DNA of 64,000 bases from Nitrospinaceae bacterium (GCA_965223665.1 OZ245011.1:928001-992000), one strand, 5' to 3'; shown: positions 1-64,000, numbered from the stretch's first letter. The notes: generated from the letters alone by a model not told the origin. Numbers and translations: made by a program.

Positions 1-90
1 AAAATCGGTAAGAAATTGTTAAGAGACGTCCAGGGTCTTACAGGCGAGGTCTTCTATAATCAGCTAATATTAAAAATTAACTTATTGGAA

Positions 91-1491
91 TCAGTAGGCA
101 TGGCGGTTTAAAAATCCCTTCCATAGGGTGAGGGCAAGAATCTTCAAGTCAAAGAGCCAGGACCAATGCTGGATATAATATATGTCATGTTCAATACGTT
201 TTTGGATGCACGTGTTTCCTCGCCAACCATTTATTTGAGCCCATCCGGTGAGACCCGCCTTCATTTTTAAACGAAAATTATAACTTGGAATTGACTTTTT
301 GAATTCTTCTACAAAAATAGGTCTTTCAGGACGAGGCCCTACCAAACTCATGTCACCCATTAAAACATTTAACAATTGAGGAAGTTCATCTAAACTTGTC
401 TTTCTAAGGATCTTCCCAAATCGGGTTGTCCTCATATCGTCTTCGACAGCCCACACTGGACCACAAATTTTTTCTGCTTCTTTCTTCATAGTACGAAACT
501 TAAAAATCTTAAAAGACTTACCATCCAGGCCCACTCTTTCCTGAATAAAAAATATCGGACCCTTGGAATCGAGTTTAATTAAAACCGCAAGAACTAACAT
601 TAATGGAAAAGAAACTACCAAGATCAAAAAAGAGCAAATTATGTCCGTCAGACGTTTAAAAAATGAATTCCAACCATATAAAGGACTTTCGTTCAAATTA
701 ATAATCGGCAATCCATCAAAATCATCCACACCTCCTCTAAGATCCATAAATTTCAATAAATCCGGGACCACCTTAATATCGACCGCAGTATTTCTAATTT
801 TAGAAATAATATTTTGAATTTGATTATTTGATTTAAATGGAAGTGCAATATATAAATGGTCAACAGCCTTTTCCTGGACCACCTCAGAAATTTCATCCAA
901 CTTTCCTAATATTTCCATAGCCTTTTTTGTTGGACCCACTGAGGTCTGGTCGGTGACATGTCCCACAACGTTGAAACCCATTTCAGGAAAAACTTCAAAT
1001 TTTCTGGCCAAAGATTGAGCCAATTCTCCGGTCCCTACAATTAAAACATTTCTTAAATTTTTCCCCCTTCGGCGAAAAAACATCAACATTTTTCGAAGCA
1101 TTAAGTGAGTCAAAATCAGGCCCAAACTTATTTGCAGATAAAATAAAATTATGACCCCGCGAGAAATACTTTGCTGTCTGTAGAAAAACAAAATGGCCAA
1201 GAAAATAATTGTGGCCATAGTGGCACCCTTTAAAATATTAAAAAAATCATTCTTTAGTGGTTTCCCTCTTAGGGGTTCATATAATCCAGAAATTTTAAAA
1301 CTGGCTAAATAAATAATAAGAATAGGAATGATTAGGAAACTGTAGGACTCAATGGGAGGCAAACCCATCGTATCGTTAAACCAACCACTAAAAAATCTCA
1401 GATGAAAAGCCAAAAACCAAGACACACAAACAACAATTCCATCACTTAAAACAAGCGCTGATAAAAAAAACTGACTATATTTCTTTAGCAT
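91..1491 (-). CDS. wcaJ: Undecaprenyl-phosphate glucose phosphotransferase (WcaJ/WbaP family priming glycosyltransferase)
   Basis: N-terminal TM helices, central LIVGTG Rossmann-like part, C-terminal bacterial sugar transferase motifs KFRTM, SLDELPQLLNVL, SLVGPRPE, GLTGWAQING. Confidence 0.88.
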   Translation of the reverse strand: MLKKYSQFFLSALVLSDGIVVCVSWFLAFHLRFFSGWFNDTMGLPPIESYSFLIIPILIIYLASFKISGLYEPLRGKPLKNDFFNILKGATMATIIFLAILFFYRQQSISRGVIILFYLQISLGLILTHLMLRKMLMFFRRRGKNLRNVLIVGTGELAQSLARKFEVFPEMGFNVVGHVTDQTSVGPTKKAMEILGKLDEISEVVQEKAVDHLYIALPFKSNNQIQNIISKIRNTAVDIKVVPDLLKFMDLRGGVDDFDGLPIINLNESPLYGWNSFFKRLTDIICSFLILVVSFPLMLVLAVLIKLDSKGPIFFIQERVGLDGKSFKIFKFRTMKKEAEKICGPVWAVEDDMRTTRFGKILRKTSLDELPQLLNVLMGDMSLVGPRPERPIFVEEFKKSIPSYNFRLKMKAGLTGWAQINGWRGNTCIQKRIEHDIYYIQHWSWLFDLKILALTLWKGFLNRHAY

Positions 1492-2641
1492 AGGGTTCTT
1501 TAAATCTTTCTTTTATTAGTTCATTAAATTTTTGGGAAAATATTTTCTTGTCATACAGCAACGCATGCTTTCTTAGAGCTTGCCTGCAAAAACTGGACTC
1601 AATTGTTTCAAAATGTTTAACCGCTTTAATTAGATAATGTTCATTTTGAGAATAAAAATAAACCCCTGTAGGTTGACTTGTTTTTTCCACGGGAATGTCT
1701 GTTTCCTTACACCAGGAGCCTTGATCAGGAATTACAGTCTCTAGTACTCCACCCTTACCGTAACAAATAACTGGGCTTCCCATTGCCTGAGCTTCCAATG
1801 GAACAATTCCAAAGTCTTCTTCTGCAGGAAAAATAATTGCTCGGCACTGCTCATAGTAGTCCCGAAGCTCGTTATCTGAAACCCAACCTAAAAACTTTAT
1901 ATTTGAATTTGCTATTTTCTTTAAACTTTCTACTTCTTGTCCATCTCCAATCACGATTAATGGAATTCCAAGTTCATTAAACGCTTTAATTGCTAAATCG
2001 ACTCTTTTATATGGGGCAAATGCTGAAACCATCAAATAAAAATCCTTTTTCACATTTCCCTGAGGGCAAAAAAATGAAGTGTCTACGGGAGGGTATAGAA
2101 CAGTTGAATCTCTTTTATAAAAATTTTGAATCCGCTTTTGAACAAATTTTGAAATAGCGACAAATTGACTAACATTTTTATTAGCACCCACATCCCATTG
2201 CCGTAACCAGGGACGGAGCCCTTTCATTATCCACCTTACAGAGGTTTTTGCTTTTTCCTTGCTGAAATAATTTTCAAATTGATCCCAAACATACCTCATA
2301 GGGGTAAAACAGTAACAAAGATGGGGAATTTCCGGTGGAACAATAATTCCCTTGGCCACACAATGGCTACTACTCAGAATTAAATCATAACCTTTAAAAT
2401 CCCAGCCCCTTACCGCGAAAGGCATGATCGGCAAATAATATCTATAGTGAGATTTAATTTTAGGAAACTTTTGCAGAAAGGAAGTATTAATCGAATGCTG
2501 TTCAATTTTTTCTGATATGGATCCCGGAATATGTAGTAGAGAAAATAAATCTGCTTGGGGAAATAGATCGCAGAAAACTTCCAAGCATTTTTCCCCACCC
2601 CGCATACCGGTAAGCCAATCATGAACGATGGCTATCTTCAT
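1475..2641 (-). CDS. Glycosyltransferase family 4
   Basis: MKIAIVHDWL..GGEK N-terminus and EDFGIVPLEAQA GT4 motif; overlaps wcaJ start. Confidence 0.9.
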   Translation of the reverse strand: MKIAIVHDWLTGMRGGEKCLEVFCDLFPQADLFSLLHIPGSISEKIEQHSINTSFLQKFPKIKSHYRYYLPIMPFAVRGWDFKGYDLILSSSHCVAKGIIVPPEIPHLCYCFTPMRYVWDQFENYFSKEKAKTSVRWIMKGLRPWLRQWDVGANKNVSQFVAISKFVQKRIQNFYKRDSTVLYPPVDTSFFCPQGNVKKDFYLMVSAFAPYKRVDLAIKAFNELGIPLIVIGDGQEVESLKKIANSNIKFLGWVSDNELRDYYEQCRAIIFPAEEDFGIVPLEAQAMGSPVICYGKGGVLETVIPDQGSWCKETDIPVEKTSQPTGVYFYSQNEHYLIKAVKHFETIESSFCRQALRKHALLYDKKIFSQKFNELIKERFKEPYAKEI

Positions 2642-2713
2642 GGTGGGATTTTAGGTGAGACAGTTAATTAAAAAAAGATACGTAAACCTAATTTCTATCT
2701 TTAGAGTAAGGGA

Positions 2714-3700
2714 CTATTTAATCTCCATCAACTGTTTTTCTATTTTTTTTCTAACTTCTTGAGGTGGGTTACTTTTTAATGCTGCTTCCAAAATATCCAA
2801 AGCCCGTCCCGTATCACCCTTCTTCTGATAACTTATTCCCATTAGCAATCTTGAATCATGGACTTTGTTACCGTTGGGATACTGATCAAGAACATTTTGA
2901 AATTGATTAATTGCTTCATCAAACATTTGTAACTTCAGATAATTGCTACCAATCCAGAACACAACATTATCTTTTAAGCTGTCCGGAGGATTTTTCAAGC
3001 TATATTCTTGGAATAACAATATGGACTCATCATAATTTCCCGCTCGATAGGCTGATAAGGCTTGGTCATACTCTGGAGGAGTCTTAAAAGAAGATTTCAT
3101 TCTAGGTTTAGCGGATTTACTAACCTTAGCCATTCGCGGCTGACTACTACTCTTTAAATCAGAAATCTCGCTATTCAGTCGAGCGATTTCTTCCTTAAGA
3201 GCTAATACCTCTGGTTCCAAGGATTGCGTTTCCATTGAAGCGGACCCTAAAGAACTCTCTAAACGATCCTGAGTTGCAGTAATTCTAGGTTCCATAGATT
3301 GAACAATTTCTTGCAATTCTCTTACCCGTGTTATTAAAGCTTCTTGCTGACTTTGCAGGGTTTCAATATCTGTTTTTAATTCTTTTTGGTCGGTATTTTG
3401 ATCTACACTAGCAAAGCCTCCCGTTCCCTCTTCGGAAAAAACATCGCCATCACTTGATCCCTGCGAACTAGATTTTTGCTCCCCTTCTGAAAAAAAATCA
3501 TCTTCCTTTGACTTTCCAGAAGCTTGATCAAATTCTGGATCGGGCTCACTGAATTCCTGTTCAAAGGCCAAATCTTCCTCATCAACATCTTTTTTACCGA
3601 ATGGCCATAGACTGCAACCGCTAAGGATTAAAGAGGAAGAAACCAACACAATTCCAAAGATTCGGAAAATTGGCTTATCGAGGGGCATAATTTTCTCCAT
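2714..3700 (-). CDS. CpoB/YbgF-like lipoprotein (coiled coil plus C-terminal TPR)
   Basis: Lipobox LSGC, acidic linker, coiled coil, TPR repeats with YPNGNKVHDS resembling the YbgF C-terminus. Confidence 0.7.
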   Translation of the reverse strand: MEKIMPLDKPIFRIFGIVLVSSSLILSGCSLWPFGKKDVDEEDLAFEQEFSEPDPEFDQASGKSKEDDFFSEGEQKSSSQGSSDGDVFSEEGTGGFASVDQNTDQKELKTDIETLQSQQEALITRVRELQEIVQSMEPRITATQDRLESSLGSASMETQSLEPEVLALKEEIARLNSEISDLKSSSQPRMAKVSKSAKPRMKSSFKTPPEYDQALSAYRAGNYDESILLFQEYSLKNPPDSLKDNVVFWIGSNYLKLQMFDEAINQFQNVLDQYPNGNKVHDSRLLMGISYQKKGDTGRALDILEAALKSNPPQEVRKKIEKQLMEIK

Positions 3701-3817
3701 TTTGAGCCGAAAAAAGAATATGGCCTTTAAAATTAATAATATACAAAAATCAAATTAATCTTAACACAAAATTTGCTCTAAATTCCATATTTATAATATT
3801 TTTTAACCCTCCAACAA

Positions 3818-4978
3818 TTATGTAAGGTTGGAAATCGACTTTTTCTCTCTAATTTCCAGGATAATATTTTTAATATATTCAAAAGCTTTTTCTACCTCAT
3901 CTTCCGTAGTGTGCCGTCCTAAACTAATTCGAATAGAGTTAAATATTTTTTTTTCTGTAACTCCCATAGCAATTAAAACTTCAGAAGCTAATGCAGAACC
4001 TGAACTACATGCGGTTCCAGTAGAAATTGCCACCCCCATTAAATCTAATTTAATCATTAAGGACTGACCATCAACTTCGTCAAACCCCAAACAAAGGGTA
4101 TTTGGAAGACAATCTTCGGAAGCTCCCCAAAAATCAACCCCAACAATCTCACTGAGTATTTTATTTTTAAGGATGTCACGCAATCGACGAATTCGTTTGG
4201 AATCTTGTTGAACTCTTTTTTTTGCAATCGAAGCCGCTTTTCCCAAACCAACAATACCGGGGATATTTTCAGTTCCTCCTCGTCTCTTTTTTTCTTGTCC
4301 TCCGCCTGAAATCAAAGGGAATAAAGGAGGAGTTCCACGCTTAACATATAATGCACCCACACCCTTTGGACCATAAATTTTATGAGAGGATATGGAAAGC
4401 AAATCAATGGAACCATTAGATAAGTCCACCGGGATTTTCCCAACACTTTGAACTGCATCTGTATGAAAAAGAATTCCCCTTTCTTGAGCGATCCGGGAAA
4501 TTTCCTCGATGGGCTGAAGCGTCCCAACTTCACTATTAGCATGTTGAATAGAAATCAATGTGGTTTTAGGAGTTATACAATCTTGGATGGTTTCCTCATT
4601 TACCTTTCCAAAAGTATCTACTGGAACATAGTCAATTTTAAACCCCTGCTTCTCCAGATTTTTACAAGCGTTTAAAACGGCTGGATGCTCGACCTGGCTT
4701 GTAATGATATGATTTCCTTTTTCCTTTAATCCCCATGCAACACCCGAAATAGCAAAATTATCCGATTCCGTTCCCCCACTTGTAAAAATTATTTCTCCAG
4801 GACGGCAAGTTATTAAATCAGCAACCTGCTCCCTTGCTTCATCCATTTTTACTCTTACTTCACGACCTAAAGCATGGGTACTGGAGGCATTGCCAAAAAA
4901 ATCCCTAAAAAAAGGAAGCATTTCCTCTAGAACTTCCGGCTCTAAAGGGGTCGTTGCATTGTAATCAAAATAAATCAT
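3818..4978 (-). CDS. iscS: Cysteine desulfurase IscS/NifS family
   Basis: YFDYNATTP, FTSGGTESDN, HTDAVQ, SSHKIYGPKG (PLP Lys), STGTACSSG (catalytic Cys). Confidence 0.92.
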   Translation of the reverse strand: MIYFDYNATTPLEPEVLEEMLPFFRDFFGNASSTHALGREVRVKMDEAREQVADLITCRPGEIIFTSGGTESDNFAISGVAWGLKEKGNHIITSQVEHPAVLNACKNLEKQGFKIDYVPVDTFGKVNEETIQDCITPKTTLISIQHANSEVGTLQPIEEISRIAQERGILFHTDAVQSVGKIPVDLSNGSIDLLSISSHKIYGPKGVGALYVKRGTPPLFPLISGGGQEKKRRGGTENIPGIVGLGKAASIAKKRVQQDSKRIRRLRDILKNKILSEIVGVDFWGASEDCLPNTLCLGFDEVDGQSLMIKLDLMGVAISTGTACSSGSALASEVLIAMGVTEKKIFNSIRISLGRHTTEDEVEKAFEYIKNIILEIREKKSISNLT

Positions 4979-5062
4979 TAATGCTTATCACACTATTGGA
5001 AAAGATTTTAAATTAATTATTTCTTACAAGAATGAATTCAGAAAGAGAACGCAAAACAATCT

Positions 5063-5788
5063 TTACGTATCATTTGAAGCTTTTTTAATGGTAGTATTCG
5101 GATTTAAGGGAACGGGTTCCGATGGTTCTGACCCTTCAACATTTTTATCATCTAAAGATTCTCTTAAGGTGCGAATTTCTTTTTCCATTTGCGGAAGTCG
5201 ATCCAAGACGCATTCAATGGCCTGGGCAACAGGATCTGGAAAAATCTCTTCACCATCTTCATCCTCAGCAGATATACCAGAAAATACAACCCGACCAGGA
5301 ACCCCAATAACAGTTGAATAAGCTGGAACACTTTGCACCACTACTGATCCAGAACCAATTTTACTGTTATTTCCAACTGCTACAGGACCTAATACCTGAG
5401 CACCAGCTCCAATTACAACATTGTCCCCAATGGTTGGATGTCGTTTACCCTTTTTCATACTTAATCCCCCTAAGGTTACACCATGATATAAAAAAACATT
5501 ATCACCAACCTCAGAAGTTTCTCCTATGACAACACCCATTCCATGATCAATAAAAAAACGCCGCCCAATTTTTGCAGCAGGATGAATTTCAATTCCAGTA
5601 AGCCACCTCGCCACATAAGAAATGAATCTGGCTATTAATTTAATATTATGCTTCCAGAGCCAATGATTAAAACGGTAAGCAATTACAGCATGGACCCCTG
5701 GGTAGCAAATTAAAACTTCCCAGGGATTTCGGGCCGCGGGGTCTTTTTCAAGAGCAATATTAATATCTTCTTTTATTTGTTTCAGCAT
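5063..5788 (-). CDS. cysE: Serine O-acetyltransferase
   Basis: [33 protein letters not shown] hexapeptide-repeat motifs. Confidence 0.95.
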
Positions 5789-5858
5789 CTTCTCAAATGA
5801 ATCGTAAATTCAAGGCTTTGTTGAATTGTAATATAACCCTAGCTTAAGGGCAATATTC

Positions 5859-5902
5859 AAAAAAACAAAACCCCAACCGGATAAAAATCTATCAGCTGGG
5901 GT
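5859..5902 (-). terminator. Probable intrinsic terminator after glycine-zipper gene
   Basis: Minus strand ACCCCAGCTG...CGGTTGGGGT imperfect stem followed by TTTGTTTTTT. Confidence 0.6.
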
Positions 5903-5935
5903 CGAATATAGTAAAGGCAATCAAAAGGGGTCGAA

Positions 5936-6328
5936 TCAGTCAATTACATTGTGCCCCCGGTTACGCATACAATTTCTATAAGCATATTTAAATCGATCTT
6001 CCGAGCTAAAACCCTCTCTGGCCCCACCTCCAAACCCGCCAGCAGCGGCACCAATTGCAGCTCCTGTCCCTGGGTTTCCAGTGGCTGCACCAATAGCCGC
6101 ACCCGCAGCCGCTCCGATCATTCCTCCGATAATGGTCCCACGAGCGGTATTTTGGGCGGTTCCACCTGAAGCTTGCAAGGCTAAGGAACGACATTCATAT
6201 AAATCTTGACCAATACGGTCGGAGCGCGGATCACCATAAGGATCCACCGTCGGTTGGTACCCTCCCTGCGTTGCACACCCCGAAAAGTAAAAAGCGCCTA
6301 AAATGATCACTACTGGTATGAGTCTCAT
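5936..6328 (-). CDS. Glycine-zipper lipoprotein
   Basis: Start moved to ATG 6328 (GGAGG upstream); lipobox FSGC; GAAAGAAIGAA glycine zipper; C...CMRNRG motif. Confidence 0.8.
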   Translation of the reverse strand: MRLIPVVIILGAFYFSGCATQGGYQPTVDPYGDPRSDRIGQDLYECRSLALQASGGTAQNTARGTIIGGMIGAAAGAAIGAATGNPGTGAAIGAAAGGFGGGAREGFSSEDRFKYAYRNCMRNRGHNVID

Positions 6329-6639
6329 CTTCCTTCCTCCTGTTAAAGGAACATACAATCCCGGCAATCCCTATGCCTGAGGCAATTGACAAATTCAATT
6401 TTTTCCAAAAAAACATAAAACCATTATTTCCATCAAGTTTATCGCTTACCAGAATGAAATGTCAAAACCAAAGATTATTACAAATTAAGTCTCTTTTACA
6501 GCAAACCGCGTTTTGATTTAAAAATTTTGGAGAACTTTATCTATCTATTATTAATCTGGGGTGGCAACCATTGAGGACAAACTTACCAAATAGAACAAGT
6601 AAATTGTATATGGGAAATTAAAATATATTTTTTCAATAT

Positions 6640-7446
6640 CTAGGCTGATTTTTCTTCTTGAACGGAATCGCTATCTACTATCAATCCGGGTTCAACCTCA
6701 TGAAAACCCTGCAGTACTTTTTCTTGAGTTTCTTTATCAGAGGTTAAAATCACCCTTATAGGTTCATTAACTCCAAGCTGTTGAATCCGAATTAAACTCA
6801 TTCTTATCAATTCCAATAAAGATAAAAACGTTACTATTAATTCATCTTTTGTTTGAAGTTCCTCAAATAATGATTCAAAAATCAAACTTTGCCTGGCATT
6901 TAACATATCTAAAACAATTCGAAGTCGCTCTGCTACTGAAAGAGTGGTAATCTTAACTTCATAATCTTTACGAAAAGAATTTTCTTCAAGTATTTTTTTA
7001 AAAGCACTGAATAAATCAAACACAGTGGCATCCACTAAAGTATCGTCTCCTTCTTCCTCGAACACAAACTCACTTTGTCGAAAAAACATTTGTTGACGAT
7101 CATGTTCTTTTTGCCTCAATTCAAATGCTGCATTTTTAAAGCGCCTATATTCCATTAATCTTCTAACTAGAGCCGCCCTGGGATCTTCACCATCTTCATC
7201 TTCATCATCAGTTTGCACTTGAGGGAGCAGCAATTTCGATTTTATGCGTGTTAATTCAGCTGCCATCAGTAAATATTCACCAGCTATTTCTAAATTCAAA
7301 TCTTTAAGAAGATCAATATATTCCAAATATTGTTTTGTAATTTTTGCAATGGGAATATCGTAAATATCCATTTTCTGTTCTTTAATCAAATGAAGAAGCA
7401 AGTCTAGGGGCCCTTCAAAAATATCTAGTTTAAATTGATAAGTCAT
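6640..7446 (-). CDS. scpA: Segregation and condensation protein A
   Basis: FEGPLDLLLHLI, YLLMAA, KSKLLLP, TFLSLLEL kleisin motifs. Confidence 0.93.
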   Translation of the reverse strand: MTYQFKLDIFEGPLDLLLHLIKEQKMDIYDIPIAKITKQYLEYIDLLKDLNLEIAGEYLLMAAELTRIKSKLLLPQVQTDDEDEDGEDPRAALVRRLMEYRRFKNAAFELRQKEHDRQQMFFRQSEFVFEEEGDDTLVDATVFDLFSAFKKILEENSFRKDYEVKITTLSVAERLRIVLDMLNARQSLIFESLFEELQTKDELIVTFLSLLELIRMSLIRIQQLGVNEPIRVILTSDKETQEKVLQGFHEVEPGLIVDSDSVQEEKSA

Positions 7447-7506
7447 AGTTTTTTCAGGGATTTCTTCTTCCCTTCTCCAGAATAAAAATTATGAAAATAA
7501 GTGGGA

Positions 7507-8244
7507 TTAAATATCGCCCCATATATGTTGCAATAAAGACAAAACTACTAAGGATGCTGAATCGGCTCTAAGCTTTCTCGGCCCTAGAGAAACAGTTTTA
7601 AAGCCATAACATTTTGCCTGTTCAACTTCCTCTCGAGACCAACCTCCCTCTGGACCCACGAGAAATGCAATACTTTTAATATCACTTTCCTTTGAGAAAT
7701 CCCTCAGGCTGGTAATTGCTTCTTGTTCCCAAAAAATAAATTTCAAATCAGATTCCTGAACCAAATCAAAATATTGCTTCAAATCTAAAATTGAGGGATA
7801 CACCTCAGGTATTTTTGTTCTTTCACTTTGTTTAGAAGCTTCTTGAGAAATTCTTTGCCATCGTTCAAGTTTTTTTGACTCTTCAGCTTTTTTAAATTTG
7901 GGAATGCTACGAATAGTATGAAGAGGAACGACCGAACCAACGCCCAATTCTACCGCTTTTCGCACCAAGTTATCAAATCGATTCCCTTTTATTAGAGACT
8001 GCCCCATCCAAATAAAAACTGGAGATTCTGTTTCTAGCTTTTGTTGCGCAACAATTTTTCCCTTTACTTTGTCATGTTTAACCTCCATTACTTCAACTTT
8101 AAACTGATTTCCATTCCCATCTAATGCGTAAAAACAATCTCCTTTTTTAAGACGTAATACCCTTCCTATGTGATTTACGTCCGGACCCACTATTGTAACT
8201 AAGTCTTCTGAAAAACCTTCAAGCGGTACAAAAAAACGATGCAT
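7507..8244 (-). CDS. rsmE: 16S rRNA m3U1498 methyltransferase
   Basis: MHRFF, HIGRVLRL, KAVELGV, EASKQS, VGPEGGW, SLGPRKLRAD SPOUT motifs. Confidence 0.93.
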   Translation of the reverse strand: MHRFFVPLEGFSEDLVTIVGPDVNHIGRVLRLKKGDCFYALDGNGNQFKVEVMEVKHDKVKGKIVAQQKLETESPVFIWMGQSLIKGNRFDNLVRKAVELGVGSVVPLHTIRSIPKFKKAEESKKLERWQRISQEASKQSERTKIPEVYPSILDLKQYFDLVQESDLKFIFWEQEAITSLRDFSKESDIKSIAFLVGPEGGWSREEVEQAKCYGFKTVSLGPRKLRADSASLVVLSLLQHIWGDI

Positions 8245-8252
8245 TTTACAAA

Positions 8253-8972
8253 TTATTTTGAAATTTTAAGCAGGTCGGTTAAGGAAGAAATTTCGTAGTT
8301 AGGAACGATTCCAGATGGAAGAACCTTATGGTTTCTATTAATCCAGGCTGACAAAATTCCCACCCCTTGAGAACCCTCTACATCTGCATGCAAGTTATCT
8401 CCTACATATAGTATCTCTTCAGGTCTATAGTTCAAGCGATGAATGGCTAACTGGAAGATGGAGGAATGTGGCTTACGAAAAGGAACGACTGAAGAATATA
8501 TTGAAAACTCAAAATAAGGGTTCAGACCAGAAAGGGATAATTCATACTCTTTCATATATCCAGGGTTAGTGGTATTGGAAATAATACCCATTCGAACTCC
8601 CATTTCCTTTAATGCATCCAATGTGGGAATAACGTCCGAATAAACCTTTCTCCTTGAATATATGACTGAGTAATATTTTTTAACCAGGTCTTTAATATCA
8701 AATTTTCCATTTAAGCTAACACTATTTTGAATCAACAAATAATTTAGGGCATTTTCAAAATTAGCTTCCAAACCGGTTTCTCGAGATATTTCAATCATTC
8801 GATAAAAGTGAAGTTTAAAGGTTTGATAGAAACTTTCAAAAGATACCAAATTAATATTTTCGGATTCCAAAAAGTCATAAACAAACTTTAGAGGTTCCCG
8901 ATCATTTTCATTAACCAAGTCAACTAAAGTGTAAGCCCAATCAAACAGGACTGCTTTATAAGGAAATTCCAC
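8253..8972 (-). CDS. HAD-superfamily hydrolase
   Basis: LFDWAYTLVD motif I variant, IISN, RKP, YVGDNLHADVEG. Confidence 0.85.
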   Translation of the reverse strand: MEFPYKAVLFDWAYTLVDLVNENDREPLKFVYDFLESENINLVSFESFYQTFKLHFYRMIEISRETGLEANFENALNYLLIQNSVSLNGKFDIKDLVKKYYSVIYSRRKVYSDVIPTLDALKEMGVRMGIISNTTNPGYMKEYELSLSGLNPYFEFSIYSSVVPFRKPHSSIFQLAIHRLNYRPEEILYVGDNLHADVEGSQGVGILSAWINRNHKVLPSGIVPNYEISSLTDLLKISK

Positions 8973-9178
8973 AAAAAACGCCTCTCATAAAAATAAATTA
9001 AAAATCCTTATTTAATAAATAGTTATTTATTTCTTTTAAATGCAAAACATTAATTTTGAAAAAGGGGAGCTTCTTTTTCTACTAACAATTCCAAATTGAA
9101 TTATTTGCAGAGGTTTAATATTATCACAGTCTATCAATCTCTTATCAATTCGGTTTCCTTTATTGGATTTAATTAATA

Positions 9179-9724
9179 ATGAAATCACAGAATCAAAAAT
9201 TGAAAAGTTTTCCCTCTAACATTTGCAATAATAAAGAACTAATTCAGGAGGCAATTGATCTTGGTAGCGTTCAGACCAAGATTATCTTAATTCAAAATAT
9301 TGCATTAGGAAATTGGATTAAACTTCAATGTCAATTTGGGTGCTCCTATTATGGGCGTAGACATACCTGCCCAGGCTATTCTCCCTCCAGTTTTGAAATG
9401 GCAGAAATTCTTTTGGACTATCAGAAAGTCTTGGTTGTAGAGTCCACTTCGTCGGAACTCACCAACAACATAGTATTGAATTTGGAAAAAAGATTTTAAC
9501 AAAAAGGTATGTATAAAGCTTTTGCACTTGGAGCCACTCCCTGCAATCTCTGCGAAACGTGTAATACAGAAGTGGCTTGCAAATATCCCGAAAAAGCTCG
9601 CCCCACCATAAAAGCCTGTGGCATCGATATAGCCCAAACACTAAATAATATAGGTTGGATTTTTGATCCTAAAAATGAACCCTGTTCTTCTCAATTACCC
9701 CTCGGAATGGTTTTAGTCAATTGA
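9179..9724 (+). pseudogene. DUF2284-like Cys-rich metal-binding protein interrupted by an in-frame TAA (9497-9499)
   Basis: ORFs 9179-9499 and 9509-9724 share one frame (TTT TAA CAA AAA GGT ATG); joined they give CQFGC..YG..TCP and PCNLCETC..CKYPEKARP..ACGID, the two halves of one family. Confidence 0.7.
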
Positions 9725-9741
9725 TCCTTTTACCTAAACCT

Positions 9742-10611
9742 TTAAGAATTAACTGAACTTCTTAGGGCAGCAATCCTCTCTTCAAGTGGAGGATGGCTCA
9801 TAAAAAGCTTTTTAATTCCTCCCGCCAAACCACCATTTATTCCAAAAGCCGCAATTTGATCTGGAAGTCTTGAGGGCTTTCCTACTTCCTGAAGGCGATT
9901 CAGGGCGGAAATCATATCCTCTCTACCCTCGAGGTTTGCCGCACCAGCATCGGCAGCAAACTCTCGCCGACGACTAAACCACATGACTATCATAGTGGCT
10001 AAAAAACCAAGAACAGTCTGCGCTATCATATAAGTTCCTGTGTATCCCATACCCATTCGACCTTCACTTCCATCCCTACGATCCACCATAGCTGATATTG
10101 CCCGAGCCAAAACCATCACAAACGTATTAACTACCCCCTGAATTAAACACAGAGTAACCATATCTCCATTAGCCACATGGGACACTTCATGTGCCAGTAC
10201 AGCTTCAACTTCTTCCTTATTCATATGGTTTAATAAGCCGGTACTGACTGCCACAAGAGCACTATTTTTATTAGCTCCCGTCGCAAAAGCATTTGGAGCA
10301 GGAGAATTAAAAATGGCTACTTCTGGCATACCTATCCCAACTTTTTGGGATTGCAATCGCACTGTTTCAACCAACCATTTTTCTGTGTCGTTTTTAGGAG
10401 TTTCAATAACCTGAGCTCCTGAAGACCTCTTGGCCATACTTTTAGACATCATAAGGGAAATGAAAGACCCACCAAGACCCATAACTCCGGCTATGAGAAT
10501 AAAAGGAGTCCAATTCATTCCTGGTTGATTTAAACCAATCAGATTAAGAATAAATGTCAGTACAATTAATACAGCAAAGTTAGTGATTATAAATAAGCCT
10601 GCCCTCTTCAT
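9742..10611 (-). CDS. htpX: Protease HtpX (M48 zinc metalloprotease)
   Basis: PNAFATG, VAVSTGLL, AHEVSH zinc motif, SRRREFAAD, SHPPLEERI; probable start ATG 10611. Confidence 0.95.
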   Translation of the reverse strand: MKRAGLFIITNFAVLIVLTFILNLIGLNQPGMNWTPFILIAGVMGLGGSFISLMMSKSMAKRSSGAQVIETPKNDTEKWLVETVRLQSQKVGIGMPEVAIFNSPAPNAFATGANKNSALVAVSTGLLNHMNKEEVEAVLAHEVSHVANGDMVTLCLIQGVVNTFVMVLARAISAMVDRRDGSEGRMGMGYTGTYMIAQTVLGFLATMIVMWFSRRREFAADAGAANLEGREDMISALNRLQEVGKPSRLPDQIAAFGINGGLAGGIKKLFMSHPPLEERIAALRSSVNS

Positions 10612-10733
10612 TGATTTCCCTCCCCACAAAATAAATTTTCTCAAAATGAATTAGATAAGAAAGAATTTTGAACTATGGTGTGGTTTCGCTAATTTTATAA
10701 TACTTAAAAAGGGGAGAAAAGAAAAATCGATTC

Positions 10734-11936
10734 CTAAAGTAATTCCTTAACTTCACTACCAGAAATACCTAAAAAATAAAGAATTAATTGCAGGTTTGCT
10801 GTGTTAATGCTTGCTTGAGCATGTTGCTGAACAATTGGCTTAGCATTAAAGGCAATTCCCAATCCAGCACTGGCAAGCATATAAATATCATTAGCCCCAT
10901 CACCTACTGCCACCACTTGCTGAGGTGAGATTCTTTCTTTCCCGGCTAAATCAAGAAGGATTTCCTTTTTTGCTTTTGCATCAATAATGTTTCCTTCTAC
11001 CTCGCCAGTCAAAATGGAGTTCTCAAATTTCAATTGATTCGCGAATCCATAATTTAACCCATATTTCTTTTTTAATCGATCTATAAAAAAGGTAAAGCCT
11101 CCACTCACGATAGCAATTTTATATCCCAGTCTTTGGAGAGCATGGACTAACTCTTCAGCACCAGGAGTTAAAGGTATTTGTTCAGCTAATTGCTCCAATT
11201 GCTCAATTCTAAGACCTTTTAATAATGCAGCTCTTTGCCGAAGCGCGGAAGAGAAATCTAACTCCCCAGCCATCGCTTGATGCGTTATTTTTGCCATTTT
11301 CTCCCCTACTCCTGCCATTTTCCCCAACTCATCTATCACTTCACATTGAAGAAAAGTCATATCTGCATCAAAAACAATTAACCTTTTGTTTGTACGAAAC
11401 AGAGTGTCTTCCTGCACAGCCAGGTCGATATCAAAGTTCTCCTTAAACTGAACCAGCGTATCCATGATTTCCACATTGGTTACTACCTGCTTAGCCCCAA
11501 TGACAATTTCCAATACATGCTGATCTCCATAATCCAACTGTTCAATACGAATAATATTAATATCGTGGTCTGCAAGAGTCCTGGTTAATTCATGGAGAGC
11601 AATGGGGCCTATTTTTCGTCCCAATACAGTGACAACCATTCTATGTTTATAAACTTCTTCAGGTCTGAAGCCCGGCTTCCAGGGATAAACATTAACCATT
11701 AATTGTTTAGCTTGTGCGAATTCTGAAAGAGATTTTCTAAGATCTTCAAGAGTTTCCGGTTTTCCACTTTCTAGCAAAAGGGACAAATTCAGGAGTCCAC
11801 TAAATACAAATTGCTTGATATCCACAACCAAGCATTCGTGCTGAACAATGGAATTTAAGGATTCAGCTAAGATACCAGGCCTGTCTGAACCGGCAATATG
11901 AACGTGAATTTGATGTTTATTGGATGATGTGGGCAT
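10734..11936 (-). CDS. serB: Phosphoserine phosphatase with two N-terminal ACT domains
   Basis: GSDRPGI ACT, FDADMTFLQCEVIDEL, VSGGF, AVGDGAND, GIAFNAKP. Confidence 0.92.
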   Translation of the reverse strand: MPTSSNKHQIHVHIAGSDRPGILAESLNSIVQHECLVVDIKQFVFSGLLNLSLLLESGKPETLEDLRKSLSEFAQAKQLMVNVYPWKPGFRPEEVYKHRMVVTVLGRKIGPIALHELTRTLADHDINIIRIEQLDYGDQHVLEIVIGAKQVVTNVEIMDTLVQFKENFDIDLAVQEDTLFRTNKRLIVFDADMTFLQCEVIDELGKMAGVGEKMAKITHQAMAGELDFSSALRQRAALLKGLRIEQLEQLAEQIPLTPGAEELVHALQRLGYKIAIVSGGFTFFIDRLKKKYGLNYGFANQLKFENSILTGEVEGNIIDAKAKKEILLDLAGKERISPQQVVAVGDGANDIYMLASAGLGIAFNAKPIVQQHAQASINTANLQLILYFLGISGSEVKELL

Positions 11937-11939
11937 TGA

Positions 11940-12392
11940 TTATCCGCGGGGTTTATATCGCCATCCATCTCTCTTTTTGCAAGTCCAACCATCATTTATT
12001 TGAAAGGTAGACATTCCATTTAAATGCTGAGATTCAAACAGTGCAATTATTCCGGGTCCCATAATTTGATTGCCTTTAATATGCAGGCGCTTTAAATTTG
12101 GAAGATATTCCGATTTAGCTAGATATTGAATACCAAGGTCGGTCAACTCGTTGTTATTTAGATTAAGATACTGAACGTTCACAAGATTCTTACACTCTGA
12201 CAATTCCTTAACTCCTCTATCTCCCAGTGAATTATCATCCAAATCCAGCCAACTGACTTCTTCCATTCGTGGGGATTGCCATAACAAACTTGCATCTTCC
12301 GGTGTTAAAGCCAATCCACTTAACATACACTGATTTCCTCTTAGTCTGCCCTCAAATATAGATTCGACAGATTCAAATCTTGCCTTGTTCAT
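11940..12392 (-). CDS. Small leucine-rich-repeat protein
   Basis: Three LxLxxNxL repeats (LDLDDNSLGDRG, LNLNNNELTDLG, LHIKGNQIMGPG). Confidence 0.75.
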   Translation of the reverse strand: MNKARFESVESIFEGRLRGNQCMLSGLALTPEDASLLWQSPRMEEVSWLDLDDNSLGDRGVKELSECKNLVNVQYLNLNNNELTDLGIQYLAKSEYLPNLKRLHIKGNQIMGPGIIALFESQHLNGMSTFQINDGWTCKKRDGWRYKPRG

Positions 12393-13693
12393 GTATCTCC
12401 TATTAAACTCTTCTTTTTTGGAGGAATATATTTGCTTCCTTTTAATTCATTTGGCAAATATTCTTGCTCTACAAAGTTCCCTGGGTAATCGTGAGGATAC
12501 TTGTAATCTCTTCCATAGCCATATTTTTTAGCGTCCTTGTAGTGACTATCTTTCAGATGATCCGGAACTGGAAAAGATTTCCCTTTCTGTTCAATATCAT
12601 TTAAGGCACTATCAATCGCCTGGATTGCTGTATTATCTTTTGGGGCTTTAGCAACATAAATTACAGCCATCGCCAAGGGAATCCGGGCTTCCGGAAGCCC
12701 AATTCGCTCCACGGTATCTGCTGCAGAATTCGCAATCACCAAAGCCTGAGGGTCAGCCAAACCGACATCTTCTGCCGCCGTTATGACCAGTCGTCTGGCA
12801 ATAAATTTAGGATCTTCACCCCCGGCAATCATTTTTGCAAGCCAGTAAATAGCTGCATCAGGATCGGAACCTCTTAGGCTTTTTTGGAAAGCCGAAGCAT
12901 GATCATAATGCTCAGTTCCATTTTTATCATATAAAACTTCAATTCGCTGGATAATTCCTTCGACTGTTTTCCGATTAATGGGCTGAGTTCTAGTTGCAGA
13001 TTTTTCAAGATGATAACTTACAGAGGCTTCTAATATATTTAATGCCCGTCTGGCATCACCGTTTGCATGAATGATTATCAAATCCAAAGCGTCTGGAGCT
13101 AAAGAAATAGAATCCTTTCCAAAACCATTATCTTGGTCTCGGATTGCCCTTTCCAGAATCGAGCGAATATTATCAATTGTTAAATTTCCTAATCGAAATA
13201 CCTGACAACGTGAACGCAATGAAGGAATGACTTCAAATGAAGGATTTTCCGTTGTAGAACCAATTAATCGAAAGGTCCCGTTTTCCACATAGGGTAATAC
13301 CGCATCCTGTTGGGCTTTATTAAATCGATGAATCTCATCGATAAAAAGAATGGTCCTTTTTTTTCTGGAGGTCCATACCTGTTGTGCTTGTTGAATTATT
13401 TTTCTAATATCAGAAACTCCGGAATTCACGGCACTGATTTCTTGAAAATCACTATGAGTTAATTGAGCAACAATTCTCGCGATGGTCGTTTTTCCTGATC
13501 CAGGGGGTCCCCATAGTATGAATGATATATTTGTATCCTTTTCTAAGATATGTCTTAAAGGACTCTGTTTTCCTATCAAATGTTCATGCCCAAAAAATTC
13601 TTGCCACTCATTAGGGCGCATTCTTTCTGCCAATGGTGCAGGAGGAGATTGCTTATTATTCTCATATTCTGGAAATAATTCCATAATAGACAT
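12389..13693 (-). CDS. rarA: Replication-associated recombination protein A (AAA+)
   Basis: PLAERMRP, WGPPGSGKTT, FIDEIHRFNKAQQD, KSLRGSDPDAA, EDVGLADP, YKYPHDYP. Confidence 0.95.
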   Translation of the reverse strand: MSIMELFPEYENNKQSPPAPLAERMRPNEWQEFFGHEHLIGKQSPLRHILEKDTNISFILWGPPGSGKTTIARIVAQLTHSDFQEISAVNSGVSDIRKIIQQAQQVWTSRKKRTILFIDEIHRFNKAQQDAVLPYVENGTFRLIGSTTENPSFEVIPSLRSRCQVFRLGNLTIDNIRSILERAIRDQDNGFGKDSISLAPDALDLIIIHANGDARRALNILEASVSYHLEKSATRTQPINRKTVEGIIQRIEVLYDKNGTEHYDHASAFQKSLRGSDPDAAIYWLAKMIAGGEDPKFIARRLVITAAEDVGLADPQALVIANSAADTVERIGLPEARIPLAMAVIYVAKAPKDNTAIQAIDSALNDIEQKGKSFPVPDHLKDSHYKDAKKYGYGRDYKYPHDYPGNFVEQEYLPNELKGSKYIPPKKKSLIGDT

Positions 13694-13720
13694 GATACGT
13701 TTGACGGAAAGGAGTGTTAA

Positions 13721-15415
13721 TTAAATATCTTTATTTCTAAGAACCTTGATACCTCTACGTAAGGGCTCCATAGTAACAAAAAGAGAAAGAATAATTATCA
13801 AAGAATACATCAAAGTCACATCAAAACCACCGACTGATTCTAACAAAAACTTTTCTTTTAAATGAACATAAATAGGACGGGCTCCTAAAATTAGAATCAG
13901 GCCAACAAAAATCAGACTGGTTAACATATAAAGTATGCCGCCTGTTCCAGTAGAAATTTCTGAGATATTCTGATAATCAAATCGGGGATACATCGCTCCC
14001 ATACCCACAGCCATTCCTACTAAACCCGTTGTCATCAAGAATACTCCAATCACAGAGGATTTCATAACAAAGGCATCCACCTGGAGCAAATAATTTGAGG
14101 CAATTACTAATATCTCCCCTATTAATAAAAGAGGGGGCCAATACATCCAAAATTTACTCATCAAAAAAACCCGCATATTTACCGGGGCGGTGTAAATGAT
14201 CCAAAGTTTTTTTCCTTCAATACTTACCGCAGAGAAAACAAACCTTACCGATAGAGCAGATAAAACAAATCCAATAAGCCCGATATTAAGAACAGAAACC
14301 ACATTTTTTAAAACCAAATTCTCTAAGGGCAAATTCATAATATTAAAGAGGTACACTGCTACTAGGGCTATTAATATTAAAAATTGAGACCATTGTGACG
14401 GATCGCGGGAAAGGATTTTTAGATCTTTATGTAATAAAGCTCCCTTAATTTTTGACCCAGAAAACCAAGAATCATATTTTTTTTGGTTTATTGGTTTCTT
14501 ATAAATTTTGGGAGCATTATGTACTTCTTGATAGTTTCTCCAACCAGGAAAATAAATTGAATTGCTAATCATTTTAAAAACCATCCATCCAATTAACAAT
14601 GCTCCGTATAAATACCCCATATTTAAATAACCTGCATAATAATCACCATTAACCCAACGCTCCAAACCATAACTTATCCAACTAGTAGGCAAAAAATCAA
14701 ATTCCGGAACTCTTAGGCTCTCTACAAAAGCGATAATCATTTCATCAGAGACGTTTTTACTGAAAAATTTTTCTGGTGAGAGAAACCTAAAAAACATGAC
14801 TAACCCCACTAAAAAAAATAACCCCAAAAACGATAAAACTTGATAAGCCCTATCGGTTGGGAAAAAACGCATCAGCAACATTATTCCCAATATCCCTAAT
14901 AAGACAGGGATCGTTACAAAGGGCAATAAACACATGGTTAGAAAAACATAATAACTTGTAGATACACCAAAATAATTTCCATATGCACAAAAAATTGGAA
15001 AAGAAAAAATCATCACCATCAAAGTTGAGTTGACTACCGTTTGTATAACCCGGACGTTTATAATTGATGATAAAGATATTGGCAGTGAATGAAGAAACGA
15101 TGAATCCGCAGATATGAAAAATATAGAAAGAGAAGAAACTACACTTGAAAACAAAACCATTGCAAAAAGAGTGAGAAAAATTACTCCCATTAGCTGGAAT
15201 ATTAACTCCTCGCCAATGTTTAGGGGAAGTCCGTCAATGTGCTTGATAATTCTATAAAAAAATACATAATCCCCTACTAAAAATAATATCCCCAGGGTCA
15301 ACAAAATGGACCATCGAACCAATTTATTAGGTGTTGGTCTTACAGTTTCATTCTTTAAAAATAGAAATCGAAGATGAATTAAACGAGTAGTGTCTTTTAA
15401 ATTAAACCCTAGCAC
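13721..15415 (-). CDS. Putative ABC-2-type transporter permease (multi-TM)
   Basis: Many hydrophobic helices; KDLKILSRDPSQWSQ and SIEGKKLWII motifs typical of this conserved permease family. Confidence 0.7.
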   Translation of the reverse strand: MLGFNLKDTTRLIHLRFLFLKNETVRPTPNKLVRWSILLTLGILFLVGDYVFFYRIIKHIDGLPLNIGEELIFQLMGVIFLTLFAMVLFSSVVSSLSIFFISADSSFLHSLPISLSSIINVRVIQTVVNSTLMVMIFSFPIFCAYGNYFGVSTSYYVFLTMCLLPFVTIPVLLGILGIMLLMRFFPTDRAYQVLSFLGLFFLVGLVMFFRFLSPEKFFSKNVSDEMIIAFVESLRVPEFDFLPTSWISYGLERWVNGDYYAGYLNMGYLYGALLIGWMVFKMISNSIYFPGWRNYQEVHNAPKIYKKPINQKKYDSWFSGSKIKGALLHKDLKILSRDPSQWSQFLILIALVAVYLFNIMNLPLENLVLKNVVSVLNIGLIGFVLSALSVRFVFSAVSIEGKKLWIIYTAPVNMRVFLMSKFWMYWPPLLLIGEILVIASNYLLQVDAFVMKSSVIGVFLMTTGLVGMAVGMGAMYPRFDYQNISEISTGTGGILYMLTSLIFVGLILILGARPIYVHLKEKFLLESVGGFDVTLMYSLIIILSLFVTMEPLRRGIKVLRNKDI

Positions 15416-15424
15416 CCAAACACC

Positions 15425-16453
15425 TCAAACCGCAATTGCTGAATATTCCTGTGAAGCTTTGAGTTCTCTGAAAGAATTTTCTACCCACACAACACAAAAA
15501 TGATCTAACCATCGGCGATCTTTCCAAGGAGTTTTCTTTTTAGATATGTAACCCATATGCCCCCCAAATTCAGGTTGAATTAGATTTACATTTAAACTCC
15601 TGGGGCTTTTGTCAAAACTCTTAGGGGGAACAAAAGGGTCATCTAAGGAGCTTAAAATAGTAGTCGGAATACTTATATTATTTAAAAACTGATTCGCACT
15701 ACATGTCTTATAATATTCCTGGACATTTTCATAACCGGCTGCAGGGGCTGTGTATTCCGTATCAAACTCATAAATAGTTTTCGCCTTTCCTGAAGGACAA
15801 TAGGCTTCCGGAAAACATTGAGTCATAGCATCTGCTTGTCGATGCATCAATTTCAAATAATAATTATTAAAAATTTTGGCAAAAGGACCATTCGAAATAG
15901 CCAAACTTGCTGCTTCCAAATCGACGGGTGGGTTCACGGCCAAGCCGGAATAAATATTGGATGGGATATTTCTATTTTCACCCAAATATTTTAATAAAAT
16001 ATTCCCACTTAACGAAAAACCAATCAGAAAAAATGTTTTATTTGGATAAAGATTTACCAAAAGTTTTATAGTAGAAGCTAAATCCTCGCTACTTCCTCCA
16101 TTCCAAAGCCGATTACAAAGCCCAATTCCTGGTCCACTACCTCTATGATTCATTTGAAAAACATGGAAACCCTTATTAAATAATTTTTGAGAAATCCTTC
16201 GAATGTATCCGGATTCACTACATCCTCCCATACCATGAGCTAAAAGCACCCCAGGCTGATGGGAGTTTTTTGATGGCATTTCAAATAATACCAATTGATT
16301 TGAGGAGTCTAGCCTTATTTTGTGGACTTTCCTTTGGGGGAGCAAAGTTTCTCCCGGGAATTGAGATCCCCAAATTGTTTGAAATACGCCTCCCTTGATG
16401 CCAGTAAAGGGTTTAAAAGGATTAGATTTTAAAAATACGTCAAAAGAATCCAT
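15425..16453 (-). CDS. YheT-family alpha/beta hydrolase
   Basis: HGMGGCSES, GFSLSGN nucleophile elbow, DDPFVP, GGHMGY. Confidence 0.85.
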   Translation of the reverse strand: MDSFDVFLKSNPFKPFTGIKGGVFQTIWGSQFPGETLLPQRKVHKIRLDSSNQLVLFEMPSKNSHQPGVLLAHGMGGCSESGYIRRISQKLFNKGFHVFQMNHRGSGPGIGLCNRLWNGGSSEDLASTIKLLVNLYPNKTFFLIGFSLSGNILLKYLGENRNIPSNIYSGLAVNPPVDLEAASLAISNGPFAKIFNNYYLKLMHRQADAMTQCFPEAYCPSGKAKTIYEFDTEYTAPAAGYENVQEYYKTCSANQFLNNISIPTTILSSLDDPFVPPKSFDKSPRSLNVNLIQPEFGGHMGYISKKKTPWKDRRWLDHFCVVWVENSFRELKASQEYSAIAV

Positions 16454-16497
16454 AGAGGACCAAACTCCTCATTATTCCTAATTTTAATCCCAAAAAA

Positions 16498-16525
16498 GGA
16501 ATAAAATTGAGGTTTCCAAATCAAT
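16498..16525 (+). promoter_or_regulatory. Putative ECF sigma promoter GGAAT-N17-ATCAAT
   Basis: GGAATAAAAT at 16498; same -35 and spacing as the motifs at 31736 and 42102. Confidence 0.4.
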
Positions 16526-16690
16526 AGTTTAAATGGTTTAATTTCATTATAAAGGACACATGATTAATTTAAACATGGAATTTTTTTAAAGTTGTTTTGA
16601 ACAGGAATTCTTGACTTAATGTAATCGGATTGTTAAATTCCAATACAGATAAAATCAACTATTTCAACAGATCCCATAATAATTTATTAA

Positions 16691-18064
16691 GTGATTATGA
16701 AACTCCTTGCCTCTAAATTTGTATTTGGATTTACTATTACCTTTTTGCTTATAGCGGGACCAAATTCCTGGGCTTCTTCCGCATTAGAGAAAGCCACCCA
16801 ATTTAGCCGTATTGGGCAATGGGAGAATGCTGTTACCGAATTTCAAAAACACCTATCTGAGAATCCTGATGATGGCAGATCTCAAGCCAATCTGGGAGTG
16901 GCTCTGGGTCGTATAAATCGACACAAGGATGCCATGCTGGCTTTTGATAAAGCAATAGAAATAGGTTATGACAGTGCACAGTTTCGATATTATAGGGGGC
17001 TCTCTTTAGCCAAGTTAAGTTTGCTTGAAGAAGCGGCACATGAAATTGAATTAGCCCTACAAAAAGATTCAAGGATGGCATTGGCAGATTATGACTTAGG
17101 CATCATATATTCAAAACTGGGAGAGTTTAAAAAAGCCAGATCTCAGGTAGACAAACTTTATAAAAGAAATTATAAAATGGCTAAGAAGCTTTTTGACCAA
17201 ATCCCTTCAAAATACCAGGTAAAGTCAGTAGATGATGGAGGCACTCTCAATGGAAAAGTTATTCTTGAGGGTCCGGTTCCAAAAGCCAGGTCTTTTCACT
17301 TAATCCATGCCCCTAATATTAAATATTGTTCCAGAATGTCGGACGGAAAGGGTCACAGAATTGTTTATGATTTTCAGGTTTCTGAGGATAGAGGCATGAA
17401 AGATACAATAATTGCAATTCTAGGAGTGAAAAAAGGAAAACCTTTTTCTACCAATCTGAAAAAATTAAATATTCATAGATGCCATACTCCAAATTATGTA
17501 ATTGCTATCAAAAACGGTGAGGACTTATTACTCGAAAACAAAGATCCAATCAAACATGAAATAGCTGCATACGAAGTTATTGGGGCGCATCGAAATCAAA
17601 TTAGTAATAAAAGTTTATTGCCTAATTCCAGTCAAGTACGATCCGCATTTGTGAAAAAAAACGCTCCTGAGTTTATGTTGAAATGTAATCTTCACCCGTT
17701 TTTGCAATCCCGCGGTTTTTTCATTGAAAATCCTTATTTTGCAATAACCGATGAAAAGGGAGAATTTAATATTAAGGACATACCACCGGGAACTTATGAA
17801 ATTCTTGCCTGGCACCCCTTTATTCCTACTCAAAAAGGAACCATTACAATAGAAGCTGGAAAATCTTCCAAGATCAATTTTTCATTTAATGGAAAAGATG
17901 CTCGCAGAAAACTATACCACGATGATACCAAAGGTTACCGCTTTAATACCTGGTATGATAGTTTTGAAAATTTTTATGGTGGTAAAAGAGTGGATGATCC
18001 AGTTGAAGTTCTTCAAGATTTTAATAATAAAAAACGTTACGAAGGAGATTTAAAACCGTTCTAG
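16691..18064 (+). CDS. Secreted TPR protein with cupredoxin-like and carboxypeptidase-regulatory-like domains
   Basis: Signal peptide, TPR repeats, then GGTLNGKV, HEIAAY, CNLHPFL, NPYFAITD..IPPGTYEILAWHP shared with paralogs at 31987, 32769 and 43620. Confidence 0.7.
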   Translation: MIMKLLASKFVFGFTITFLLIAGPNSWASSALEKATQFSRIGQWENAVTEFQKHLSENPDDGRSQANLGVALGRINRHKDAMLAFDKAIEIGYDSAQFRYYRGLSLAKLSLLEEAAHEIELALQKDSRMALADYDLGIIYSKLGEFKKARSQVDKLYKRNYKMAKKLFDQIPSKYQVKSVDDGGTLNGKVILEGPVPKARSFHLIHAPNIKYCSRMSDGKGHRIVYDFQVSEDRGMKDTIIAILGVKKGKPFSTNLKKLNIHRCHTPNYVIAIKNGEDLLLENKDPIKHEIAAYEVIGAHRNQISNKSLLPNSSQVRSAFVKKNAPEFMLKCNLHPFLQSRGFFIENPYFAITDEKGEFNIKDIPPGTYEILAWHPFIPTQKGTITIEAGKSSKINFSFNGKDARRKLYHDDTKGYRFNTWYDSFENFYGGKRVDDPVEVLQDFNNKKRYEGDLKPF

Positions 18065-18077
18065 TGGTTTTTAATCT

Positions 18078-18779
18078 TTAACCGTTTACCTTTACTACAA
18101 TAGGCCTCAAAGAATAATGTAAGCGAATATCCGAAGCTGCTTTTTGGGCTTCTTCCATTTTTCTATATTTTCCCAAACTTATACGGTGCCACTGGATTTT
18201 GGTTTTTGGATCCCTGACTCGAGTAATAAAAATTGGAAATCCACGGCTTTTTAACTTCATTCCTAAATCATTAGCTAATTTAATATCTTTATAAGAACTC
18301 ACCTGAACAATAAAAAATGATTGATCAAATTTTTTGTTGATCGGAGGGGATTCAGGTATAAAAATGGGTTTTGAGGGGGAAGTTTGGGATGAGGGTTCAG
18401 TTAATAGATTTTCTAACTCTTTATTCAGGCGGCTTTGCAAATCGTTTACGAATTGAGGGTCCGATACAGCTTCTTCAAATTGATCCACCCATTTTTCAAC
18501 TTTTTTCTTCACTACTTTTCCATTTAGGTCAACATATCTAGCCAACTCAGCATCTTTTAAAGTATCAAAAAAAGTAAAATTATACTTTGGCTCAGGGGCG
18601 GGTTCGATTTCAATTAAATTATCTTTTACGGATTGAGACTTTACCGCACGGTTTTTTTTCACAATTTTGGGAGGCTCCTCATCTAGAAAATATTTCGAGA
18701 TATAATCCTCTTTCCCGGCAAAATAAACCATACCCATGGCAAAAAACATTATTGTCAAAAAAAAGCACTTTCGTATCAC
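18078..18779 (-). CDS. SPOR-domain cell division protein (FtsN-like)
   Basis: N-terminal TM, FTFFDTL motif, C-terminal IVQVSSYK..WHRISLG SPOR domain; lies downstream of argS. Confidence 0.8.
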   Translation of the reverse strand: MIRKCFFLTIMFFAMGMVYFAGKEDYISKYFLDEEPPKIVKKNRAVKSQSVKDNLIEIEPAPEPKYNFTFFDTLKDAELARYVDLNGKVVKKKVEKWVDQFEEAVSDPQFVNDLQSRLNKELENLLTEPSSQTSPSKPIFIPESPPINKKFDQSFFIVQVSSYKDIKLANDLGMKLKSRGFPIFITRVRDPKTKIQWHRISLGKYRKMEEAQKAASDIRLHYSLRPIVVKVNG

Positions 18780-18908
18780 GTGGGACCTTCCTCATTGAGT
18801 GAAACTCAATTCTACCATATTTTTCAAAGAGTTATAACAGTAGACCTTTAATATTTAAAGGCCAATCCACTTTTTTTTAAAGGAAAATTTTGAATGTTAC
18901 GAAAAAAA

Positions 18909-20573
18909 TTACATTTTTTCTGGTGCGGAGACACCTAAGATACCCAGACCACTTGTAATTACATGGCGCAAACAATTAATTAAGTATAGGCGAGCTAATG
19001 ATTGATTTTGATCATCGGTTACAAACCGACATTTCTTGTAATAACTATGAAAGGTAGAAACCAAGTCCTGTAAATAAAATGAGATTTTATGAATTTCCAA
19101 AGCTAAAGCACTTTTTTCAATACATTCTTTGTAAGCTAGAATTTTCTTTATGAGTACAAACTCATCATCAAGCTTCAATTGATTTAAATCAACCTCAATC
19201 GAATCTAATGGTGGGAGACCTTTCTCCTGAGCAGTTTTAAATACATTACAAATTCGAGCATGAGCATATTGGATATAAAAAACCGGATTCTCCGGTGTTT
19301 CTTTTTTTGCCAACTCCAAATCAAAATCTAAATGGCTATCTGAACTTCTCATTAAAAAGAAGAACCGAGTGGCATCCACTCCTACTTCAGTTACTACATC
19401 TGCTAATGTTTCAAATTCTCCGGAACGCGTAGACATTGATACTTTTTCACCACCACGTCGAAGGGAAACAAATTGAACAAGCAATACTTTAAAAACTTCT
19501 TTTCCGTAGTCCATTGCTTGTAATACTGCTTGCATGCGAGGAACATATCCATGATGATCCGCACCCCAAATATCCAAAATGTTTTCAAAACCCCGGTCTA
19601 CCTTATTTTTATGATAGGCGATATCAGAACAAAAATAGGTTTTTTCTCCCCCTTGCTTAATTATGACCCGATCTTTATCATCATTGAAAGCAGAAGACTT
19701 TAGCCAGGTAGCCCCCTCTTTTTCGTATATAAAACCCTTTTCATTCAACCAGTCGATAGCTTTGTCCACGGAGTGATCGTCATATAAACTTTGTTCGCTG
19801 AACCATCGATCAAACTCAACTCGAAATTCCTTTAAATCATTCCGTATTCCTTCTAAAATAAAATTTTTCGAATAGTTTCTGAAAAAGGAAAGAGCCTCTT
19901 CATCTGACTTGTTTAAATGACTATCCCCATCCTTTTCCACAATTTCGCTGGCAATATCTTTAATATAGTCTCCCTTATAGCCATCCTCAGGAAATTCGAC
20001 CGGTTTACCCAATAACTCGCAATACCTTACCCATGTGGATCGCCCCAGATTATTCATTTGGTTACCCACGTCATTAATATAATATTCGGTTGAAACATCA
20101 AAACCGGCTTTTTTTAACAGGCAGGAAAGCGCGTGTCCAACAGCAGCCCCTCTTCCATGTCCTACGTGCAATGGTCCCGTGGGATTTGCACTAACAAACT
20201 CTAACAATACTTTTTGTTTATTCCCCACTTGAGATTCACCAAAATTTTCACCAAGTCGATCTACTTCTTTTAGCTTTTCCAAATAAAAGTTGGGGGACAT
20301 TTTAAGATTAATAAAACCCGGTCCAGCAATATTCACTGAATCCAACCAACCATTTTTATCCTCAATTTCCTCGCAAATAATTTCGGCAATTATTTTTGGA
20401 TTTTTCTTTTCGGAACGGGCCAAATTCATGGCTATAGTAGTGGCAAAATCGCCTAACTTCTCATCTTTGGGAGCCTCAATAATAATGTTTGGATCCTCGG
20501 ATAATATTAGTTTCTCATGCTCTTTTGCACGCGCTAAAGCACCTGCTATGATTTCTGTGACTGAATTTTTCAT
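18909..20573 (-). CDS. argS: Arginine--tRNA ligase
   Basis: EFVSANPTGPLHVGHGR (HIGH), WGADHHGY, MSTRSG, YIQYAHARI, GVSAPEKM. Confidence 0.97.
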   Translation of the reverse strand: MKNSVTEIIAGALARAKEHEKLILSEDPNIIIEAPKDEKLGDFATTIAMNLARSEKKNPKIIAEIICEEIEDKNGWLDSVNIAGPGFINLKMSPNFYLEKLKEVDRLGENFGESQVGNKQKVLLEFVSANPTGPLHVGHGRGAAVGHALSCLLKKAGFDVSTEYYINDVGNQMNNLGRSTWVRYCELLGKPVEFPEDGYKGDYIKDIASEIVEKDGDSHLNKSDEEALSFFRNYSKNFILEGIRNDLKEFRVEFDRWFSEQSLYDDHSVDKAIDWLNEKGFIYEKEGATWLKSSAFNDDKDRVIIKQGGEKTYFCSDIAYHKNKVDRGFENILDIWGADHHGYVPRMQAVLQAMDYGKEVFKVLLVQFVSLRRGGEKVSMSTRSGEFETLADVVTEVGVDATRFFFLMRSSDSHLDFDLELAKKETPENPVFYIQYAHARICNVFKTAQEKGLPPLDSIEVDLNQLKLDDEFVLIKKILAYKECIEKSALALEIHKISFYLQDLVSTFHSYYKKCRFVTDDQNQSLARLYLINCLRHVITSGLGILGVSAPEKM

Positions 20574-20651
20574 AGAAGTAGGATTCTCAAATAAAAAATG
20601 GGGTACTACTATATCAAAAAGAATATAAATTGTTAGAAAAAATGGCGGGAT

Positions 20652-20966
20652 TTAATTTGATTGTTGACGAACGGCTTCGATTTCCTTGTCCATCGCTGAT
20701 TCCAGAAGCTCCTTTTCTTTAATAAACTCTTCTTTTAATTTCTCGGAAGCTTCTACTAACTCCTCCGGACGAACCCGGTCCTCTAAATGTTTTAATTTAT
20801 GTTGAAGGGTAACATCCTTGTCTGCAATTTTAGCTTTATACTCTTTCCGGATTTCCTTAATTTGATCTTTTTGTTTTTGAGTTAATTTTTTTTGATTTTT
20901 AGCTTCAGGAACTAACTTATTTGATTTCTCCAAACTAATTTCCCAAGCACTCTTTAAACCAGACAT
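20652..20966 (-). CDS. Conserved hypothetical coiled-coil protein
   Basis: LKSAWEISLEK N-terminus, charged helical sequence, GAGG RBS. Confidence 0.7.
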   Translation of the reverse strand: MSGLKSAWEISLEKSNKLVPEAKNQKKLTQKQKDQIKEIRKEYKAKIADKDVTLQHKLKHLEDRVRPEELVEASEKLKEEFIKEKELLESAMDKEIEAVRQQSN

Positions 20967-21038
20967 TAAAAACCTCTTTCAAGTTACAAATATAAAACTT
21001 TTTATGAATATCAAACTAATTTTAATATTTCTTTACCA

Positions 21039-21494
21039 TTAACTTGCCTCTAATTGCGAGGTGCAATTTGGACAACGTGTCGCCTTGATAGGAATTGTAT
21101 TAAAACAAAAACCACAATCTTTAGTAGTAGGCTCTTCTTCCGGGACTTCTTCTTCTCGCTTTAGTTTATTAATTGCTCTAATTAACAAAAATACAGCAAA
21201 AGCCACAATTAGAAAACTAATAATAGCATTAAAAAACACACCATAATTTATTGAAACCGCACCAGCTGTCTTTGCATCAGCAAGAGATGCATAAGGTCCA
21301 GCCGTGGCCCCATCTTTAATAACCAGGAAAAGATTTGTAAAATCAACCCCCCCTAACAACATTCCAATGGGAGGCATCAGCACATCAGAAACTAATACTT
21401 TGACAATGGTTCCGAATGCACCACCAATAATTATACCCACGGCCATATCAACAACGTTTCCACGCATTGCAAACTCTTTAAATTCTTTAAACAT
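21039..21494 (-). CDS. mscL: Large-conductance mechanosensitive channel with C-terminal zinc ribbon
   Basis: [23 protein letters not shown]; tail [13 protein letters not shown]; start ATG 21494 after GAGGAGG. Confidence 0.95.
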
Positions 21495-21819
21495 ATCCCC
21501 TCCTCTAATTTCAAAATGCAATTACAGAATGTGATGATGATGTAGTTTAAATTCAACGAATTTTATCATAAAAATTTATTCTTTTCCCAAAATAGGCCAA
21601 TAAAATTGATATTCTGGAATTCCATCTCCTAGAAACGAAATAATTTAAATTAATAAAAACAATATTTTTTATTTGAAAAATCCAAAACTGCATTAACATT
21701 AGTAAAACAGAAATTAAGAACACATTTAAATTTCAATTTTTCTCAAACCTATTTTCATTTAATTAAACTTTTATTATTGATTCCTAACTTTTTTAATTCA
21801 AATTTGAAAGGTCAACAGC

Positions 21820-22638
21820 ATGCTTAAGTCTTTAAACATTGATCAACTCATCACAAATTATTTAATTCCATGGGCCATTAATATAGTTTTGGCATTGGCA
21901 ATCTTTATAGTGGGTCGATGGATTGTCAAACTATTAGTCTCCTTGTGCAGAAAGTTACTTAATAAATCAAAAGTTGACGGTATGCTTGTAGATTTTATTT
22001 CTTCAATTGTCAGAGCAATCCTTTTATTGTTTGTTATTATTGCCTCATTAGATATGTTGGGAGTGGACACAACTTCTTTAATTGCTATGCTTGGAGCTGC
22101 CGGTCTTGCAGTTGGGCTTGCCCTCCAGGGATCCTTACAGAATTTCGCTTCAGGTGTCATGCTGATAATTTTCAGGCCATTTGATACCGGTGATTTTATT
22201 GAAGCTGGAGGAACTACCGGAACGGTTGAAAAAATAAGTATTTTCAGCACCATTCTGTTAACGCCTGACAATCGGGAAATTATTCTTCCTAACGGTGCCA
22301 TTTATGGTGGAACCATTACAAATTATTCTGCACGCGATACCCGGAGAGTGGACATGGTATTTGGAATTGGATATGGAGATGATATTAAAAAGGCTAAAAA
22401 TTTAATTTTAAAAATACTGGAATCGGACGAAAGAATTTTAAAGGATCCTGCTCCAGCTATTGCGGTAGGAGAGTTGGCAGACTCAAGTGTAAATTTCAAT
22501 GTGCGACCCTGGGTCAAAAAAGAGGATTATTGGCCAGTTAAAGGAGATATAACCGAACGAATCAAATTAGAATTTGATCAGGAAGGGATTTCTATTCCAT
22601 TTCCACAAATGGATGTCCATATGGATAACGCCGCATAA
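21820..22638 (+). CDS. mscS: Small-conductance mechanosensitive channel
   Basis: GAAGLAVGLALQGSLQNFASG, RPF..GD, ITNYS..TRRVD, GISIPFPQ. Confidence 0.93.
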   Translation: MLKSLNIDQLITNYLIPWAINIVLALAIFIVGRWIVKLLVSLCRKLLNKSKVDGMLVDFISSIVRAILLLFVIIASLDMLGVDTTSLIAMLGAAGLAVGLALQGSLQNFASGVMLIIFRPFDTGDFIEAGGTTGTVEKISIFSTILLTPDNREIILPNGAIYGGTITNYSARDTRRVDMVFGIGYGDDIKKAKNLILKILESDERILKDPAPAIAVGELADSSVNFNVRPWVKKEDYWPVKGDITERIKLEFDQEGISIPFPQMDVHMDNAA

Positions 22639-22642
22639 TTCT

Positions 22643-22666
22643 GGGGCTCGCAAGAGCCCTTTCTTA
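22643..22666 (+). terminator. Intrinsic terminator after mscS
   Basis: GGGCTC-GCAA-GAGCCC stem with GNRA loop followed by TTTCTT. Confidence 0.65.
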
Positions 22667-22760
22667 AATTTTGAAATTTATCGTTATTCTTTTTCTTTTA
22701 TTTGAAAAACATCCTTTATAATTAATCTTAGTCCTGAATGTTAACCATTAATTCCATTTT

Positions 22761-23516
22761 ATGGCAACATCTTCAAAATCACCAAATGAGCGTAAAGCTT
22801 TAGTTCATCAATTAAAAAATTATTTGATTTTTCTTCGGGAAGCAGGCTATACCCATATACCATTAGAATCAAACCTTAGAATTTTTCCTTTAAGTTTTCC
22901 GGGAAAAGAAAAACCTCCTACTGACAACCTTGTTATGCCGGTCAAAAAAAGTAATAAAACCTTATTAGCTGAAGTTCAAAACGAATTAGGAGAGTGTACT
23001 CGCTGCAAACTATGCGATGGAAGAAAAAATATTGTATTTGGTTCTGGAAACCCGAATGCCAAACTAATGTTTGTAGGGGAAGGCCCTGGTGCAGATGAAG
23101 ATGAACAGGGTTATCCATTTGTCGGTCGAGCTGGGAAAAAATTAACAGAAATTATTGAAAATGGAATGCACCTGAATCGTTCCAAAGATACCTATATATG
23201 CAATATAGTGAAATGTCGCCCACCAAAAAATCGTGATCCTGAACCGGATGAAGTCGAAGCATGCAAACCCTTTTTGATAAAGCAAATTCAGGCCATTCGT
23301 CCAAAAGTTATTGTTGCACTGGGAAAGCCTGCCGCCAGCACATTACTTGGACGTAATGTTCCTATTACAAAAGAAAGAGGAACATGGCACGAATTTGAAG
23401 GAATTAAATTAATGCTTACTTTTCACCCGGCTTATTTACTCCGTTTTTATACATTGGAAAATCGAAAAGCCGTACTTGATGACATGAACAAAGTTTTAGA
23501 CGCACTTAAAAAATGA
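22761..23516 (+). CDS. Uracil-DNA glycosylase family 4 (4Fe-4S)
   Basis: CTRCKLC, VGEGPG..ED, PFVGRAG, NIVKCRPP, TFHPAYLLR. Confidence 0.92.
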   Translation: MATSSKSPNERKALVHQLKNYLIFLREAGYTHIPLESNLRIFPLSFPGKEKPPTDNLVMPVKKSNKTLLAEVQNELGECTRCKLCDGRKNIVFGSGNPNAKLMFVGEGPGADEDEQGYPFVGRAGKKLTEIIENGMHLNRSKDTYICNIVKCRPPKNRDPEPDEVEACKPFLIKQIQAIRPKVIVALGKPAASTLLGRNVPITKERGTWHEFEGIKLMLTFHPAYLLRFYTLENRKAVLDDMNKVLDALKK

Positions 23517-24457
23517 ATAAGTCCCAAGAATCTATAAATCGATTAAAGCAAAATATCGAATCTGTTATTGTTGGAAAATCCGAAGTAATCGAGCAGACAA
23601 TAGTAACTTTAATTGGCCGAGGACATCTATTAATTGAAGATGTACCTGGGGTGGGAAAAAGTTCTTTAGCATTCAGTGTTGCTAAATCATTGGGATTAAA
23701 CTTTAATAGAATTCAATTTACTAATGACATCCTCCCTTCGGACATATTAGGGGTTTCTGTCTATAACCAAAAAGAAAGCTCGTTTCAGTTTAAGGAGGGA
23801 CCTATCTTTTCTAACCTGGTCCTGGCAGATGAAATTAATCGATCTTCCCCCAGGACTCAAAGTGCTTTACTGGAAGCCATGAACGAAAAACAAGTCTCCG
23901 TAGACAACCATACCTACAATTTAGAAGATCCTTTCATGGTTATTGCAACACAAAATCCAATTGAAAGTCATGGAGCCCACCCTCTTCCGGAATCGCAATT
24001 AGATCGTTTCATGATGTATGTCTCAATGGGATACCCTTCTATAGAACATGAAAAGAAATTACTTAGTCCCAACTCATCTACCAAAAACATTCGTGATTTA
24101 GAACCTGTTTTAAACAAGGAAGATGTTCTGCATCTTCAACAACAGGCTGACCAAGTTACAATGGAACCCATACTTATTGATTACATCTTGAATATAATTT
24201 CTGAAACCCGTCAATCTGAATATTTATCTTTGGGAGTCAGTCCACGCGGTGGACTTACCTTACAACAAGCAGCCCGAGCCCTCGCATTAGTCAAAGGAAG
24301 AGACTACTGCATTCCAGACGACATCAAGCAACTTGCTGTGCCAGTGTTGTGTCACAGGGTTATCCCAAAATCTCACCACAGCAACCACAAACGGTCCGTT
24401 GCAGATACTTCTGCAATTATTTTAGAAATTGTCGAAAAATTGGAAATTCCTGTTTAA
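23513..24457 (+). CDS. moxR: MoxR-family AAA+ ATPase
   Basis: GHLLIEDVPGVGKS, RIQFT, LADEINR, ATQNPIE, LPESQLDRF. Confidence 0.92.
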   Translation: MNKSQESINRLKQNIESVIVGKSEVIEQTIVTLIGRGHLLIEDVPGVGKSSLAFSVAKSLGLNFNRIQFTNDILPSDILGVSVYNQKESSFQFKEGPIFSNLVLADEINRSSPRTQSALLEAMNEKQVSVDNHTYNLEDPFMVIATQNPIESHGAHPLPESQLDRFMMYVSMGYPSIEHEKKLLSPNSSTKNIRDLEPVLNKEDVLHLQQQADQVTMEPILIDYILNIISETRQSEYLSLGVSPRGGLTLQQAARALALVKGRDYCIPDDIKQLAVPVLCHRVIPKSHHSNHKRSVADTSAIILEIVEKLEIPV

Positions 24458-24499
24458 ACTAGAACTGTAATATTTAATCAAGAATATTATAGATACCCA

Positions 24500-25456
24500 A
24501 TGGATAATAAATTCGACCACAAAATCATTTTTAATCTCCACCTCAATAAGCGGTCCTTGGAATTAACCCGAGAAGGTGGTGGATTTTTGCTGCTTACTTT
24601 TGCTGTTGGAATGGGAGCAATTAATACTGGAAATAATTTGCTCTATTTAATATTGGCAATGTGTTGTAGCTTTATAGCAGTTTCAGGTATTCTTTCAGAG
24701 TTTTCGCTTAAAAAATTGGAGTTACAAGGATTCATTCCAAAAACTTTTTTTGCAGAAGATAGTGTTCCATTGACTTTAAAAATAACCAATAAAAAAAAGA
24801 AATTCCCGTCTTTTTCAATATTGGCTGAAGTTGTCCCAGAGCAATTCGCCAGAGTGAATGATGTATATTATTTTTCACAAATAGCCCCTGGGGACTCATT
24901 AGAAAGAACTCATCTATTTACTGTCTTTAAAAGAGGCCCTCTAAAATTTAGACATGTAATTATAAAAACTAGTTTTCCTTTTGGTTTTTTTATTAAATCT
25001 AAACCTATTCCGCTATCACTAGAAGCGTTAGTATATCCATCGATTAAGAAAATAAGTTTACCTGCACCCAATGAAATGGTTAATGATGGAGAAGGAGTTA
25101 TAGGTTCCTCTGGAGATGATTTGTACTCAATTAGAGAATTTCAACATGGAGACTCCCTTTCCAGTATTCATTGGAAATCCAGTGCAAGAACCGGACAATT
25201 CAAAGTTAAAGAATTTACTCAAGGCAGTCAGCATAGTTTTTCCCTCCTATTAAATATCTACGACTCCCATCAAAAGATGATTGATGAGGAAAGTTTAGAA
25301 CCCAAGGTCTCCGAAACAGCTTCATTGGCTTACCATTTAATAAAACGTGGAGATGAAGTCCGTTTAAAAACACATGACATAGAAACCAAATACGGAAATA
25401 CCGAATCCCATTTAGATGGAATTTTAGAATACCTTGCAGTCGTTGGTTTAAAATAG
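24500..25456 (+). CDS. DUF58 domain protein
   Basis: AINTGNNLLYL, FPFGFF, IREFQHGD..IHWKSSAR; follows moxR. Confidence 0.85.
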   Translation: MDNKFDHKIIFNLHLNKRSLELTREGGGFLLLTFAVGMGAINTGNNLLYLILAMCCSFIAVSGILSEFSLKKLELQGFIPKTFFAEDSVPLTLKITNKKKKFPSFSILAEVVPEQFARVNDVYYFSQIAPGDSLERTHLFTVFKRGPLKFRHVIIKTSFPFGFFIKSKPIPLSLEALVYPSIKKISLPAPNEMVNDGEGVIGSSGDDLYSIREFQHGDSLSSIHWKSSARTGQFKVKEFTQGSQHSFSLLLNIYDSHQKMIDEESLEPKVSETASLAYHLIKRGDEVRLKTHDIETKYGNTESHLDGILEYLAVVGLK

Positions 25457-25468
25457 TCAACCTAATCT

Positions 25469-26014
25469 ATGAAAACTTCAATGCGTATTGTTGCTGTAAT
25501 TGGTTCAGGAAACGATTCCCATAAAGAATTGTCCGCTCCTCTGGGGCGTGGATTAGCTGAAAAAGGATATAATCTGATTAATGGTGGTGGACACGGGGTA
25601 ATGCAAGCTACATCGGAAGCTTTTTATAATGTTAAAACAAGATTGGGAAAGGTGATAGGGGTTTTACCTTCTCAGAACCCATGTGAATCAGCTAATCAAA
25701 GATCAAACTATAAAAACCCACCGGGTTATCCAAACTCTTTCATTGAACTCTCTATAAAAACGCACTTGCATTTAACAGGTGAATTTGGAAACCAATTAGA
25801 GAGCCGTAATCATATAATTGTATTAACGGCAGATATTATTATAGCTTTGCCCGGGGGCTCGGGAACCCGGTCAGAAATTCAACTTAGCCTGGATTACAAC
25901 AAACCCCTAATTCTACTTACACCTCACGGGGAATGGGACGAGTTTAATGATAAAAATATTACAAAAATAAGAACTGTAGAAGAAACTTTAAATCTGCTTA
26001 CGCAGCAGTTTTAA
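25469..26014 (+). CDS. LOG/SLOG-family Rossmann-fold protein (Moco-carrier-like)
   Basis: NGGGHGVM, SRNHIIVLTAD, ALPGGSGTRSE motif. Confidence 0.75.
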   Translation: MKTSMRIVAVIGSGNDSHKELSAPLGRGLAEKGYNLINGGGHGVMQATSEAFYNVKTRLGKVIGVLPSQNPCESANQRSNYKNPPGYPNSFIELSIKTHLHLTGEFGNQLESRNHIIVLTADIIIALPGGSGTRSEIQLSLDYNKPLILLTPHGEWDEFNDKNITKIRTVEETLNLLTQQF

Positions 26015-26056
26015 ATAACTATTTACCTACTTAAAAAAAGCTTAGCCACTCTGGTT

Positions 26057-26836
26057 TTATCTTTTTAGAACTCTCTTGGAAAAATACTTTTTGGGAATGT
26101 TTACATCGAAATGAATTTCATCAAATTGATAAATAGTTTGGGTATTCTCTTTTAGCATATCTCTAAAAATCATTCGTCTTGGAAATAACCTGCCCTCTAT
26201 TGGAAAATAATCCTTAAATTCTATTTTCTTTAATAACTTGCCACTTTTTGCAAACCGCTCCTCTTTTAAGACAATTTTTTTCTTGGGGTCAGTCCATACT
26301 TTTCGAAATTGATAAGTATATTGCGGCTCTAATGCTGTCAGATCAAGTACCATACTTTGAATACCTTCTATGTTTTCAACTCCAGAAATTTTTGCTGAGT
26401 ATGAAATACTTAATTTTTTATCTTCCAACATATCTTCGTAAGACAAATCACTTCCCATCATGGATTGCCGAAGTAAATGTCCAGCAATCAAAATTTTTCG
26501 ATCAGTTTGGGGAGTATACATCCATAGTTTTCTATCCAGTTTTAACATTTTAGTTCCACGTTCACGGGCAGGAGATTTGTAATAGCTATAAGACTTAACT
26601 ACTCCTTCCATCCAGGTTTCCACTTCCATAGTTCGAACACGGCGTCCATTATCTACGATTAGTTTTCCTTCAATATGCTTTGTGTTTGACCATAAGTTAT
26701 CATCAATTTCTTTTAACAATACTTGGGGATCTATATCTTCGAGTTCATTTGAATAAACAAAGGAAATATTTAAGGAGCTTAAACCTGCAAAAAAAATTAG
26801 AGCCAGCAATAAATTGTAAAAAACCCTTTTCTCCAT
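26057..26836 (-). CDS. LolA-like outer membrane lipoprotein-sorting protein
   Basis: Signal peptide; SPARERGTKML, LWMYTP, QSMMGSDLSYED, GKLLK motifs. Confidence 0.82.
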   Translation of the reverse strand: MEKRVFYNLLLALIFFAGLSSLNISFVYSNELEDIDPQVLLKEIDDNLWSNTKHIEGKLIVDNGRRVRTMEVETWMEGVVKSYSYYKSPARERGTKMLKLDRKLWMYTPQTDRKILIAGHLLRQSMMGSDLSYEDMLEDKKLSISYSAKISGVENIEGIQSMVLDLTALEPQYTYQFRKVWTDPKKKIVLKEERFAKSGKLLKKIEFKDYFPIEGRLFPRRMIFRDMLKENTQTIYQFDEIHFDVNIPKKYFSKRVLKR

Positions 26837-26838
26837 TA

Positions 26839-28140
26839 CTATCCTGCTTCCATTTCGCGAAACAAATTGGCTTCAGACCTTTTAAAAATTGCCAAATTTG
26901 CTATTAAGTTACCAAATACGCTACAGGTAATTCCCGGAATTATTCCAAATAAAAATGCCTTCCAACTCAATCTAGCTCGAACCACATCATTTAACATCAT
27001 TCCCGATTTTTCAAAAAGCGTACCCATGCTAAGCCCAACCTCTTGCAAATAATAAACAATTCCACCACCCAAAAAGCAACCGGTAAGGGTTCCACCTATA
27101 CCTATTAATAATGCCTCACTTGCCATAAAGGTTACTAAACGTTTGTGGGTTTCACCTAAAGCTAATAATAAGCCTACTTCTCCATAGCGGTGAATGCCAT
27201 TTAAAAGTCCTGCGTTCCATAAAACAATGATCATCAAAATTGAGAAAATTCCAACTACAATATTTTTTATTAGTTCAAATTTTCTAGCCAATTCGAACAA
27301 ATTACGTTGGTCTAAAATCGAGAGAATAATTGGGACATCATCTTTTGCCCAACCCTTAGGTGGATTTTTTAAAATGCTTTCCAATTCTGTATCGATTTGA
27401 GCTTTCAAGAAAGCATATTCTTTATATGAGACCTCACCAGGAAGAAATCCCAACCAATCCGTTACTAAATCTTCCATATAAAAAGATTGTTGGGCATCTT
27501 TAATATCTATTATTGCCATTTTTTTATCCATCGCAGCAACACCAAATCGGATAAAACCGGAAACTTTATAATTATCTGTTGCTAATCCTCCATCAAAAGT
27601 TTGTCCCAATAAAGTTAAAGTATCTCCCAATTTCAATTTCAAGCTCTTTGCAAGTTTATATCCAACTAACATTTGATGAGTTTTAGTTGGCAATCTCCCT
27701 TCGGTAATAGAGGACTTTAAATCTAACCGCTCAATTTCTATCGAGTTTTCATCTAATAGATTTAAAGCCATCCCTGTTATTGGGGTTTGATGTAAAGTAT
27801 TTCCCTCGGAATCAGGAACGTCTAAAATAGCAGCCCAACGAATTCTCGGCGTCCATTTCACTCTGGGGTCCGAGTATTTTTCTAGCCAATCTTTAGTTTC
27901 TCTTTGAGCTCCCAAAGCCCTATCCATTGGATTTAAATGCTCTTCATCATAAAAAGGTTTATTAACAAATCGAAGATGACCTGTATCCAAATTGGCAGTT
28001 GTGTTTATCAGCCCCATAAAAACACCTTCCATAAAACCAATTAAATAAATCATCAAGGTCACACCCACCGTAACTACCAAAAATGGAAATAAAGACCTGG
28101 TTTTATCTCTTAGTAATCCTTTTAATATCCAACGAATCAT
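26839..28140 (-). CDS. ABC transporter permease, MacB/LolE/FtsX type
   Basis: TM1, large periplasmic loop, three C-terminal TMs, RYGEVGLLLALG. Confidence 0.85.
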   Translation of the reverse strand: MIRWILKGLLRDKTRSLFPFLVVTVGVTLMIYLIGFMEGVFMGLINTTANLDTGHLRFVNKPFYDEEHLNPMDRALGAQRETKDWLEKYSDPRVKWTPRIRWAAILDVPDSEGNTLHQTPITGMALNLLDENSIEIERLDLKSSITEGRLPTKTHQMLVGYKLAKSLKLKLGDTLTLLGQTFDGGLATDNYKVSGFIRFGVAAMDKKMAIIDIKDAQQSFYMEDLVTDWLGFLPGEVSYKEYAFLKAQIDTELESILKNPPKGWAKDDVPIILSILDQRNLFELARKFELIKNIVVGIFSILMIIVLWNAGLLNGIHRYGEVGLLLALGETHKRLVTFMASEALLIGIGGTLTGCFLGGGIVYYLQEVGLSMGTLFEKSGMMLNDVVRARLSWKAFLFGIIPGITCSVFGNLIANLAIFKRSEANLFREMEAG

Positions 28141-29306
28141 GTGATTCCCTTACCTCTTAAAGCAAGTGTAGGATTGAGCTTAGAAATCTTTTTAACAGGA
28201 ACCCATGAAATCAAAACTATTATTGCAGAGATCACAAAAATCGTGGCTAATACTTCCCAAGCTTTTATCTCTAAAAATATATTTTCTCGCACAGGAATTT
28301 GAGACTCACTTAAATGAGACACATCCAAACCAACACTCTGAAACCACCCCAATATAAAAAAACCAAGGATAAAACCTAATATTATTGCGGCGGTTGCCGC
28401 CAGCACTCCTTCAAAAACAAAAAGCCTCACAATCCGTTGAGGTTTCATTCCCAATGCCATTAAAGTACCAATTTCCTTTTGTCTTTTAAAAATATTTAAA
28501 TACTGTGTATTAAAAACACTTATTCCCGCCAAAAAAATCATGATAAACCAAAGAATCACCGCATAGCGTTTATCCGTGCGAATTATATTTAAAATATCCT
28601 CAGTTAATTCATCGACTGATAAATATTCCAAACCCTCAACAGAACCGAGGAAATTAGCAACACTTACCCAGGTGATCTCTTGAGGACGTCGGGTTAATTG
28701 CCGCAGATGATCCAACCGTAACCACACCACCCCTTCATCAACCCTTGGATTTAACAGTGGAACAACATCCACAATCTCTGCATCCAGAGCATCCACAGCA
28801 CCTAATTTATCCCTCCATTTCAAAACAACAATATCTCCTAAACCGAGCTTTGCCTTATCTGCCATTTTGGATCCTAAAATTATTGGAACCACCCCATCCA
28901 CGCTAACTTTTTTTTCTTTTAATTTAACAAAAGGCAAGTCTAGTAAAGTTTGATCTATATTTATGCCCCGCAACTGTATGGGAAATAATCTTCTGCGAGG
29001 ATAAATTTCACCTTGTAATACTAATACCTCGGCTTTTTCTTTTGGAGAAAGAGACTTCAAAATTTGGGGAATAATTAGAGTGTGATCCTCCCATTCAGTG
29101 GGTGTCAATATATCAAACCCTGGAACTCGATATTGACCTCCCCCAACATCGGTTCGAATCATATTGAGTTGAGCCTGTTTTTGAAATCCATTATATAAAG
29201 AGAGATTAAAAACAATAGCCACCATTGTTAAGGCAATTACAATCACATTCAAAAATGCCCGGGTTCCTTGCCGGTAAAAATTTTTGAAAGCAATGCTTCT
29301 AATCAT
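28137..29306 (-). CDS. ABC transporter permease, MacB/LolE/FtsX type
   Basis: KNFYRQGTR, KRQKEIGTLMALGM, KLNPTLALR; ATGA overlaps with both neighbours. Confidence 0.87.
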   Translation of the reverse strand: MIRSIAFKNFYRQGTRAFLNVIVIALTMVAIVFNLSLYNGFQKQAQLNMIRTDVGGGQYRVPGFDILTPTEWEDHTLIIPQILKSLSPKEKAEVLVLQGEIYPRRRLFPIQLRGINIDQTLLDLPFVKLKEKKVSVDGVVPIILGSKMADKAKLGLGDIVVLKWRDKLGAVDALDAEIVDVVPLLNPRVDEGVVWLRLDHLRQLTRRPQEITWVSVANFLGSVEGLEYLSVDELTEDILNIIRTDKRYAVILWFIMIFLAGISVFNTQYLNIFKRQKEIGTLMALGMKPQRIVRLFVFEGVLAATAAIILGFILGFFILGWFQSVGLDVSHLSESQIPVRENIFLEIKAWEVLATIFVISAIIVLISWVPVKKISKLNPTLALRGKGIT

Positions 29307-30010
29307 CTCAGTTCTCCATTGGGTAATTTTGCCTTATCCCACTTCACGTAACCATCTTCAAGGCGAACTTCTCTACGAATATATTTTGTAACTTTTTCAT
29401 CATGTGTACTGAAAATAAAAGCAGCCCCAAATTTTTGGTTGAGGTCCCTCATTAAATCAAGAATGTGATAAGAGTTTTCAGCATCAAGGTTTGCTGTGGG
29501 TTCGTCCGCCAAAACAATAGAAGGTTTCTTTACTAAAGCTCGTGCAATCGCCACTCTTTGGCATTGTCCCCCAGACAATTCATTAGGTTTTTTATTCGCC
29601 TCCGGAGTCAACCCAACTAAATCAACCAAGGAAAGGACTTGATCCCGAACCTTATTTTCTTGTTCATTATTCAAAAGTAGAGGAAATAAAATATTCTCAT
29701 AAACTGTGTAAACCGGGAGCAAATTATAAGATTGGAAAATAAAACCAATATTAAGCCTGCGCAAATCAGCCAAATCTTCTCGACTCATTAAATTTAAATT
29801 GTCCCCATTAACTTTTATTTCTCCCTGTGTAGGTCTGTCCAAACCCCCAATTAAATTTAATAAAGTAGTTTTTCCGGATCCTGAGGGCCCCACAAAAGAC
29901 ATAAATGCACCTTTTTCAATTTCTAAATCAATCTGGTGCAAAGCCGTGAAGTTTTGTTGGCCCACTTGAAAAACCTTAGATACATTTTTTATTTCTACAA
30001 TTGAAGTCAT
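29303..30010 (-). CDS. ABC transporter ATP-binding protein (LolD-like)
   Basis: GPSGSGKTT, LSGGQCQRVAIARAL, LADEPTANLD, STHD. Confidence 0.93.
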   Translation of the reverse strand: MTSIVEIKNVSKVFQVGQQNFTALHQIDLEIEKGAFMSFVGPSGSGKTTLLNLIGGLDRPTQGEIKVNGDNLNLMSREDLADLRRLNIGFIFQSYNLLPVYTVYENILFPLLLNNEQENKVRDQVLSLVDLVGLTPEANKKPNELSGGQCQRVAIARALVKKPSIVLADEPTANLDAENSYHILDLMRDLNQKFGAAFIFSTHDEKVTKYIRREVRLEDGYVKWDKAKLPNGELR

Positions 30011-30018
30011 TTTAATAA

Positions 30019-31149
30019 TTAATAAAATATGATGACAAATAAGCCCACCCGGGATTCGGTACCGGTAACAACTGGACCCTGACGAAACAACCTACCCGTT
30101 AAATTATTTCCATCGATGCTACCGCCAACTTGAGCTTGCAAATAAAGATAGACCTGTTTCCACACGTTATATTCAATTTGGGGAACAAATTGAAAACTCC
30201 TATCTCCAAAATCATAAAATGTAAATAATCTCCAAACAAGATCAATACCAATGGGTTGATCCAGTTGCAAACCCAATTGCTGAATTGTCTTATCCCTTTT
30301 TATGTCCATAACAGCAAAACCGGATTCTTGGGTCCGCAAAAAATACTCAAAAAGAACGTGCAAACCTTGACCCAAATTAAAAGTGTAATCAATTCCAAAA
30401 ACGGTATCAAAACGGAGCGGATCACCCGGACGATTCAATTGGAAATCTAATCGACTCTCATTCCAAAATCCTACCTCTACTTCACCCTTTAAATGATAGC
30501 CTAATTGTAAAAGTTCTTGGTTAAACCCGGACAAAAACCTTAAATCGTTCACAGGATTGTATTGGATAGCAAACCCAGCATCTAGAATTCCAATTTCTCT
30601 TTCACCCCTTAGGCCGAAAATAAAACGATCACTTAAATCTCCAGGAACTATCCACCCTTCAATAAGCGAAGTAGAGGATAAAAAATAAGTACTTCTCAAC
30701 CCATCCACACCTCGAGTAAGCGGAATGATTCCAGAAATAATTCGTGTATCGAAAAACCCTAATGGGCGGTACAAGGCTCCTGATCCAAACAAAATTTGCT
30801 GCCTACCTACACGAACTTTAAAATCTCCTTTTTCCAAACGGATCCAACCACGAAAAATTTCCGCGTCATATTCCTCAGCTATACCGGTTTGTTCACGGAT
30901 TCCACCTGTGTAAAGTAAATCCAAAATAATTTCGTAATCTAAAACGTAATTATTTTTTTCAAAGAGATTTCCTACCAAACCGCTTCTTATTTCTACTTCT
31001 GAATCTAAGTGTGTAAATCCTTGAGGAGGATCAACCAGGACAAATGATCCCGCACGAAATCGTCCTTCAAAATTCCAATCAAACGCTTTAACCGGATTAG
31101 GAAGCAACAAAAGTAAAATACAAAAAGCGAATCGGGAAATGGTGGTCAT
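30019..31149 (-). CDS. Putative outer-membrane beta-barrel protein
   Basis: Signal peptide (VKA/F), RVGRQQILFGSG, GVDGLR, amphipathic strands, C-terminal aromatic FY. Confidence 0.65.
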   Translation of the reverse strand: MTTISRFAFCILLLLLPNPVKAFDWNFEGRFRAGSFVLVDPPQGFTHLDSEVEIRSGLVGNLFEKNNYVLDYEIILDLLYTGGIREQTGIAEEYDAEIFRGWIRLEKGDFKVRVGRQQILFGSGALYRPLGFFDTRIISGIIPLTRGVDGLRSTYFLSSTSLIEGWIVPGDLSDRFIFGLRGEREIGILDAGFAIQYNPVNDLRFLSGFNQELLQLGYHLKGEVEVGFWNESRLDFQLNRPGDPLRFDTVFGIDYTFNLGQGLHVLFEYFLRTQESGFAVMDIKRDKTIQQLGLQLDQPIGIDLVWRLFTFYDFGDRSFQFVPQIEYNVWKQVYLYLQAQVGGSIDGNNLTGRLFRQGPVVTGTESRVGLFVIIFY

Positions 31150-31177
31150 TGGACCCCAATGTTAGGAAGGGATTGTA

Positions 31178-31217
31178 TTACCGACCCAAGGATTTAAATC
31201 AACACCCGGGTCGGTAA
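31178..31217. other. Intercistronic stem-loop
   Basis: TTACCGACCC ... GGGTCGGTAA 10-bp perfect inverted repeat with no U-tract. Confidence 0.6.
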
Positions 31218-31232
31218 ACATTTAATTCAGGT

Positions 31233-31721
31233 TTATAGCATTTTTTTCAAATAAGGTATCAATTGGTCTGCACCCACTCCAGGTGTTCGAGCCCGAATAA
31301 CTCCCTTTTCATCGATAATAATAACCGTAGGCATATCTCGTTGGATATAGGCTGAGTGAATAGTATGGTCAGGATCCAAAAGATACGGGAAATTTACCTT
31401 ACTGGGAAATCCATTTAAATAATCTTCAACATCCTTTTTAGAATCCCCACTGGTATTGATGCCTACAATTACTAATTTATCGGAAGAGATGGAATTTCTA
31501 ACTTTTTCAAACTCCATAGCTTGATTCATACAGGGTACGCAAATATGAAACATCCCCAATAGAACTACTTTTCCCTTTAAACTCTCAAGTGAAATAGAAT
31601 CACCCTTTATAGAGTTAAGTGAAAAGTTTGGCGCGGAATCTCCCGGTTTGGGAGCCCCAGCAAAAGCAGTTTTTGTGAAAATCAAAACAATTATAATGAT
31701 ACTCAATTGGATTTTTTTCAT
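31233..31721 (-). CDS. Exported TlpA/ResA-like thioredoxin-fold redoxin
   Basis: Signal peptide AFA, PGDSAPNFSL, LKGKVVLL, CVPC, cis-Pro loop MPTVIIIDEKG. Confidence 0.8.
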   Translation of the reverse strand: MKKIQLSIIIIVLIFTKTAFAGAPKPGDSAPNFSLNSIKGDSISLESLKGKVVLLGMFHICVPCMNQAMEFEKVRNSISSDKLVIVGINTSGDSKKDVEDYLNGFPSKVNFPYLLDPDHTIHSAYIQRDMPTVIIIDEKGVIRARTPGVGADQLIPYLKKML

Positions 31722-31735
31722 GGAACCCTCTTTTG

Positions 31736-31763
31736 GGAATAAAACTGTTTTTAAAAGCTCTAT
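31736..31763 (+). promoter_or_regulatory. Putative ECF sigma promoter GGAAT-N17-CTCTAT
   Basis: GGGAATAAAAC...CTCTAT upstream of the cupredoxin/cytochrome operon; matches the motifs at 16498 and 42102. Confidence 0.45.
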
Positions 31764-31986
31764 ATAAACATTTGAATTAATTCTAAATCAGCAAGAAGGT
31801 ATTTTAAAACTAAAATATTGTTTTTTTGAATTAAAAACTTTTAATCAAATATTAACACAGGGTTAATACCAAAATACTATAATTTCATTGAATATCAGTT
31901 CCTGAGCAAACCAGGGCAAATGCCTGAAACACTGAATTTTTAAGGCCGTAAGTCTTTCTTGCACTTGTTAGGGGATTGATATATTA

Positions 31987-32718
31987 TTGGCAAGATTTTC
32001 CTTAAACTTCGTGATTTTAAAAATGTTTAGAATATTTTTCGTTACATTTTTCTTATTATGCTTGGTCGGAAGTCCCGTCAGCGCTGGAAATTTAAAAGGG
32101 AAAATAAATTTCAGTGGCAACGTTCCCCCTATTCCTATGCATAAAACAGGTAAATTCAGTAAAGCATGTGGGCCAGAAATAGCTGGAGAGGAGCTTCTTG
32201 TTGAAAACAAAGGAGTTAAAAATACAGTTCTGTGGTTAACAGGACGGAAGGCCAAAAAAGTTAAGGCTGATCCAAAGGAATATGTTTTGGATCAAAGTAA
32301 ATGTCAATATCATCCGCATGTTACCGTTATGGTTAAGGAATCCGAATTATTAATTCGGACAAGTGATCCTATAAATCATAATATACATACTTATTCTTTT
32401 GACAATGATCCAATAAATATTATGTTTGTGCCTGGACAGGAACATAGTCAAGAGTTTGAAGAAGCCGAAGTGGTAAAAGTAGAGTGCGATTTGCATTCAT
32501 GGATGCATGCCTGGATTGTAGTTACCCCGAATCCACTTAATGCTTTGACCGATAAAGAAGGAAATTATGAAATAAATAATATTCCGCCCGGAAAATATAC
32601 TTTAAATATTTGGCACGAGGCTTTCGGAGAAGCTAGTCAAAAAATAGAAATAAACGATGGGGATACTGAGTTTAATTTTGACCTTATTTCTATCAATCCC
32701 CAAGTTTCCAAAAAATAA
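31987..32718 (+). CDS. Secreted cupredoxin-like plus carboxypeptidase-regulatory-like protein
   Basis: Probable start ATG 32023; signal peptide VSA; HNIHTY and ECDLHSWM type-1 Cu-like ligand set; IPPGKYTLNIWHE. Confidence 0.75.
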   Translation: MARFSLNFVILKMFRIFFVTFFLLCLVGSPVSAGNLKGKINFSGNVPPIPMHKTGKFSKACGPEIAGEELLVENKGVKNTVLWLTGRKAKKVKADPKEYVLDQSKCQYHPHVTVMVKESELLIRTSDPINHNIHTYSFDNDPINIMFVPGQEHSQEFEEAEVVKVECDLHSWMHAWIVVTPNPLNALTDKEGNYEINNIPPGKYTLNIWHEAFGEASQKIEINDGDTEFNFDLISINPQVSKK

Positions 32719-32768
32719 AATCACGCTTCAAAATAGCGTTCAAACCTGAAATTGGGAGCTACATTTTC

Positions 32769-33605
32769 ATGAAAAAGTCGATTCATTTATTAATCACTCT
32801 ACTTTCTGTACTTGCGTTTAATTTGTTTCAGGAGACAGAGGCTTACCAGGAAGTCGAAGTAAAAAATGGTGGAACTCTTCAAGGTAAAGCAAGTATGTCC
32901 GGACAAACGCCCCAACCCAGGGTTTATCATTTAGTGCTATTTCCAAATTTAGACCTCTGTGCAGAAGTGGATACCGATGATGAAATGAACCGAGTTTTAT
33001 TTGATTTTATTTCAGATGATAAAAAAGGTTTAAAAGATGTAGTCATTGCTCTTGAACATGTCGATGCGGGAAAACCTTTTAATAAAAAACCCATTAATAT
33101 TCTTTCAGAAAACTGCAAGTTTTATCCGGATGTAAATATTGTTAGACAAGGGGAATCGTTTTTTGTCGATAATCAAGATGCAGTAATGCACAACAGTCAG
33201 GTATATCAAGCAGAACGCGGAAAGATTATTTTAAACATCCCTATCCCAGCTGAAGAAGTTTCTGATGGGAAAGTAACTTTCCAAAAAGATTATAAAATTT
33301 TTCAAATGATTTGTGGAATGCATGAGTTTATGCAAACCTGGGGATATAGAGTGCAAAACCCTTATTATTTCAAAACGGGAGTCGATGGCAATTTTAAAAT
33401 TGACAATATTCCTCCAGGAGAATACCAAGTAACTGCCTGGCATTATTTAATGAAGCCACAAAAGAAAAAAATAAAAATAGAACCAAACTCTGTTATAAAT
33501 TTAGAATTTAGCTTTAATGGCGATAAGGTAATTCGACCTCTTTATGAAACTATTAAATCGGGTCGAATTAAAAAAGATGCTAGAGTTCCAGGTGGCATTC
33601 ACTAA
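32769..33605 (+). CDS. Secreted cupredoxin-like plus carboxypeptidase-regulatory-like protein
   Basis: Signal peptide; GGTLQGK; MHNSQVY; ICGMHEFM; NPYYF..IPPGEYQVTAWHY. Confidence 0.75.
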   Translation: MKKSIHLLITLLSVLAFNLFQETEAYQEVEVKNGGTLQGKASMSGQTPQPRVYHLVLFPNLDLCAEVDTDDEMNRVLFDFISDDKKGLKDVVIALEHVDAGKPFNKKPINILSENCKFYPDVNIVRQGESFFVDNQDAVMHNSQVYQAERGKIILNIPIPAEEVSDGKVTFQKDYKIFQMICGMHEFMQTWGYRVQNPYYFKTGVDGNFKIDNIPPGEYQVTAWHYLMKPQKKKIKIEPNSVINLEFSFNGDKVIRPLYETIKSGRIKKDARVPGGIH

Positions 33606-33641
33606 TTATTCTTTTGAACTAAAGTTTATATCTGAGGAAAG

Positions 33642-35552
33642 TTGAAAACACGTAGTATTTCAAACATCTTTTTTACCCTTGTTTGGGCTCTAGTTTTCTA
33701 TTCTTCTGCCTTTGGGTTTCAATCCCCAGGGCCAAATGATCTTCCAGATTCTATTACTTTTCGAAACGAAAAAATCTCCCTTCTAAACCTTAAAAATCCT
33801 CTGAAAGAAAATTCTGCCGACTATTCAAAAAATGTTAAAGAGGGTGGAGAGATATATTTCAAAAACTGTTTTCTTTGTCATGGGGATTTATTGGATGGCA
33901 ATGGCTTATACGGGAAAAGTTTTACTCCTCGACCTGCTGACTTAAGAAAGTTGTGGACTGATCCCCCTAAAAAAGAAAATTATACTTTTTGGCGAATTGT
34001 TAAAGGTGGAAAGGGTTTACCCAACAATTTTGCTCCCTGGAATTCAGCCATGCCCGCTTGGGAAAATGTATTAACGATTGAAGAAATTTGGAAAGTTATT
34101 TTATTTATTTATGAAACAATACAAAATCCCCAAGTTAAAAATCCTCCCAATGAACCTTCCTTAGACAGGGGGAAGGAAGTTTTTCAAACCAAATGCGCTT
34201 ATTGCCATGGAAAGGATGGTAAAGGAAATGGTGTCTCTGCCCCGTTTTCCAGTCCCCGTCCTAGAAATCTTACAAAGGGTCATATCAAATTTCGCACTAC
34301 CCATTTCGGCAAAATTCCAACAGATGAAGATCTTTATAAGGCTTTAACCAGGGGTCTAAATGCCACAACGATGCCCTCTTGGAAACATTTGGGAGATATT
34401 GATATAAAAAGCCTTATCCTGTATTTAAAATCCATTTCTAAAAAATTCCAAAAATTTGTTGACCGTAAAAAGACACATAAAATTGTTTCAATCCCTACTC
34501 CCCCACCATTTGATTTGGAAAGCACCCAAAGAGGCCGAGAATTATTTATAAAAAATTGTTCCGGTTGTCATGGTTTTAAGGGAAGAAGCGATGGCGAATC
34601 TACTAAGAAAATTGTCAATATTGCCTCAGATGCAATTCGTCCAAGAAACCTGACAAAGTCCTGGACTTTTCGTAGAGGACACTCGAGAAAAGATCTTTTT
34701 CTAACTATCCGTACGGGTTTGTCTACTACCGCTATGCCTCGATTTTCAGATAGAGTCCATTCAGATCAAATGATTTGGGATATTGTTAACTATATATCTA
34801 CGTTATCACCCGCAAAGGAACCCAAAACTCGGGAAGAAATCAAGGCAGTAAAATTAGACAAAGACCTTCCTTTAAACCCTGAAGATCCTCAATGGAAATC
34901 GATTTCAGGGAATTATATTCCCCTGGGTGGTCAAATTATTGATTCAGACAAAGCATACTATACAACTGTTGATAGTTTAAGGGTTCAGGCTATATATAAC
35001 GATACTGAAATTGCAATTAAACTAATTTGGGACGATCCAACCTTTGATCCAATACTTAAAAAGACTTCCAAGGTGGTTGAGTCTCCTGCCCCACCCTTAC
35101 CGGAACATTTGCAAGTTGATTCTGATGAAGCACCGCCAGAAGAAGAACCACAACCCCAAGAGATCCCGGATGCCCTATCCTTACAATTCCCTATTTCTAA
35201 CCAAGAAGGAACAAATCTGCCTTATTTTTTGAATGGAGATGAAATTAATCCTGTGACTTTGTGGAAATGGACTTCACAATCATCAGAAGCTCAAAAATTA
35301 ATCGGTAAAGGACTGAACCAGATATCTGATTTATCTTCGAACAGTCAAAAGGTTCAAACTCAAGTGACTTTTCAATATGGGCAATACCAATTAGTAATGA
35401 AAAGAAGTCTTGTTACAGAGACTCCACAAGATGAAACTCAGTTTGGACAAGGAAAATCAATACCGATTGCTTTTAATATCTGGGATGGTAACGAAGGAGA
35501 ATCTGGAACCAAAAAATCCATTTCGAGTTGGTATCTTTTAGTTTTAGAATAA
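33642..35552 (+). CDS. Triheme cytochrome c fused to an ethylbenzene-dehydrogenase-gamma-like (EB_dh/DOMON) domain
   Basis: Signal peptide; CFLCH, CAYCH, CSGCH each followed by a distal MP motif; C-terminal WDDPT, DALSLQFP, PYFLNGD..PVTLWKW, IAFNIWDG..KKSISSW. Confidence 0.8.
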   Translation: MKTRSISNIFFTLVWALVFYSSAFGFQSPGPNDLPDSITFRNEKISLLNLKNPLKENSADYSKNVKEGGEIYFKNCFLCHGDLLDGNGLYGKSFTPRPADLRKLWTDPPKKENYTFWRIVKGGKGLPNNFAPWNSAMPAWENVLTIEEIWKVILFIYETIQNPQVKNPPNEPSLDRGKEVFQTKCAYCHGKDGKGNGVSAPFSSPRPRNLTKGHIKFRTTHFGKIPTDEDLYKALTRGLNATTMPSWKHLGDIDIKSLILYLKSISKKFQKFVDRKKTHKIVSIPTPPPFDLESTQRGRELFIKNCSGCHGFKGRSDGESTKKIVNIASDAIRPRNLTKSWTFRRGHSRKDLFLTIRTGLSTTAMPRFSDRVHSDQMIWDIVNYISTLSPAKEPKTREEIKAVKLDKDLPLNPEDPQWKSISGNYIPLGGQIIDSDKAYYTTVDSLRVQAIYNDTEIAIKLIWDDPTFDPILKKTSKVVESPAPPLPEHLQVDSDEAPPEEEPQPQEIPDALSLQFPISNQEGTNLPYFLNGDEINPVTLWKWTSQSSEAQKLIGKGLNQISDLSSNSQKVQTQVTFQYGQYQLVMKRSLVTETPQDETQFGQGKSIPIAFNIWDGNEGESGTKKSISSWYLLVLE

Positions 35553-36827
35553 TTAATGCTTTTCTTTTTTAGAAACCGTCACCACACCTGAGAGCTCAGG
35601 GACTTTTAGGGTTGAAAGAAATGCAAGAATATTTTGTATCTCATTGTTACTTAAAATATCCTTAAAATTACCGGGCATGATTGATATTTTTTGAGTCTTA
35701 AATTTTTTTATTTCTGACTTAGGTATACTCAGTTTATTTCCTTCTTTATTTATGATATGGAGTGAAGTATCATCTTCATTTACTTTAATCCCGGTTAAAA
35801 ACTTTCCTTTTTTGGTCAATATCAAAACCGCTTTATAGCCTGCTGTTATTACAGCCTTGGGATTCAAAATTGACTCTAACAAAAACTCTTTTGTTCGAGT
35901 AGTGCCTACAAAACTTAAATCCGGTCCTACCTTACCACCTTCATTTCCAACTTTATGACACTTTGCACAATAAGCATTTCCCTCAGAGTCATAAAACAAC
36001 TTTTTTCCTTCTACCGGATCTCCGTCTTTATCGAAATAAGCTTCCCATTCATCTGGAAAAGATTCAGACTCCAATGAAGCTAAATAAGCAGTAACTGCCC
36101 GATCTTCTACTTCATTTAATCCAATAGTGGGCATTTTAGTATTTGGTTTAATAAATTGAGGATTCCGAATCCATGTGAATAGCCATTCCGGACTATAAAA
36201 AAATCCCGCTCTTGTTAAGTCAGGGCCTACCATTCCCCCTTCATCTTCTACCGAGTGGCAAGCAAAACAACTTTTTTTCTTTCTAAATAGTTTCTCACCT
36301 AATGCAAGTGTCGCATCCTCTTTCCCATATTTGGAATACCACTCCGTAAACTTTTGAATCTCGTCAGAAGTGATCCTGGGAACTCTTGGACGAATTTTGT
36401 TTATTTTTTCAGGTATTATAATAGGGTTGGTAAGGTCTCTAGCCAAAAACCTCACATAAGAGACTAAGGCCCATATTTCCTTTTCGGAAAGAGTATTTCC
36501 AAAAACCGGCATTAAATGAGATTTCTTTACTGCTTTTCCTCCTAAAGAAATAACTCTATATATTTGGGAATTGGTTTTTTTTGAAATGAAATTAAAGTCA
36601 GATAGCTCAGCAGGTTCTTTATCTAAATTATCTGCGTTATAGCCATCAGCATCCCCACTGACCCCATGACAATGTGCGCAATAATGGTTATATAAAGGCT
36701 TTCCTTTTTTAATTAAATCTTTGGGAAATTCTTTAGCGGTAGGAGGCTTATCACCACTTGCCCATACATAATTACAAGGGATGGCAATAAGTAAAATAAA
36801 AAAAGAAGCAAAGAACCTTCTTAACAT
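35553..36827 (-). CDS. Triheme cytochrome c with C-terminal Planctomycete/Verrucomicrobia-type heme domain
   Basis: Signal peptide; CAHCH, CFACH, CAKCH; GPDLSFVG..LLESILNP..SIMP C-terminal domain pattern. Confidence 0.82.
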   Translation of the reverse strand: MLRRFFASFFILLIAIPCNYVWASGDKPPTAKEFPKDLIKKGKPLYNHYCAHCHGVSGDADGYNADNLDKEPAELSDFNFISKKTNSQIYRVISLGGKAVKKSHLMPVFGNTLSEKEIWALVSYVRFLARDLTNPIIIPEKINKIRPRVPRITSDEIQKFTEWYSKYGKEDATLALGEKLFRKKKSCFACHSVEDEGGMVGPDLTRAGFFYSPEWLFTWIRNPQFIKPNTKMPTIGLNEVEDRAVTAYLASLESESFPDEWEAYFDKDGDPVEGKKLFYDSEGNAYCAKCHKVGNEGGKVGPDLSFVGTTRTKEFLLESILNPKAVITAGYKAVLILTKKGKFLTGIKVNEDDTSLHIINKEGNKLSIPKSEIKKFKTQKISIMPGNFKDILSNNEIQNILAFLSTLKVPELSGVVTVSKKEKH

Positions 36828-36926
36828 AATTTTAGAGAAATTTCCTTTCCTCAGGATACTAAATTAAAAACTATGTAAAACTCCTATGATAATAACAAAA
36901 TTTGACAGTCCTTAAAATTATTAAAA

Positions 36927-36962
36927 CAAAAAAAAACAAGGGAACCCCTGGGGGTTCCCTTG
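36927..36962 (-). terminator. Strong intrinsic terminator after multicopper oxidase copy A
   Basis: CAAGGGAACCCC-xx-GGGGTTCCCTTG inverted repeat followed on the minus strand by a T run. Confidence 0.85.
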
Positions 36963-36983
36963 CCAAAAAAAATACCTAATCGT

Positions 36984-39900
36984 TTATCGATTCATCGACA
37001 AGCGATTATCATCCTCACGAGAAGCAGATTTGAGGCCGTCCGGAGTGGCACCACCCAATGGTAAGATCGATCGATCTCCCTGAGGTAATACCTTAAAGTA
37101 ACCCCACTGACCAGCCTGCTGGTAAGGTGTCCGTGCATTCAACCATAAATACGTGCCTGGTACATGATACGTACCACCTGCACCATTCAGCAAGAATGCC
37201 TGGATGTACTCACCTCCGCCAAACTCTTCAACATCAATCATATCAGAACCTTCCTGGTTCAAATGCCGACGCCACTGATGACCATCCAAATTAAACATTT
37301 GGTTCTGCTCATTATGTGCGCCAAACACATTGATCATTACCTTGTCTCCTGCATGCGCTTTAATTGTCGGCGTTGCAGGATCATTATCCGCAGCAACACA
37401 AGGTGTAAACATATTACCTAATTCACATCCTTCGTCTTCACGGTAAGTCCAAGGTTCTAATCGATAATTTACACCTGTCAATCCTGCTACATTCTGCAGG
37501 TAAGGCATAAAAGACGTACCTAGAATATTGTCTTCATCCTGAAAATATAATGCAAAATCACGATAATTATCGATATGTGCATTTTCAGGATAAGACTTAT
37601 CAATAATCACGTCTGCTTTCCAGGAATTCCCAAGACTGATGTCTTTACCTGTCTCAGGATCTCGATATACAGAACCACGTGGACCAATGATAATTCCACC
37701 AAATAAACCATCACGTACGTTCGTGACCAGGTCACCAAAATCCCAGATTAAACCGGCATTGATGTTGTAATCCGGATGTGCGTAGAACGTGTACGTTTTG
37801 GATTTACCCGGTGCTACCGTTTGATCTCCAGGATTATTACCTACATTAATTCCTTGAGAATCTAACGGATTAAACGCCATGTTGTTCACATGCAGTGAAG
37901 TCTTACCTTTCTTCAAGCGATTGGTCAATTTCACTTTCACACAATCACCAATATTCGCTCGAAGGGTTAACGGATGCGGCATAGCTCCATCATCCGCGGC
38001 TTTCTTGACTTCATCCTCAAGTACAAATACTTTTCCTTCAGGATTCGCTAACAACAACTTTCGCTCAAAGTCCACTTCGATAATATCTTCTGCATTCGGA
38101 TTGAACTTCAAGGCTTTGTTGATCGCTACCACACTAAAGTTCTTGGTAGGTGCACCTTTTGGACATACTTCTTTTTTACTTTGCAAAATACCGCGAGAAC
38201 CTTCTAAGGGTTGCAGGTCTTTTTGGGCTTTATCATAAACCCGTAAAATACCCCAGCTACCTTCAGAAAGATGCGATGTTCGACCATCATAGAACAGATA
38301 ATCACCAGCCATCTGCTGATAACCACCTGCAGTCGTGGCCAAGTCATACCGTTCCGCAATGCCGACATGCAAGGCATTTGTTACACGGGAATCCCGATCA
38401 TAACGCTCAGGCCTAAAACCATGACCGGAAAGAGAAAACATATGAGTTTCGTTCATCATTCCGTGTAACAACCTGAACACAATCGTATCACCCAAATACG
38501 CACTAATTAAAGGAGTATCCGGATCACGATGTGCTTTACTGCTGAACAACTGAGACGCATCACCATTGGCTTTCAATCTAGCGGACAAAGAAGCAGCCCG
38601 GAAATTAAATCCGCCTCCAGTAGTATGCGTTCCACCATTCAAATACGGGAAGGCCACTTCTAACATATCCTTCGGCATTTGAAAGGAGATAGACTGACCC
38701 GCAGCAATCGCATTCTCTCGGCTCAAACCGGGAGGATTACCTTTTGTAACCAATTGCGCTGTATGCGGTACTGTGTCATGCATTTGTACAACGATTTCAC
38801 GGAAACTACCGTTTCGTCCATAAGCAATCGGTTCCGTGCCATGAATGTCAGCAACAGGTCCACTTCGAATGGGTTTTCCTGTTTTTGGATCATGGTAGGT
38901 CGATCCCCAGGGCTCAACAATAGTAGAACCAATTCCACCGTGCGGCCAGGTGGTCGCACCAAATGCATGGTCGTGCCAAAATACCAAACCTAAATCAGCA
39001 TCTACCCACCAGCGATAACGAACGTACTCCGTGCTCACAATTTGTCCTGCTTTATGAGCATGAGTCATGCCTTCGGTAAAAGTGATTTTGTATTTACCGT
39101 CTTTCGCCGGATTCTTATTAGGATCCGGTTCCATCTTTCCAATCCAGCGAGCGTCTTTACCATTCGGCACTTCAATACCCACAATGATATCGGTACCCAC
39201 GTGGAAAGGGGTTGCATGATGAGCCATCTCGATTTCAATGGTCTTATCACCCGGTTTCGTGTCTTTCAACAAATGTGCATTCATCGGAACCGGCATACCT
39301 ACATGATGGCCATTTTTTTGCTTCTTATCAAACTGCCTGTAAGAACGCATGGACTGGTCATAAGAAAATCCAGAAATAACCCCATCCGATGCTTGATTGT
39401 CAAACTGGAAGAAATGAGGATGAATGTTCACCTTAGACATTTGGAAATTGGTGAAATCATCATCATTCCATTCGCTGGTTAGTAATAAATCCACACAATC
39501 ATAAACATTTGCACGAATGACAAGTGGTTCAGCTTTCTTCGGATCTGCTTTTACGGCAGCCATTTCCTCATCAATAACGTAAATCAAACCGTATTTATCG
39601 ATGATGGGCGGCGTTCCTTTATATCCACCCTGAAGTTCAATGGGGGTATTTATGAACACCAGATTATATTGCTTTCGTCCCGCTCCTTCTGGGCACAAAC
39701 TCCAGCGGCCCTGCTCACCAGGTTTAGCTGGGGTACTGTTTTCCATACCAGAACTTGATCTTCCACTTCCGGATTCTGTTTTAGTTATCACGGAATTGTC
39801 AGTCAAATAATGGAACGGCTCTAACCAGGGAGCCCCACCATGATGACGCGCAAAGGGAACTCGCTTCCCAAAATGCGGGGTCATGTGTGGCCACGCTAAC

Positions 39901-41909
39901 TTACCATTCGTCGGATGAAACTGAATCGAATGACGTTTTCCAGGATGGGGAGATTTGTACTTCGCCATCGGATAAGTCGCCTCACGTTCTGATAACGCTC
40001 GATTCTTATCCCAGGCATAATCCCATACCGTTCCGTCATAAGCCAATATTTGACCCTTTTCATCATCCGTATGACCAGGCTTGCCTTGCGGTGGCAACAT
40101 CGATCTTACCCAATCCTTGATGTTCACCACTGGAATCTCCTGATCCCACTTGCTGGCTCCACTGTCTACAATTTTGAACTTCTTGCCGTACCAGTTCATC
40201 GTTTTACCCACTAACTTGTCTGAACTGATACCTTTAGGAATGTAGCCTTTTCGATCCGGTAACTCCTGCAACGGACGCATAACATCAGTACTGCCAAATG
40301 GATAGTTTCCATCCTGCAGAGTGTTGTACACACGCCAGTATCCCCACATACCCGCAACATAGTGATGCGCTACGTGACAATGGAACAGGAAGTCCCCTGC
40401 CAATTTCTGACACAATCCGGATCCACACTCTGTTTCCAGATCCAATACTTCAGCCGGACCAATTACTTCCACGTCTACACGGTCCGTAGTCGTTCGAACC
40501 ACAGGATACTTCACAGGACCGTCATAGGCCGCTGTTATTAAATTCTCAATCCCTGGCTCACGTTTCGGTGAACGAGTCCAACGAATTGAACCTCCATGCG
40601 GATGATGCGAATGGAACACTTCACCGCCACCATGAATTAACCGGAATTTTACCGGATCACCCATGTAAGAACGAGGAATGGTTGTGGGAGCATCCGCAAA
40701 CGTATAAGAACTGTAAGATAAAGATTCATCTTCATAGTGAAACATTTTTTCTTGAACTGCCAAATTGTTAATTCCAAAGGGTTCACTACGATAGTTCATC
40801 GCACGTGCTGAAGGACGATACGCATCAGTTTGTGGATCCCGTTGTGGAATCATTTCTCCGTGACGGTTCAAAGGACGAAAAGATTCATCCCCAACTTCAT
40901 GGTAAAATAAAGCAAATTCCCGAAAATCTTTTGCTTGGTCATTTGCGATCATAGCCATCCAGCCATTTTCGAGCGGACCACCGGTCCAAGGATCTAAATA
41001 ATATGATCCTCGTGGTTCAACAATGAAGGCACCAATCAAACCTAATGCAGATGGATCACGACCTGCGTGACTAATAATCAGGTGGGATCCCTCTTGTTCA
41101 TCTACCGGTATAAACCATTCAAAATTCTGGGATTCTCCAGATGGCACAATGGCCCCTTTAGATACCGCAGTATTGGGCAAACCTGAATCGCTAATGATCA
41201 TCGCAGAACCATTAACCTGAAATCCTGCGTCTTCATCCTCTAATTGGTTCGTAAATTTAATTCGAACACAATCCCCTTGATTTGCACGGATAACCATCGG
41301 TTGGATTGCATCCCCCTGCAAACCCGTGGAAACTACGCCAGGATCCAGTTCGTCTTCCCGAGCCGCAGCATTAGCTGCCTCATCTTTACGAACCTGCTCA
41401 ATGTCCTTTGTCAAAACATACATATAACCTGGGAAGTAATCTCCCCATTGGTTCAATGCAATTTCAACATTAATAGCGGAAACATCATAGGACTTGGTAG
41501 GAGCTCCAGCCGGACAATGACCACCTTTGAAAACCTTGTCAGAGGCTTCGGAAGGCCCTAACAAGTATCCCTGCTGTAGCTGATGTGCCGCCCATGAATC
41601 GTGAAATACGCCTCCGGCTGAGGCAGGGCTGGCATGTTCTTTCAACTTTCCTTTCAAGCGGTCCATCAAAGAACGAAAGGTCTTATTCAATCGATCCTGA
41701 TCCCCTTGTTTTCCCTCCATCATCTCTTCGTAGTTGATTTGATTTTCCAACTTCTCCAACCACGCTGGACGATCTACCGCTGAATGCGAGTTATGCATTT
41801 GGTTGGCATAAACCGGGTATGCAACCAAACTCAAAACAAGCAAAACAAAAATGCCGGTAACCAATGGTGTTACCCCATTTTGTTTGCGGCCACTCAATTG
41901 ATAATGCAT
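36984..41909 (-). CDS. Giant multicopper oxidase, six-domain MnxG-like (copy A)
   Basis: Signal peptide; six cupredoxin-like repeats; HSHHPHG, HCHVAHHYVAGM, NIHPH, WHDH copper motifs. Confidence 0.85.
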   Translation of the reverse strand: MHYQLSGRKQNGVTPLVTGIFVLLVLSLVAYPVYANQMHNSHSAVDRPAWLEKLENQINYEEMMEGKQGDQDRLNKTFRSLMDRLKGKLKEHASPASAGGVFHDSWAAHQLQQGYLLGPSEASDKVFKGGHCPAGAPTKSYDVSAINVEIALNQWGDYFPGYMYVLTKDIEQVRKDEAANAAAREDELDPGVVSTGLQGDAIQPMVIRANQGDCVRIKFTNQLEDEDAGFQVNGSAMIISDSGLPNTAVSKGAIVPSGESQNFEWFIPVDEQEGSHLIISHAGRDPSALGLIGAFIVEPRGSYYLDPWTGGPLENGWMAMIANDQAKDFREFALFYHEVGDESFRPLNRHGEMIPQRDPQTDAYRPSARAMNYRSEPFGINNLAVQEKMFHYEDESLSYSSYTFADAPTTIPRSYMGDPVKFRLIHGGGEVFHSHHPHGGSIRWTRSPKREPGIENLITAAYDGPVKYPVVRTTTDRVDVEVIGPAEVLDLETECGSGLCQKLAGDFLFHCHVAHHYVAGMWGYWRVYNTLQDGNYPFGSTDVMRPLQELPDRKGYIPKGISSDKLVGKTMNWYGKKFKIVDSGASKWDQEIPVVNIKDWVRSMLPPQGKPGHTDDEKGQILAYDGTVWDYAWDKNRALSEREATYPMAKYKSPHPGKRHSIQFHPTNGKLAWPHMTPHFGKRVPFARHHGGAPWLEPFHYLTDNSVITKTESGSGRSSSGMENSTPAKPGEQGRWSLCPEGAGRKQYNLVFINTPIELQGGYKGTPPIIDKYGLIYVIDEEMAAVKADPKKAEPLVIRANVYDCVDLLLTSEWNDDDFTNFQMSKVNIHPHFFQFDNQASDGVISGFSYDQSMRSYRQFDKKQKNGHHVGMPVPMNAHLLKDTKPGDKTIEIEMAHHATPFHVGTDIIVGIEVPNGKDARWIGKMEPDPNKNPAKDGKYKITFTEGMTHAHKAGQIVSTEYVRYRWWVDADLGLVFWHDHAFGATTWPHGGIGSTIVEPWGSTYHDPKTGKPIRSGPVADIHGTEPIAYGRNGSFREIVVQMHDTVPHTAQLVTKGNPPGLSRENAIAAGQSISFQMPKDMLEVAFPYLNGGTHTTGGGFNFRAASLSARLKANGDASQLFSSKAHRDPDTPLISAYLGDTIVFRLLHGMMNETHMFSLSGHGFRPERYDRDSRVTNALHVGIAERYDLATTAGGYQQMAGDYLFYDGRTSHLSEGSWGILRVYDKAQKDLQPLEGSRGILQSKKEVCPKGAPTKNFSVVAINKALKFNPNAEDIIEVDFERKLLLANPEGKVFVLEDEVKKAADDGAMPHPLTLRANIGDCVKVKLTNRLKKGKTSLHVNNMAFNPLDSQGINVGNNPGDQTVAPGKSKTYTFYAHPDYNINAGLIWDFGDLVTNVRDGLFGGIIIGPRGSVYRDPETGKDISLGNSWKADVIIDKSYPENAHIDNYRDFALYFQDEDNILGTSFMPYLQNVAGLTGVNYRLEPWTYREDEGCELGNMFTPCVAADNDPATPTIKAHAGDKVMINVFGAHNEQNQMFNLDGHQWRRHLNQEGSDMIDVEEFGGGEYIQAFLLNGAGGTYHVPGTYLWLNARTPYQQAGQWGYFKVLPQGDRSILPLGGATPDGLKSASREDDNRLSMNR
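36991..41775. repeat. 4785-bp direct repeat, copy 1 (partner 44597-49381)
   Basis: Offset of 7606 bp holds at both ends and at internal checkpoints; covers only the mature MCO coding region. Confidence 0.9.
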
Positions 41910-42074
41910 AAGCTTTCCTCCTGTTTGAACTGTTGTGGCATTAAATTTTGAGATAGCCCCTAGGCCTTAAAATAAAGTTATGCTCATAAAACCAATAACT
42001 TAGATAAAGTCCTATAAGCATTCCCACATTAGGTTTCCAAAAGTACGGAAAAAATGGGAATTACGTTTAAAAAA

Positions 42075-42102
42075 TAAGACCTCAAATATCTGATTTTATT
42101 CC
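42075..42102 (-). promoter_or_regulatory. Putative ECF sigma promoter GGAAT-N17-GTCTTA for MCO copy A
   Basis: Minus strand GGGAATAAAATCAGATATTTGAGGTCTTA between the ECF gene and MCO A; resembles general ECF -35 GGAA(C/T) and -10 GTC elements. Confidence 0.55.
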
Positions 42103-42218
42103 CTAAATATTTAATATTTTTGATTAGAATATCTGGGGAAAAAGAGGTAGAAAAAATTTAATTCTAATTAAAAAAAAGAAGTGAATTTGGAGGGGCATTA
42201 CTAAATAAAAACAGGAAC

Positions 42219-42770
42219 TTAGAATTCTCCAGTTTTTTTAAGTTCTTTTTTTAAAAAAACTTTACCGCGAGCAATTCGGGACATTACGGTTCCAATAGGC
42301 AAACCTAAAGAGTTGGCAATTTCTTTGTAAGGCATTCTTTCAAAGTAAAACATTTCAATGGGCCTTCTAAGGCGTTCATCCAATTTAGCTAAAACTTCTC
42401 GTAATTTTTTCTTGGATTCATGGGCGACAAAATCCTTTTCTACATTTGTGGCACCACTCAATTGATTACTTACAATATCAAATTCAACGCCTTTCCATTT
42501 TTTACCTTTTTCTATTTCTTTTAAAAATAGGTTTTTAAGGATTGCAAACAACCAGTTTTTCGACTTCTCTATATCTTTCAACTGAGAAAAGTTTTTTATC
42601 GCATAATAAAAGGTTTCTTGGGTTAGATCCTCAGCATCATGTTGTTTTTTAGCCAATCGGCAAGCACATCTGAAAATCAGGTCCACATGCGGGAGCAAAT
42701 GTTCCTTAATGCCCTCCCGATGTGCATCTTCAATATGTTCCTTTAATTTTCCATCTAAATTAATATTCAC
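42219..42770 (-). CDS. ECF RNA polymerase sigma factor
   Basis: DAEDLTQETF, KNWLFAILKN (region 2), YKEIANSLGLPIGTVMSRIARG (region 4). Confidence 0.92.
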   Translation of the reverse strand: MNINLDGKLKEHIEDAHREGIKEHLLPHVDLIFRCACRLAKKQHDAEDLTQETFYYAIKNFSQLKDIEKSKNWLFAILKNLFLKEIEKGKKWKGVEFDIVSNQLSGATNVEKDFVAHESKKKLREVLAKLDERLRRPIEMFYFERMPYKEIANSLGLPIGTVMSRIARGKVFLKKELKKTGEF

Positions 42771-42924
42771 TAAATAATTAAACTCGACATTTAACCTAAA
42801 AAATTAAGGGATTTTCTTAATTGAAATTACCTAAATAATAACTAAATTTAATTTTCTTTAAAAGTAAATTAAACGTAATTAATAAAGTATTAAAAAAAGA
42901 CATTAAGGTTTTGTGAAAATAATT

Positions 42925-42953
42925 GGAATTTTTTTCTTCCACAAAAGGTCTAA
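42925..42953 (+). promoter_or_regulatory. Putative ECF sigma promoter GGAAT-N18-GTCTAA for the ferritin-like gene
   Basis: GGAAT at 42925-42929 and GTCTAA at 42948-42953, about 90 nt before ATG 43042. Confidence 0.4.
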
Positions 42954-43041
42954 AAATAAAATTATATAAATCATAAAAAAAATGAATCCTGCTTAAAAGT
43001 AGGACATCTTATCCTAAATAATTAAGAAATATACCTAAAGT

Positions 43042-43533
43042 ATGGAAGAACAAAAACAAATTCTGGATCAAGAAATTTGGGAAATTTCCCTTAGAATTGA
43101 AAGAGATGGAAGAGCTTTTTATAAGGAACTTGAAAAGCTAATTGATGAACCCACCTTAAAAAGCTTTATTCATCAAATGGCTAATGAAGAGTCTAAACAC
43201 ATAAAGCTTTGCAAATCCATGCTAGAAAAGAAAAAAGGCAAGGTTTACGGTTGGGAAGACAAGCAGGATGTCAAAGAATTCATTAATTCCCAATTTCAAA
43301 CTGACATTTTCCCTAAGTTAAACCAGATAAAAGAGTTTTCTTCGAAGTTAGAAAATTTGCAAAAAGCTTTTGAATTTGCGCTGGAAGCTGAAAAAGTCTC
43401 AGCCGAGTTTTATGCTTTATTAGGTGAATACTGTGAAGACTTTGAAGCTAAAACCACTTTAGCCCTTTTAGAACAAGCTGAACAAGACCATATCAAACAA
43501 GTAATTGAAATCAGAAATAAATTCCCTTCCTAA
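43042..43533 (+). CDS. Rubrerythrin/ferritin-like diiron protein
   Basis: IERDGRAFY..EESKH and AEKVSAEFY..AEQDH paired E/ExxH motifs; no rubredoxin CxxC. Confidence 0.85.
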   Translation: MEEQKQILDQEIWEISLRIERDGRAFYKELEKLIDEPTLKSFIHQMANEESKHIKLCKSMLEKKKGKVYGWEDKQDVKEFINSQFQTDIFPKLNQIKEFSSKLENLQKAFEFALEAEKVSAEFYALLGEYCEDFEAKTTLALLEQAEQDHIKQVIEIRNKFPS

Positions 43534-43563
43534 TTACTCCCAAATCCTTTCTAATATTCCACC

Positions 43564-43603
43564 AAAAAAAAACAGCACCGGGTCTTTAAGAACCCGATGC
43601 TGT
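43564..43603 (-). terminator. Intrinsic terminator between convergent genes
   Basis: Minus strand ACAGCATCGGGT-loop-ACCCGGTGCTGT followed by a T run. Confidence 0.8.
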
Positions 43604-43619
43604 AATAAATTACCCTTAC

Positions 43620-44438
43620 TTACTTAACAGCTAACTCAAAGTTTTGTTTAGCATCTGCACCACCAGCAACCGTCACTTCAGAAGTAACTTCGCCAATATA
43701 AGGATGCCATGCCGTTACTTTGTATTTACCAGCAGGAATGTTATCAATTTTAAAAGACCCATCCGCGCCAGTCACAGCATAATATGGATTCCATACTATT
43801 CGAGCATCCGCTTCCATGAAGTTATGCTGATCACACTGTAAGAAAAAATGCTTATCTTTTTTCTTTTTAAAACGCTTGAAACTTTTGGTCACGTCCGCAA
43901 CATCACCTTTACTTGGCAATGGCTTATTGAACAATGTTTTTCGGTTTGCACCTACAACCGAATATCCATGAGGATTATGAAGAATATCAGGGTCATGGTT
44001 TGTGATTGTCAATAATCCTTCTTTCATACCTTTAGGGGTTTTGCGAACAATGGATACTTTAGGAAAAATATCGCAGGTTTTGAAATCAAAATTATTGGTT
44101 GCTGTATCCCATTTTTTACCCTTTTCAATATTTTCAATGAATACCACGGTACCATTGAGTTTTCCCCCAGGAGCTACAACTTTTACTCGTGGACGAATTC
44201 CACCTTCTTTAGTATCTGGGTGGGTTGAGCAAAACTCAGAATTTTTTCCTTTATTCAAATCTTCCATGATTGGTGCTGGTGGATCTCCTTTTAAGGTAAC
44301 CGCCCCGCTGATAGACCCTCCACCACTAACATCGCCTTCTTCATACTTAGCTTTTTTAGCAAAAGCCGCAGTACTAAATCCAATGGCAACGCAGATAACT
44401 AAAAAACCAAATAGTACTTTTTTAATCATCCCACACAT
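43620..44438 (-). CDS. Secreted cupredoxin-like plus carboxypeptidase-regulatory-like protein
   Basis: Signal peptide AFA; GGSISGAV; LHNPHGY; QCDQHNFM; NPYYAVT..IPAGKYKVTAWHP. Confidence 0.78.
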   Translation of the reverse strand: MCGMIKKVLFGFLVICVAIGFSTAAFAKKAKYEEGDVSGGGSISGAVTLKGDPPAPIMEDLNKGKNSEFCSTHPDTKEGGIRPRVKVVAPGGKLNGTVVFIENIEKGKKWDTATNNFDFKTCDIFPKVSIVRKTPKGMKEGLLTITNHDPDILHNPHGYSVVGANRKTLFNKPLPSKGDVADVTKSFKRFKKKKDKHFFLQCDQHNFMEADARIVWNPYYAVTGADGSFKIDNIPAGKYKVTAWHPYIGEVTSEVTVAGGADAKQNFELAVK

Positions 44439-44520
44439 CTCCTTCCAAACAATGATTTATGAAAATTGTCACACCAAAGTGAAACATTAGAAAACATTTT
44501 AAATAAAAGGACTCCTTTAT

Positions 44521-44563
44521 AAAAATAAAACAAAGGGGCCTCCCTCACTTCAAGAGGCCCCTT
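44521..44563 (-). terminator. Intrinsic terminator after multicopper oxidase copy B
   Basis: AAGGGGCCTC ... GAGGCCCCTT 10-bp stem followed on the minus strand by TGTTTTATTTTT. Confidence 0.75.
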
Positions 44564-44592
44564 ATAAACAATTTTTTAATACGGATCAACTA

Positions 44593-47500
44593 TTATTTCA
44601 TCGACAAGCGATTATCATCCGCACGAGAAGCAGATTTGAGGCCGTCCGGAGTGGCACCACCCAATGGTAAGATCGATCGATCTCCCTGAGGTAATACCTT
44701 TAAATAACCCCACTGACCAGCCTGCTGGTAAGGTGTCCGTGCATTCAACCATAAATACGTGCCTGGTACATGATACGTACCGCCTGCACCTTTTAGCAAG
44801 AATGCCTGGATGTACTCACCTCCGCCAAACTCTTCAACATCAATCATATCAGAACCTTCCTGGTTCAAATGCCGACGCCACTGATGACCATCCAAATTAA
44901 ACATTTGGTTCTGCTCATTATGTACGCCAAACACATTGATCATTACCTTGTCTCCTGCATGCGCTTTCAATGTCGGCGTTGCAGGCTCATTATCCGCAGC
45001 AACACAAGGTGTAAATATATTACCTAATTCACATCCTTCGTCTTCACGGTAAGTCCAAGGTTCTAATCGATAATTTACACCTGTCAATCCTGCTACATTC
45101 TGCAGGTAAGGCATAAATGAGGTACCAATGATATTGTCTTCATCCTGAAAATATAATGCAAAATCACGATAATTATCGATATGTGCATTTTCAGGATAAG
45201 ACTTATCAATGATCACGTCTGCTTTCCAGGAATTCCCAAGACTGATGTCTTTACCTGTCTCAGGATCTCGGTATACAGAACCACGTGGACCAATGATAAT
45301 TCCACCATACAAACCATCACGTACGTTCGTGACCAGGTCACCAAAATCCCAGATTAAACCGGCATTGATGTTGTAATCCGGATGTGCGTAGAACGTGTAC
45401 GTTTTGGATTTACCCGGTGCTACCGTTTGATCTCCAGGATTATTACCTACATTAATTCCTTGAGAATCTAACGGATTAAACGCCATGTTGTTCACATGCA
45501 GTGAAGTCTTACCTTTCTTCAAGCGATTGGTCAATTTCACTTTCACACAATCACCAATATTCGCTCGAAGGGTTAACGGATGCGGCATAGCTCCATCATC
45601 CGCGGCTTTCTTGACTTCATCCTCAAGTACAAATACTTTTCCTTCAGGATTCGCTAACAACAACTTTCGCTCAAAGTCCACTTCGATAATATCTTCTGCA
45701 TTCGGATTGAACTTCAAGGCTTTGTTGATCGCTACCACACTAAAGTTCTTGGTAGGTGCACCTTTTGGACATACTTCTTTCTTATTAGGGAGAATACCGC
45801 GAGTTCCCTCCAAAGGCTTCAGGTCTTTTTGGGCTTTATCATAAACCCGTAAAATACCCCAGCTACCTTCAGAAAGATGCGATGTTCGACCATCATAGAA
45901 CAGATAATCACCAGCCATCTGCTGATAACCACCTGCAGTCGTGGCCATATCATAACGCTCTGCGATACCTATATGAATTGCATTAGTCACACGGGAATCT
46001 CGATCATAACGTTCTGGACGATATCCATGACCTGATAAAACAAAGGTATGAGTTTCGTTCATCATTCCGTGTAACAACCTGAACACAACCGTATCTCCAA
46101 GATACGCTCTCACTAAAGGAGTATCCGGGTCTCGGTGTGCTTTACTGCTGAATAACTGAGACGCATCTGCATTAGCCTTCAACCTTGTAGCCAAGGAAGC
46201 AGCCCGGAAATTAAATCCGCCTCCAGTAGTATGCGTTCCACCATTCAAATACGGGAAGGCCACTTCTAACATATCCTTCGGCATTTGAAAGGAGATAGAC
46301 TGACCCGCAGCAATCGCATTCTCTCGGCTCAAACCGGGAGGATTACCTTGAGTCACTAATTGTGCTGTGTGCGGTACTGTGTCATGCAACTGCACAACGA
46401 TTTCACGGAAACTACCGTTTCGTCCATAAGCAATCGGTTCCGTGCCATGAATGTCAGCAACAGGTCCACTTCGAATGGGTTTTCCTGTTTTTGGATCATG
46501 GTAGGTCGACCCCCAGGGCTCAACAATAGTGGAACCAATTCCGCCGTGCGGCCAGGTGGTCGCACCAAATGCATGGTCATGCCAGAACACAAGTCCCACA
46601 TCAGCATCCACCCACCAGCGATAACGAACATACTCAGCCGTTACAATTTGACCGGCCTTATGAGCATGAGTCATGCCTTCGGTAAAAGTGATTTTGTATT
46701 TACCGTCTTTCGCCGGATTCTTATTAGGATCCGGTTCCATCTTTCCAATCCAGCGAGCGTCTTTACCATTCGGCACTTCAATACCAACGATAATATCTGC
46801 ACCTACATGGAAAGGATTTGCATGATGAGCCATCTCGATTTCAATGGTCTTATCACCCGGTTTCGTGTCTTTCAACAAATGTGCATTCATCGGAACCGGC
46901 ATACCTACATGATGGCCATTCTTTTCTTTCTTGGTAAATTGCTTATAAGAACGCATGGACTGGTCATAAGAAAATCCAGAAATAACCCCATCCGATGCCT
47001 GGTTATCAAACTGGAAGAAATGAGGATGAATGTTCACCTTAGACATTTGGAAATTGGTGAAATCATCATCATTCCATTCACTGGATAAAAGCACATCCAC
47101 ACAGTCATATACATTAGCTCTAATAACTAACGGATAGGCTTTCTTCGGATCTGCTTTTACGGCCGCCATTTCCTCATCAATAACGTAAATCAAACCGTAT
47201 TTATCGATGATAGGGGGACTTCCTTTATAACCACCCTGAAGTTCAATGGGTGTATTGATGAAATGCAAATTATACTGCTTTCGACCAGCACCTGGAGGAC
47301 AAAGACTCCAGCGACCCTGTTCACCAGGCTTCGCAGGCGAACTGTTTTCCATTGTCGCATCGGAGCGTCCACTACCGGATTCAGTCGAAGTAATAATTTT
47401 ATTATCACTTAAATAATGAAATGGTTCTAACCAGGGAGCTCCACCATGATGACGCGCAAAGGGAACTCGCTTCCCAAAATGCGGGGTCATGTGTGGCCAC

Positions 47501-49506
47501 GCTAACTTACCATTCGTCGGATGAAACTGAATCGAATGACGTTTTCCAGGATGGGGAGATTTGTACTTCGCCATCGGATAAGTCGCCTCACGTTCTGATA
47601 ACGCTCGATTCTTATCCCAGGCATAATCCCATACCGTTCCGTCATAAGCCAATATTTGACCCTTTTCATCATCCGTATGACCAGGCTTGCCTTGCGGTGG
47701 CAACATCGATCTTACCCAATCCTTGATGTTCACCACTGGAATCTCCTGATCCCACTTGCTGGCTCCACTGTCTACAATTTTGAACTTCTTGCCGTACCAG
47801 TTCATCGTTTTACCCACTAACTTGTCTGAACTGATACCTTTAGGAATGTAGCCTTTTCGATCCGGTAACTCCTGCAACGGACGCATAACATCAGTACTGC
47901 CAAATGGATAGTTTCCATCCTGCAGAGTGTTGTACACACGCCAGTATCCCCACATACCCGCAACATAGTGATGCGCTACGTGACAATGGAACAGGAAGTC
48001 CCCTGCCAATTTCTGACACAATCCGGATCCACACTCTGTTTCCAGATCCAATACTTCAGCCGGACCAATTACTTCCACGTCTACACGGTCCGTAGTCGTT
48101 CGAACCACAGGATACTTCACAGGACCGTCATAGGCCGCTGTTATTAAATTCTCAATCCCTGGCTCACGTTTCGGTGAACGAGTCCAACGAATGGTTCCTC
48201 CATGCGGATGATGCGAATGGAACACTTCACCGCCACCATGAATTAACCGAAATTTAGCTGGATCGCCCATGTAAGAACGAGGAATGGTTGTGGGAACATC
48301 CGCAAACGTATAAGAACTGTATGCTAAAGATTCATCTTCATAGTGAAACATTTTTTCTTGAACTGCCAAATTGTTAATTCCAAAGGGTTCACTACGATAG
48401 TTCATCGCACGTGCTGAAGGACGATACGCATCGGTTTGTGGATCCCGTTGTGGAATCATTTCTCCGTGACGGTTCAAAGGACGAAAAGATTCATCCCCAA
48501 CTTCATGATAGAAAAGATTAAATTCACGGAAATCTTTAGCATCATCATTTGCGATCATGGCCATCCAGCCACTCGCAAGTGGTCCACCAGTCCATGGATC
48601 TAAATAATATGATCCTCGTGGTTCAACAATGAAGGCACCAATCAAACCTAATGCGGATGGATCACGACCTGCGTGACTCAAAATTAAATGCGCACCTTCT
48701 TGTTCATCAATCGGAATAAACCATTCAAAATTTTGTGTCTCACCAGATGGAACATTAGCTCCCTTAGAGGCAGCAGTATCAGGCAAACCTGAATCGCTAA
48801 TGATCATCGCAGAACCATTAACCTGGAATCCTGCGTCTTCATCCTCTAATTGGTTCGTAAATTTAATTCGAACACAATCCCCTTGATTGGCACGAATTAC
48901 CAATGGTTGAATCGTATCCCCCTGCAAACCCGTGGAAACTACGCCAGGATCCAGTTCGTCTTCCCGAGCCGCAGCATTGGCCTCTTCATCTTTACGAACC
49001 TGTTCAATGTCCTTTGTCAAAACATACATATAACCTGGGAAGTAATCTCCCCATTGGTTCAATGTGATTTCAACATTGATAGCTGAGATATCGTAAGTTT
49101 TGGTTGGAACTCCAGCCGGGCAATGACCACCCTTAAAAACCTTGTCAGAGGCTTCGGAAGGCCCTAACAAGTATCCCTGCTGTAGCTGATGCGCTGCCCA
49201 TGAATCGTGAAATCCACCTCCGGCTGAGGCAGGGCTGGCATGTTCTTTCAACTTTCCTTTCAAGCGGTCCATCAAAGAACGAAAGGTCTTATTCAATCGA
49301 TCCTGATCCCCTTGTTTTCCCTCCATCATCTCTTCGTAGTTGATTTGATTTTCCAACTTCTCCAACCACGCTGGACGATCTGCTGCCGACCCATGCTTAT
49401 GCATACTCGATGCCGCATACGCCGGAATTACTCCTAACCCAAAGGTTAGTACTAGAGCAATAAATTGCCCCATCCATTTTTTGTTACCAGCCATTTGAAC
49501 CTCCAT
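44593..49506 (-). CDS. Giant multicopper oxidase, six-domain MnxG-like (copy B)
   Basis: Same copper motifs as copy A; probable start ATG 49494 after GGAGG; signal peptide AYA. Confidence 0.85.
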   Translation of the reverse strand: MEVQMAGNKKWMGQFIALVLTFGLGVIPAYAASSMHKHGSAADRPAWLEKLENQINYEEMMEGKQGDQDRLNKTFRSLMDRLKGKLKEHASPASAGGGFHDSWAAHQLQQGYLLGPSEASDKVFKGGHCPAGVPTKTYDISAINVEITLNQWGDYFPGYMYVLTKDIEQVRKDEEANAAAREDELDPGVVSTGLQGDTIQPLVIRANQGDCVRIKFTNQLEDEDAGFQVNGSAMIISDSGLPDTAASKGANVPSGETQNFEWFIPIDEQEGAHLILSHAGRDPSALGLIGAFIVEPRGSYYLDPWTGGPLASGWMAMIANDDAKDFREFNLFYHEVGDESFRPLNRHGEMIPQRDPQTDAYRPSARAMNYRSEPFGINNLAVQEKMFHYEDESLAYSSYTFADVPTTIPRSYMGDPAKFRLIHGGGEVFHSHHPHGGTIRWTRSPKREPGIENLITAAYDGPVKYPVVRTTTDRVDVEVIGPAEVLDLETECGSGLCQKLAGDFLFHCHVAHHYVAGMWGYWRVYNTLQDGNYPFGSTDVMRPLQELPDRKGYIPKGISSDKLVGKTMNWYGKKFKIVDSGASKWDQEIPVVNIKDWVRSMLPPQGKPGHTDDEKGQILAYDGTVWDYAWDKNRALSEREATYPMAKYKSPHPGKRHSIQFHPTNGKLAWPHMTPHFGKRVPFARHHGGAPWLEPFHYLSDNKIITSTESGSGRSDATMENSSPAKPGEQGRWSLCPPGAGRKQYNLHFINTPIELQGGYKGSPPIIDKYGLIYVIDEEMAAVKADPKKAYPLVIRANVYDCVDVLLSSEWNDDDFTNFQMSKVNIHPHFFQFDNQASDGVISGFSYDQSMRSYKQFTKKEKNGHHVGMPVPMNAHLLKDTKPGDKTIEIEMAHHANPFHVGADIIVGIEVPNGKDARWIGKMEPDPNKNPAKDGKYKITFTEGMTHAHKAGQIVTAEYVRYRWWVDADVGLVFWHDHAFGATTWPHGGIGSTIVEPWGSTYHDPKTGKPIRSGPVADIHGTEPIAYGRNGSFREIVVQLHDTVPHTAQLVTQGNPPGLSRENAIAAGQSISFQMPKDMLEVAFPYLNGGTHTTGGGFNFRAASLATRLKANADASQLFSSKAHRDPDTPLVRAYLGDTVVFRLLHGMMNETHTFVLSGHGYRPERYDRDSRVTNAIHIGIAERYDMATTAGGYQQMAGDYLFYDGRTSHLSEGSWGILRVYDKAQKDLKPLEGTRGILPNKKEVCPKGAPTKNFSVVAINKALKFNPNAEDIIEVDFERKLLLANPEGKVFVLEDEVKKAADDGAMPHPLTLRANIGDCVKVKLTNRLKKGKTSLHVNNMAFNPLDSQGINVGNNPGDQTVAPGKSKTYTFYAHPDYNINAGLIWDFGDLVTNVRDGLYGGIIIGPRGSVYRDPETGKDISLGNSWKADVIIDKSYPENAHIDNYRDFALYFQDEDNIIGTSFMPYLQNVAGLTGVNYRLEPWTYREDEGCELGNIFTPCVAADNEPATPTLKAHAGDKVMINVFGVHNEQNQMFNLDGHQWRRHLNQEGSDMIDVEEFGGGEYIQAFLLKGAGGTYHVPGTYLWLNARTPYQQAGQWGYLKVLPQGDRSILPLGGATPDGLKSASRADDNRLSMK
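44597..49381. repeat. 4785-bp direct repeat, copy 2 (partner 36991-41775)
   Basis: Near-identical to copy 1; alternative-frame ORFs are duplicated (40298/47904 identical, 37879/45485 nearly identical). Confidence 0.9.
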
Positions 49507-49617
49507 AGATTTTTTGGCTAAAAAAAAAATTGGGCTGTAAACAAAAACTCCAAAACACTAAAAGTTTTCGTCTACAATTAAATATGATTAATTCATAACT
49601 GAACTAAATCCTTATAA

Positions 49618-50985
49618 TTATTTATTCGGTGCCAGACTTAATAAAAGGGACTCCTCTCCCCGTTCTATTCTGACGTTAAGATTCTCCTGATTTAATTGGG
49701 TCAATATTTCATCGACTTCATTTTTTTTCGATATTTTCTTGCCATTTATATATTTGATAATATCCCCTTCTTTTAATCCCCCTCTTTCGGCGGAACTTTC
49801 AGGAAATACTTGAACAACAATCACACCAATTGTTTCTTGAGTTTTAAATTTTTCAACCAAACCCGGATCTATATTAGCTAACTGGGCTCCCAGAGAAGTA
49901 ACAGCGTTTCTTTGAATAGCTGCAATTTGGTTTTTTGGATTTTCTTTCTTTCCCAATTTGACCGAAACGGTTTTTATTTCACCTTTTCTTAAAATATCAA
50001 TTTGAACGGATTGCCCCGGGGAAATATTTCCAATCAGCTTAATCATGGAGCCTGGGGAGTTTACCTTAATCCCACCGATTTTTAAAATGATATCTCCAAT
50101 TTTAATCCCAGCATTTGAAGCAGGTTGATCCTTAAATACTGAATTGACTAATACACCTTCTTTCGAATCTATATTATCCCTTTTGGCAATATTTTCAGGA
50201 ATAAAGTCGATCCCAACCCCCAACCAACCCCTTTGCACTTCTCCGGTTTCAATTATCTGGTTTGAAACGTTTCTTACAACATTTGAAGGAATCGAAAACC
50301 CAATACTTTGGGCATAATGAATAATGGCGGTATTTATCCCAATAATTTCGCCTCGAATATTTAAAAGGGGTCCGCCACTGTTTCCCGGGTTAATGGATGC
50401 ATCAGTTTGAATAAAATCTTCATACCTTGAAATATTAATATTTTCCCTGTTCAAACCACTTATTACACCCATACTTAAAGTATCGTGAAGTCCATAGGGA
50501 TTTCCTATTGCAACAACCAACTGTCCTACTTTCAATTTTGAAGAATCGCCCAACTTTACCTGGGGTAATGGATCTTCTGAATCAACCTTTATAACAGCTA
50601 AATCTGTCTCTTCATCGCTACCTAAAACACGGCCAATCAATTCTTTTCCCTTATATAAAGTTACGAGAATCTTTTCAGCCTTTTTTACAACGTGACTGTT
50701 GGTAACGATATAACCATTACGCCCATCAATAATAACCCCGGCACCCGCATTTGTTGAACGGCCCTTAGGGGTCTCTCCCTGCTTAAGAATTGACGGGGAA
50801 GGTGGAACATAGGGTGAAATATTAACTACAGCTGGTAACGTATGCTCAGCAAGACCCACCAATCCGATTTCTATTTCTTCTAAAATCTTTAGCCCGTTTG
50901 CCGAGTGTTCCGCAAAAGAACGAGAGGACAACATGGACAGGACCAGGACCCCAAGAAATGCAAAAAGAAATTTTCGGCAACTCAT
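49618..50985 (-). CDS. degP: DegP/HtrA periplasmic serine protease with two PDZ domains
   Basis: VTNSHVV, TDLAVIK, AIGNPYGL, FIQTDASINPGNSGGPL, two PDZ domains. Confidence 0.9.
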   Translation of the reverse strand: MSCRKFLFAFLGVLVLSMLSSRSFAEHSANGLKILEEIEIGLVGLAEHTLPAVVNISPYVPPSPSILKQGETPKGRSTNAGAGVIIDGRNGYIVTNSHVVKKAEKILVTLYKGKELIGRVLGSDEETDLAVIKVDSEDPLPQVKLGDSSKLKVGQLVVAIGNPYGLHDTLSMGVISGLNRENINISRYEDFIQTDASINPGNSGGPLLNIRGEIIGINTAIIHYAQSIGFSIPSNVVRNVSNQIIETGEVQRGWLGVGIDFIPENIAKRDNIDSKEGVLVNSVFKDQPASNAGIKIGDIILKIGGIKVNSPGSMIKLIGNISPGQSVQIDILRKGEIKTVSVKLGKKENPKNQIAAIQRNAVTSLGAQLANIDPGLVEKFKTQETIGVIVVQVFPESSAERGGLKEGDIIKYINGKKISKKNEVDEILTQLNQENLNVRIERGEESLLLSLAPNK

Positions 50986-51394
50986 GTGCTATTTTTTACC
51001 TTATAATTTCAAGCTGTGAGGCTATTCTATTCCTTACAACTTTAAGAAGCAAAAGCAAATTTTACCGATTTAAGTTAAATCTGTTTCAGGACAATAATTA
51101 CAGACTTAAGGCCCATTAAAAACCCAAAAAATATTTATAGTTTCCTGATAATAAAACAACCTGTTTAGTCGCTATTTAATTTTAAGACCAAATAAACCAA
51201 TAAGTTAATTTAAGGAATTTAACCCTAAGCGACCAGAAAACTTGACTTTTCTCGGTTTTAAAAGCCCCTTTATATATAAAGTTTTTAAAATTATGTCAAG
51301 GGAAAAATCGGACTTGAAAACCCTCTTAATCCTTGATAAACAAGCAGTATGCTGCCTCAATCCTCTTTAAGCAATCTACTTTATTAGGTTAATT

Positions 51395-52096
51395 ATGGAT
51401 TTAAATATAAATTGGGAGAAATTTGAAGGTCAGACGGCTTCAGAAATAATGGAATGGTCGTTGATCCAATTTAAAAATAAAATTGGAATTGCTTCAAGCT
51501 TTGGACTTGAGGACATGGTTTTAATTGATATGGCCTCTAAAATCAGTAAAGATTTCATTGTGTTTACTTTAGATACAGGTCGACTCCATGAAGAAACGTA
51601 CCAAATTATGGAGCGCACCCGGTCAAAATATGGAATAAATCTTCAAACTTATTTTCCAAAAAGGGAAGCTGTCGAAAAATTAACCAGAGAAAAGGGATTT
51701 TATTCATTTAAAGAAAGTATCGAAAATAGAAAAGAATGCTGTTTTATTAGAAAAGTGGAACCTTTGGGCCGAGCTTTAACCGGCTTAGAAGCTTGGATCA
51801 CCGGTTTAAGAAGAGAACAAAGCGTAACAAGAATAGATGCCACCAAAGTTGGAGAAGACAAAGATCACCCTCCGTTAATCAAAATTAACCCTCTGGCGGA
51901 TTGGACCGAAACCCAAGTTAAAACCTATCTTGAAAAAAACAATGTGCCCATTAATGCACTCCACGCAAAAAACTATCCTAGTATTGGTTGTGCCCCTTGT
52001 ACCCGTCCCATTTTGGAAGGGGAAGATATTAGGGCTGGGAGATGGTGGTGGGAAAACCCGGAAAATAAAGAATGTGGATTACATCGTCCCCGATAG
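51395..52096 (+). CDS. cysH: Adenosine 5'-phosphosulfate reductase (CysH family, 4Fe-4S type)
   Basis: LDTGRLH, ECCFIRKVEPL, WITGLRREQ, SIGCAPCT, RAGRWWWE, KECGLH. Confidence 0.92.
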   Translation: MDLNINWEKFEGQTASEIMEWSLIQFKNKIGIASSFGLEDMVLIDMASKISKDFIVFTLDTGRLHEETYQIMERTRSKYGINLQTYFPKREAVEKLTREKGFYSFKESIENRKECCFIRKVEPLGRALTGLEAWITGLRREQSVTRIDATKVGEDKDHPPLIKINPLADWTETQVKTYLEKNNVPINALHAKNYPSIGCAPCTRPILEGEDIRAGRWWWENPENKECGLHRPR

Positions 52097-52135
52097 ATCA
52101 ATCAACTACCATAATTGGAATAATAATTTTAAAGG

Positions 52136-52852
52136 TTATTTACCTTTTAAAACTGGAGTTGGTGAAACGATTTCAGAAAACTTTTGATTTTGCCTCAAAA
52201 TATGGATCAACGTTGGAACCAATAACAATGCAATTTGCCAGGCCTTTTTTATTCCTTTCCACCCACTCTCATTTTTTTCTTTCTCTAGTTTATCCAACAT
52301 AAACCTTTCAACCTCCAGACAAATATGCGGAATTAATTGAAATGACCAAACCCCTAAATTTAAAATTGCTTCTGTTTTTGCCCTTCCCCCAGGATTTTTA
52401 ATAAAATTTAATTTTTTAATGGATTGAAAAATTTGTTTGGGCTGAGTGGTCTTAATAAAAAGGGTAGACATAAAAAACATATCCACAATTAAAAGAGAAG
52501 ATCGAAAAGCTTCTTTAAAACCCTCCTCGGAAATTTCAAAGGGGATAAAATCTAATGTCTGGATTGGCAGCCCTGGAGTAAAAAATAAGGAACATATAAA
52601 AATAATTGCCAGGAACCAACGGATTGAATACAAAAGTTGTCCAAAAATTTTAAAACTCAAACTGGCAATCCAGCAACCCCACAAACAAATACCAGCCAAA
52701 CAAATTAATAGGATAATACTTCCATTTGAGACACAAATAAAAAACAAAAAAATAAAAAACCATTTTTGGCTTACGGGTAATTGATGCAATAAAGATTGTC
52801 CCGATTGATAGCCGTGGTCAAAAATGGTTCGAGTTAAAAAAATATTTTTCAT
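52136..52852 (-). CDS. Energy-coupling factor transmembrane component T (EcfT/CbiQ-like), divergent
   Basis: YQSGQSLLHQLPVSQK resembles the EcfT N-terminus; LFFTPG, EEG, TTQP motifs; multi-TM. Confidence 0.65.
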   Translation of the reverse strand: MKNIFLTRTIFDHGYQSGQSLLHQLPVSQKWFFIFLFFICVSNGSIILLICLAGICLWGCWIASLSFKIFGQLLYSIRWFLAIIFICSLFFTPGLPIQTLDFIPFEISEEGFKEAFRSSLLIVDMFFMSTLFIKTTQPKQIFQSIKKLNFIKNPGGRAKTEAILNLGVWSFQLIPHICLEVERFMLDKLEKEKNESGWKGIKKAWQIALLLVPTLIHILRQNQKFSEIVSPTPVLKGK

Positions 52853-52891
52853 TACAAAGAAAAGAATTTAATTCAATAAAATCCCAAAAGC

Positions 52892-53563
52892 ATGTATTTT
52901 GTTTTCATGCAAACTAATTCTGATCCTCTTATATTAGAAAAAGTAAAGAATTTTTCAAAATCCTTTTTTAAGGACGACCCCACAGGCCATGATTGGTGGC
53001 ATGTCCATAGGGTATGGAAAACCGCTTGCATAATTTGCGATGCTGAAGGCGCAAACCGAATTACCGTAGAAATTGCAGCCCTTCTCCACGATGTCTCTGA
53101 CTGGAAACTTTCTAATGAAAGTGAGGAAAAAGGTTTAATCAAAATCCATCAACTCTTGAAGGAAGATCTCCCCAAAAAGCACATTGAAAATATATGCGAT
53201 ATCATCTCAAAAGTTTCTTTTAGGGGAGCCAAAGTTCCCACACCCATGGAATCGTTGGAGGGAAAAATAGTTCAGGATTCAGATCGATTGGATGCCATGG
53301 GAGCAGTAGGAATAGCTAGAGCTTTTGCATATGGCGGAAACAAAGGCAGATCCATTTGGGATCCTAATCTACCGCCAGTTTTGCATGAAAACTTTGAAGA
53401 TTATAAAAAAAACAAAGGTCCCAGCATCAACCATTTTTATGAAAAACTGTTGTTGCTGAAAGACCGAATGAATACTGAGACTGGAAAAAAATTGGCAGAA
53501 AAACGGCATCAATTTATGAAAAGTTATTTAGACCAATTTTTTTCAGAATGTGAAGGATCTTAG
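52892..53563 (+). CDS. HD-domain phosphohydrolase (YedJ/YpgQ-like)
   Basis: GHDWWHVHRV, AALLHD, VQDSDRLDAMGAVGIARAF, HFYEKLL. Confidence 0.9.
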   Translation: MYFVFMQTNSDPLILEKVKNFSKSFFKDDPTGHDWWHVHRVWKTACIICDAEGANRITVEIAALLHDVSDWKLSNESEEKGLIKIHQLLKEDLPKKHIENICDIISKVSFRGAKVPTPMESLEGKIVQDSDRLDAMGAVGIARAFAYGGNKGRSIWDPNLPPVLHENFEDYKKNKGPSINHFYEKLLLLKDRMNTETGKKLAEKRHQFMKSYLDQFFSECEGS

Positions 53564-54377
53564 AATGTTAGAAGCAAGCGCAAAATTAATTAAAAATGCA
53601 AAACGGGTTCTAATTCTTACCAGTGCTGGTATGAGTGCAGATTCCAATATTCCCACATTTCGTGATAAAGATGGTTATTGGCGAAACTTTCCCCCTTTTA
53701 AGAAAAAAAATTTAGAAGCCCAAGATTTGGCAAGTCCTTGGGCTTTTCGAAATGAATTAGCTCATGCATGGGCTTTTTATGAATGGAGAAGGCGTAATGC
53801 CAATGAAAACAAACCTCATGAAGGTTATCACATTTTGAATCGCTGGATGGATGAACTATTTGAAGATTCCTTTATCCACACAACGAATACAGATGGGTAT
53901 CATATCCGATCTGGCTGTCCCGAAGCTAAAGTAATGGAAGTCCATGGCTCCATGTGGAGACTCCAGTGTTTAGATACATGTTCAGAAGAATTTTGGAAGG
54001 ATGATTCTGTACCCTTGTGCAATTTAAACATCGAAACCATGGAAGCCTCGGATTTTCCCCCTTGCAAAAATTGTCAAGAAATTGCTCGACCTCACATTCT
54101 AATGTTTGGAGATTTTGAATATACCGGTCACCCGGAACAAGATAAAAACTTTGCCAACTTTGTGAAAAGTCCTGTCGATTTGATTTTATTAATTGGAAGT
54201 TCCGGAGCAGTACCTACTAATGATTACATCGCCCTTCAATTCAAACAAAGTGGGATCCCGGTCATTAATATAAACTTAGACCCTAGAGCTAATGGGATTG
54301 TTAACACAGAATATCTAATCACAATGAAAGGGTTAGAAGCATTTCAAAAACTAGATGCAGAAATCAAAAGTATCTAG
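53550..54377 (+). CDS. Sir2/CobB-family NAD-dependent deacylase (atypical motifs)
   Basis: TSAGMSADSNIPTFRD, TTNTDGYH, EVHGS, CLDTC/CKNC zinc motifs, ARPHILMFGD, IGSSG. Confidence 0.85.
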   Translation: MKDLRMLEASAKLIKNAKRVLILTSAGMSADSNIPTFRDKDGYWRNFPPFKKKNLEAQDLASPWAFRNELAHAWAFYEWRRRNANENKPHEGYHILNRWMDELFEDSFIHTTNTDGYHIRSGCPEAKVMEVHGSMWRLQCLDTCSEEFWKDDSVPLCNLNIETMEASDFPPCKNCQEIARPHILMFGDFEYTGHPEQDKNFANFVKSPVDLILLIGSSGAVPTNDYIALQFKQSGIPVININLDPRANGIVNTEYLITMKGLEAFQKLDAEIKSI

Positions 54378-55357
54378 CGCACCAAAACTATTTTTCCAAA
54401 ATATCCATGCTTTTCCATTTCCTGGTGAGCATTTTGTACGTCCTCAAATGCAAATGTTTTTGCCACAGGAATGTGAGTTTCATCCACTATAGGCATTAAG
54501 TCCTTCCAGACTCTTTGCAAATCACTGGGCTTCTGCAAACTATGAAGCACAACATATCCTTTAATTGAATTTTGATTAAATAAAAAAGAAGATGGAACGG
54601 TAAATTTATCATCCGAAAGAAAACCATAACAAAGATAGGTACCTTGGGAATTCAGGAGTGAAATCAGTTCGGTAGCGGTTTTTCCACTTATGGGGTCAAA
54701 AATATAATCTATTCCTTTACCTCTAGTCTTTTTATTTATTTCATCTTTTAACTTATTCGAGTCTTCTGCAACAACCGCATCAACTCCTAAACCTGAAATA
54801 TAAGGTCTCATATTTTCTGATCGGGTGGTAGAAATAACCCGGAGACCTTTAATTTTCCCTAATTGACTAGCCGCAATTCCAACTGCACCTGTGGAGGCCG
54901 TAACAACCAAAATGCCGGACTCAGGTAACGGGGCACAATTAATCAAAGCATCATATGCCGTCAACCAAGCCACAGGTAATGCGGCTGCATCGGAAAATCG
55001 TAATTGACTGGGAATAGGTAATACTTTATTTTCACTGACAACTATTTTTTCGGAATAAGTCCCCTGAGAAGGAACACTATAAGCATCAAAATCCAAAACA
55101 GATACTCGTTCTCCCGGACAAATATTTTTAACTTCAGGCCCAACTTCCTCTACAATTCCAGCACCTTCAGCGCCTAACACAAATCCTTCACCAAACTCTA
55201 ACGGCCAATCCCCTTTCCGGATCATTATTTCAGACCAATTCAATCCAATAGATTTAAGATCAATAAGAACTTCATCAAACTTTGGTGAGGGGTCAGGACA
55301 TTCAATGAATTCCAATACCTCAGGATTTCCAGTACTTTTAATAACAATTTTTTGCAT
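54374..55357 (-). CDS. NADPH:quinone oxidoreductase / MDR-family dehydrogenase
   Basis: GNPEVL, LGAEGAG, AAALPVAWLTAY, ASTGAVG, FGKIVL. Confidence 0.85.
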   Translation of the reverse strand: MQKIVIKSTGNPEVLEFIECPDPSPKFDEVLIDLKSIGLNWSEIMIRKGDWPLEFGEGFVLGAEGAGIVEEVGPEVKNICPGERVSVLDFDAYSVPSQGTYSEKIVVSENKVLPIPSQLRFSDAAALPVAWLTAYDALINCAPLPESGILVVTASTGAVGIAASQLGKIKGLRVISTTRSENMRPYISGLGVDAVVAEDSNKLKDEINKKTRGKGIDYIFDPISGKTATELISLLNSQGTYLCYGFLSDDKFTVPSSFLFNQNSIKGYVVLHSLQKPSDLQRVWKDLMPIVDETHIPVAKTFAFEDVQNAHQEMEKHGYFGKIVLVR

Positions 55358-55509
55358 AATCGTCCTCCTTAAACTTTAACAGGAGCAATTAACTAAAAAA
55401 ACTTTACTCTTTCCAGAGCAAGTTAAAATATAGTATTCTTGGGCCTAAAACAATTTGTAATTCACTCAAGTCAATCATTAATGCGCTTTCCCCAAGAAGG
55501 AGAAAAAAA

Positions 55510-56148
55510 ATGCGCTTTTTATTTTTATCCATATTTTTCTTTTTCGGTTGGACCACCCAGGTACTTGCAGTTTGTTCAAAAGACGATGTTTGTAAAATGT
55601 TAAATAAGAAAATGGGGCACTTTGACATTTTAAATCAGTGCCCAAACGCTGGTCCACTTTTGAAAGAGTGCAGAAAAGTATCTAAAAATAAACTTAAAAG
55701 TTTATTACCACCTCAATTTGTCGCAAACGATAATGGGACCATAACGGATACTTCCAATAAATTAATGTGGATTAAAACGGGAATATTAAAGAAACACTCT
55801 CTTAAAACCGCAAAACAATTTGCCGAAGGTTACAGTTTGGATGAAATTGTAGGTTGGAGAGTACCCACTCTCCCTGAATTAAAAACTCTCCTTTATTCAA
55901 AGCGTGTAAAAAACTCAAGCGGCCAAAAGTCCTGGATTCATCCTTTATTTGATGACGGACGTGGTCATTATTATTGGTCATCCACTACTTGTGAAGAGGT
56001 TTCAGAAATAGAGGACCGTTACCAAAAAAAAATATGCCAGCAAGGTCCAGGTGGTGCTTGGTTAATTCACTTTAATTTGGGGGCAATTTTTTGGCATTAC
56101 GTAGACAATGAGCATTATTTTGTCTGGCTAGTCCGGAATTTAGAATAA
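55510..56148 (+). CDS. Exported DUF1566 (Lcl C-terminal domain) protein
   Basis: Signal peptide; NDNGTITDTSNKLMW, GWRVPTLPELKTL, YYWSST, VWLVR. Confidence 0.82.
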   Translation: MRFLFLSIFFFFGWTTQVLAVCSKDDVCKMLNKKMGHFDILNQCPNAGPLLKECRKVSKNKLKSLLPPQFVANDNGTITDTSNKLMWIKTGILKKHSLKTAKQFAEGYSLDEIVGWRVPTLPELKTLLYSKRVKNSSGQKSWIHPLFDDGRGHYYWSSTTCEEVSEIEDRYQKKICQQGPGGAWLIHFNLGAIFWHYVDNEHYFVWLVRNLE

Positions 56149-56328
56149 CCCACTGTTTTCAATTTAATTTTCCTGTTTTAATAATTCCCTCATTCCAAAA
56201 CGGATTTTTAATTATTAATCAATTTGAATCCCTTCCCCTTCCCTACCATCTAAAATTTTATATTGTTCTTTCTTAAGTTTATTCATGTGAACATCTCTTT
56301 AACAACCCAATGGGTGTAGGAGGAAACC

Positions 56329-56733
56329 ATGGCAGAATTGATGGAAGAAATTGGAGAACATATGAGTTCTCCTGTAATGAGGGTTGATTCCGAATCTACC
56401 GTTCAAGAAGCAGCAATTTTAATGGAAACCAACCATGTAGGTTCTTTAATAGTTGAAAAATTCGGGGATGATGTAGGAATCGTTACAGAAAAAGATCTAA
56501 TGAAAAAGGTAGTTGCAAAAGGGGAAAACCTGGAAGAAGTTATCGTCGAAGATATCATGACGAAGCCTATTCTTTCCATGGATCGTTATTTACCTATTGA
56601 AGAAGCTAATATTTTCATGCAGAAAAATAAAATTAGACATTTAGCAATCACCGAAGAAGATAAAATAGTCGGGATCCTTTCAATAAGTGATTTAGTTGCT
56701 TTTTATACCCAAGACTTTCGAATGCAGGAATAA
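56329..56733 (+). CDS. CBS-pair domain protein
   Basis: MSSPV..VGSLIV..GIVTEKDL; IMTKP..IRHLAI..VGILSISDL; AGGAGG RBS. Confidence 0.9.
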   Translation: MAELMEEIGEHMSSPVMRVDSESTVQEAAILMETNHVGSLIVEKFGDDVGIVTEKDLMKKVVAKGENLEEVIVEDIMTKPILSMDRYLPIEEANIFMQKNKIRHLAITEEDKIVGILSISDLVAFYTQDFRMQE

Positions 56734-56741
56734 ATTAGAAT

Positions 56742-58229
56742 TTGAAAACCTTAAAAACTCTTAGTTTTAAAAATCATTTTTTTCAAATAGGAGGTGAATT
56801 CTATCAACTTAAAAATCCAGTTCCCGTCGCAGATCCTTCTTTAATTTGTTTTAGCTCGGAAGTTGCTCGAAAGATGGGTATTAACCCCGATGAATTTCTG
56901 GGCAGGGATATACTTAATTATTTATCAGGGAACAAGCTCATTCCCAATACTAAACCATTAGCAATGGTTTATTCTGGTCATCAATTCGGAGTTTATAATC
57001 CCCAACTTGGGGATGGCAGAGGATTGCTCCTGGGAGATTTCTTTAATGAGGAAGGCGACAAATGGGATCTTTATTTAAAAGGATCGGGGCAAACTCGTTT
57101 TTGCAGGGGATTTGATGGCCGGGCAACATTAAAATCTTCAATTCGTGAATTTTTAGCTGGTGAAGCTTTAGCAGGGTTAGGCGTTCCAACGACAAGGGCT
57201 TTGGCAGTTATAGCCATTGGTGAGCTTGTATATCGGGAACTTCCTGAGCCTGCGGCAATCCTGTCTCGTGTGGCCAAAACTCACGTACGCTTTGGAAACT
57301 TTGAATATTTTCACTACAACAATCAACCAGAAAAAATCACACTGCTTTTTGATCATATAATAGAATGCTATTTTCCTCACCTTTCAAATCATCCCGTAAA
57401 ATACCAGGAATTATTCAAGAATATCATTGAGAAAACTGCATATTTAATTGCTTGTTGGCAATCAGTAGGGTTTACGCACGGAGTGATGAATACAGATAAT
57501 ATGTCTATCCTGGGGGAAACCTTCGATTTTGGACCTTATGCATTTATAGACAAATTCAACCCAACTTTTACACCTAACCATTCAGATACACACGGCCGCT
57601 ATGCCTATGGGCACCAACCAGAAATCGGTTATTGGAATTTAGGAAAACTAGGGGAAACTTTGGGTCACCTTATTCCACCGGAAAATCGCAAAAAGGAATT
57701 AGAAGAATATAAAAAATTATTCAACTCCTACCATTTAAAACTAATGGGCAAAAAACTTGGTTTAAGGATTATCGATGTCGAGTTAGATACATTAATTACG
57801 GAATTATTTAAACTACTTTTTAATCACAAACCTGATTTCACTAATTTTTTTAGAAAATTAGGTACACATCGGACTGGAGGGTTGGAGGAATTGAAAATAT
57901 TTTTTCATAATAATCCCAAAGAATTTGATGACTGGTTAAAAGAATATGAAAAATTGCTTCGTCGAGAAAATATTTCGCCTGAAGAACAAAAAGCCCGCAT
58001 GAATTCAGCAAATCCAAAGTTTATTTTAAGAAATTATCTTATTCAAGGAGCGCTTGATAAAGCATTAAAAGAGTCTGACTTTTCGGAAATTGAACGTTTA
58101 CAAATTTTAATGCGATACCCCTTCCATGAACGACATGAGATATTTAATAAACACAATATAAATCCAGACTTATATAGCTTAGATACCCCTGATTCATTTC
58201 TAGGGATGCAAACGAGTTGCTCAGCTTAG
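56742..58229 (+). CDS. selO: Protein adenylyltransferase SelO/YdiU
   Basis: YSGHQFG..LGDGRG, LKGSG, DGRA, HGVMNTDN, FDFGP, NPKFILRNY, C-terminal SCSA. Confidence 0.92.
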   Translation: MKTLKTLSFKNHFFQIGGEFYQLKNPVPVADPSLICFSSEVARKMGINPDEFLGRDILNYLSGNKLIPNTKPLAMVYSGHQFGVYNPQLGDGRGLLLGDFFNEEGDKWDLYLKGSGQTRFCRGFDGRATLKSSIREFLAGEALAGLGVPTTRALAVIAIGELVYRELPEPAAILSRVAKTHVRFGNFEYFHYNNQPEKITLLFDHIIECYFPHLSNHPVKYQELFKNIIEKTAYLIACWQSVGFTHGVMNTDNMSILGETFDFGPYAFIDKFNPTFTPNHSDTHGRYAYGHQPEIGYWNLGKLGETLGHLIPPENRKKELEEYKKLFNSYHLKLMGKKLGLRIIDVELDTLITELFKLLFNHKPDFTNFFRKLGTHRTGGLEELKIFFHNNPKEFDDWLKEYEKLLRRENISPEEQKARMNSANPKFILRNYLIQGALDKALKESDFSEIERLQILMRYPFHERHEIFNKHNINPDLYSLDTPDSFLGMQTSCSA

Positions 58230-58345
58230 TATTTCTCAATATTTGAATTTAATTTCTGAGGGCATTTCTCATCACTAATTTTTTGAAATTTCAAAATTTT
58301 TATTCCACAATAGAGTGAATAATTTAAAAGAAAGGAAATTTTATT

Positions 58346-58579
58346 ATGTTATTCCTGGAAGCTGAGGTAACTCGAACCTCAGTCCCCCCCAACAAAGCAG
58401 ATACAGAACGTGAAATAGCCATTTGGATTTTTGATTCTGAAAATGAGATTGAATTAACTATGAATTTAGAAGATTTTCAAAAACATAATATCCAGGCGGG
58501 AGATAAATTTTCGATTAAAATTGAGAAGAGGCCAGATTTTGATTCTATGGCTCGTGAATTATTTAAAGAAGGAAAATAA
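58346..58579 (+). CDS. Hypothetical small protein
   Basis: AAGGA RBS, clean ORF in intergenic space, protein-like composition. Confidence 0.6.
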   Translation: MLFLEAEVTRTSVPPNKADTEREIAIWIFDSENEIELTMNLEDFQKHNIQAGDKFSIKIEKRPDFDSMARELFKEGK

Positions 58580-58646
58580 TTAATTAAAGCTTTACCTCAC
58601 AAAATATAAAAATTATAAACGTTTCCATTTTCTAATAAATTTCTCC

Positions 58647-59675
58647 GTGCCTTTCCTACAAAAATCCCTTAAACAAATTGGTGAGTTTGGTCTTATATCT
58701 AAGTTTCAAACCAATTTAAAATATCATTCGCCTCAAGTTATTCAGGGGATAGGAGATGATTGTGCGATTTATGAAACCAGTCCTCGAAAAGTGCAGGTAA
58801 TTACTACTGATGCTTTAGTAGAAAACATACACTTTTCTTTAAAAACCACTACGGCTGGAAACCTGGGAAAAAAGTCCTTAGCCGTTAATGTAAGTGATAT
58901 TGCCGCAATGGGGGCAATCCCCAAAGTTGCGGTTATTTCATTAGCCATCCCAAAAAATATTTCTCCCAGATTTCTAAAAGAATTTTATTCAGGTATAAAT
59001 ACTCTGTGTAAAAAGTACAAAATTGAATTAGTCGGTGGAGACACTGTCGGATCGAAAAATTCATTTTTTATCAACCTAACCCTTATTGGCGAGGCCTCCA
59101 AACAACGACTTTTTACCCGTAAGGGCGCACAACCTGGGGACGGAATTTTTGTTACTGGAAGTTTAGGAGATTCTACCCTTGGATTAAAAATTATCCAATC
59201 ACCGAAAAAAAAATGGAGAGGTCCTGTGGATCTCAGAAATAGGTTGGTAAAAAAACATTTGGTACCAATCCCAAGACTTAATGAATCGATAAACCTCGCC
59301 AATTCAAAATTAAAAGTTTCTTCTATGATAGATATTAGCGATGGTCTTTCACAGGATTTAGGTCATATTTTGAAGACAAACAAGGTGGGTGCAATAATTC
59401 ATACCCACCGAATCCCAAAAAGTAGAAATTTTAAAAATTTTTGCAATTTCAATAATTTAGATAGTACTTCCTTAGCTATTACAGGAGGTGAAGACTATGA
59501 ATTATTATTTACATTAAAGCAGGAAGATGTTAAAAAAGTAAATGAGTCTTTTGTTCCAGTTGGTTCACCTGTGACTCTTATTGGGGAGATCACGAAAGAT
59601 AAAAAGCTACGTTTGATTGACCATAAAGGACAATTATTCACTCCCCAAAAACCAAATGGATTTTCACATTTTTAA
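58647..59675 (+). CDS. thiL: Thiamine-monophosphate kinase
   Basis: GEFGLI, GIGDDCA, TTDALVE, NVSDIAAMGA, LVGGDT, IDISDGL, GGEDYELLFT. Confidence 0.95.
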   Translation: MPFLQKSLKQIGEFGLISKFQTNLKYHSPQVIQGIGDDCAIYETSPRKVQVITTDALVENIHFSLKTTTAGNLGKKSLAVNVSDIAAMGAIPKVAVISLAIPKNISPRFLKEFYSGINTLCKKYKIELVGGDTVGSKNSFFINLTLIGEASKQRLFTRKGAQPGDGIFVTGSLGDSTLGLKIIQSPKKKWRGPVDLRNRLVKKHLVPIPRLNESINLANSKLKVSSMIDISDGLSQDLGHILKTNKVGAIIHTHRIPKSRNFKNFCNFNNLDSTSLAITGGEDYELLFTLKQEDVKKVNESFVPVGSPVTLIGEITKDKKLRLIDHKGQLFTPQKPNGFSHF

Positions 59676-59760
59676 GTTTTTTTGTTTTGGGAAATTCACA
59701 ACAAAAGTGTTGATATATTTTTTGGTACAGGTTCCAACATTTCTGAGGTTCCATTAGCCG

Positions 59761-61062
59761 TTGGACGACTCGATAATACCACGGTCCATTATATTTTTTA
59801 TTCTTTTGGGTTTTTCAGCTTTTTTTGCTGCATGCGAAGCTGCATTTTTTTCATTGAATTCAGCTCAACTCGCATCTTTAAAAGAAAAAAAGGGGCAGAC
59901 CGGACAGTTGATTTGTCAACTGCTTGAAAAACCAAGGCAATTACTCATAACAATTTATATTGGAAATGAGTTAGTTAACATTGCCATTTCCGCAATTGCT
60001 ACCTCAATAGCATTAATTCTATTTGGAAATGTGGGTTTAGCCATTGCCATTGGTATCGGCACATTTCTCATTTTATTGTTTGGAGAAATCCTTCCTAAAT
60101 CCTTTTCCATAAATCATGCAGAAGGCTTTGCTCTATTTGCTGCCAGACCTTTACGATATTTTTCTAATATAGTTCAGCCCATTCAACAACTCTTCAGCAA
60201 TTTGACCGAAAAAATTCTTTCCAAATTTGGAATTAGTCTCCTAAAAAAAGAAAATATTATTAGCGGCGACGAATTTAAAACTATGGTTGTTAAAGGAGCT
60301 GATGAAGGTGCTATTGACGAAGAGGAACGTGAACTAATACACAATGTAATGGAATTTGGGGAGAAAACAGTTGGCGATGTCATGACTCCCAAAATCGACA
60401 TGTTCACTTTAAACGTCAATGACAAAATGGAGGATATCTTACCAAAAGTTCTTGAAAACTTTTACGCAAGAGTTCCTGTATATGATAATGATGGGGAAAC
60501 CATTGCAGGAGTTTTATTAACAAAAAATTTGAATCGATATCGCCACATTCCAAGCGAAAAATTTAATCTAAAAAGTGTTCTTCAACCCCCTATTTCTGTT
60601 CCAGCATCCAAGAAAATTAAGGAAATTTTAAATGATTTTAAAAAATTAAAACGTCACATGGCTATCGTCTTGGATGAATATGGAAGTATTGCCGGACTGG
60701 TCACTCTTGAGGATGTTCTTGAAGAAGTTGTTGGAGAAATTGACAGTGAAACCCGAATCGAGGAAAGCCCATTAATTAAATTAAGTGAAAAACGTTATAG
60801 ACTGAAAGGAAATTATAGTATTTCTGAATTTAATGAAAACTTTCAACACAATCTCCCCAATGGTGACATTACGACTATTGGAGGATTTGTATTTGGTTTA
60901 TTCGGGCGAATTCCGCGATCAGGGGAAACCATAAGTTTTGAAAATTTCAAATTTCGTGTTGAAAAAATGAAAGGAGCAAGAATAGTAAGTCTTCACCTCA
61001 CCCTATCTTCTGAAAAACCAGCAGAACCTTTAGATTTTCCTAAGGAGGCTTCACAAAACTAA
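59761..61062 (+). CDS. CNNM/CorC-HlyC family protein (DUF21-CBS-CorC)
   Basis: SAFFAACEAAFFS, FGEILPK, VMTP, HMAIVLDEYG..LEDVLEEVVGEI. Confidence 0.9.
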   Translation: MDDSIIPRSIIFFILLGFSAFFAACEAAFFSLNSAQLASLKEKKGQTGQLICQLLEKPRQLLITIYIGNELVNIAISAIATSIALILFGNVGLAIAIGIGTFLILLFGEILPKSFSINHAEGFALFAARPLRYFSNIVQPIQQLFSNLTEKILSKFGISLLKKENIISGDEFKTMVVKGADEGAIDEEERELIHNVMEFGEKTVGDVMTPKIDMFTLNVNDKMEDILPKVLENFYARVPVYDNDGETIAGVLLTKNLNRYRHIPSEKFNLKSVLQPPISVPASKKIKEILNDFKKLKRHMAIVLDEYGSIAGLVTLEDVLEEVVGEIDSETRIEESPLIKLSEKRYRLKGNYSISEFNENFQHNLPNGDITTIGGFVFGLFGRIPRSGETISFENFKFRVEKMKGARIVSLHLTLSSEKPAEPLDFPKEASQN

Positions 61063-62426
61063 TGGAATTAGGAACGACACTCATTTTGGTTTTTGTCTTC
61101 ATATTGATGGAGGCATTTTTTTCTGGGTGTGAAATTGGAATGATCGGAGTGAACCGCTTTAAAATGGATCAACTCGCTGCAGAAGGAAAAAATTCTGCAA
61201 AGTTAATTTTAAATCTTTTAAAAGATCCAGAAAAACTTTTTACAACCACCTCTCTTGGGACAAATTTAGCAGTTGTAAGTTCCACTGCGGTTTTTACAGG
61301 ATACATGGTGGGACATTTTGGAAAATGGGGAGACCTGGTTTCTATGCTCATCATCTCACCCTTTATTCTCTTTGGTGGTGAGATTATTCCGAAAATTATT
61401 TTTCAAAATCGTGCTGATTCCATAATGTTGACGTTAGTCCACCCCTTAAACTTTTTTTGTAAAACTCTTTCCCCATTAATTTCTTTTTTTACAGCAATTT
61501 CTAATTTTATCCGTAAAAAAGTTTTTAGAGAGACCGATCCTTCTAGTGCACCTGCCTTAAGTCGAGAGCTAATTCGCTTTATCACCAAGCCTGAATCTGA
61601 AACTTCTGAATTGGATGATGAAGAAAAGGAAATGATCTCTAAAATTTTTCATTTTGGAGAACTCTCCGTTGAACAGTTTATGGTTCCGCTTGTCCAAATA
61701 TATGCGATAAGCGATACTGCAACAATTATCGAAGCAAATAAAATTAGCAATGATTCAGGTTACTCTCGTTTACCTGTATTCCATGAACGCATGTTTAACC
61801 TTATAGGAATATTAAACACTTTCGATTTACTAAATGTTCCAGAGGATGAAACGCCTATCACTGATCTAATCCGACCAGCTTATTACGTTCCCCCCAATAA
61901 AAAACTGGATGATTTATTAAAAGAACTTCAACAAAGAGGACTTCATATGGCAGTGGTGGTAGATGAATATGGTGGATGTATCGGTATTATTACTGTTGAG
62001 GATCTTTTAGAACAAATTGTGGGTGAAATCGAAGATGAATACGATAAACCTGAAAAAGGTTATGAAACCTATGATGAGGGTTACTTAATTGACGGAGACA
62101 CGGAAGTTTCCACTCTTAATGAAGAACTGGGCTTAGAACTTCCAACAGGAGATTATGATACTGTTGCAGGACTAATGATTTGTGAATTAGAAAAAATACC
62201 GGGTGCCGGAGAACAGGTCACCCTCAATGGATTTCGCCTTACGGTAAAAGACGCCAGTAAACGAAAAATAAATACTGTGATATTAAGAAAAATTCTTTCT
62301 GATCAAAATGAAGAAGAGACGGAAAACGGAAAACCATCCTCTCAAACTCCGATAGAAAAATTAAACGGAAACGGTAATCTTTTAAATAAACCCGAGGACA
62401 AACCTGCCGAACAAGCTCCTTCTTAA
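61062..62426 (+). CDS. CNNM/CorC-HlyC family protein (second, tandem paralog)
   Basis: [50 protein letters not shown] coupling. Confidence 0.9.
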
Positions 62427-62452
62427 ATAATTAAATTATTGTCAATCTATTT

Positions 62453-63175
62453 TTAGAGAGAGTGGATTTTTCCTAATTCTTGATAAGCTTCTTGAATTTG
62501 CAAAAATTTAATATGTGCTTCTTCTGCCATGTCTTGCCCTAAGTGAGAGACTTTGTCGGGATGATATTGAGCCGCTAGTTTCCAATAGGCTTTTTTAATA
62601 TCAGCAGCGGGAGAATTAGCAGAGATTCCCAAAATAGAATATGGGGTGGACAATTGGTTCAAAGAGTATCTCTCGCGAATTCTATCGTGGTCTTCAATAG
62701 AAATGTTTAATAATCTGGCCACCTCATTTATTCTTTCTTGCAGATCATTATCTAAAGAATTTTCTACCAATATAATCTGATAGACCAAAGCAAGTAATAA
62801 AGAACGATATCGATGGTGAGAAGAGGATTTATATTTTTCTATAACAGGTTGAAGGGGTGGGTTAGCTTTTAGAGTTTCACGAATAACATGATTTATGGAT
62901 TCCAAATCTTTAGCTGAATAGTTTAAATTATTTGTAAAAAACCTATAAATAACCTCCACTTCACCTGCTGTGATTTGACTTTTTAAATTCGCAAATTGAG
63001 TTAATACCACCACAATGCAGGTGCCGAATACGGATTCGTTTTCTATGCCAGGTAAACCCTTTCTAATTAAGTTTCTGACTTTTTTAGTAGCAAAATGCTG
63101 GGCAGCACCTCCCACAATTGCTCCAAAGGGTCCTCCACGCAAAAATCCTAAACCTGCACCCAGTAACCAAGACAT
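62453..63175 (-). CDS. djlA: DjlA-like co-chaperone (TerB-like plus J domain)
   Basis: GAGLGFLRGGPFGAIVG membrane anchor; C-terminal PYSILG..IKKAY..YHPDKV J domain. Confidence 0.75.
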   Translation of the reverse strand: MSWLLGAGLGFLRGGPFGAIVGGAAQHFATKKVRNLIRKGLPGIENESVFGTCIVVVLTQFANLKSQITAGEVEVIYRFFTNNLNYSAKDLESINHVIRETLKANPPLQPVIEKYKSSSHHRYRSLLLALVYQIILVENSLDNDLQERINEVARLLNISIEDHDRIRERYSLNQLSTPYSILGISANSPAADIKKAYWKLAAQYHPDKVSHLGQDMAEEAHIKFLQIQEAYQELGKIHSL

Positions 63176-63311
63176 AAGTAGGCTAAATCCTTAAAATTTA
63201 ATACTCAATTTGTAAATAATATACCATAGACTTCTATAAAAAAAATTTGAAGAATTTGTTGAAATTTGGGTTGAGAAAATATACTCTTTTACCCATTTTC
63301 GGTCCAACGAA

Positions 63312-63611
63312 ATGGGGGACAAAATGATTAAACATATAGTTATGTTTAAATTAGCACAAAATACATCGGAGAATATCAATACAATCGTTTCGGCTTTACG
63401 GGGAATGGAAGGACGGATTGAAACTTTGAAGCATATTGAAGTTGGTGTCAATATCCGCGAATCTGACCGGTCTTTCGATGTTGTTCTTACCACCCATTTC
63501 GAAGACCAAAAGGGATTAGATATTTATATAAATCATGATGTTCATAAACCTGTAGTGGAAACTGTCCGAAGCCTATGTCAAAAGTCAGTAGTTGTTGATT
63601 ATGAAATTTAA
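63312..63611 (+). CDS. Dabb-family stress-responsive A/B barrel protein
   Basis: MIKHIVMFKL, VGVN, FDVVL..F, Y..H..H, VVVDYE. Confidence 0.88.
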   Translation: MGDKMIKHIVMFKLAQNTSENINTIVSALRGMEGRIETLKHIEVGVNIRESDRSFDVVLTTHFEDQKGLDIYINHDVHKPVVETVRSLCQKSVVVDYEI

Positions 63612-63863
63612 TTTAAAAGGTAAGTTGACAAAGTCCAACTAAAGTTTTGAATCCTATAGGCTGGGTTTGATATTGTGCTATAATCCCTCTAGTGTTAATC
63701 TAATAAGCACTTTATTTTTAACTATTTACTAGAAAGTTTAAATAAGCTAGAATTAACCGCTGGTTTTTTAGAGTAAGCTTGTTTTCTTTATTTTAACCCT
63801 GACCATTCATTTGGTTTTTCGAATACTGGATTATACCTTTCCATCCAAACAGGAGATTCAGTA

Positions 63864-64000
63864 GTGCCACCAAAAAAGAAAACTTCAAAAAAGAAGAAAA
63901 AGTCTGTTAAAGAAAAAGCTATCACCAAGAAAAAATCCTCATCTAAAGCGAAAGCTCGGTTAAAAGCTAATACTACTGCTAAAGGTAAAAAGAAAGTGAC
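63864..64000 (+). CDS. 5' end of a Lys-rich ORF running off the window (not in the ORF track)
   Basis: AGGAGA at 63851, GTG at 63864, open frame MPPKKKTSKKKKKSVKEKAITKKKSSSKAKARLKANTTAKGKKKV. Confidence 0.6.
   Translation, partial: MPPKKKTSKKKKKSVKEKAITKKKSSSKAKARLKANTTAKGKKKV

Follow-up and report, generated by a model that had tools for sequence, protein, structure and literature searches.

Nitrospinae account for much of ocean nitrite oxidation, and the "manganese oxidase" label attached to their giant multicopper oxidase in databases and papers feeds models that couple the nitrogen and manganese cycles. The closest described gene cluster is that of Nitrospina gracilis 3/211 and Nitrospira defluvii (Lücker et al. 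2013; PMC3578206). In the sections of that paper drawn on here, the oxidase is taken to be a putative Mn oxidase that would defend against ROS, and it is mentioned alongside cupredoxin-like proteins, cytochromes c and alt_NxrC copies having one to three heme c sites. A Pacific metaproteome published in 2022 (PMC9477243) ranked the oxidase as the second most abundant Nitrospinae oxidoreductase; its protein abundance was negatively correlated with O2, co-varied with NxrA in the oxygen-deficient zone and, in oxygenated South Pacific water, was correlated with catalase. The oxidase family was also reported in all Manganitrophaceae (Yu et al. 2022; PMC9040806). Later papers, including PMC9477243, call its Mn-oxidizing function unverified for these lineages, and our literature search found no enzyme assay of the family.

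Here we describe a locus from a genome that was placed in Nitrospinaceae by comparison with its relatives (Table 1). The window is the whole 64,000-nucleotide stretch of DNA that was analyzed, and positions are counted from its first letter. All genes named in a preliminary description of this DNA are real ORFs with the family matches given there. Its interpretation stood as regards MnxG-type oxidases, an NxrC-like protein, a redox chain and ECF control; the word "undescribed" had to be dropped, since the same oxidase and its neighbors already appear in the sections of Lücker et al. cited above. The locus is another copy of the gene cluster noted in 2013.

Table 1. Genes and sequence elements of the oxidase locus (window coordinates).
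Feature	Position	Strand	Basis
LolA_like	26057-26836	-	Pfam
FtsX/MacB permease	26839-28140	-	Pfam
FtsX/MacB permease	28137-29306	-	Pfam
ABC ATPase	29303-30010	-	Pfam
376-aa porin-like protein	30019-31149	-	no Pfam match
Exported TlpA/ResA-like thiol-disulfide oxidoreductase, CVPC	31233-31721	-	AhpC/TSA and Redoxin Pfam
ECF-type promoter-like site upstream of Cup1-Cup2-altNxrC, genus-specific	31732-31766	+	PWM 17.2
Cup1, secreted amicyanin-like type-1 copper protein with C-terminal CarboxypepD_reg domain	31987-32718	+	C-x2-H-x2-M loop
Cup2, Cup1/Cup3 paralog with C-terminal CarboxypepD_reg domain	32769-33605	+	
alt-NxrC-type protein, 636 aa, three heme c sites (CxxCH) and EB_dh (heme b) domain	33642-35552	+	
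Cyt424, triheme cytochrome c, 424 aa	35553-36827	-	three CxxCH; Pfam and NCBIfam matches
Strong terminator-like hairpin directly after MCO1	36935-36964	-	13 pairs, then T-run
MCO1, MnxG-like six-domain multicopper oxidase, 1641 aa, ECF-linked copy	36984-41909	-	
RpoE-like promoter motif, GGGAATAA-N16-TCT, 162 nt upstream of MCO1	42072-42106	-	
ECF sigma factor, Sigma70_r2 and r4	42219-42770	-	PF04542, PF08281
RpoE-like motif, 17-nt spacer, aimed at the rubrerythrin-like gene	42917-42950	+	
Rubrerythrin/ferritin-like di-iron protein, cytoplasmic, 163 aa	43042-43533	+	PF02915, E 5e-13
Strong terminator after Cup3	43572-43603	-	
Cup3, cupredoxin partner directly downstream of MCO2, C-terminal CarboxypepD_reg domain	43620-44438	-	
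MCO2, 1637 aa, copy in the ancestral DegP-MCO-Cup position	44593-49506	-	
DegP/HtrA protease-chaperone upstream of MCO2	49618-50985	-	Pfam

Gene content and conservation of the locus

Our synteny comparison showed that the core gene order recurs in many Nitrospinota genomes, and the arrangement is therefore beyond chance. The oxidase was present in 28 of 28 high-quality relatives and is orthologous to N. gracilis P0018 (81% identity, 98% of the query covered). The preliminary description had treated some 25 kb of genes as a single system. Comparison of gene neighborhoods across Nitrospinota and Nitrospirota upheld this for the oxidase-Cup pair, which is common to both phyla, and found the remaining genes confined to Nitrospinota. 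Cup, an amicyanin-like cupredoxin, is the only gene family that the oxidase loci of the two phyla have in common, with 98 members across 56 of 76 oxidase loci; its gene lies on the same strand and no more than 3.5 kb downstream of the oxidase at every Nitrospirota locus (33/33) and at 17 of 25 Nitrospinota loci. Within Nitrospinota, and there only, conservation extends to the cytochromes, redoxin, DegP, ECF sigma factor and di-iron protein. One clade (L025, L027, L031) has a solitary oxidase that lacks any Cup or cytochrome gene up to 10 kb away. Based on these observations, the locus may tentatively be taken as a conserved periplasmic redox module in the form that it has in Nitrospinaceae.

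There is somewhat better than an even chance that the listed genes are not one system and that the true unit is limited to the oxidase with Cup, plus the adjacent heme proteins and the ECF unit in Nitrospinota; general synteny would then have kept the ABC/LolA/porin block, and possibly DegP, beside it as unrelated neighbors. Synteny in Nitrospinota is just as strong for clearly unrelated genes on the other flank, namely a PAPS reductase gene and four more ORFs, and the ABC/LolA/porin genes and DegP lack a preceding ECF motif and are absent from Nitrospirota oxidase loci. Against such a division, DegP lies immediately upstream of the oxidase in 22 Nitrospinota loci, and in L013, L016, L026 and L028, the only loci in which the block is syntenic, the redoxin gene has the porin-ABC-FtsX genes behind it in the same orientation. 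The redoxin gene itself adjoins Cup1 in 11 Nitrospinota loci. The Atlas clusters nearest to the 376-aa protein are named porin or alginate-export, which is a lead only. The ABC/LolA/porin genes are probably mere neighbors of the oxidase module.

MCO1 and MCO2 are 94% identical (1,641 and 1,637 aa), and both are predicted to be secreted by way of a Sec signal peptide. Their closest solved relative is Bacillus MnxG (PDB 9bxa_A, E 1.3e-94), to whose domains 1-6 residues 141-554, 773-854, 960-1020 and 1099-1420 were aligned; the Cu-oxidase domain model PF07732 matched at 66.4 and 61.6 bits against a cut-off of 21. The ligand motifs of a type-1 copper and a trinuclear cluster (HxxHxH, HCHxxxHxxxxM, HxH and HxH) are complete, and H433, H436, H438, H510, C511, H512, H516, M521, H830, H832, H979 and H981 are invariant in an alignment of 11 sequences from Nitrospinota and Nitrospirota. 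As judged from these sequences, each MCO is predicted to hold one type-1 copper and one trinuclear copper cluster, with one full ligand set. Assignment to the MnxG type is borne out by the homology to 9bxa and by ligand motifs that follow MnxG's domain 2/domain 3 order. Since all eight trinuclear-cluster histidines are among the residues invariant in both phyla, O2 reduction at the oxidase appears to have been kept.

No curated cupredoxin model matches Cup1-3; Pfam gives CarboxypepD_reg-type matches only and NCBIfam gives nothing. The cupredoxin fold was seen in an AF2 model (pLDDT 93.2), for which Foldseek returned NirK cupredoxin domains, amicyanin and plastocyanin at target-normalized TM-scores of 0.6-0.7. 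His154, Cys202, His205 and Met208 are invariant across 81 aligned relatives, and C..H..M is present in 94 of the 98 family members, the other four being truncated ORFs. The predicted fold and the invariant H, C, H and M ligands agree with the previous listing of three cupredoxin-like proteins and mark Cup as a genuine type-1 copper carrier. The same genome encodes a Cup3 paralog (75% identical) fused to a cytochrome c domain and a further one (66% identical) downstream of a monoheme cytochrome c gene.

The 636-aa protein matches PF13442, PF00034 and PF09459 (EB_dh; 62 bits, cut-off 33.3), and its residues 174-389 match PDB 6h5l_B (E 4e-34). It also matches TIGR03477 at 104.9 bits, under that model's cut-off of 169.85. 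These Pfam and NCBIfam matches are in line with its description as an NxrC-like heme b/heme c protein. Among Nitrospinota oxidase loci, Cyt424 occurs in 11 and alt-NxrC in 18. Cytochromes are absent at Nitrospirota oxidase loci, so the heme link is lineage-specific. The window contains no molybdopterin gene. It lies at 0.93-0.99 Mb, with nxrA at 3.00 Mb on contig C1, which places nxrABC 2 Mb away; no Cup paralog stands beside nxrABC in this genome. nxrA is also distant from the oxidase in five other genomes (G002, G003, G004, G011, G024).

ECF sigma unit and promoter motifs

The ECF sigma gene has no adjacent anti-sigma gene, there being no candidate ORF of at least 25 aa between it and MCO1. 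GGAATAA-N16-TCT is found upstream of the ECF-linked oxidase in all 15 ECF-containing loci, and the motif precedes the di-iron gene in 13 of them; the 11 Nitrospinota loci that lack an ECF gene have no site of at least 13 bits. When the genome was ranked with a PWM whose training set excluded this genome and its genus, the MCO1 promoter motif came second among 8.7 million positions. The site upstream of Cup1 came eighth, and its equivalent in a same-genus relative (L013) scores 25.6. Other top matches genome-wide precede unrelated genes.

Dedicated regulation by the ECF sigma factor, as first proposed, is thus backed by a conserved promoter motif confined to ECF-carrying loci. Because the motif is kept at the ECF-linked oxidase and the di-iron gene and is missing in ECF-less loci, MCO1 may be under stress control, and this copy seems to be driven by the neighboring stress sigma factor. 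The second oxidase copy, by our prediction, arose by tandem duplication and is read from an RpoE-like promoter that the adjacent ECF sigma factor recognizes. Transcription of MCO1 along with the cytoplasmic di-iron protein would make it a stress-inducible copy. Strong hairpins follow both oxidase genes, and co-transcription of the oxidases with Cup3 or Cyt424 is therefore not assured.

Possible functions of the oxidase

The likeliest mechanism, to which we give a probability of about 0.4, is one in which electrons would pass from c-type hemes to the type-1 copper of Cup, then to the T1 site of the oxidase and on to its trinuclear cluster, where O2 would be reduced to water. In Nitrospinaceae, the donor hemes would be those of Cyt424 and alt-NxrC, possibly fed by the periplasmic nitrite oxidoreductase. 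Such a chain would form a soluble branch in the periplasm that reduces O2 and serves O2 and ROS management, not proton pumping. Cup is proposed as an obligate partner because a one-electron carrier would be superfluous for a plain metal oxidase and because Cup is the sole cross-phylum family. Electron exchange between Cup and cytochrome c is suggested by the Cup3 paralogs that are fused to or follow a cytochrome c, and by the presence of Cyt424 and alt-NxrC at the loci. The cytochrome c, cupredoxin and oxidase chain of the preliminary description is the best fit to this gene linkage.

Manganese oxidation is a close rival. The oxidases could in fact oxidize Mn(II)/Mn(III), as the cited part of Lücker et al. 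proposes, with Mn(III) or Mn oxides scavenging superoxide in organisms without SOD and catalase, and with Cup serving as accessory subunits or copper-delivery factors in a role analogous to MnxE/F. MnxG being the nearest solved relative speaks for this, as do the presence of the family in all Manganitrophaceae (PMC9040806; here L043, L047 and L054), the correlation with catalase in oxygenated water (PMC9477243) and the apparent co-regulation of the ECF-driven copy with a rubrerythrin-like protein, which would fit an oxidative-stress regulon. However, the oxidase reaches 115.8 bits against a cut-off of 3100 for the NCBIfam MnxG equivalog NF041487, no MnxE/F-like neighbors were recognized in a search that went by Pfam and NCBIfam names, and a direct Mn(II):O2 oxidase needs neither an obligate type-1 copper carrier nor linked cytochromes. 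We consider this function possible but on the whole unlikely. A different flow of electrons, from Mn(II) or Fe(II) through the oxidase to Cup and cytochromes c and then to a membrane terminal oxidase, would conserve energy as a lithotrophic route instead of having the oxidase itself reduce O2. Yu et al. (PMC9040806) raise such a requirement for Manganitrophaceae, Cup is linked to cytochromes, and a bd-like oxidase gene, which we saw in Nitrospirales loci alone, is a few kb distant from the oxidase in L081, L083, L085 and L086. The eight invariant histidines argue that O2 reduction was retained, and growth of Nitrospina on metals was not found in the literature consulted; this route is improbable.

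Ammonia oxidizers have a multicopper oxidase-cytochrome c-NirK cluster, which offers an analog for a module acting on nitrogen oxides, for example in NO or hydroxylamine oxidation. Such a role would agree with the presence of the oxidase in nitrifiers and with the way it varies together with NxrA where oxygen is low (PMC9477243). Yet the oxidase is also present in Manganitrophaceae and in all four genomes of one Nitrospinota genus (g9; 91-96% complete) in which NxrA was found in none, and Pfam detected no nirK or other N-oxide gene at the locus, making such a role very improbable.

Several observations stand beside the mechanism with O2 as acceptor. Field abundance is inversely related to O2 and tracks NxrA in the oxygen-deficient zone (PMC9477243), which favors it. 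On the other side are the homology to MnxG, which points to Mn(II) oxidation, and the two oxidase copies of Manganitrophus, an Mn(II) lithotroph. The solitary-oxidase clade, the lineage-specific heme link, the 2-Mb distance to nxrABC, the hairpins after both oxidases and the motif matches before unrelated genes also count against it.

A wider extension of this O2-reducing mechanism, doubtful as a whole, is that the oxidase-cupredoxin pair is a soluble copper periplasmic terminal oxidase (a cupredoxin/cytochrome c:O2 oxidoreductase) that aerobic chemolithoautotrophs in Nitrospinota and Nitrospirota have in common. Alt-NxrC and the triheme cytochrome would connect it to nitrite oxidation in Nitrospinaceae. 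By consuming O2 in the periplasm, it would protect O2-sensitive metabolism and deal with ROS when O2 is very low, and the additional ECF-inducible copy would be for stress. If true, this would account for the abundance of the protein in the uppermost part of oxygen-deficient zones, and the "MnxG" of ocean proteomes would then be something other than a manganese oxidase. With the Cup partner, the Cup-cytochrome c fusion and linkage, and the stress-sigma promoter, the substrate question becomes one of assays with defined partners.

Comparison with known systems

The Mnx complex of Bacillus sp. PL-12/SG-1 (MnxG with MnxE3F3; PDB 9bxa) shares six cupredoxin domains with the MCOs, with homology over most of their length and the same placement of type-1 copper and half of the trinuclear cluster in domain 2 and the remainder in domain 3. 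Relative to MnxG, the MCOs are about 400 residues longer, the additional sequence comprising some 140 aa at the N terminus and insertions at roughly 555-770 and 855-960; they carry a Sec signal peptide, whereas the Bacillus complex is located in the spore coat, and their predicted partner is a 27-30 kDa cupredoxin/beta-sandwich protein, no MnxE/F being recognized among the neighbors by Pfam or NCBIfam name. Cup has the fold of amicyanin and other single-domain type-1 blue copper carriers (PDB 1id2, 2gb2), the C-x2-H-x2-M ligand loop and the upstream His. It differs in its fused C-terminal CarboxypepD_reg-like beta-sandwich, an extra conserved Cys pair (C70, C122), the lack of a Pfam cupredoxin match and a gene that adjoins a giant oxidase, where those of amicyanin-type carriers adjoin a dehydrogenase. 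The 636-aa protein shares its C-terminal EB_dh domain with NxrC/EbdC heme b gamma subunits of the type II DMSO-reductase family (PDB 7b04_C, 2ivf_C); in contrast to them it has three N-terminal c-type heme domains, a TIGR03477 score below cut-off and a gene that is not beside one for a molybdoenzyme.

RpoE-type ECF promoters of E. coli read GGAACTT-N16-TCTGA. The motifs described here are similar in their -35 GGAAT and -10 TCT elements, 16 nt apart, but the sigma gene lacks a neighboring anti-sigma gene, and the motif is conserved at genes for a copper oxidase and a di-iron protein, not at genes for envelope-folding factors.

In the N. gracilis 3/211 and N. defluvii cluster, as far as the cited sections of PMC3578206 describe it, we find an orthologous oxidase with the same export prediction and the same kinds of genes around it (cupredoxin-like, cytochromes c, alt_NxrC with heme c sites). 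Relative to that account, the present window has no bd-like oxidase gene and nxrABC is 2 Mb away from the locus; the oxidase is present in two tandem copies, and an ECF sigma/di-iron unit with an ECF-type promoter is inserted.

Gene content and distribution of the oxidase

ORF listing and family scans recovered every component that the preliminary description had named between 26057 and 50985 (see table), with export signals judged by eye from sequence. The genes to the left of 26057 (SLOG/LOG-like, DUF58, MoxR, UDG and MscS) are unrelated, and a PAPS reductase gene is found on the right. Across 36001-50000, the oxidase genes have a G+C of 0.40-0.46, as against 0.32-0.37 around them (2-kb windows); either amino-acid constraint, the protein being very conserved, or a past transfer could account for the difference. 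Elsewhere, the genome (G000, with contig C1) has eight EB_dh domain matches, representing several NxrC-like paralogues, and four of these have N-terminal cytochrome c regions resembling that of the alternative NxrC (alt-NxrC) in the window.

Coordinates and properties of the features discussed (window positions unless a locus or contig is named)
Feature	Position	Strand	Description
Cluster	26057-50985		
LolA_like protein			Family scan
Two FtsX/MacB permeases			Family scan
ABC ATPase			Family scan
376-aa protein			No Pfam match; nearest Atlas clusters named porin or alginate-export proteins (lead only)
Exported redoxin			CVPC motif
Cup1, Cup2, Cup3			Secreted; CarboxypepD_reg domain at C-terminal end
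alt-NxrC			636 aa; three CxxCH motifs and EB_dh domain
Cyt424			424 aa; triheme cytochrome c
MCO1 (ECF-linked oxidase)	36984-41909	-	1641 aa; 94% identity to MCO2
MCO2 (DegP-linked oxidase)	44593-49506	-	1637 aa
ECF sigma factor			Family scan
Di-iron protein			163 aa; rubrerythrin-like
DegP			Family scan
Motif site, MCO1	42072-42106		
Motif site upstream of Cup1	31732-31766		
Five other high-scoring motif sites	G000:C1 4062916, 824545, 2201694, 1570275, 1167943		Intergenic; downstream genes encode cNMP-PAS-GGDEF-EAL, Asp/Arg beta-hydroxylase, GGDEF, 4Fe-4S and DUF4197 proteins
TPR-Cup fusion (outside the cluster)	16691-18064	+	457 aa; TPR repeats and Cup-like cupredoxin/CarboxypepD_reg
Cytochrome-Cup fusion	L097 6331-8127; G000:C1 ~2.884-2.886 Mb	-	598 aa; peptidoglycan-binding domain, monoheme cytochrome c, Cup3-like cupredoxin
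Cytochrome c gene, then Cup3-like gene	L096 6302-7636; G000:C1 ~2.625-2.627 Mb	+	Monoheme cytochrome c; a 548-aa ankyrin-repeat protein follows

The best database relatives of the oxidase come from Nitrospinaceae (Nitronauta litoralis, 84%; N. gracilis, 81%; Nitrohelix, 79%), and full-length identity is 62% with Manganitrophus and 57-59% with Nitrospira. One complete set of copper ligands is present (H433/H436/H438; H510-C511-H512, H516 and M521; H830/H832; H979/H981), and 11 aligned sequences drawn from both phyla keep it without change. Of 41 relatives examined, 37 carry the oxidase, as do all 28 high-quality genomes. In a phylum sample of 74 Nitrospinota genomes at least 85% complete, it was present in 59: 58 of 63 genomes in families f1-f4 (G000 not counted) and 0 of 10 in families f5-f9. 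NxrA, the nitrite oxidoreductase subunit, was found in 40 of the 74. A strict tie between the oxidase and nitrite oxidation was rejected because Manganitrophaceae carry the oxidase, and because all four genomes of genus g9 (91-96% complete) have it while none has NxrA. MAG assemblies often miss NxrA, and its absences elsewhere are therefore weak evidence. Two short contigs (L019 and L056) assigned to MAGs of a Poseidoniales archaeon and of Acidobacteriota also carry a Nitrospinota-type oxidase (79-83% identity), which is probably due to mis-binning.

Gene neighborhoods in Nitrospinota and Nitrospirota

To establish which genes travel with the oxidase, we compared 76 loci around its homologues in species-representative genomes, using tblastn and all-against-all clustering of 1038 ORFs. 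The sole family common to Nitrospinota and Nitrospirota loci was Cup, the cupredoxin/CarboxypepD_reg proteins, with 98 members in 56 of the 76 loci. Where at least 1.5 kb was available downstream of the oxidase, tblastn placed a same-strand Cup gene no more than 3.5 kb away in 33 of 33 Nitrospirota loci and 17 of 25 Nitrospinota loci. Five of the eight exceptions contain the ECF-linked copy only (L017, L018, L026, L028 and L040), and the other three are solitary second copies from one clade (L025, L027 and L031). Several other families are confined to Nitrospinota: DegP (22 loci), alt-NxrC (18), PAPS reductase (17), ECF (13), di-iron protein (12), Cyt424 (11) and redoxin (11). Synteny within Nitrospinota does not establish membership of DegP or of the ABC, LolA and porin genes, since flanking genes that clearly have no relation to the module show just as much synteny.

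Single-copy loci (L016, L020 and L022) share the layout DegP > MCO > Cup3 > Cyt424 > < alt-NxrC < Cup2 < Cup1, followed by redoxin > porin-like > ABC > FtsX. Relative to this arrangement, the window has an additional tandem unit (MCO, Cup3, an oppositely oriented di-iron gene and ECF), and L015 has this unit twice. A FastTree phylogeny of 39 oxidases, with three Nitrospirota sequences as root and read without support values, placed ECF-linked and DegP-linked copies together by lineage and not by linkage type (the window, L013, L014, L015, L029 and L058). Given the conserved ECF unit, this grouping suggests either gene conversion between the tandem copies (concerted evolution) or repeated duplication.

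Nitrospirales loci contain FGE-sulfatase-like, HEAT-repeat, DUF255 thioredoxin and further Cup genes, with a bd-like oxidase a few kb on. In four of them (L071, L075, L076 and L077), the FGE-sulfatase-like gene separates the oxidase from the Cup genes, and the HEAT-repeat and DUF255 thioredoxin genes follow. These genes are candidate maturation factors; they are not the set seen in Nitrospinota. Manganitrophaceae loci contain sigma-54 activator, TPR and hemerythrin genes.

The ECF-associated promoter motif

All 15 intergenic regions of ECF-containing loci carry the motif GGGAATAA-N16-TCT, situated between the ECF gene and the oxidase that follows it, with GAGAAT in one locus. It also occurred on the opposite strand, facing the di-iron gene, in 13 of the 15. 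A weight matrix was built from 23 sites with this genome and its same-genus relative left out; among 8.7 million genome positions, the MCO1 site ranked 2 and the site upstream of Cup1 ranked 8. Both types of site are present in the same-genus relative (L013), and no site of at least 13 bits was found in 11 Nitrospinota loci without an ECF gene. The sigma-ward orientation that would indicate ECF autoregulation was not seen in ECF loci, save for one weak site in L058, and no anti-sigma ORF was found after the sigma gene. Strong hairpins follow MCO1, MCO2 and Cup3. A sigma-70 promoter scan returned 47 sites against 51.6 expected and thus gave no information. The five other high-scoring sites in this genome may be regulon members or chance matches.

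Proposed electron flow and relation to described systems

The AF2 model of Cup3 (pLDDT 93.2) matched NirK cupredoxin domains, amicyanin, a Nitrosopumilus cupredoxin, plastocyanin and azurin, and PDB sequence searches with Cup2 and Cup3 gave only chance-level matches. H154, C202, H205 and M208, as well as C122 and D149, are invariant in 81 aligned Cup members; the C..H..M pattern is present in 94 of 98, and the remaining four are truncated ORFs. Three further Cup paralogues occur in this genome beyond Cup1-3. One Cup paralogue is fused to a cytochrome c (its cupredoxin part is 75% identical to Cup3) and another directly follows a cytochrome c gene (66% identity to Cup3). These two arrangements tie the family to heme c partners and argue that Cup proteins are electron carriers and not structural subunits dedicated to the oxidase. 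The third paralogue, the TPR-Cup fusion, is a fourth Cup member of the window and has the ligand loop C-x2-H-x2-L, with Leu replacing the axial Met. Co-prediction of a single oxidase fragment (residues 330-1030) with Cup3 (29-272) scored 0.00, which is uninformative either way.

The electron chain proposed in the preliminary description remains reasonable. Electrons would pass from heme c to Cup, then to the type-1 copper site of the oxidase, its trinuclear cluster and finally O2. The alt-NxrC possibly joins this chain to a periplasmic nitrite oxidoreductase, the role may be O2 or ROS management, and the second oxidase copy would be stress-inducible. To this reading as a whole we assign a probability of about 0.4. 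Direct Mn(II) oxidation by the oxidase, as Lücker et al. proposed, is somewhat unlikely. The oxidase does match the solved Bacillus MnxG (9bxa_A) across its domains (E 1.3e-94); it differs in an extra N-terminal extension of ~140 aa and insertions at ~555-770 and ~855-960, and its score against the NCBIfam MnxG equivalog (115.8 bits) falls below the cut-off of 3100. PMC11995701 and bioRxiv 2024.12.25.630300 state that a demonstration of Mn oxidation in the families concerned is still lacking. The chain could also be pictured as carrying electrons outward for lithotrophy, which we consider improbable. N-oxide chemistry seems very improbable. A position of the cluster, or of the Cup paralogues, beside nxrABC in this genome was rejected by genome positions.

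The system was initially put forward as a candidate undescribed one, but the same cluster already appears in passages of Lücker et al. 2013 (PMC3578206). There, a 'putative multicopper oxidase' like the Mn oxidase of Bacillus SG-1, highly conserved in Nitrospira, is grouped as a conserved gene set together with cupredoxin-like proteins, cytochromes c, a bd-like oxidase and an alternative NxrC, the copies of which have a heme b domain and 1-3 heme c sites; the proposed role is Mn(III)-based ROS defense. Passages of PMC9477243 rank 'MnxG' as the no. 2 Nitrospinae oxidoreductase by abundance in central Pacific metaproteomes, with a maximum where the oxygen-deficient zone begins at its top, and describe its function as unconfirmed. 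Two 'novel MCOs' in all Manganitrophaceae are likewise mentioned in Yu et al. 2022 (PMC9040806). A full-text literature search, limited to article text, found no biochemical characterization of the oxidase. Taken together, the cluster is another member of a known, biochemically uncharacterized cluster, to which our analysis makes modest additions: an oxidase-cupredoxin rule that spans two phyla, the fusion of a cytochrome c to a Cup protein, and the ECF promoter.
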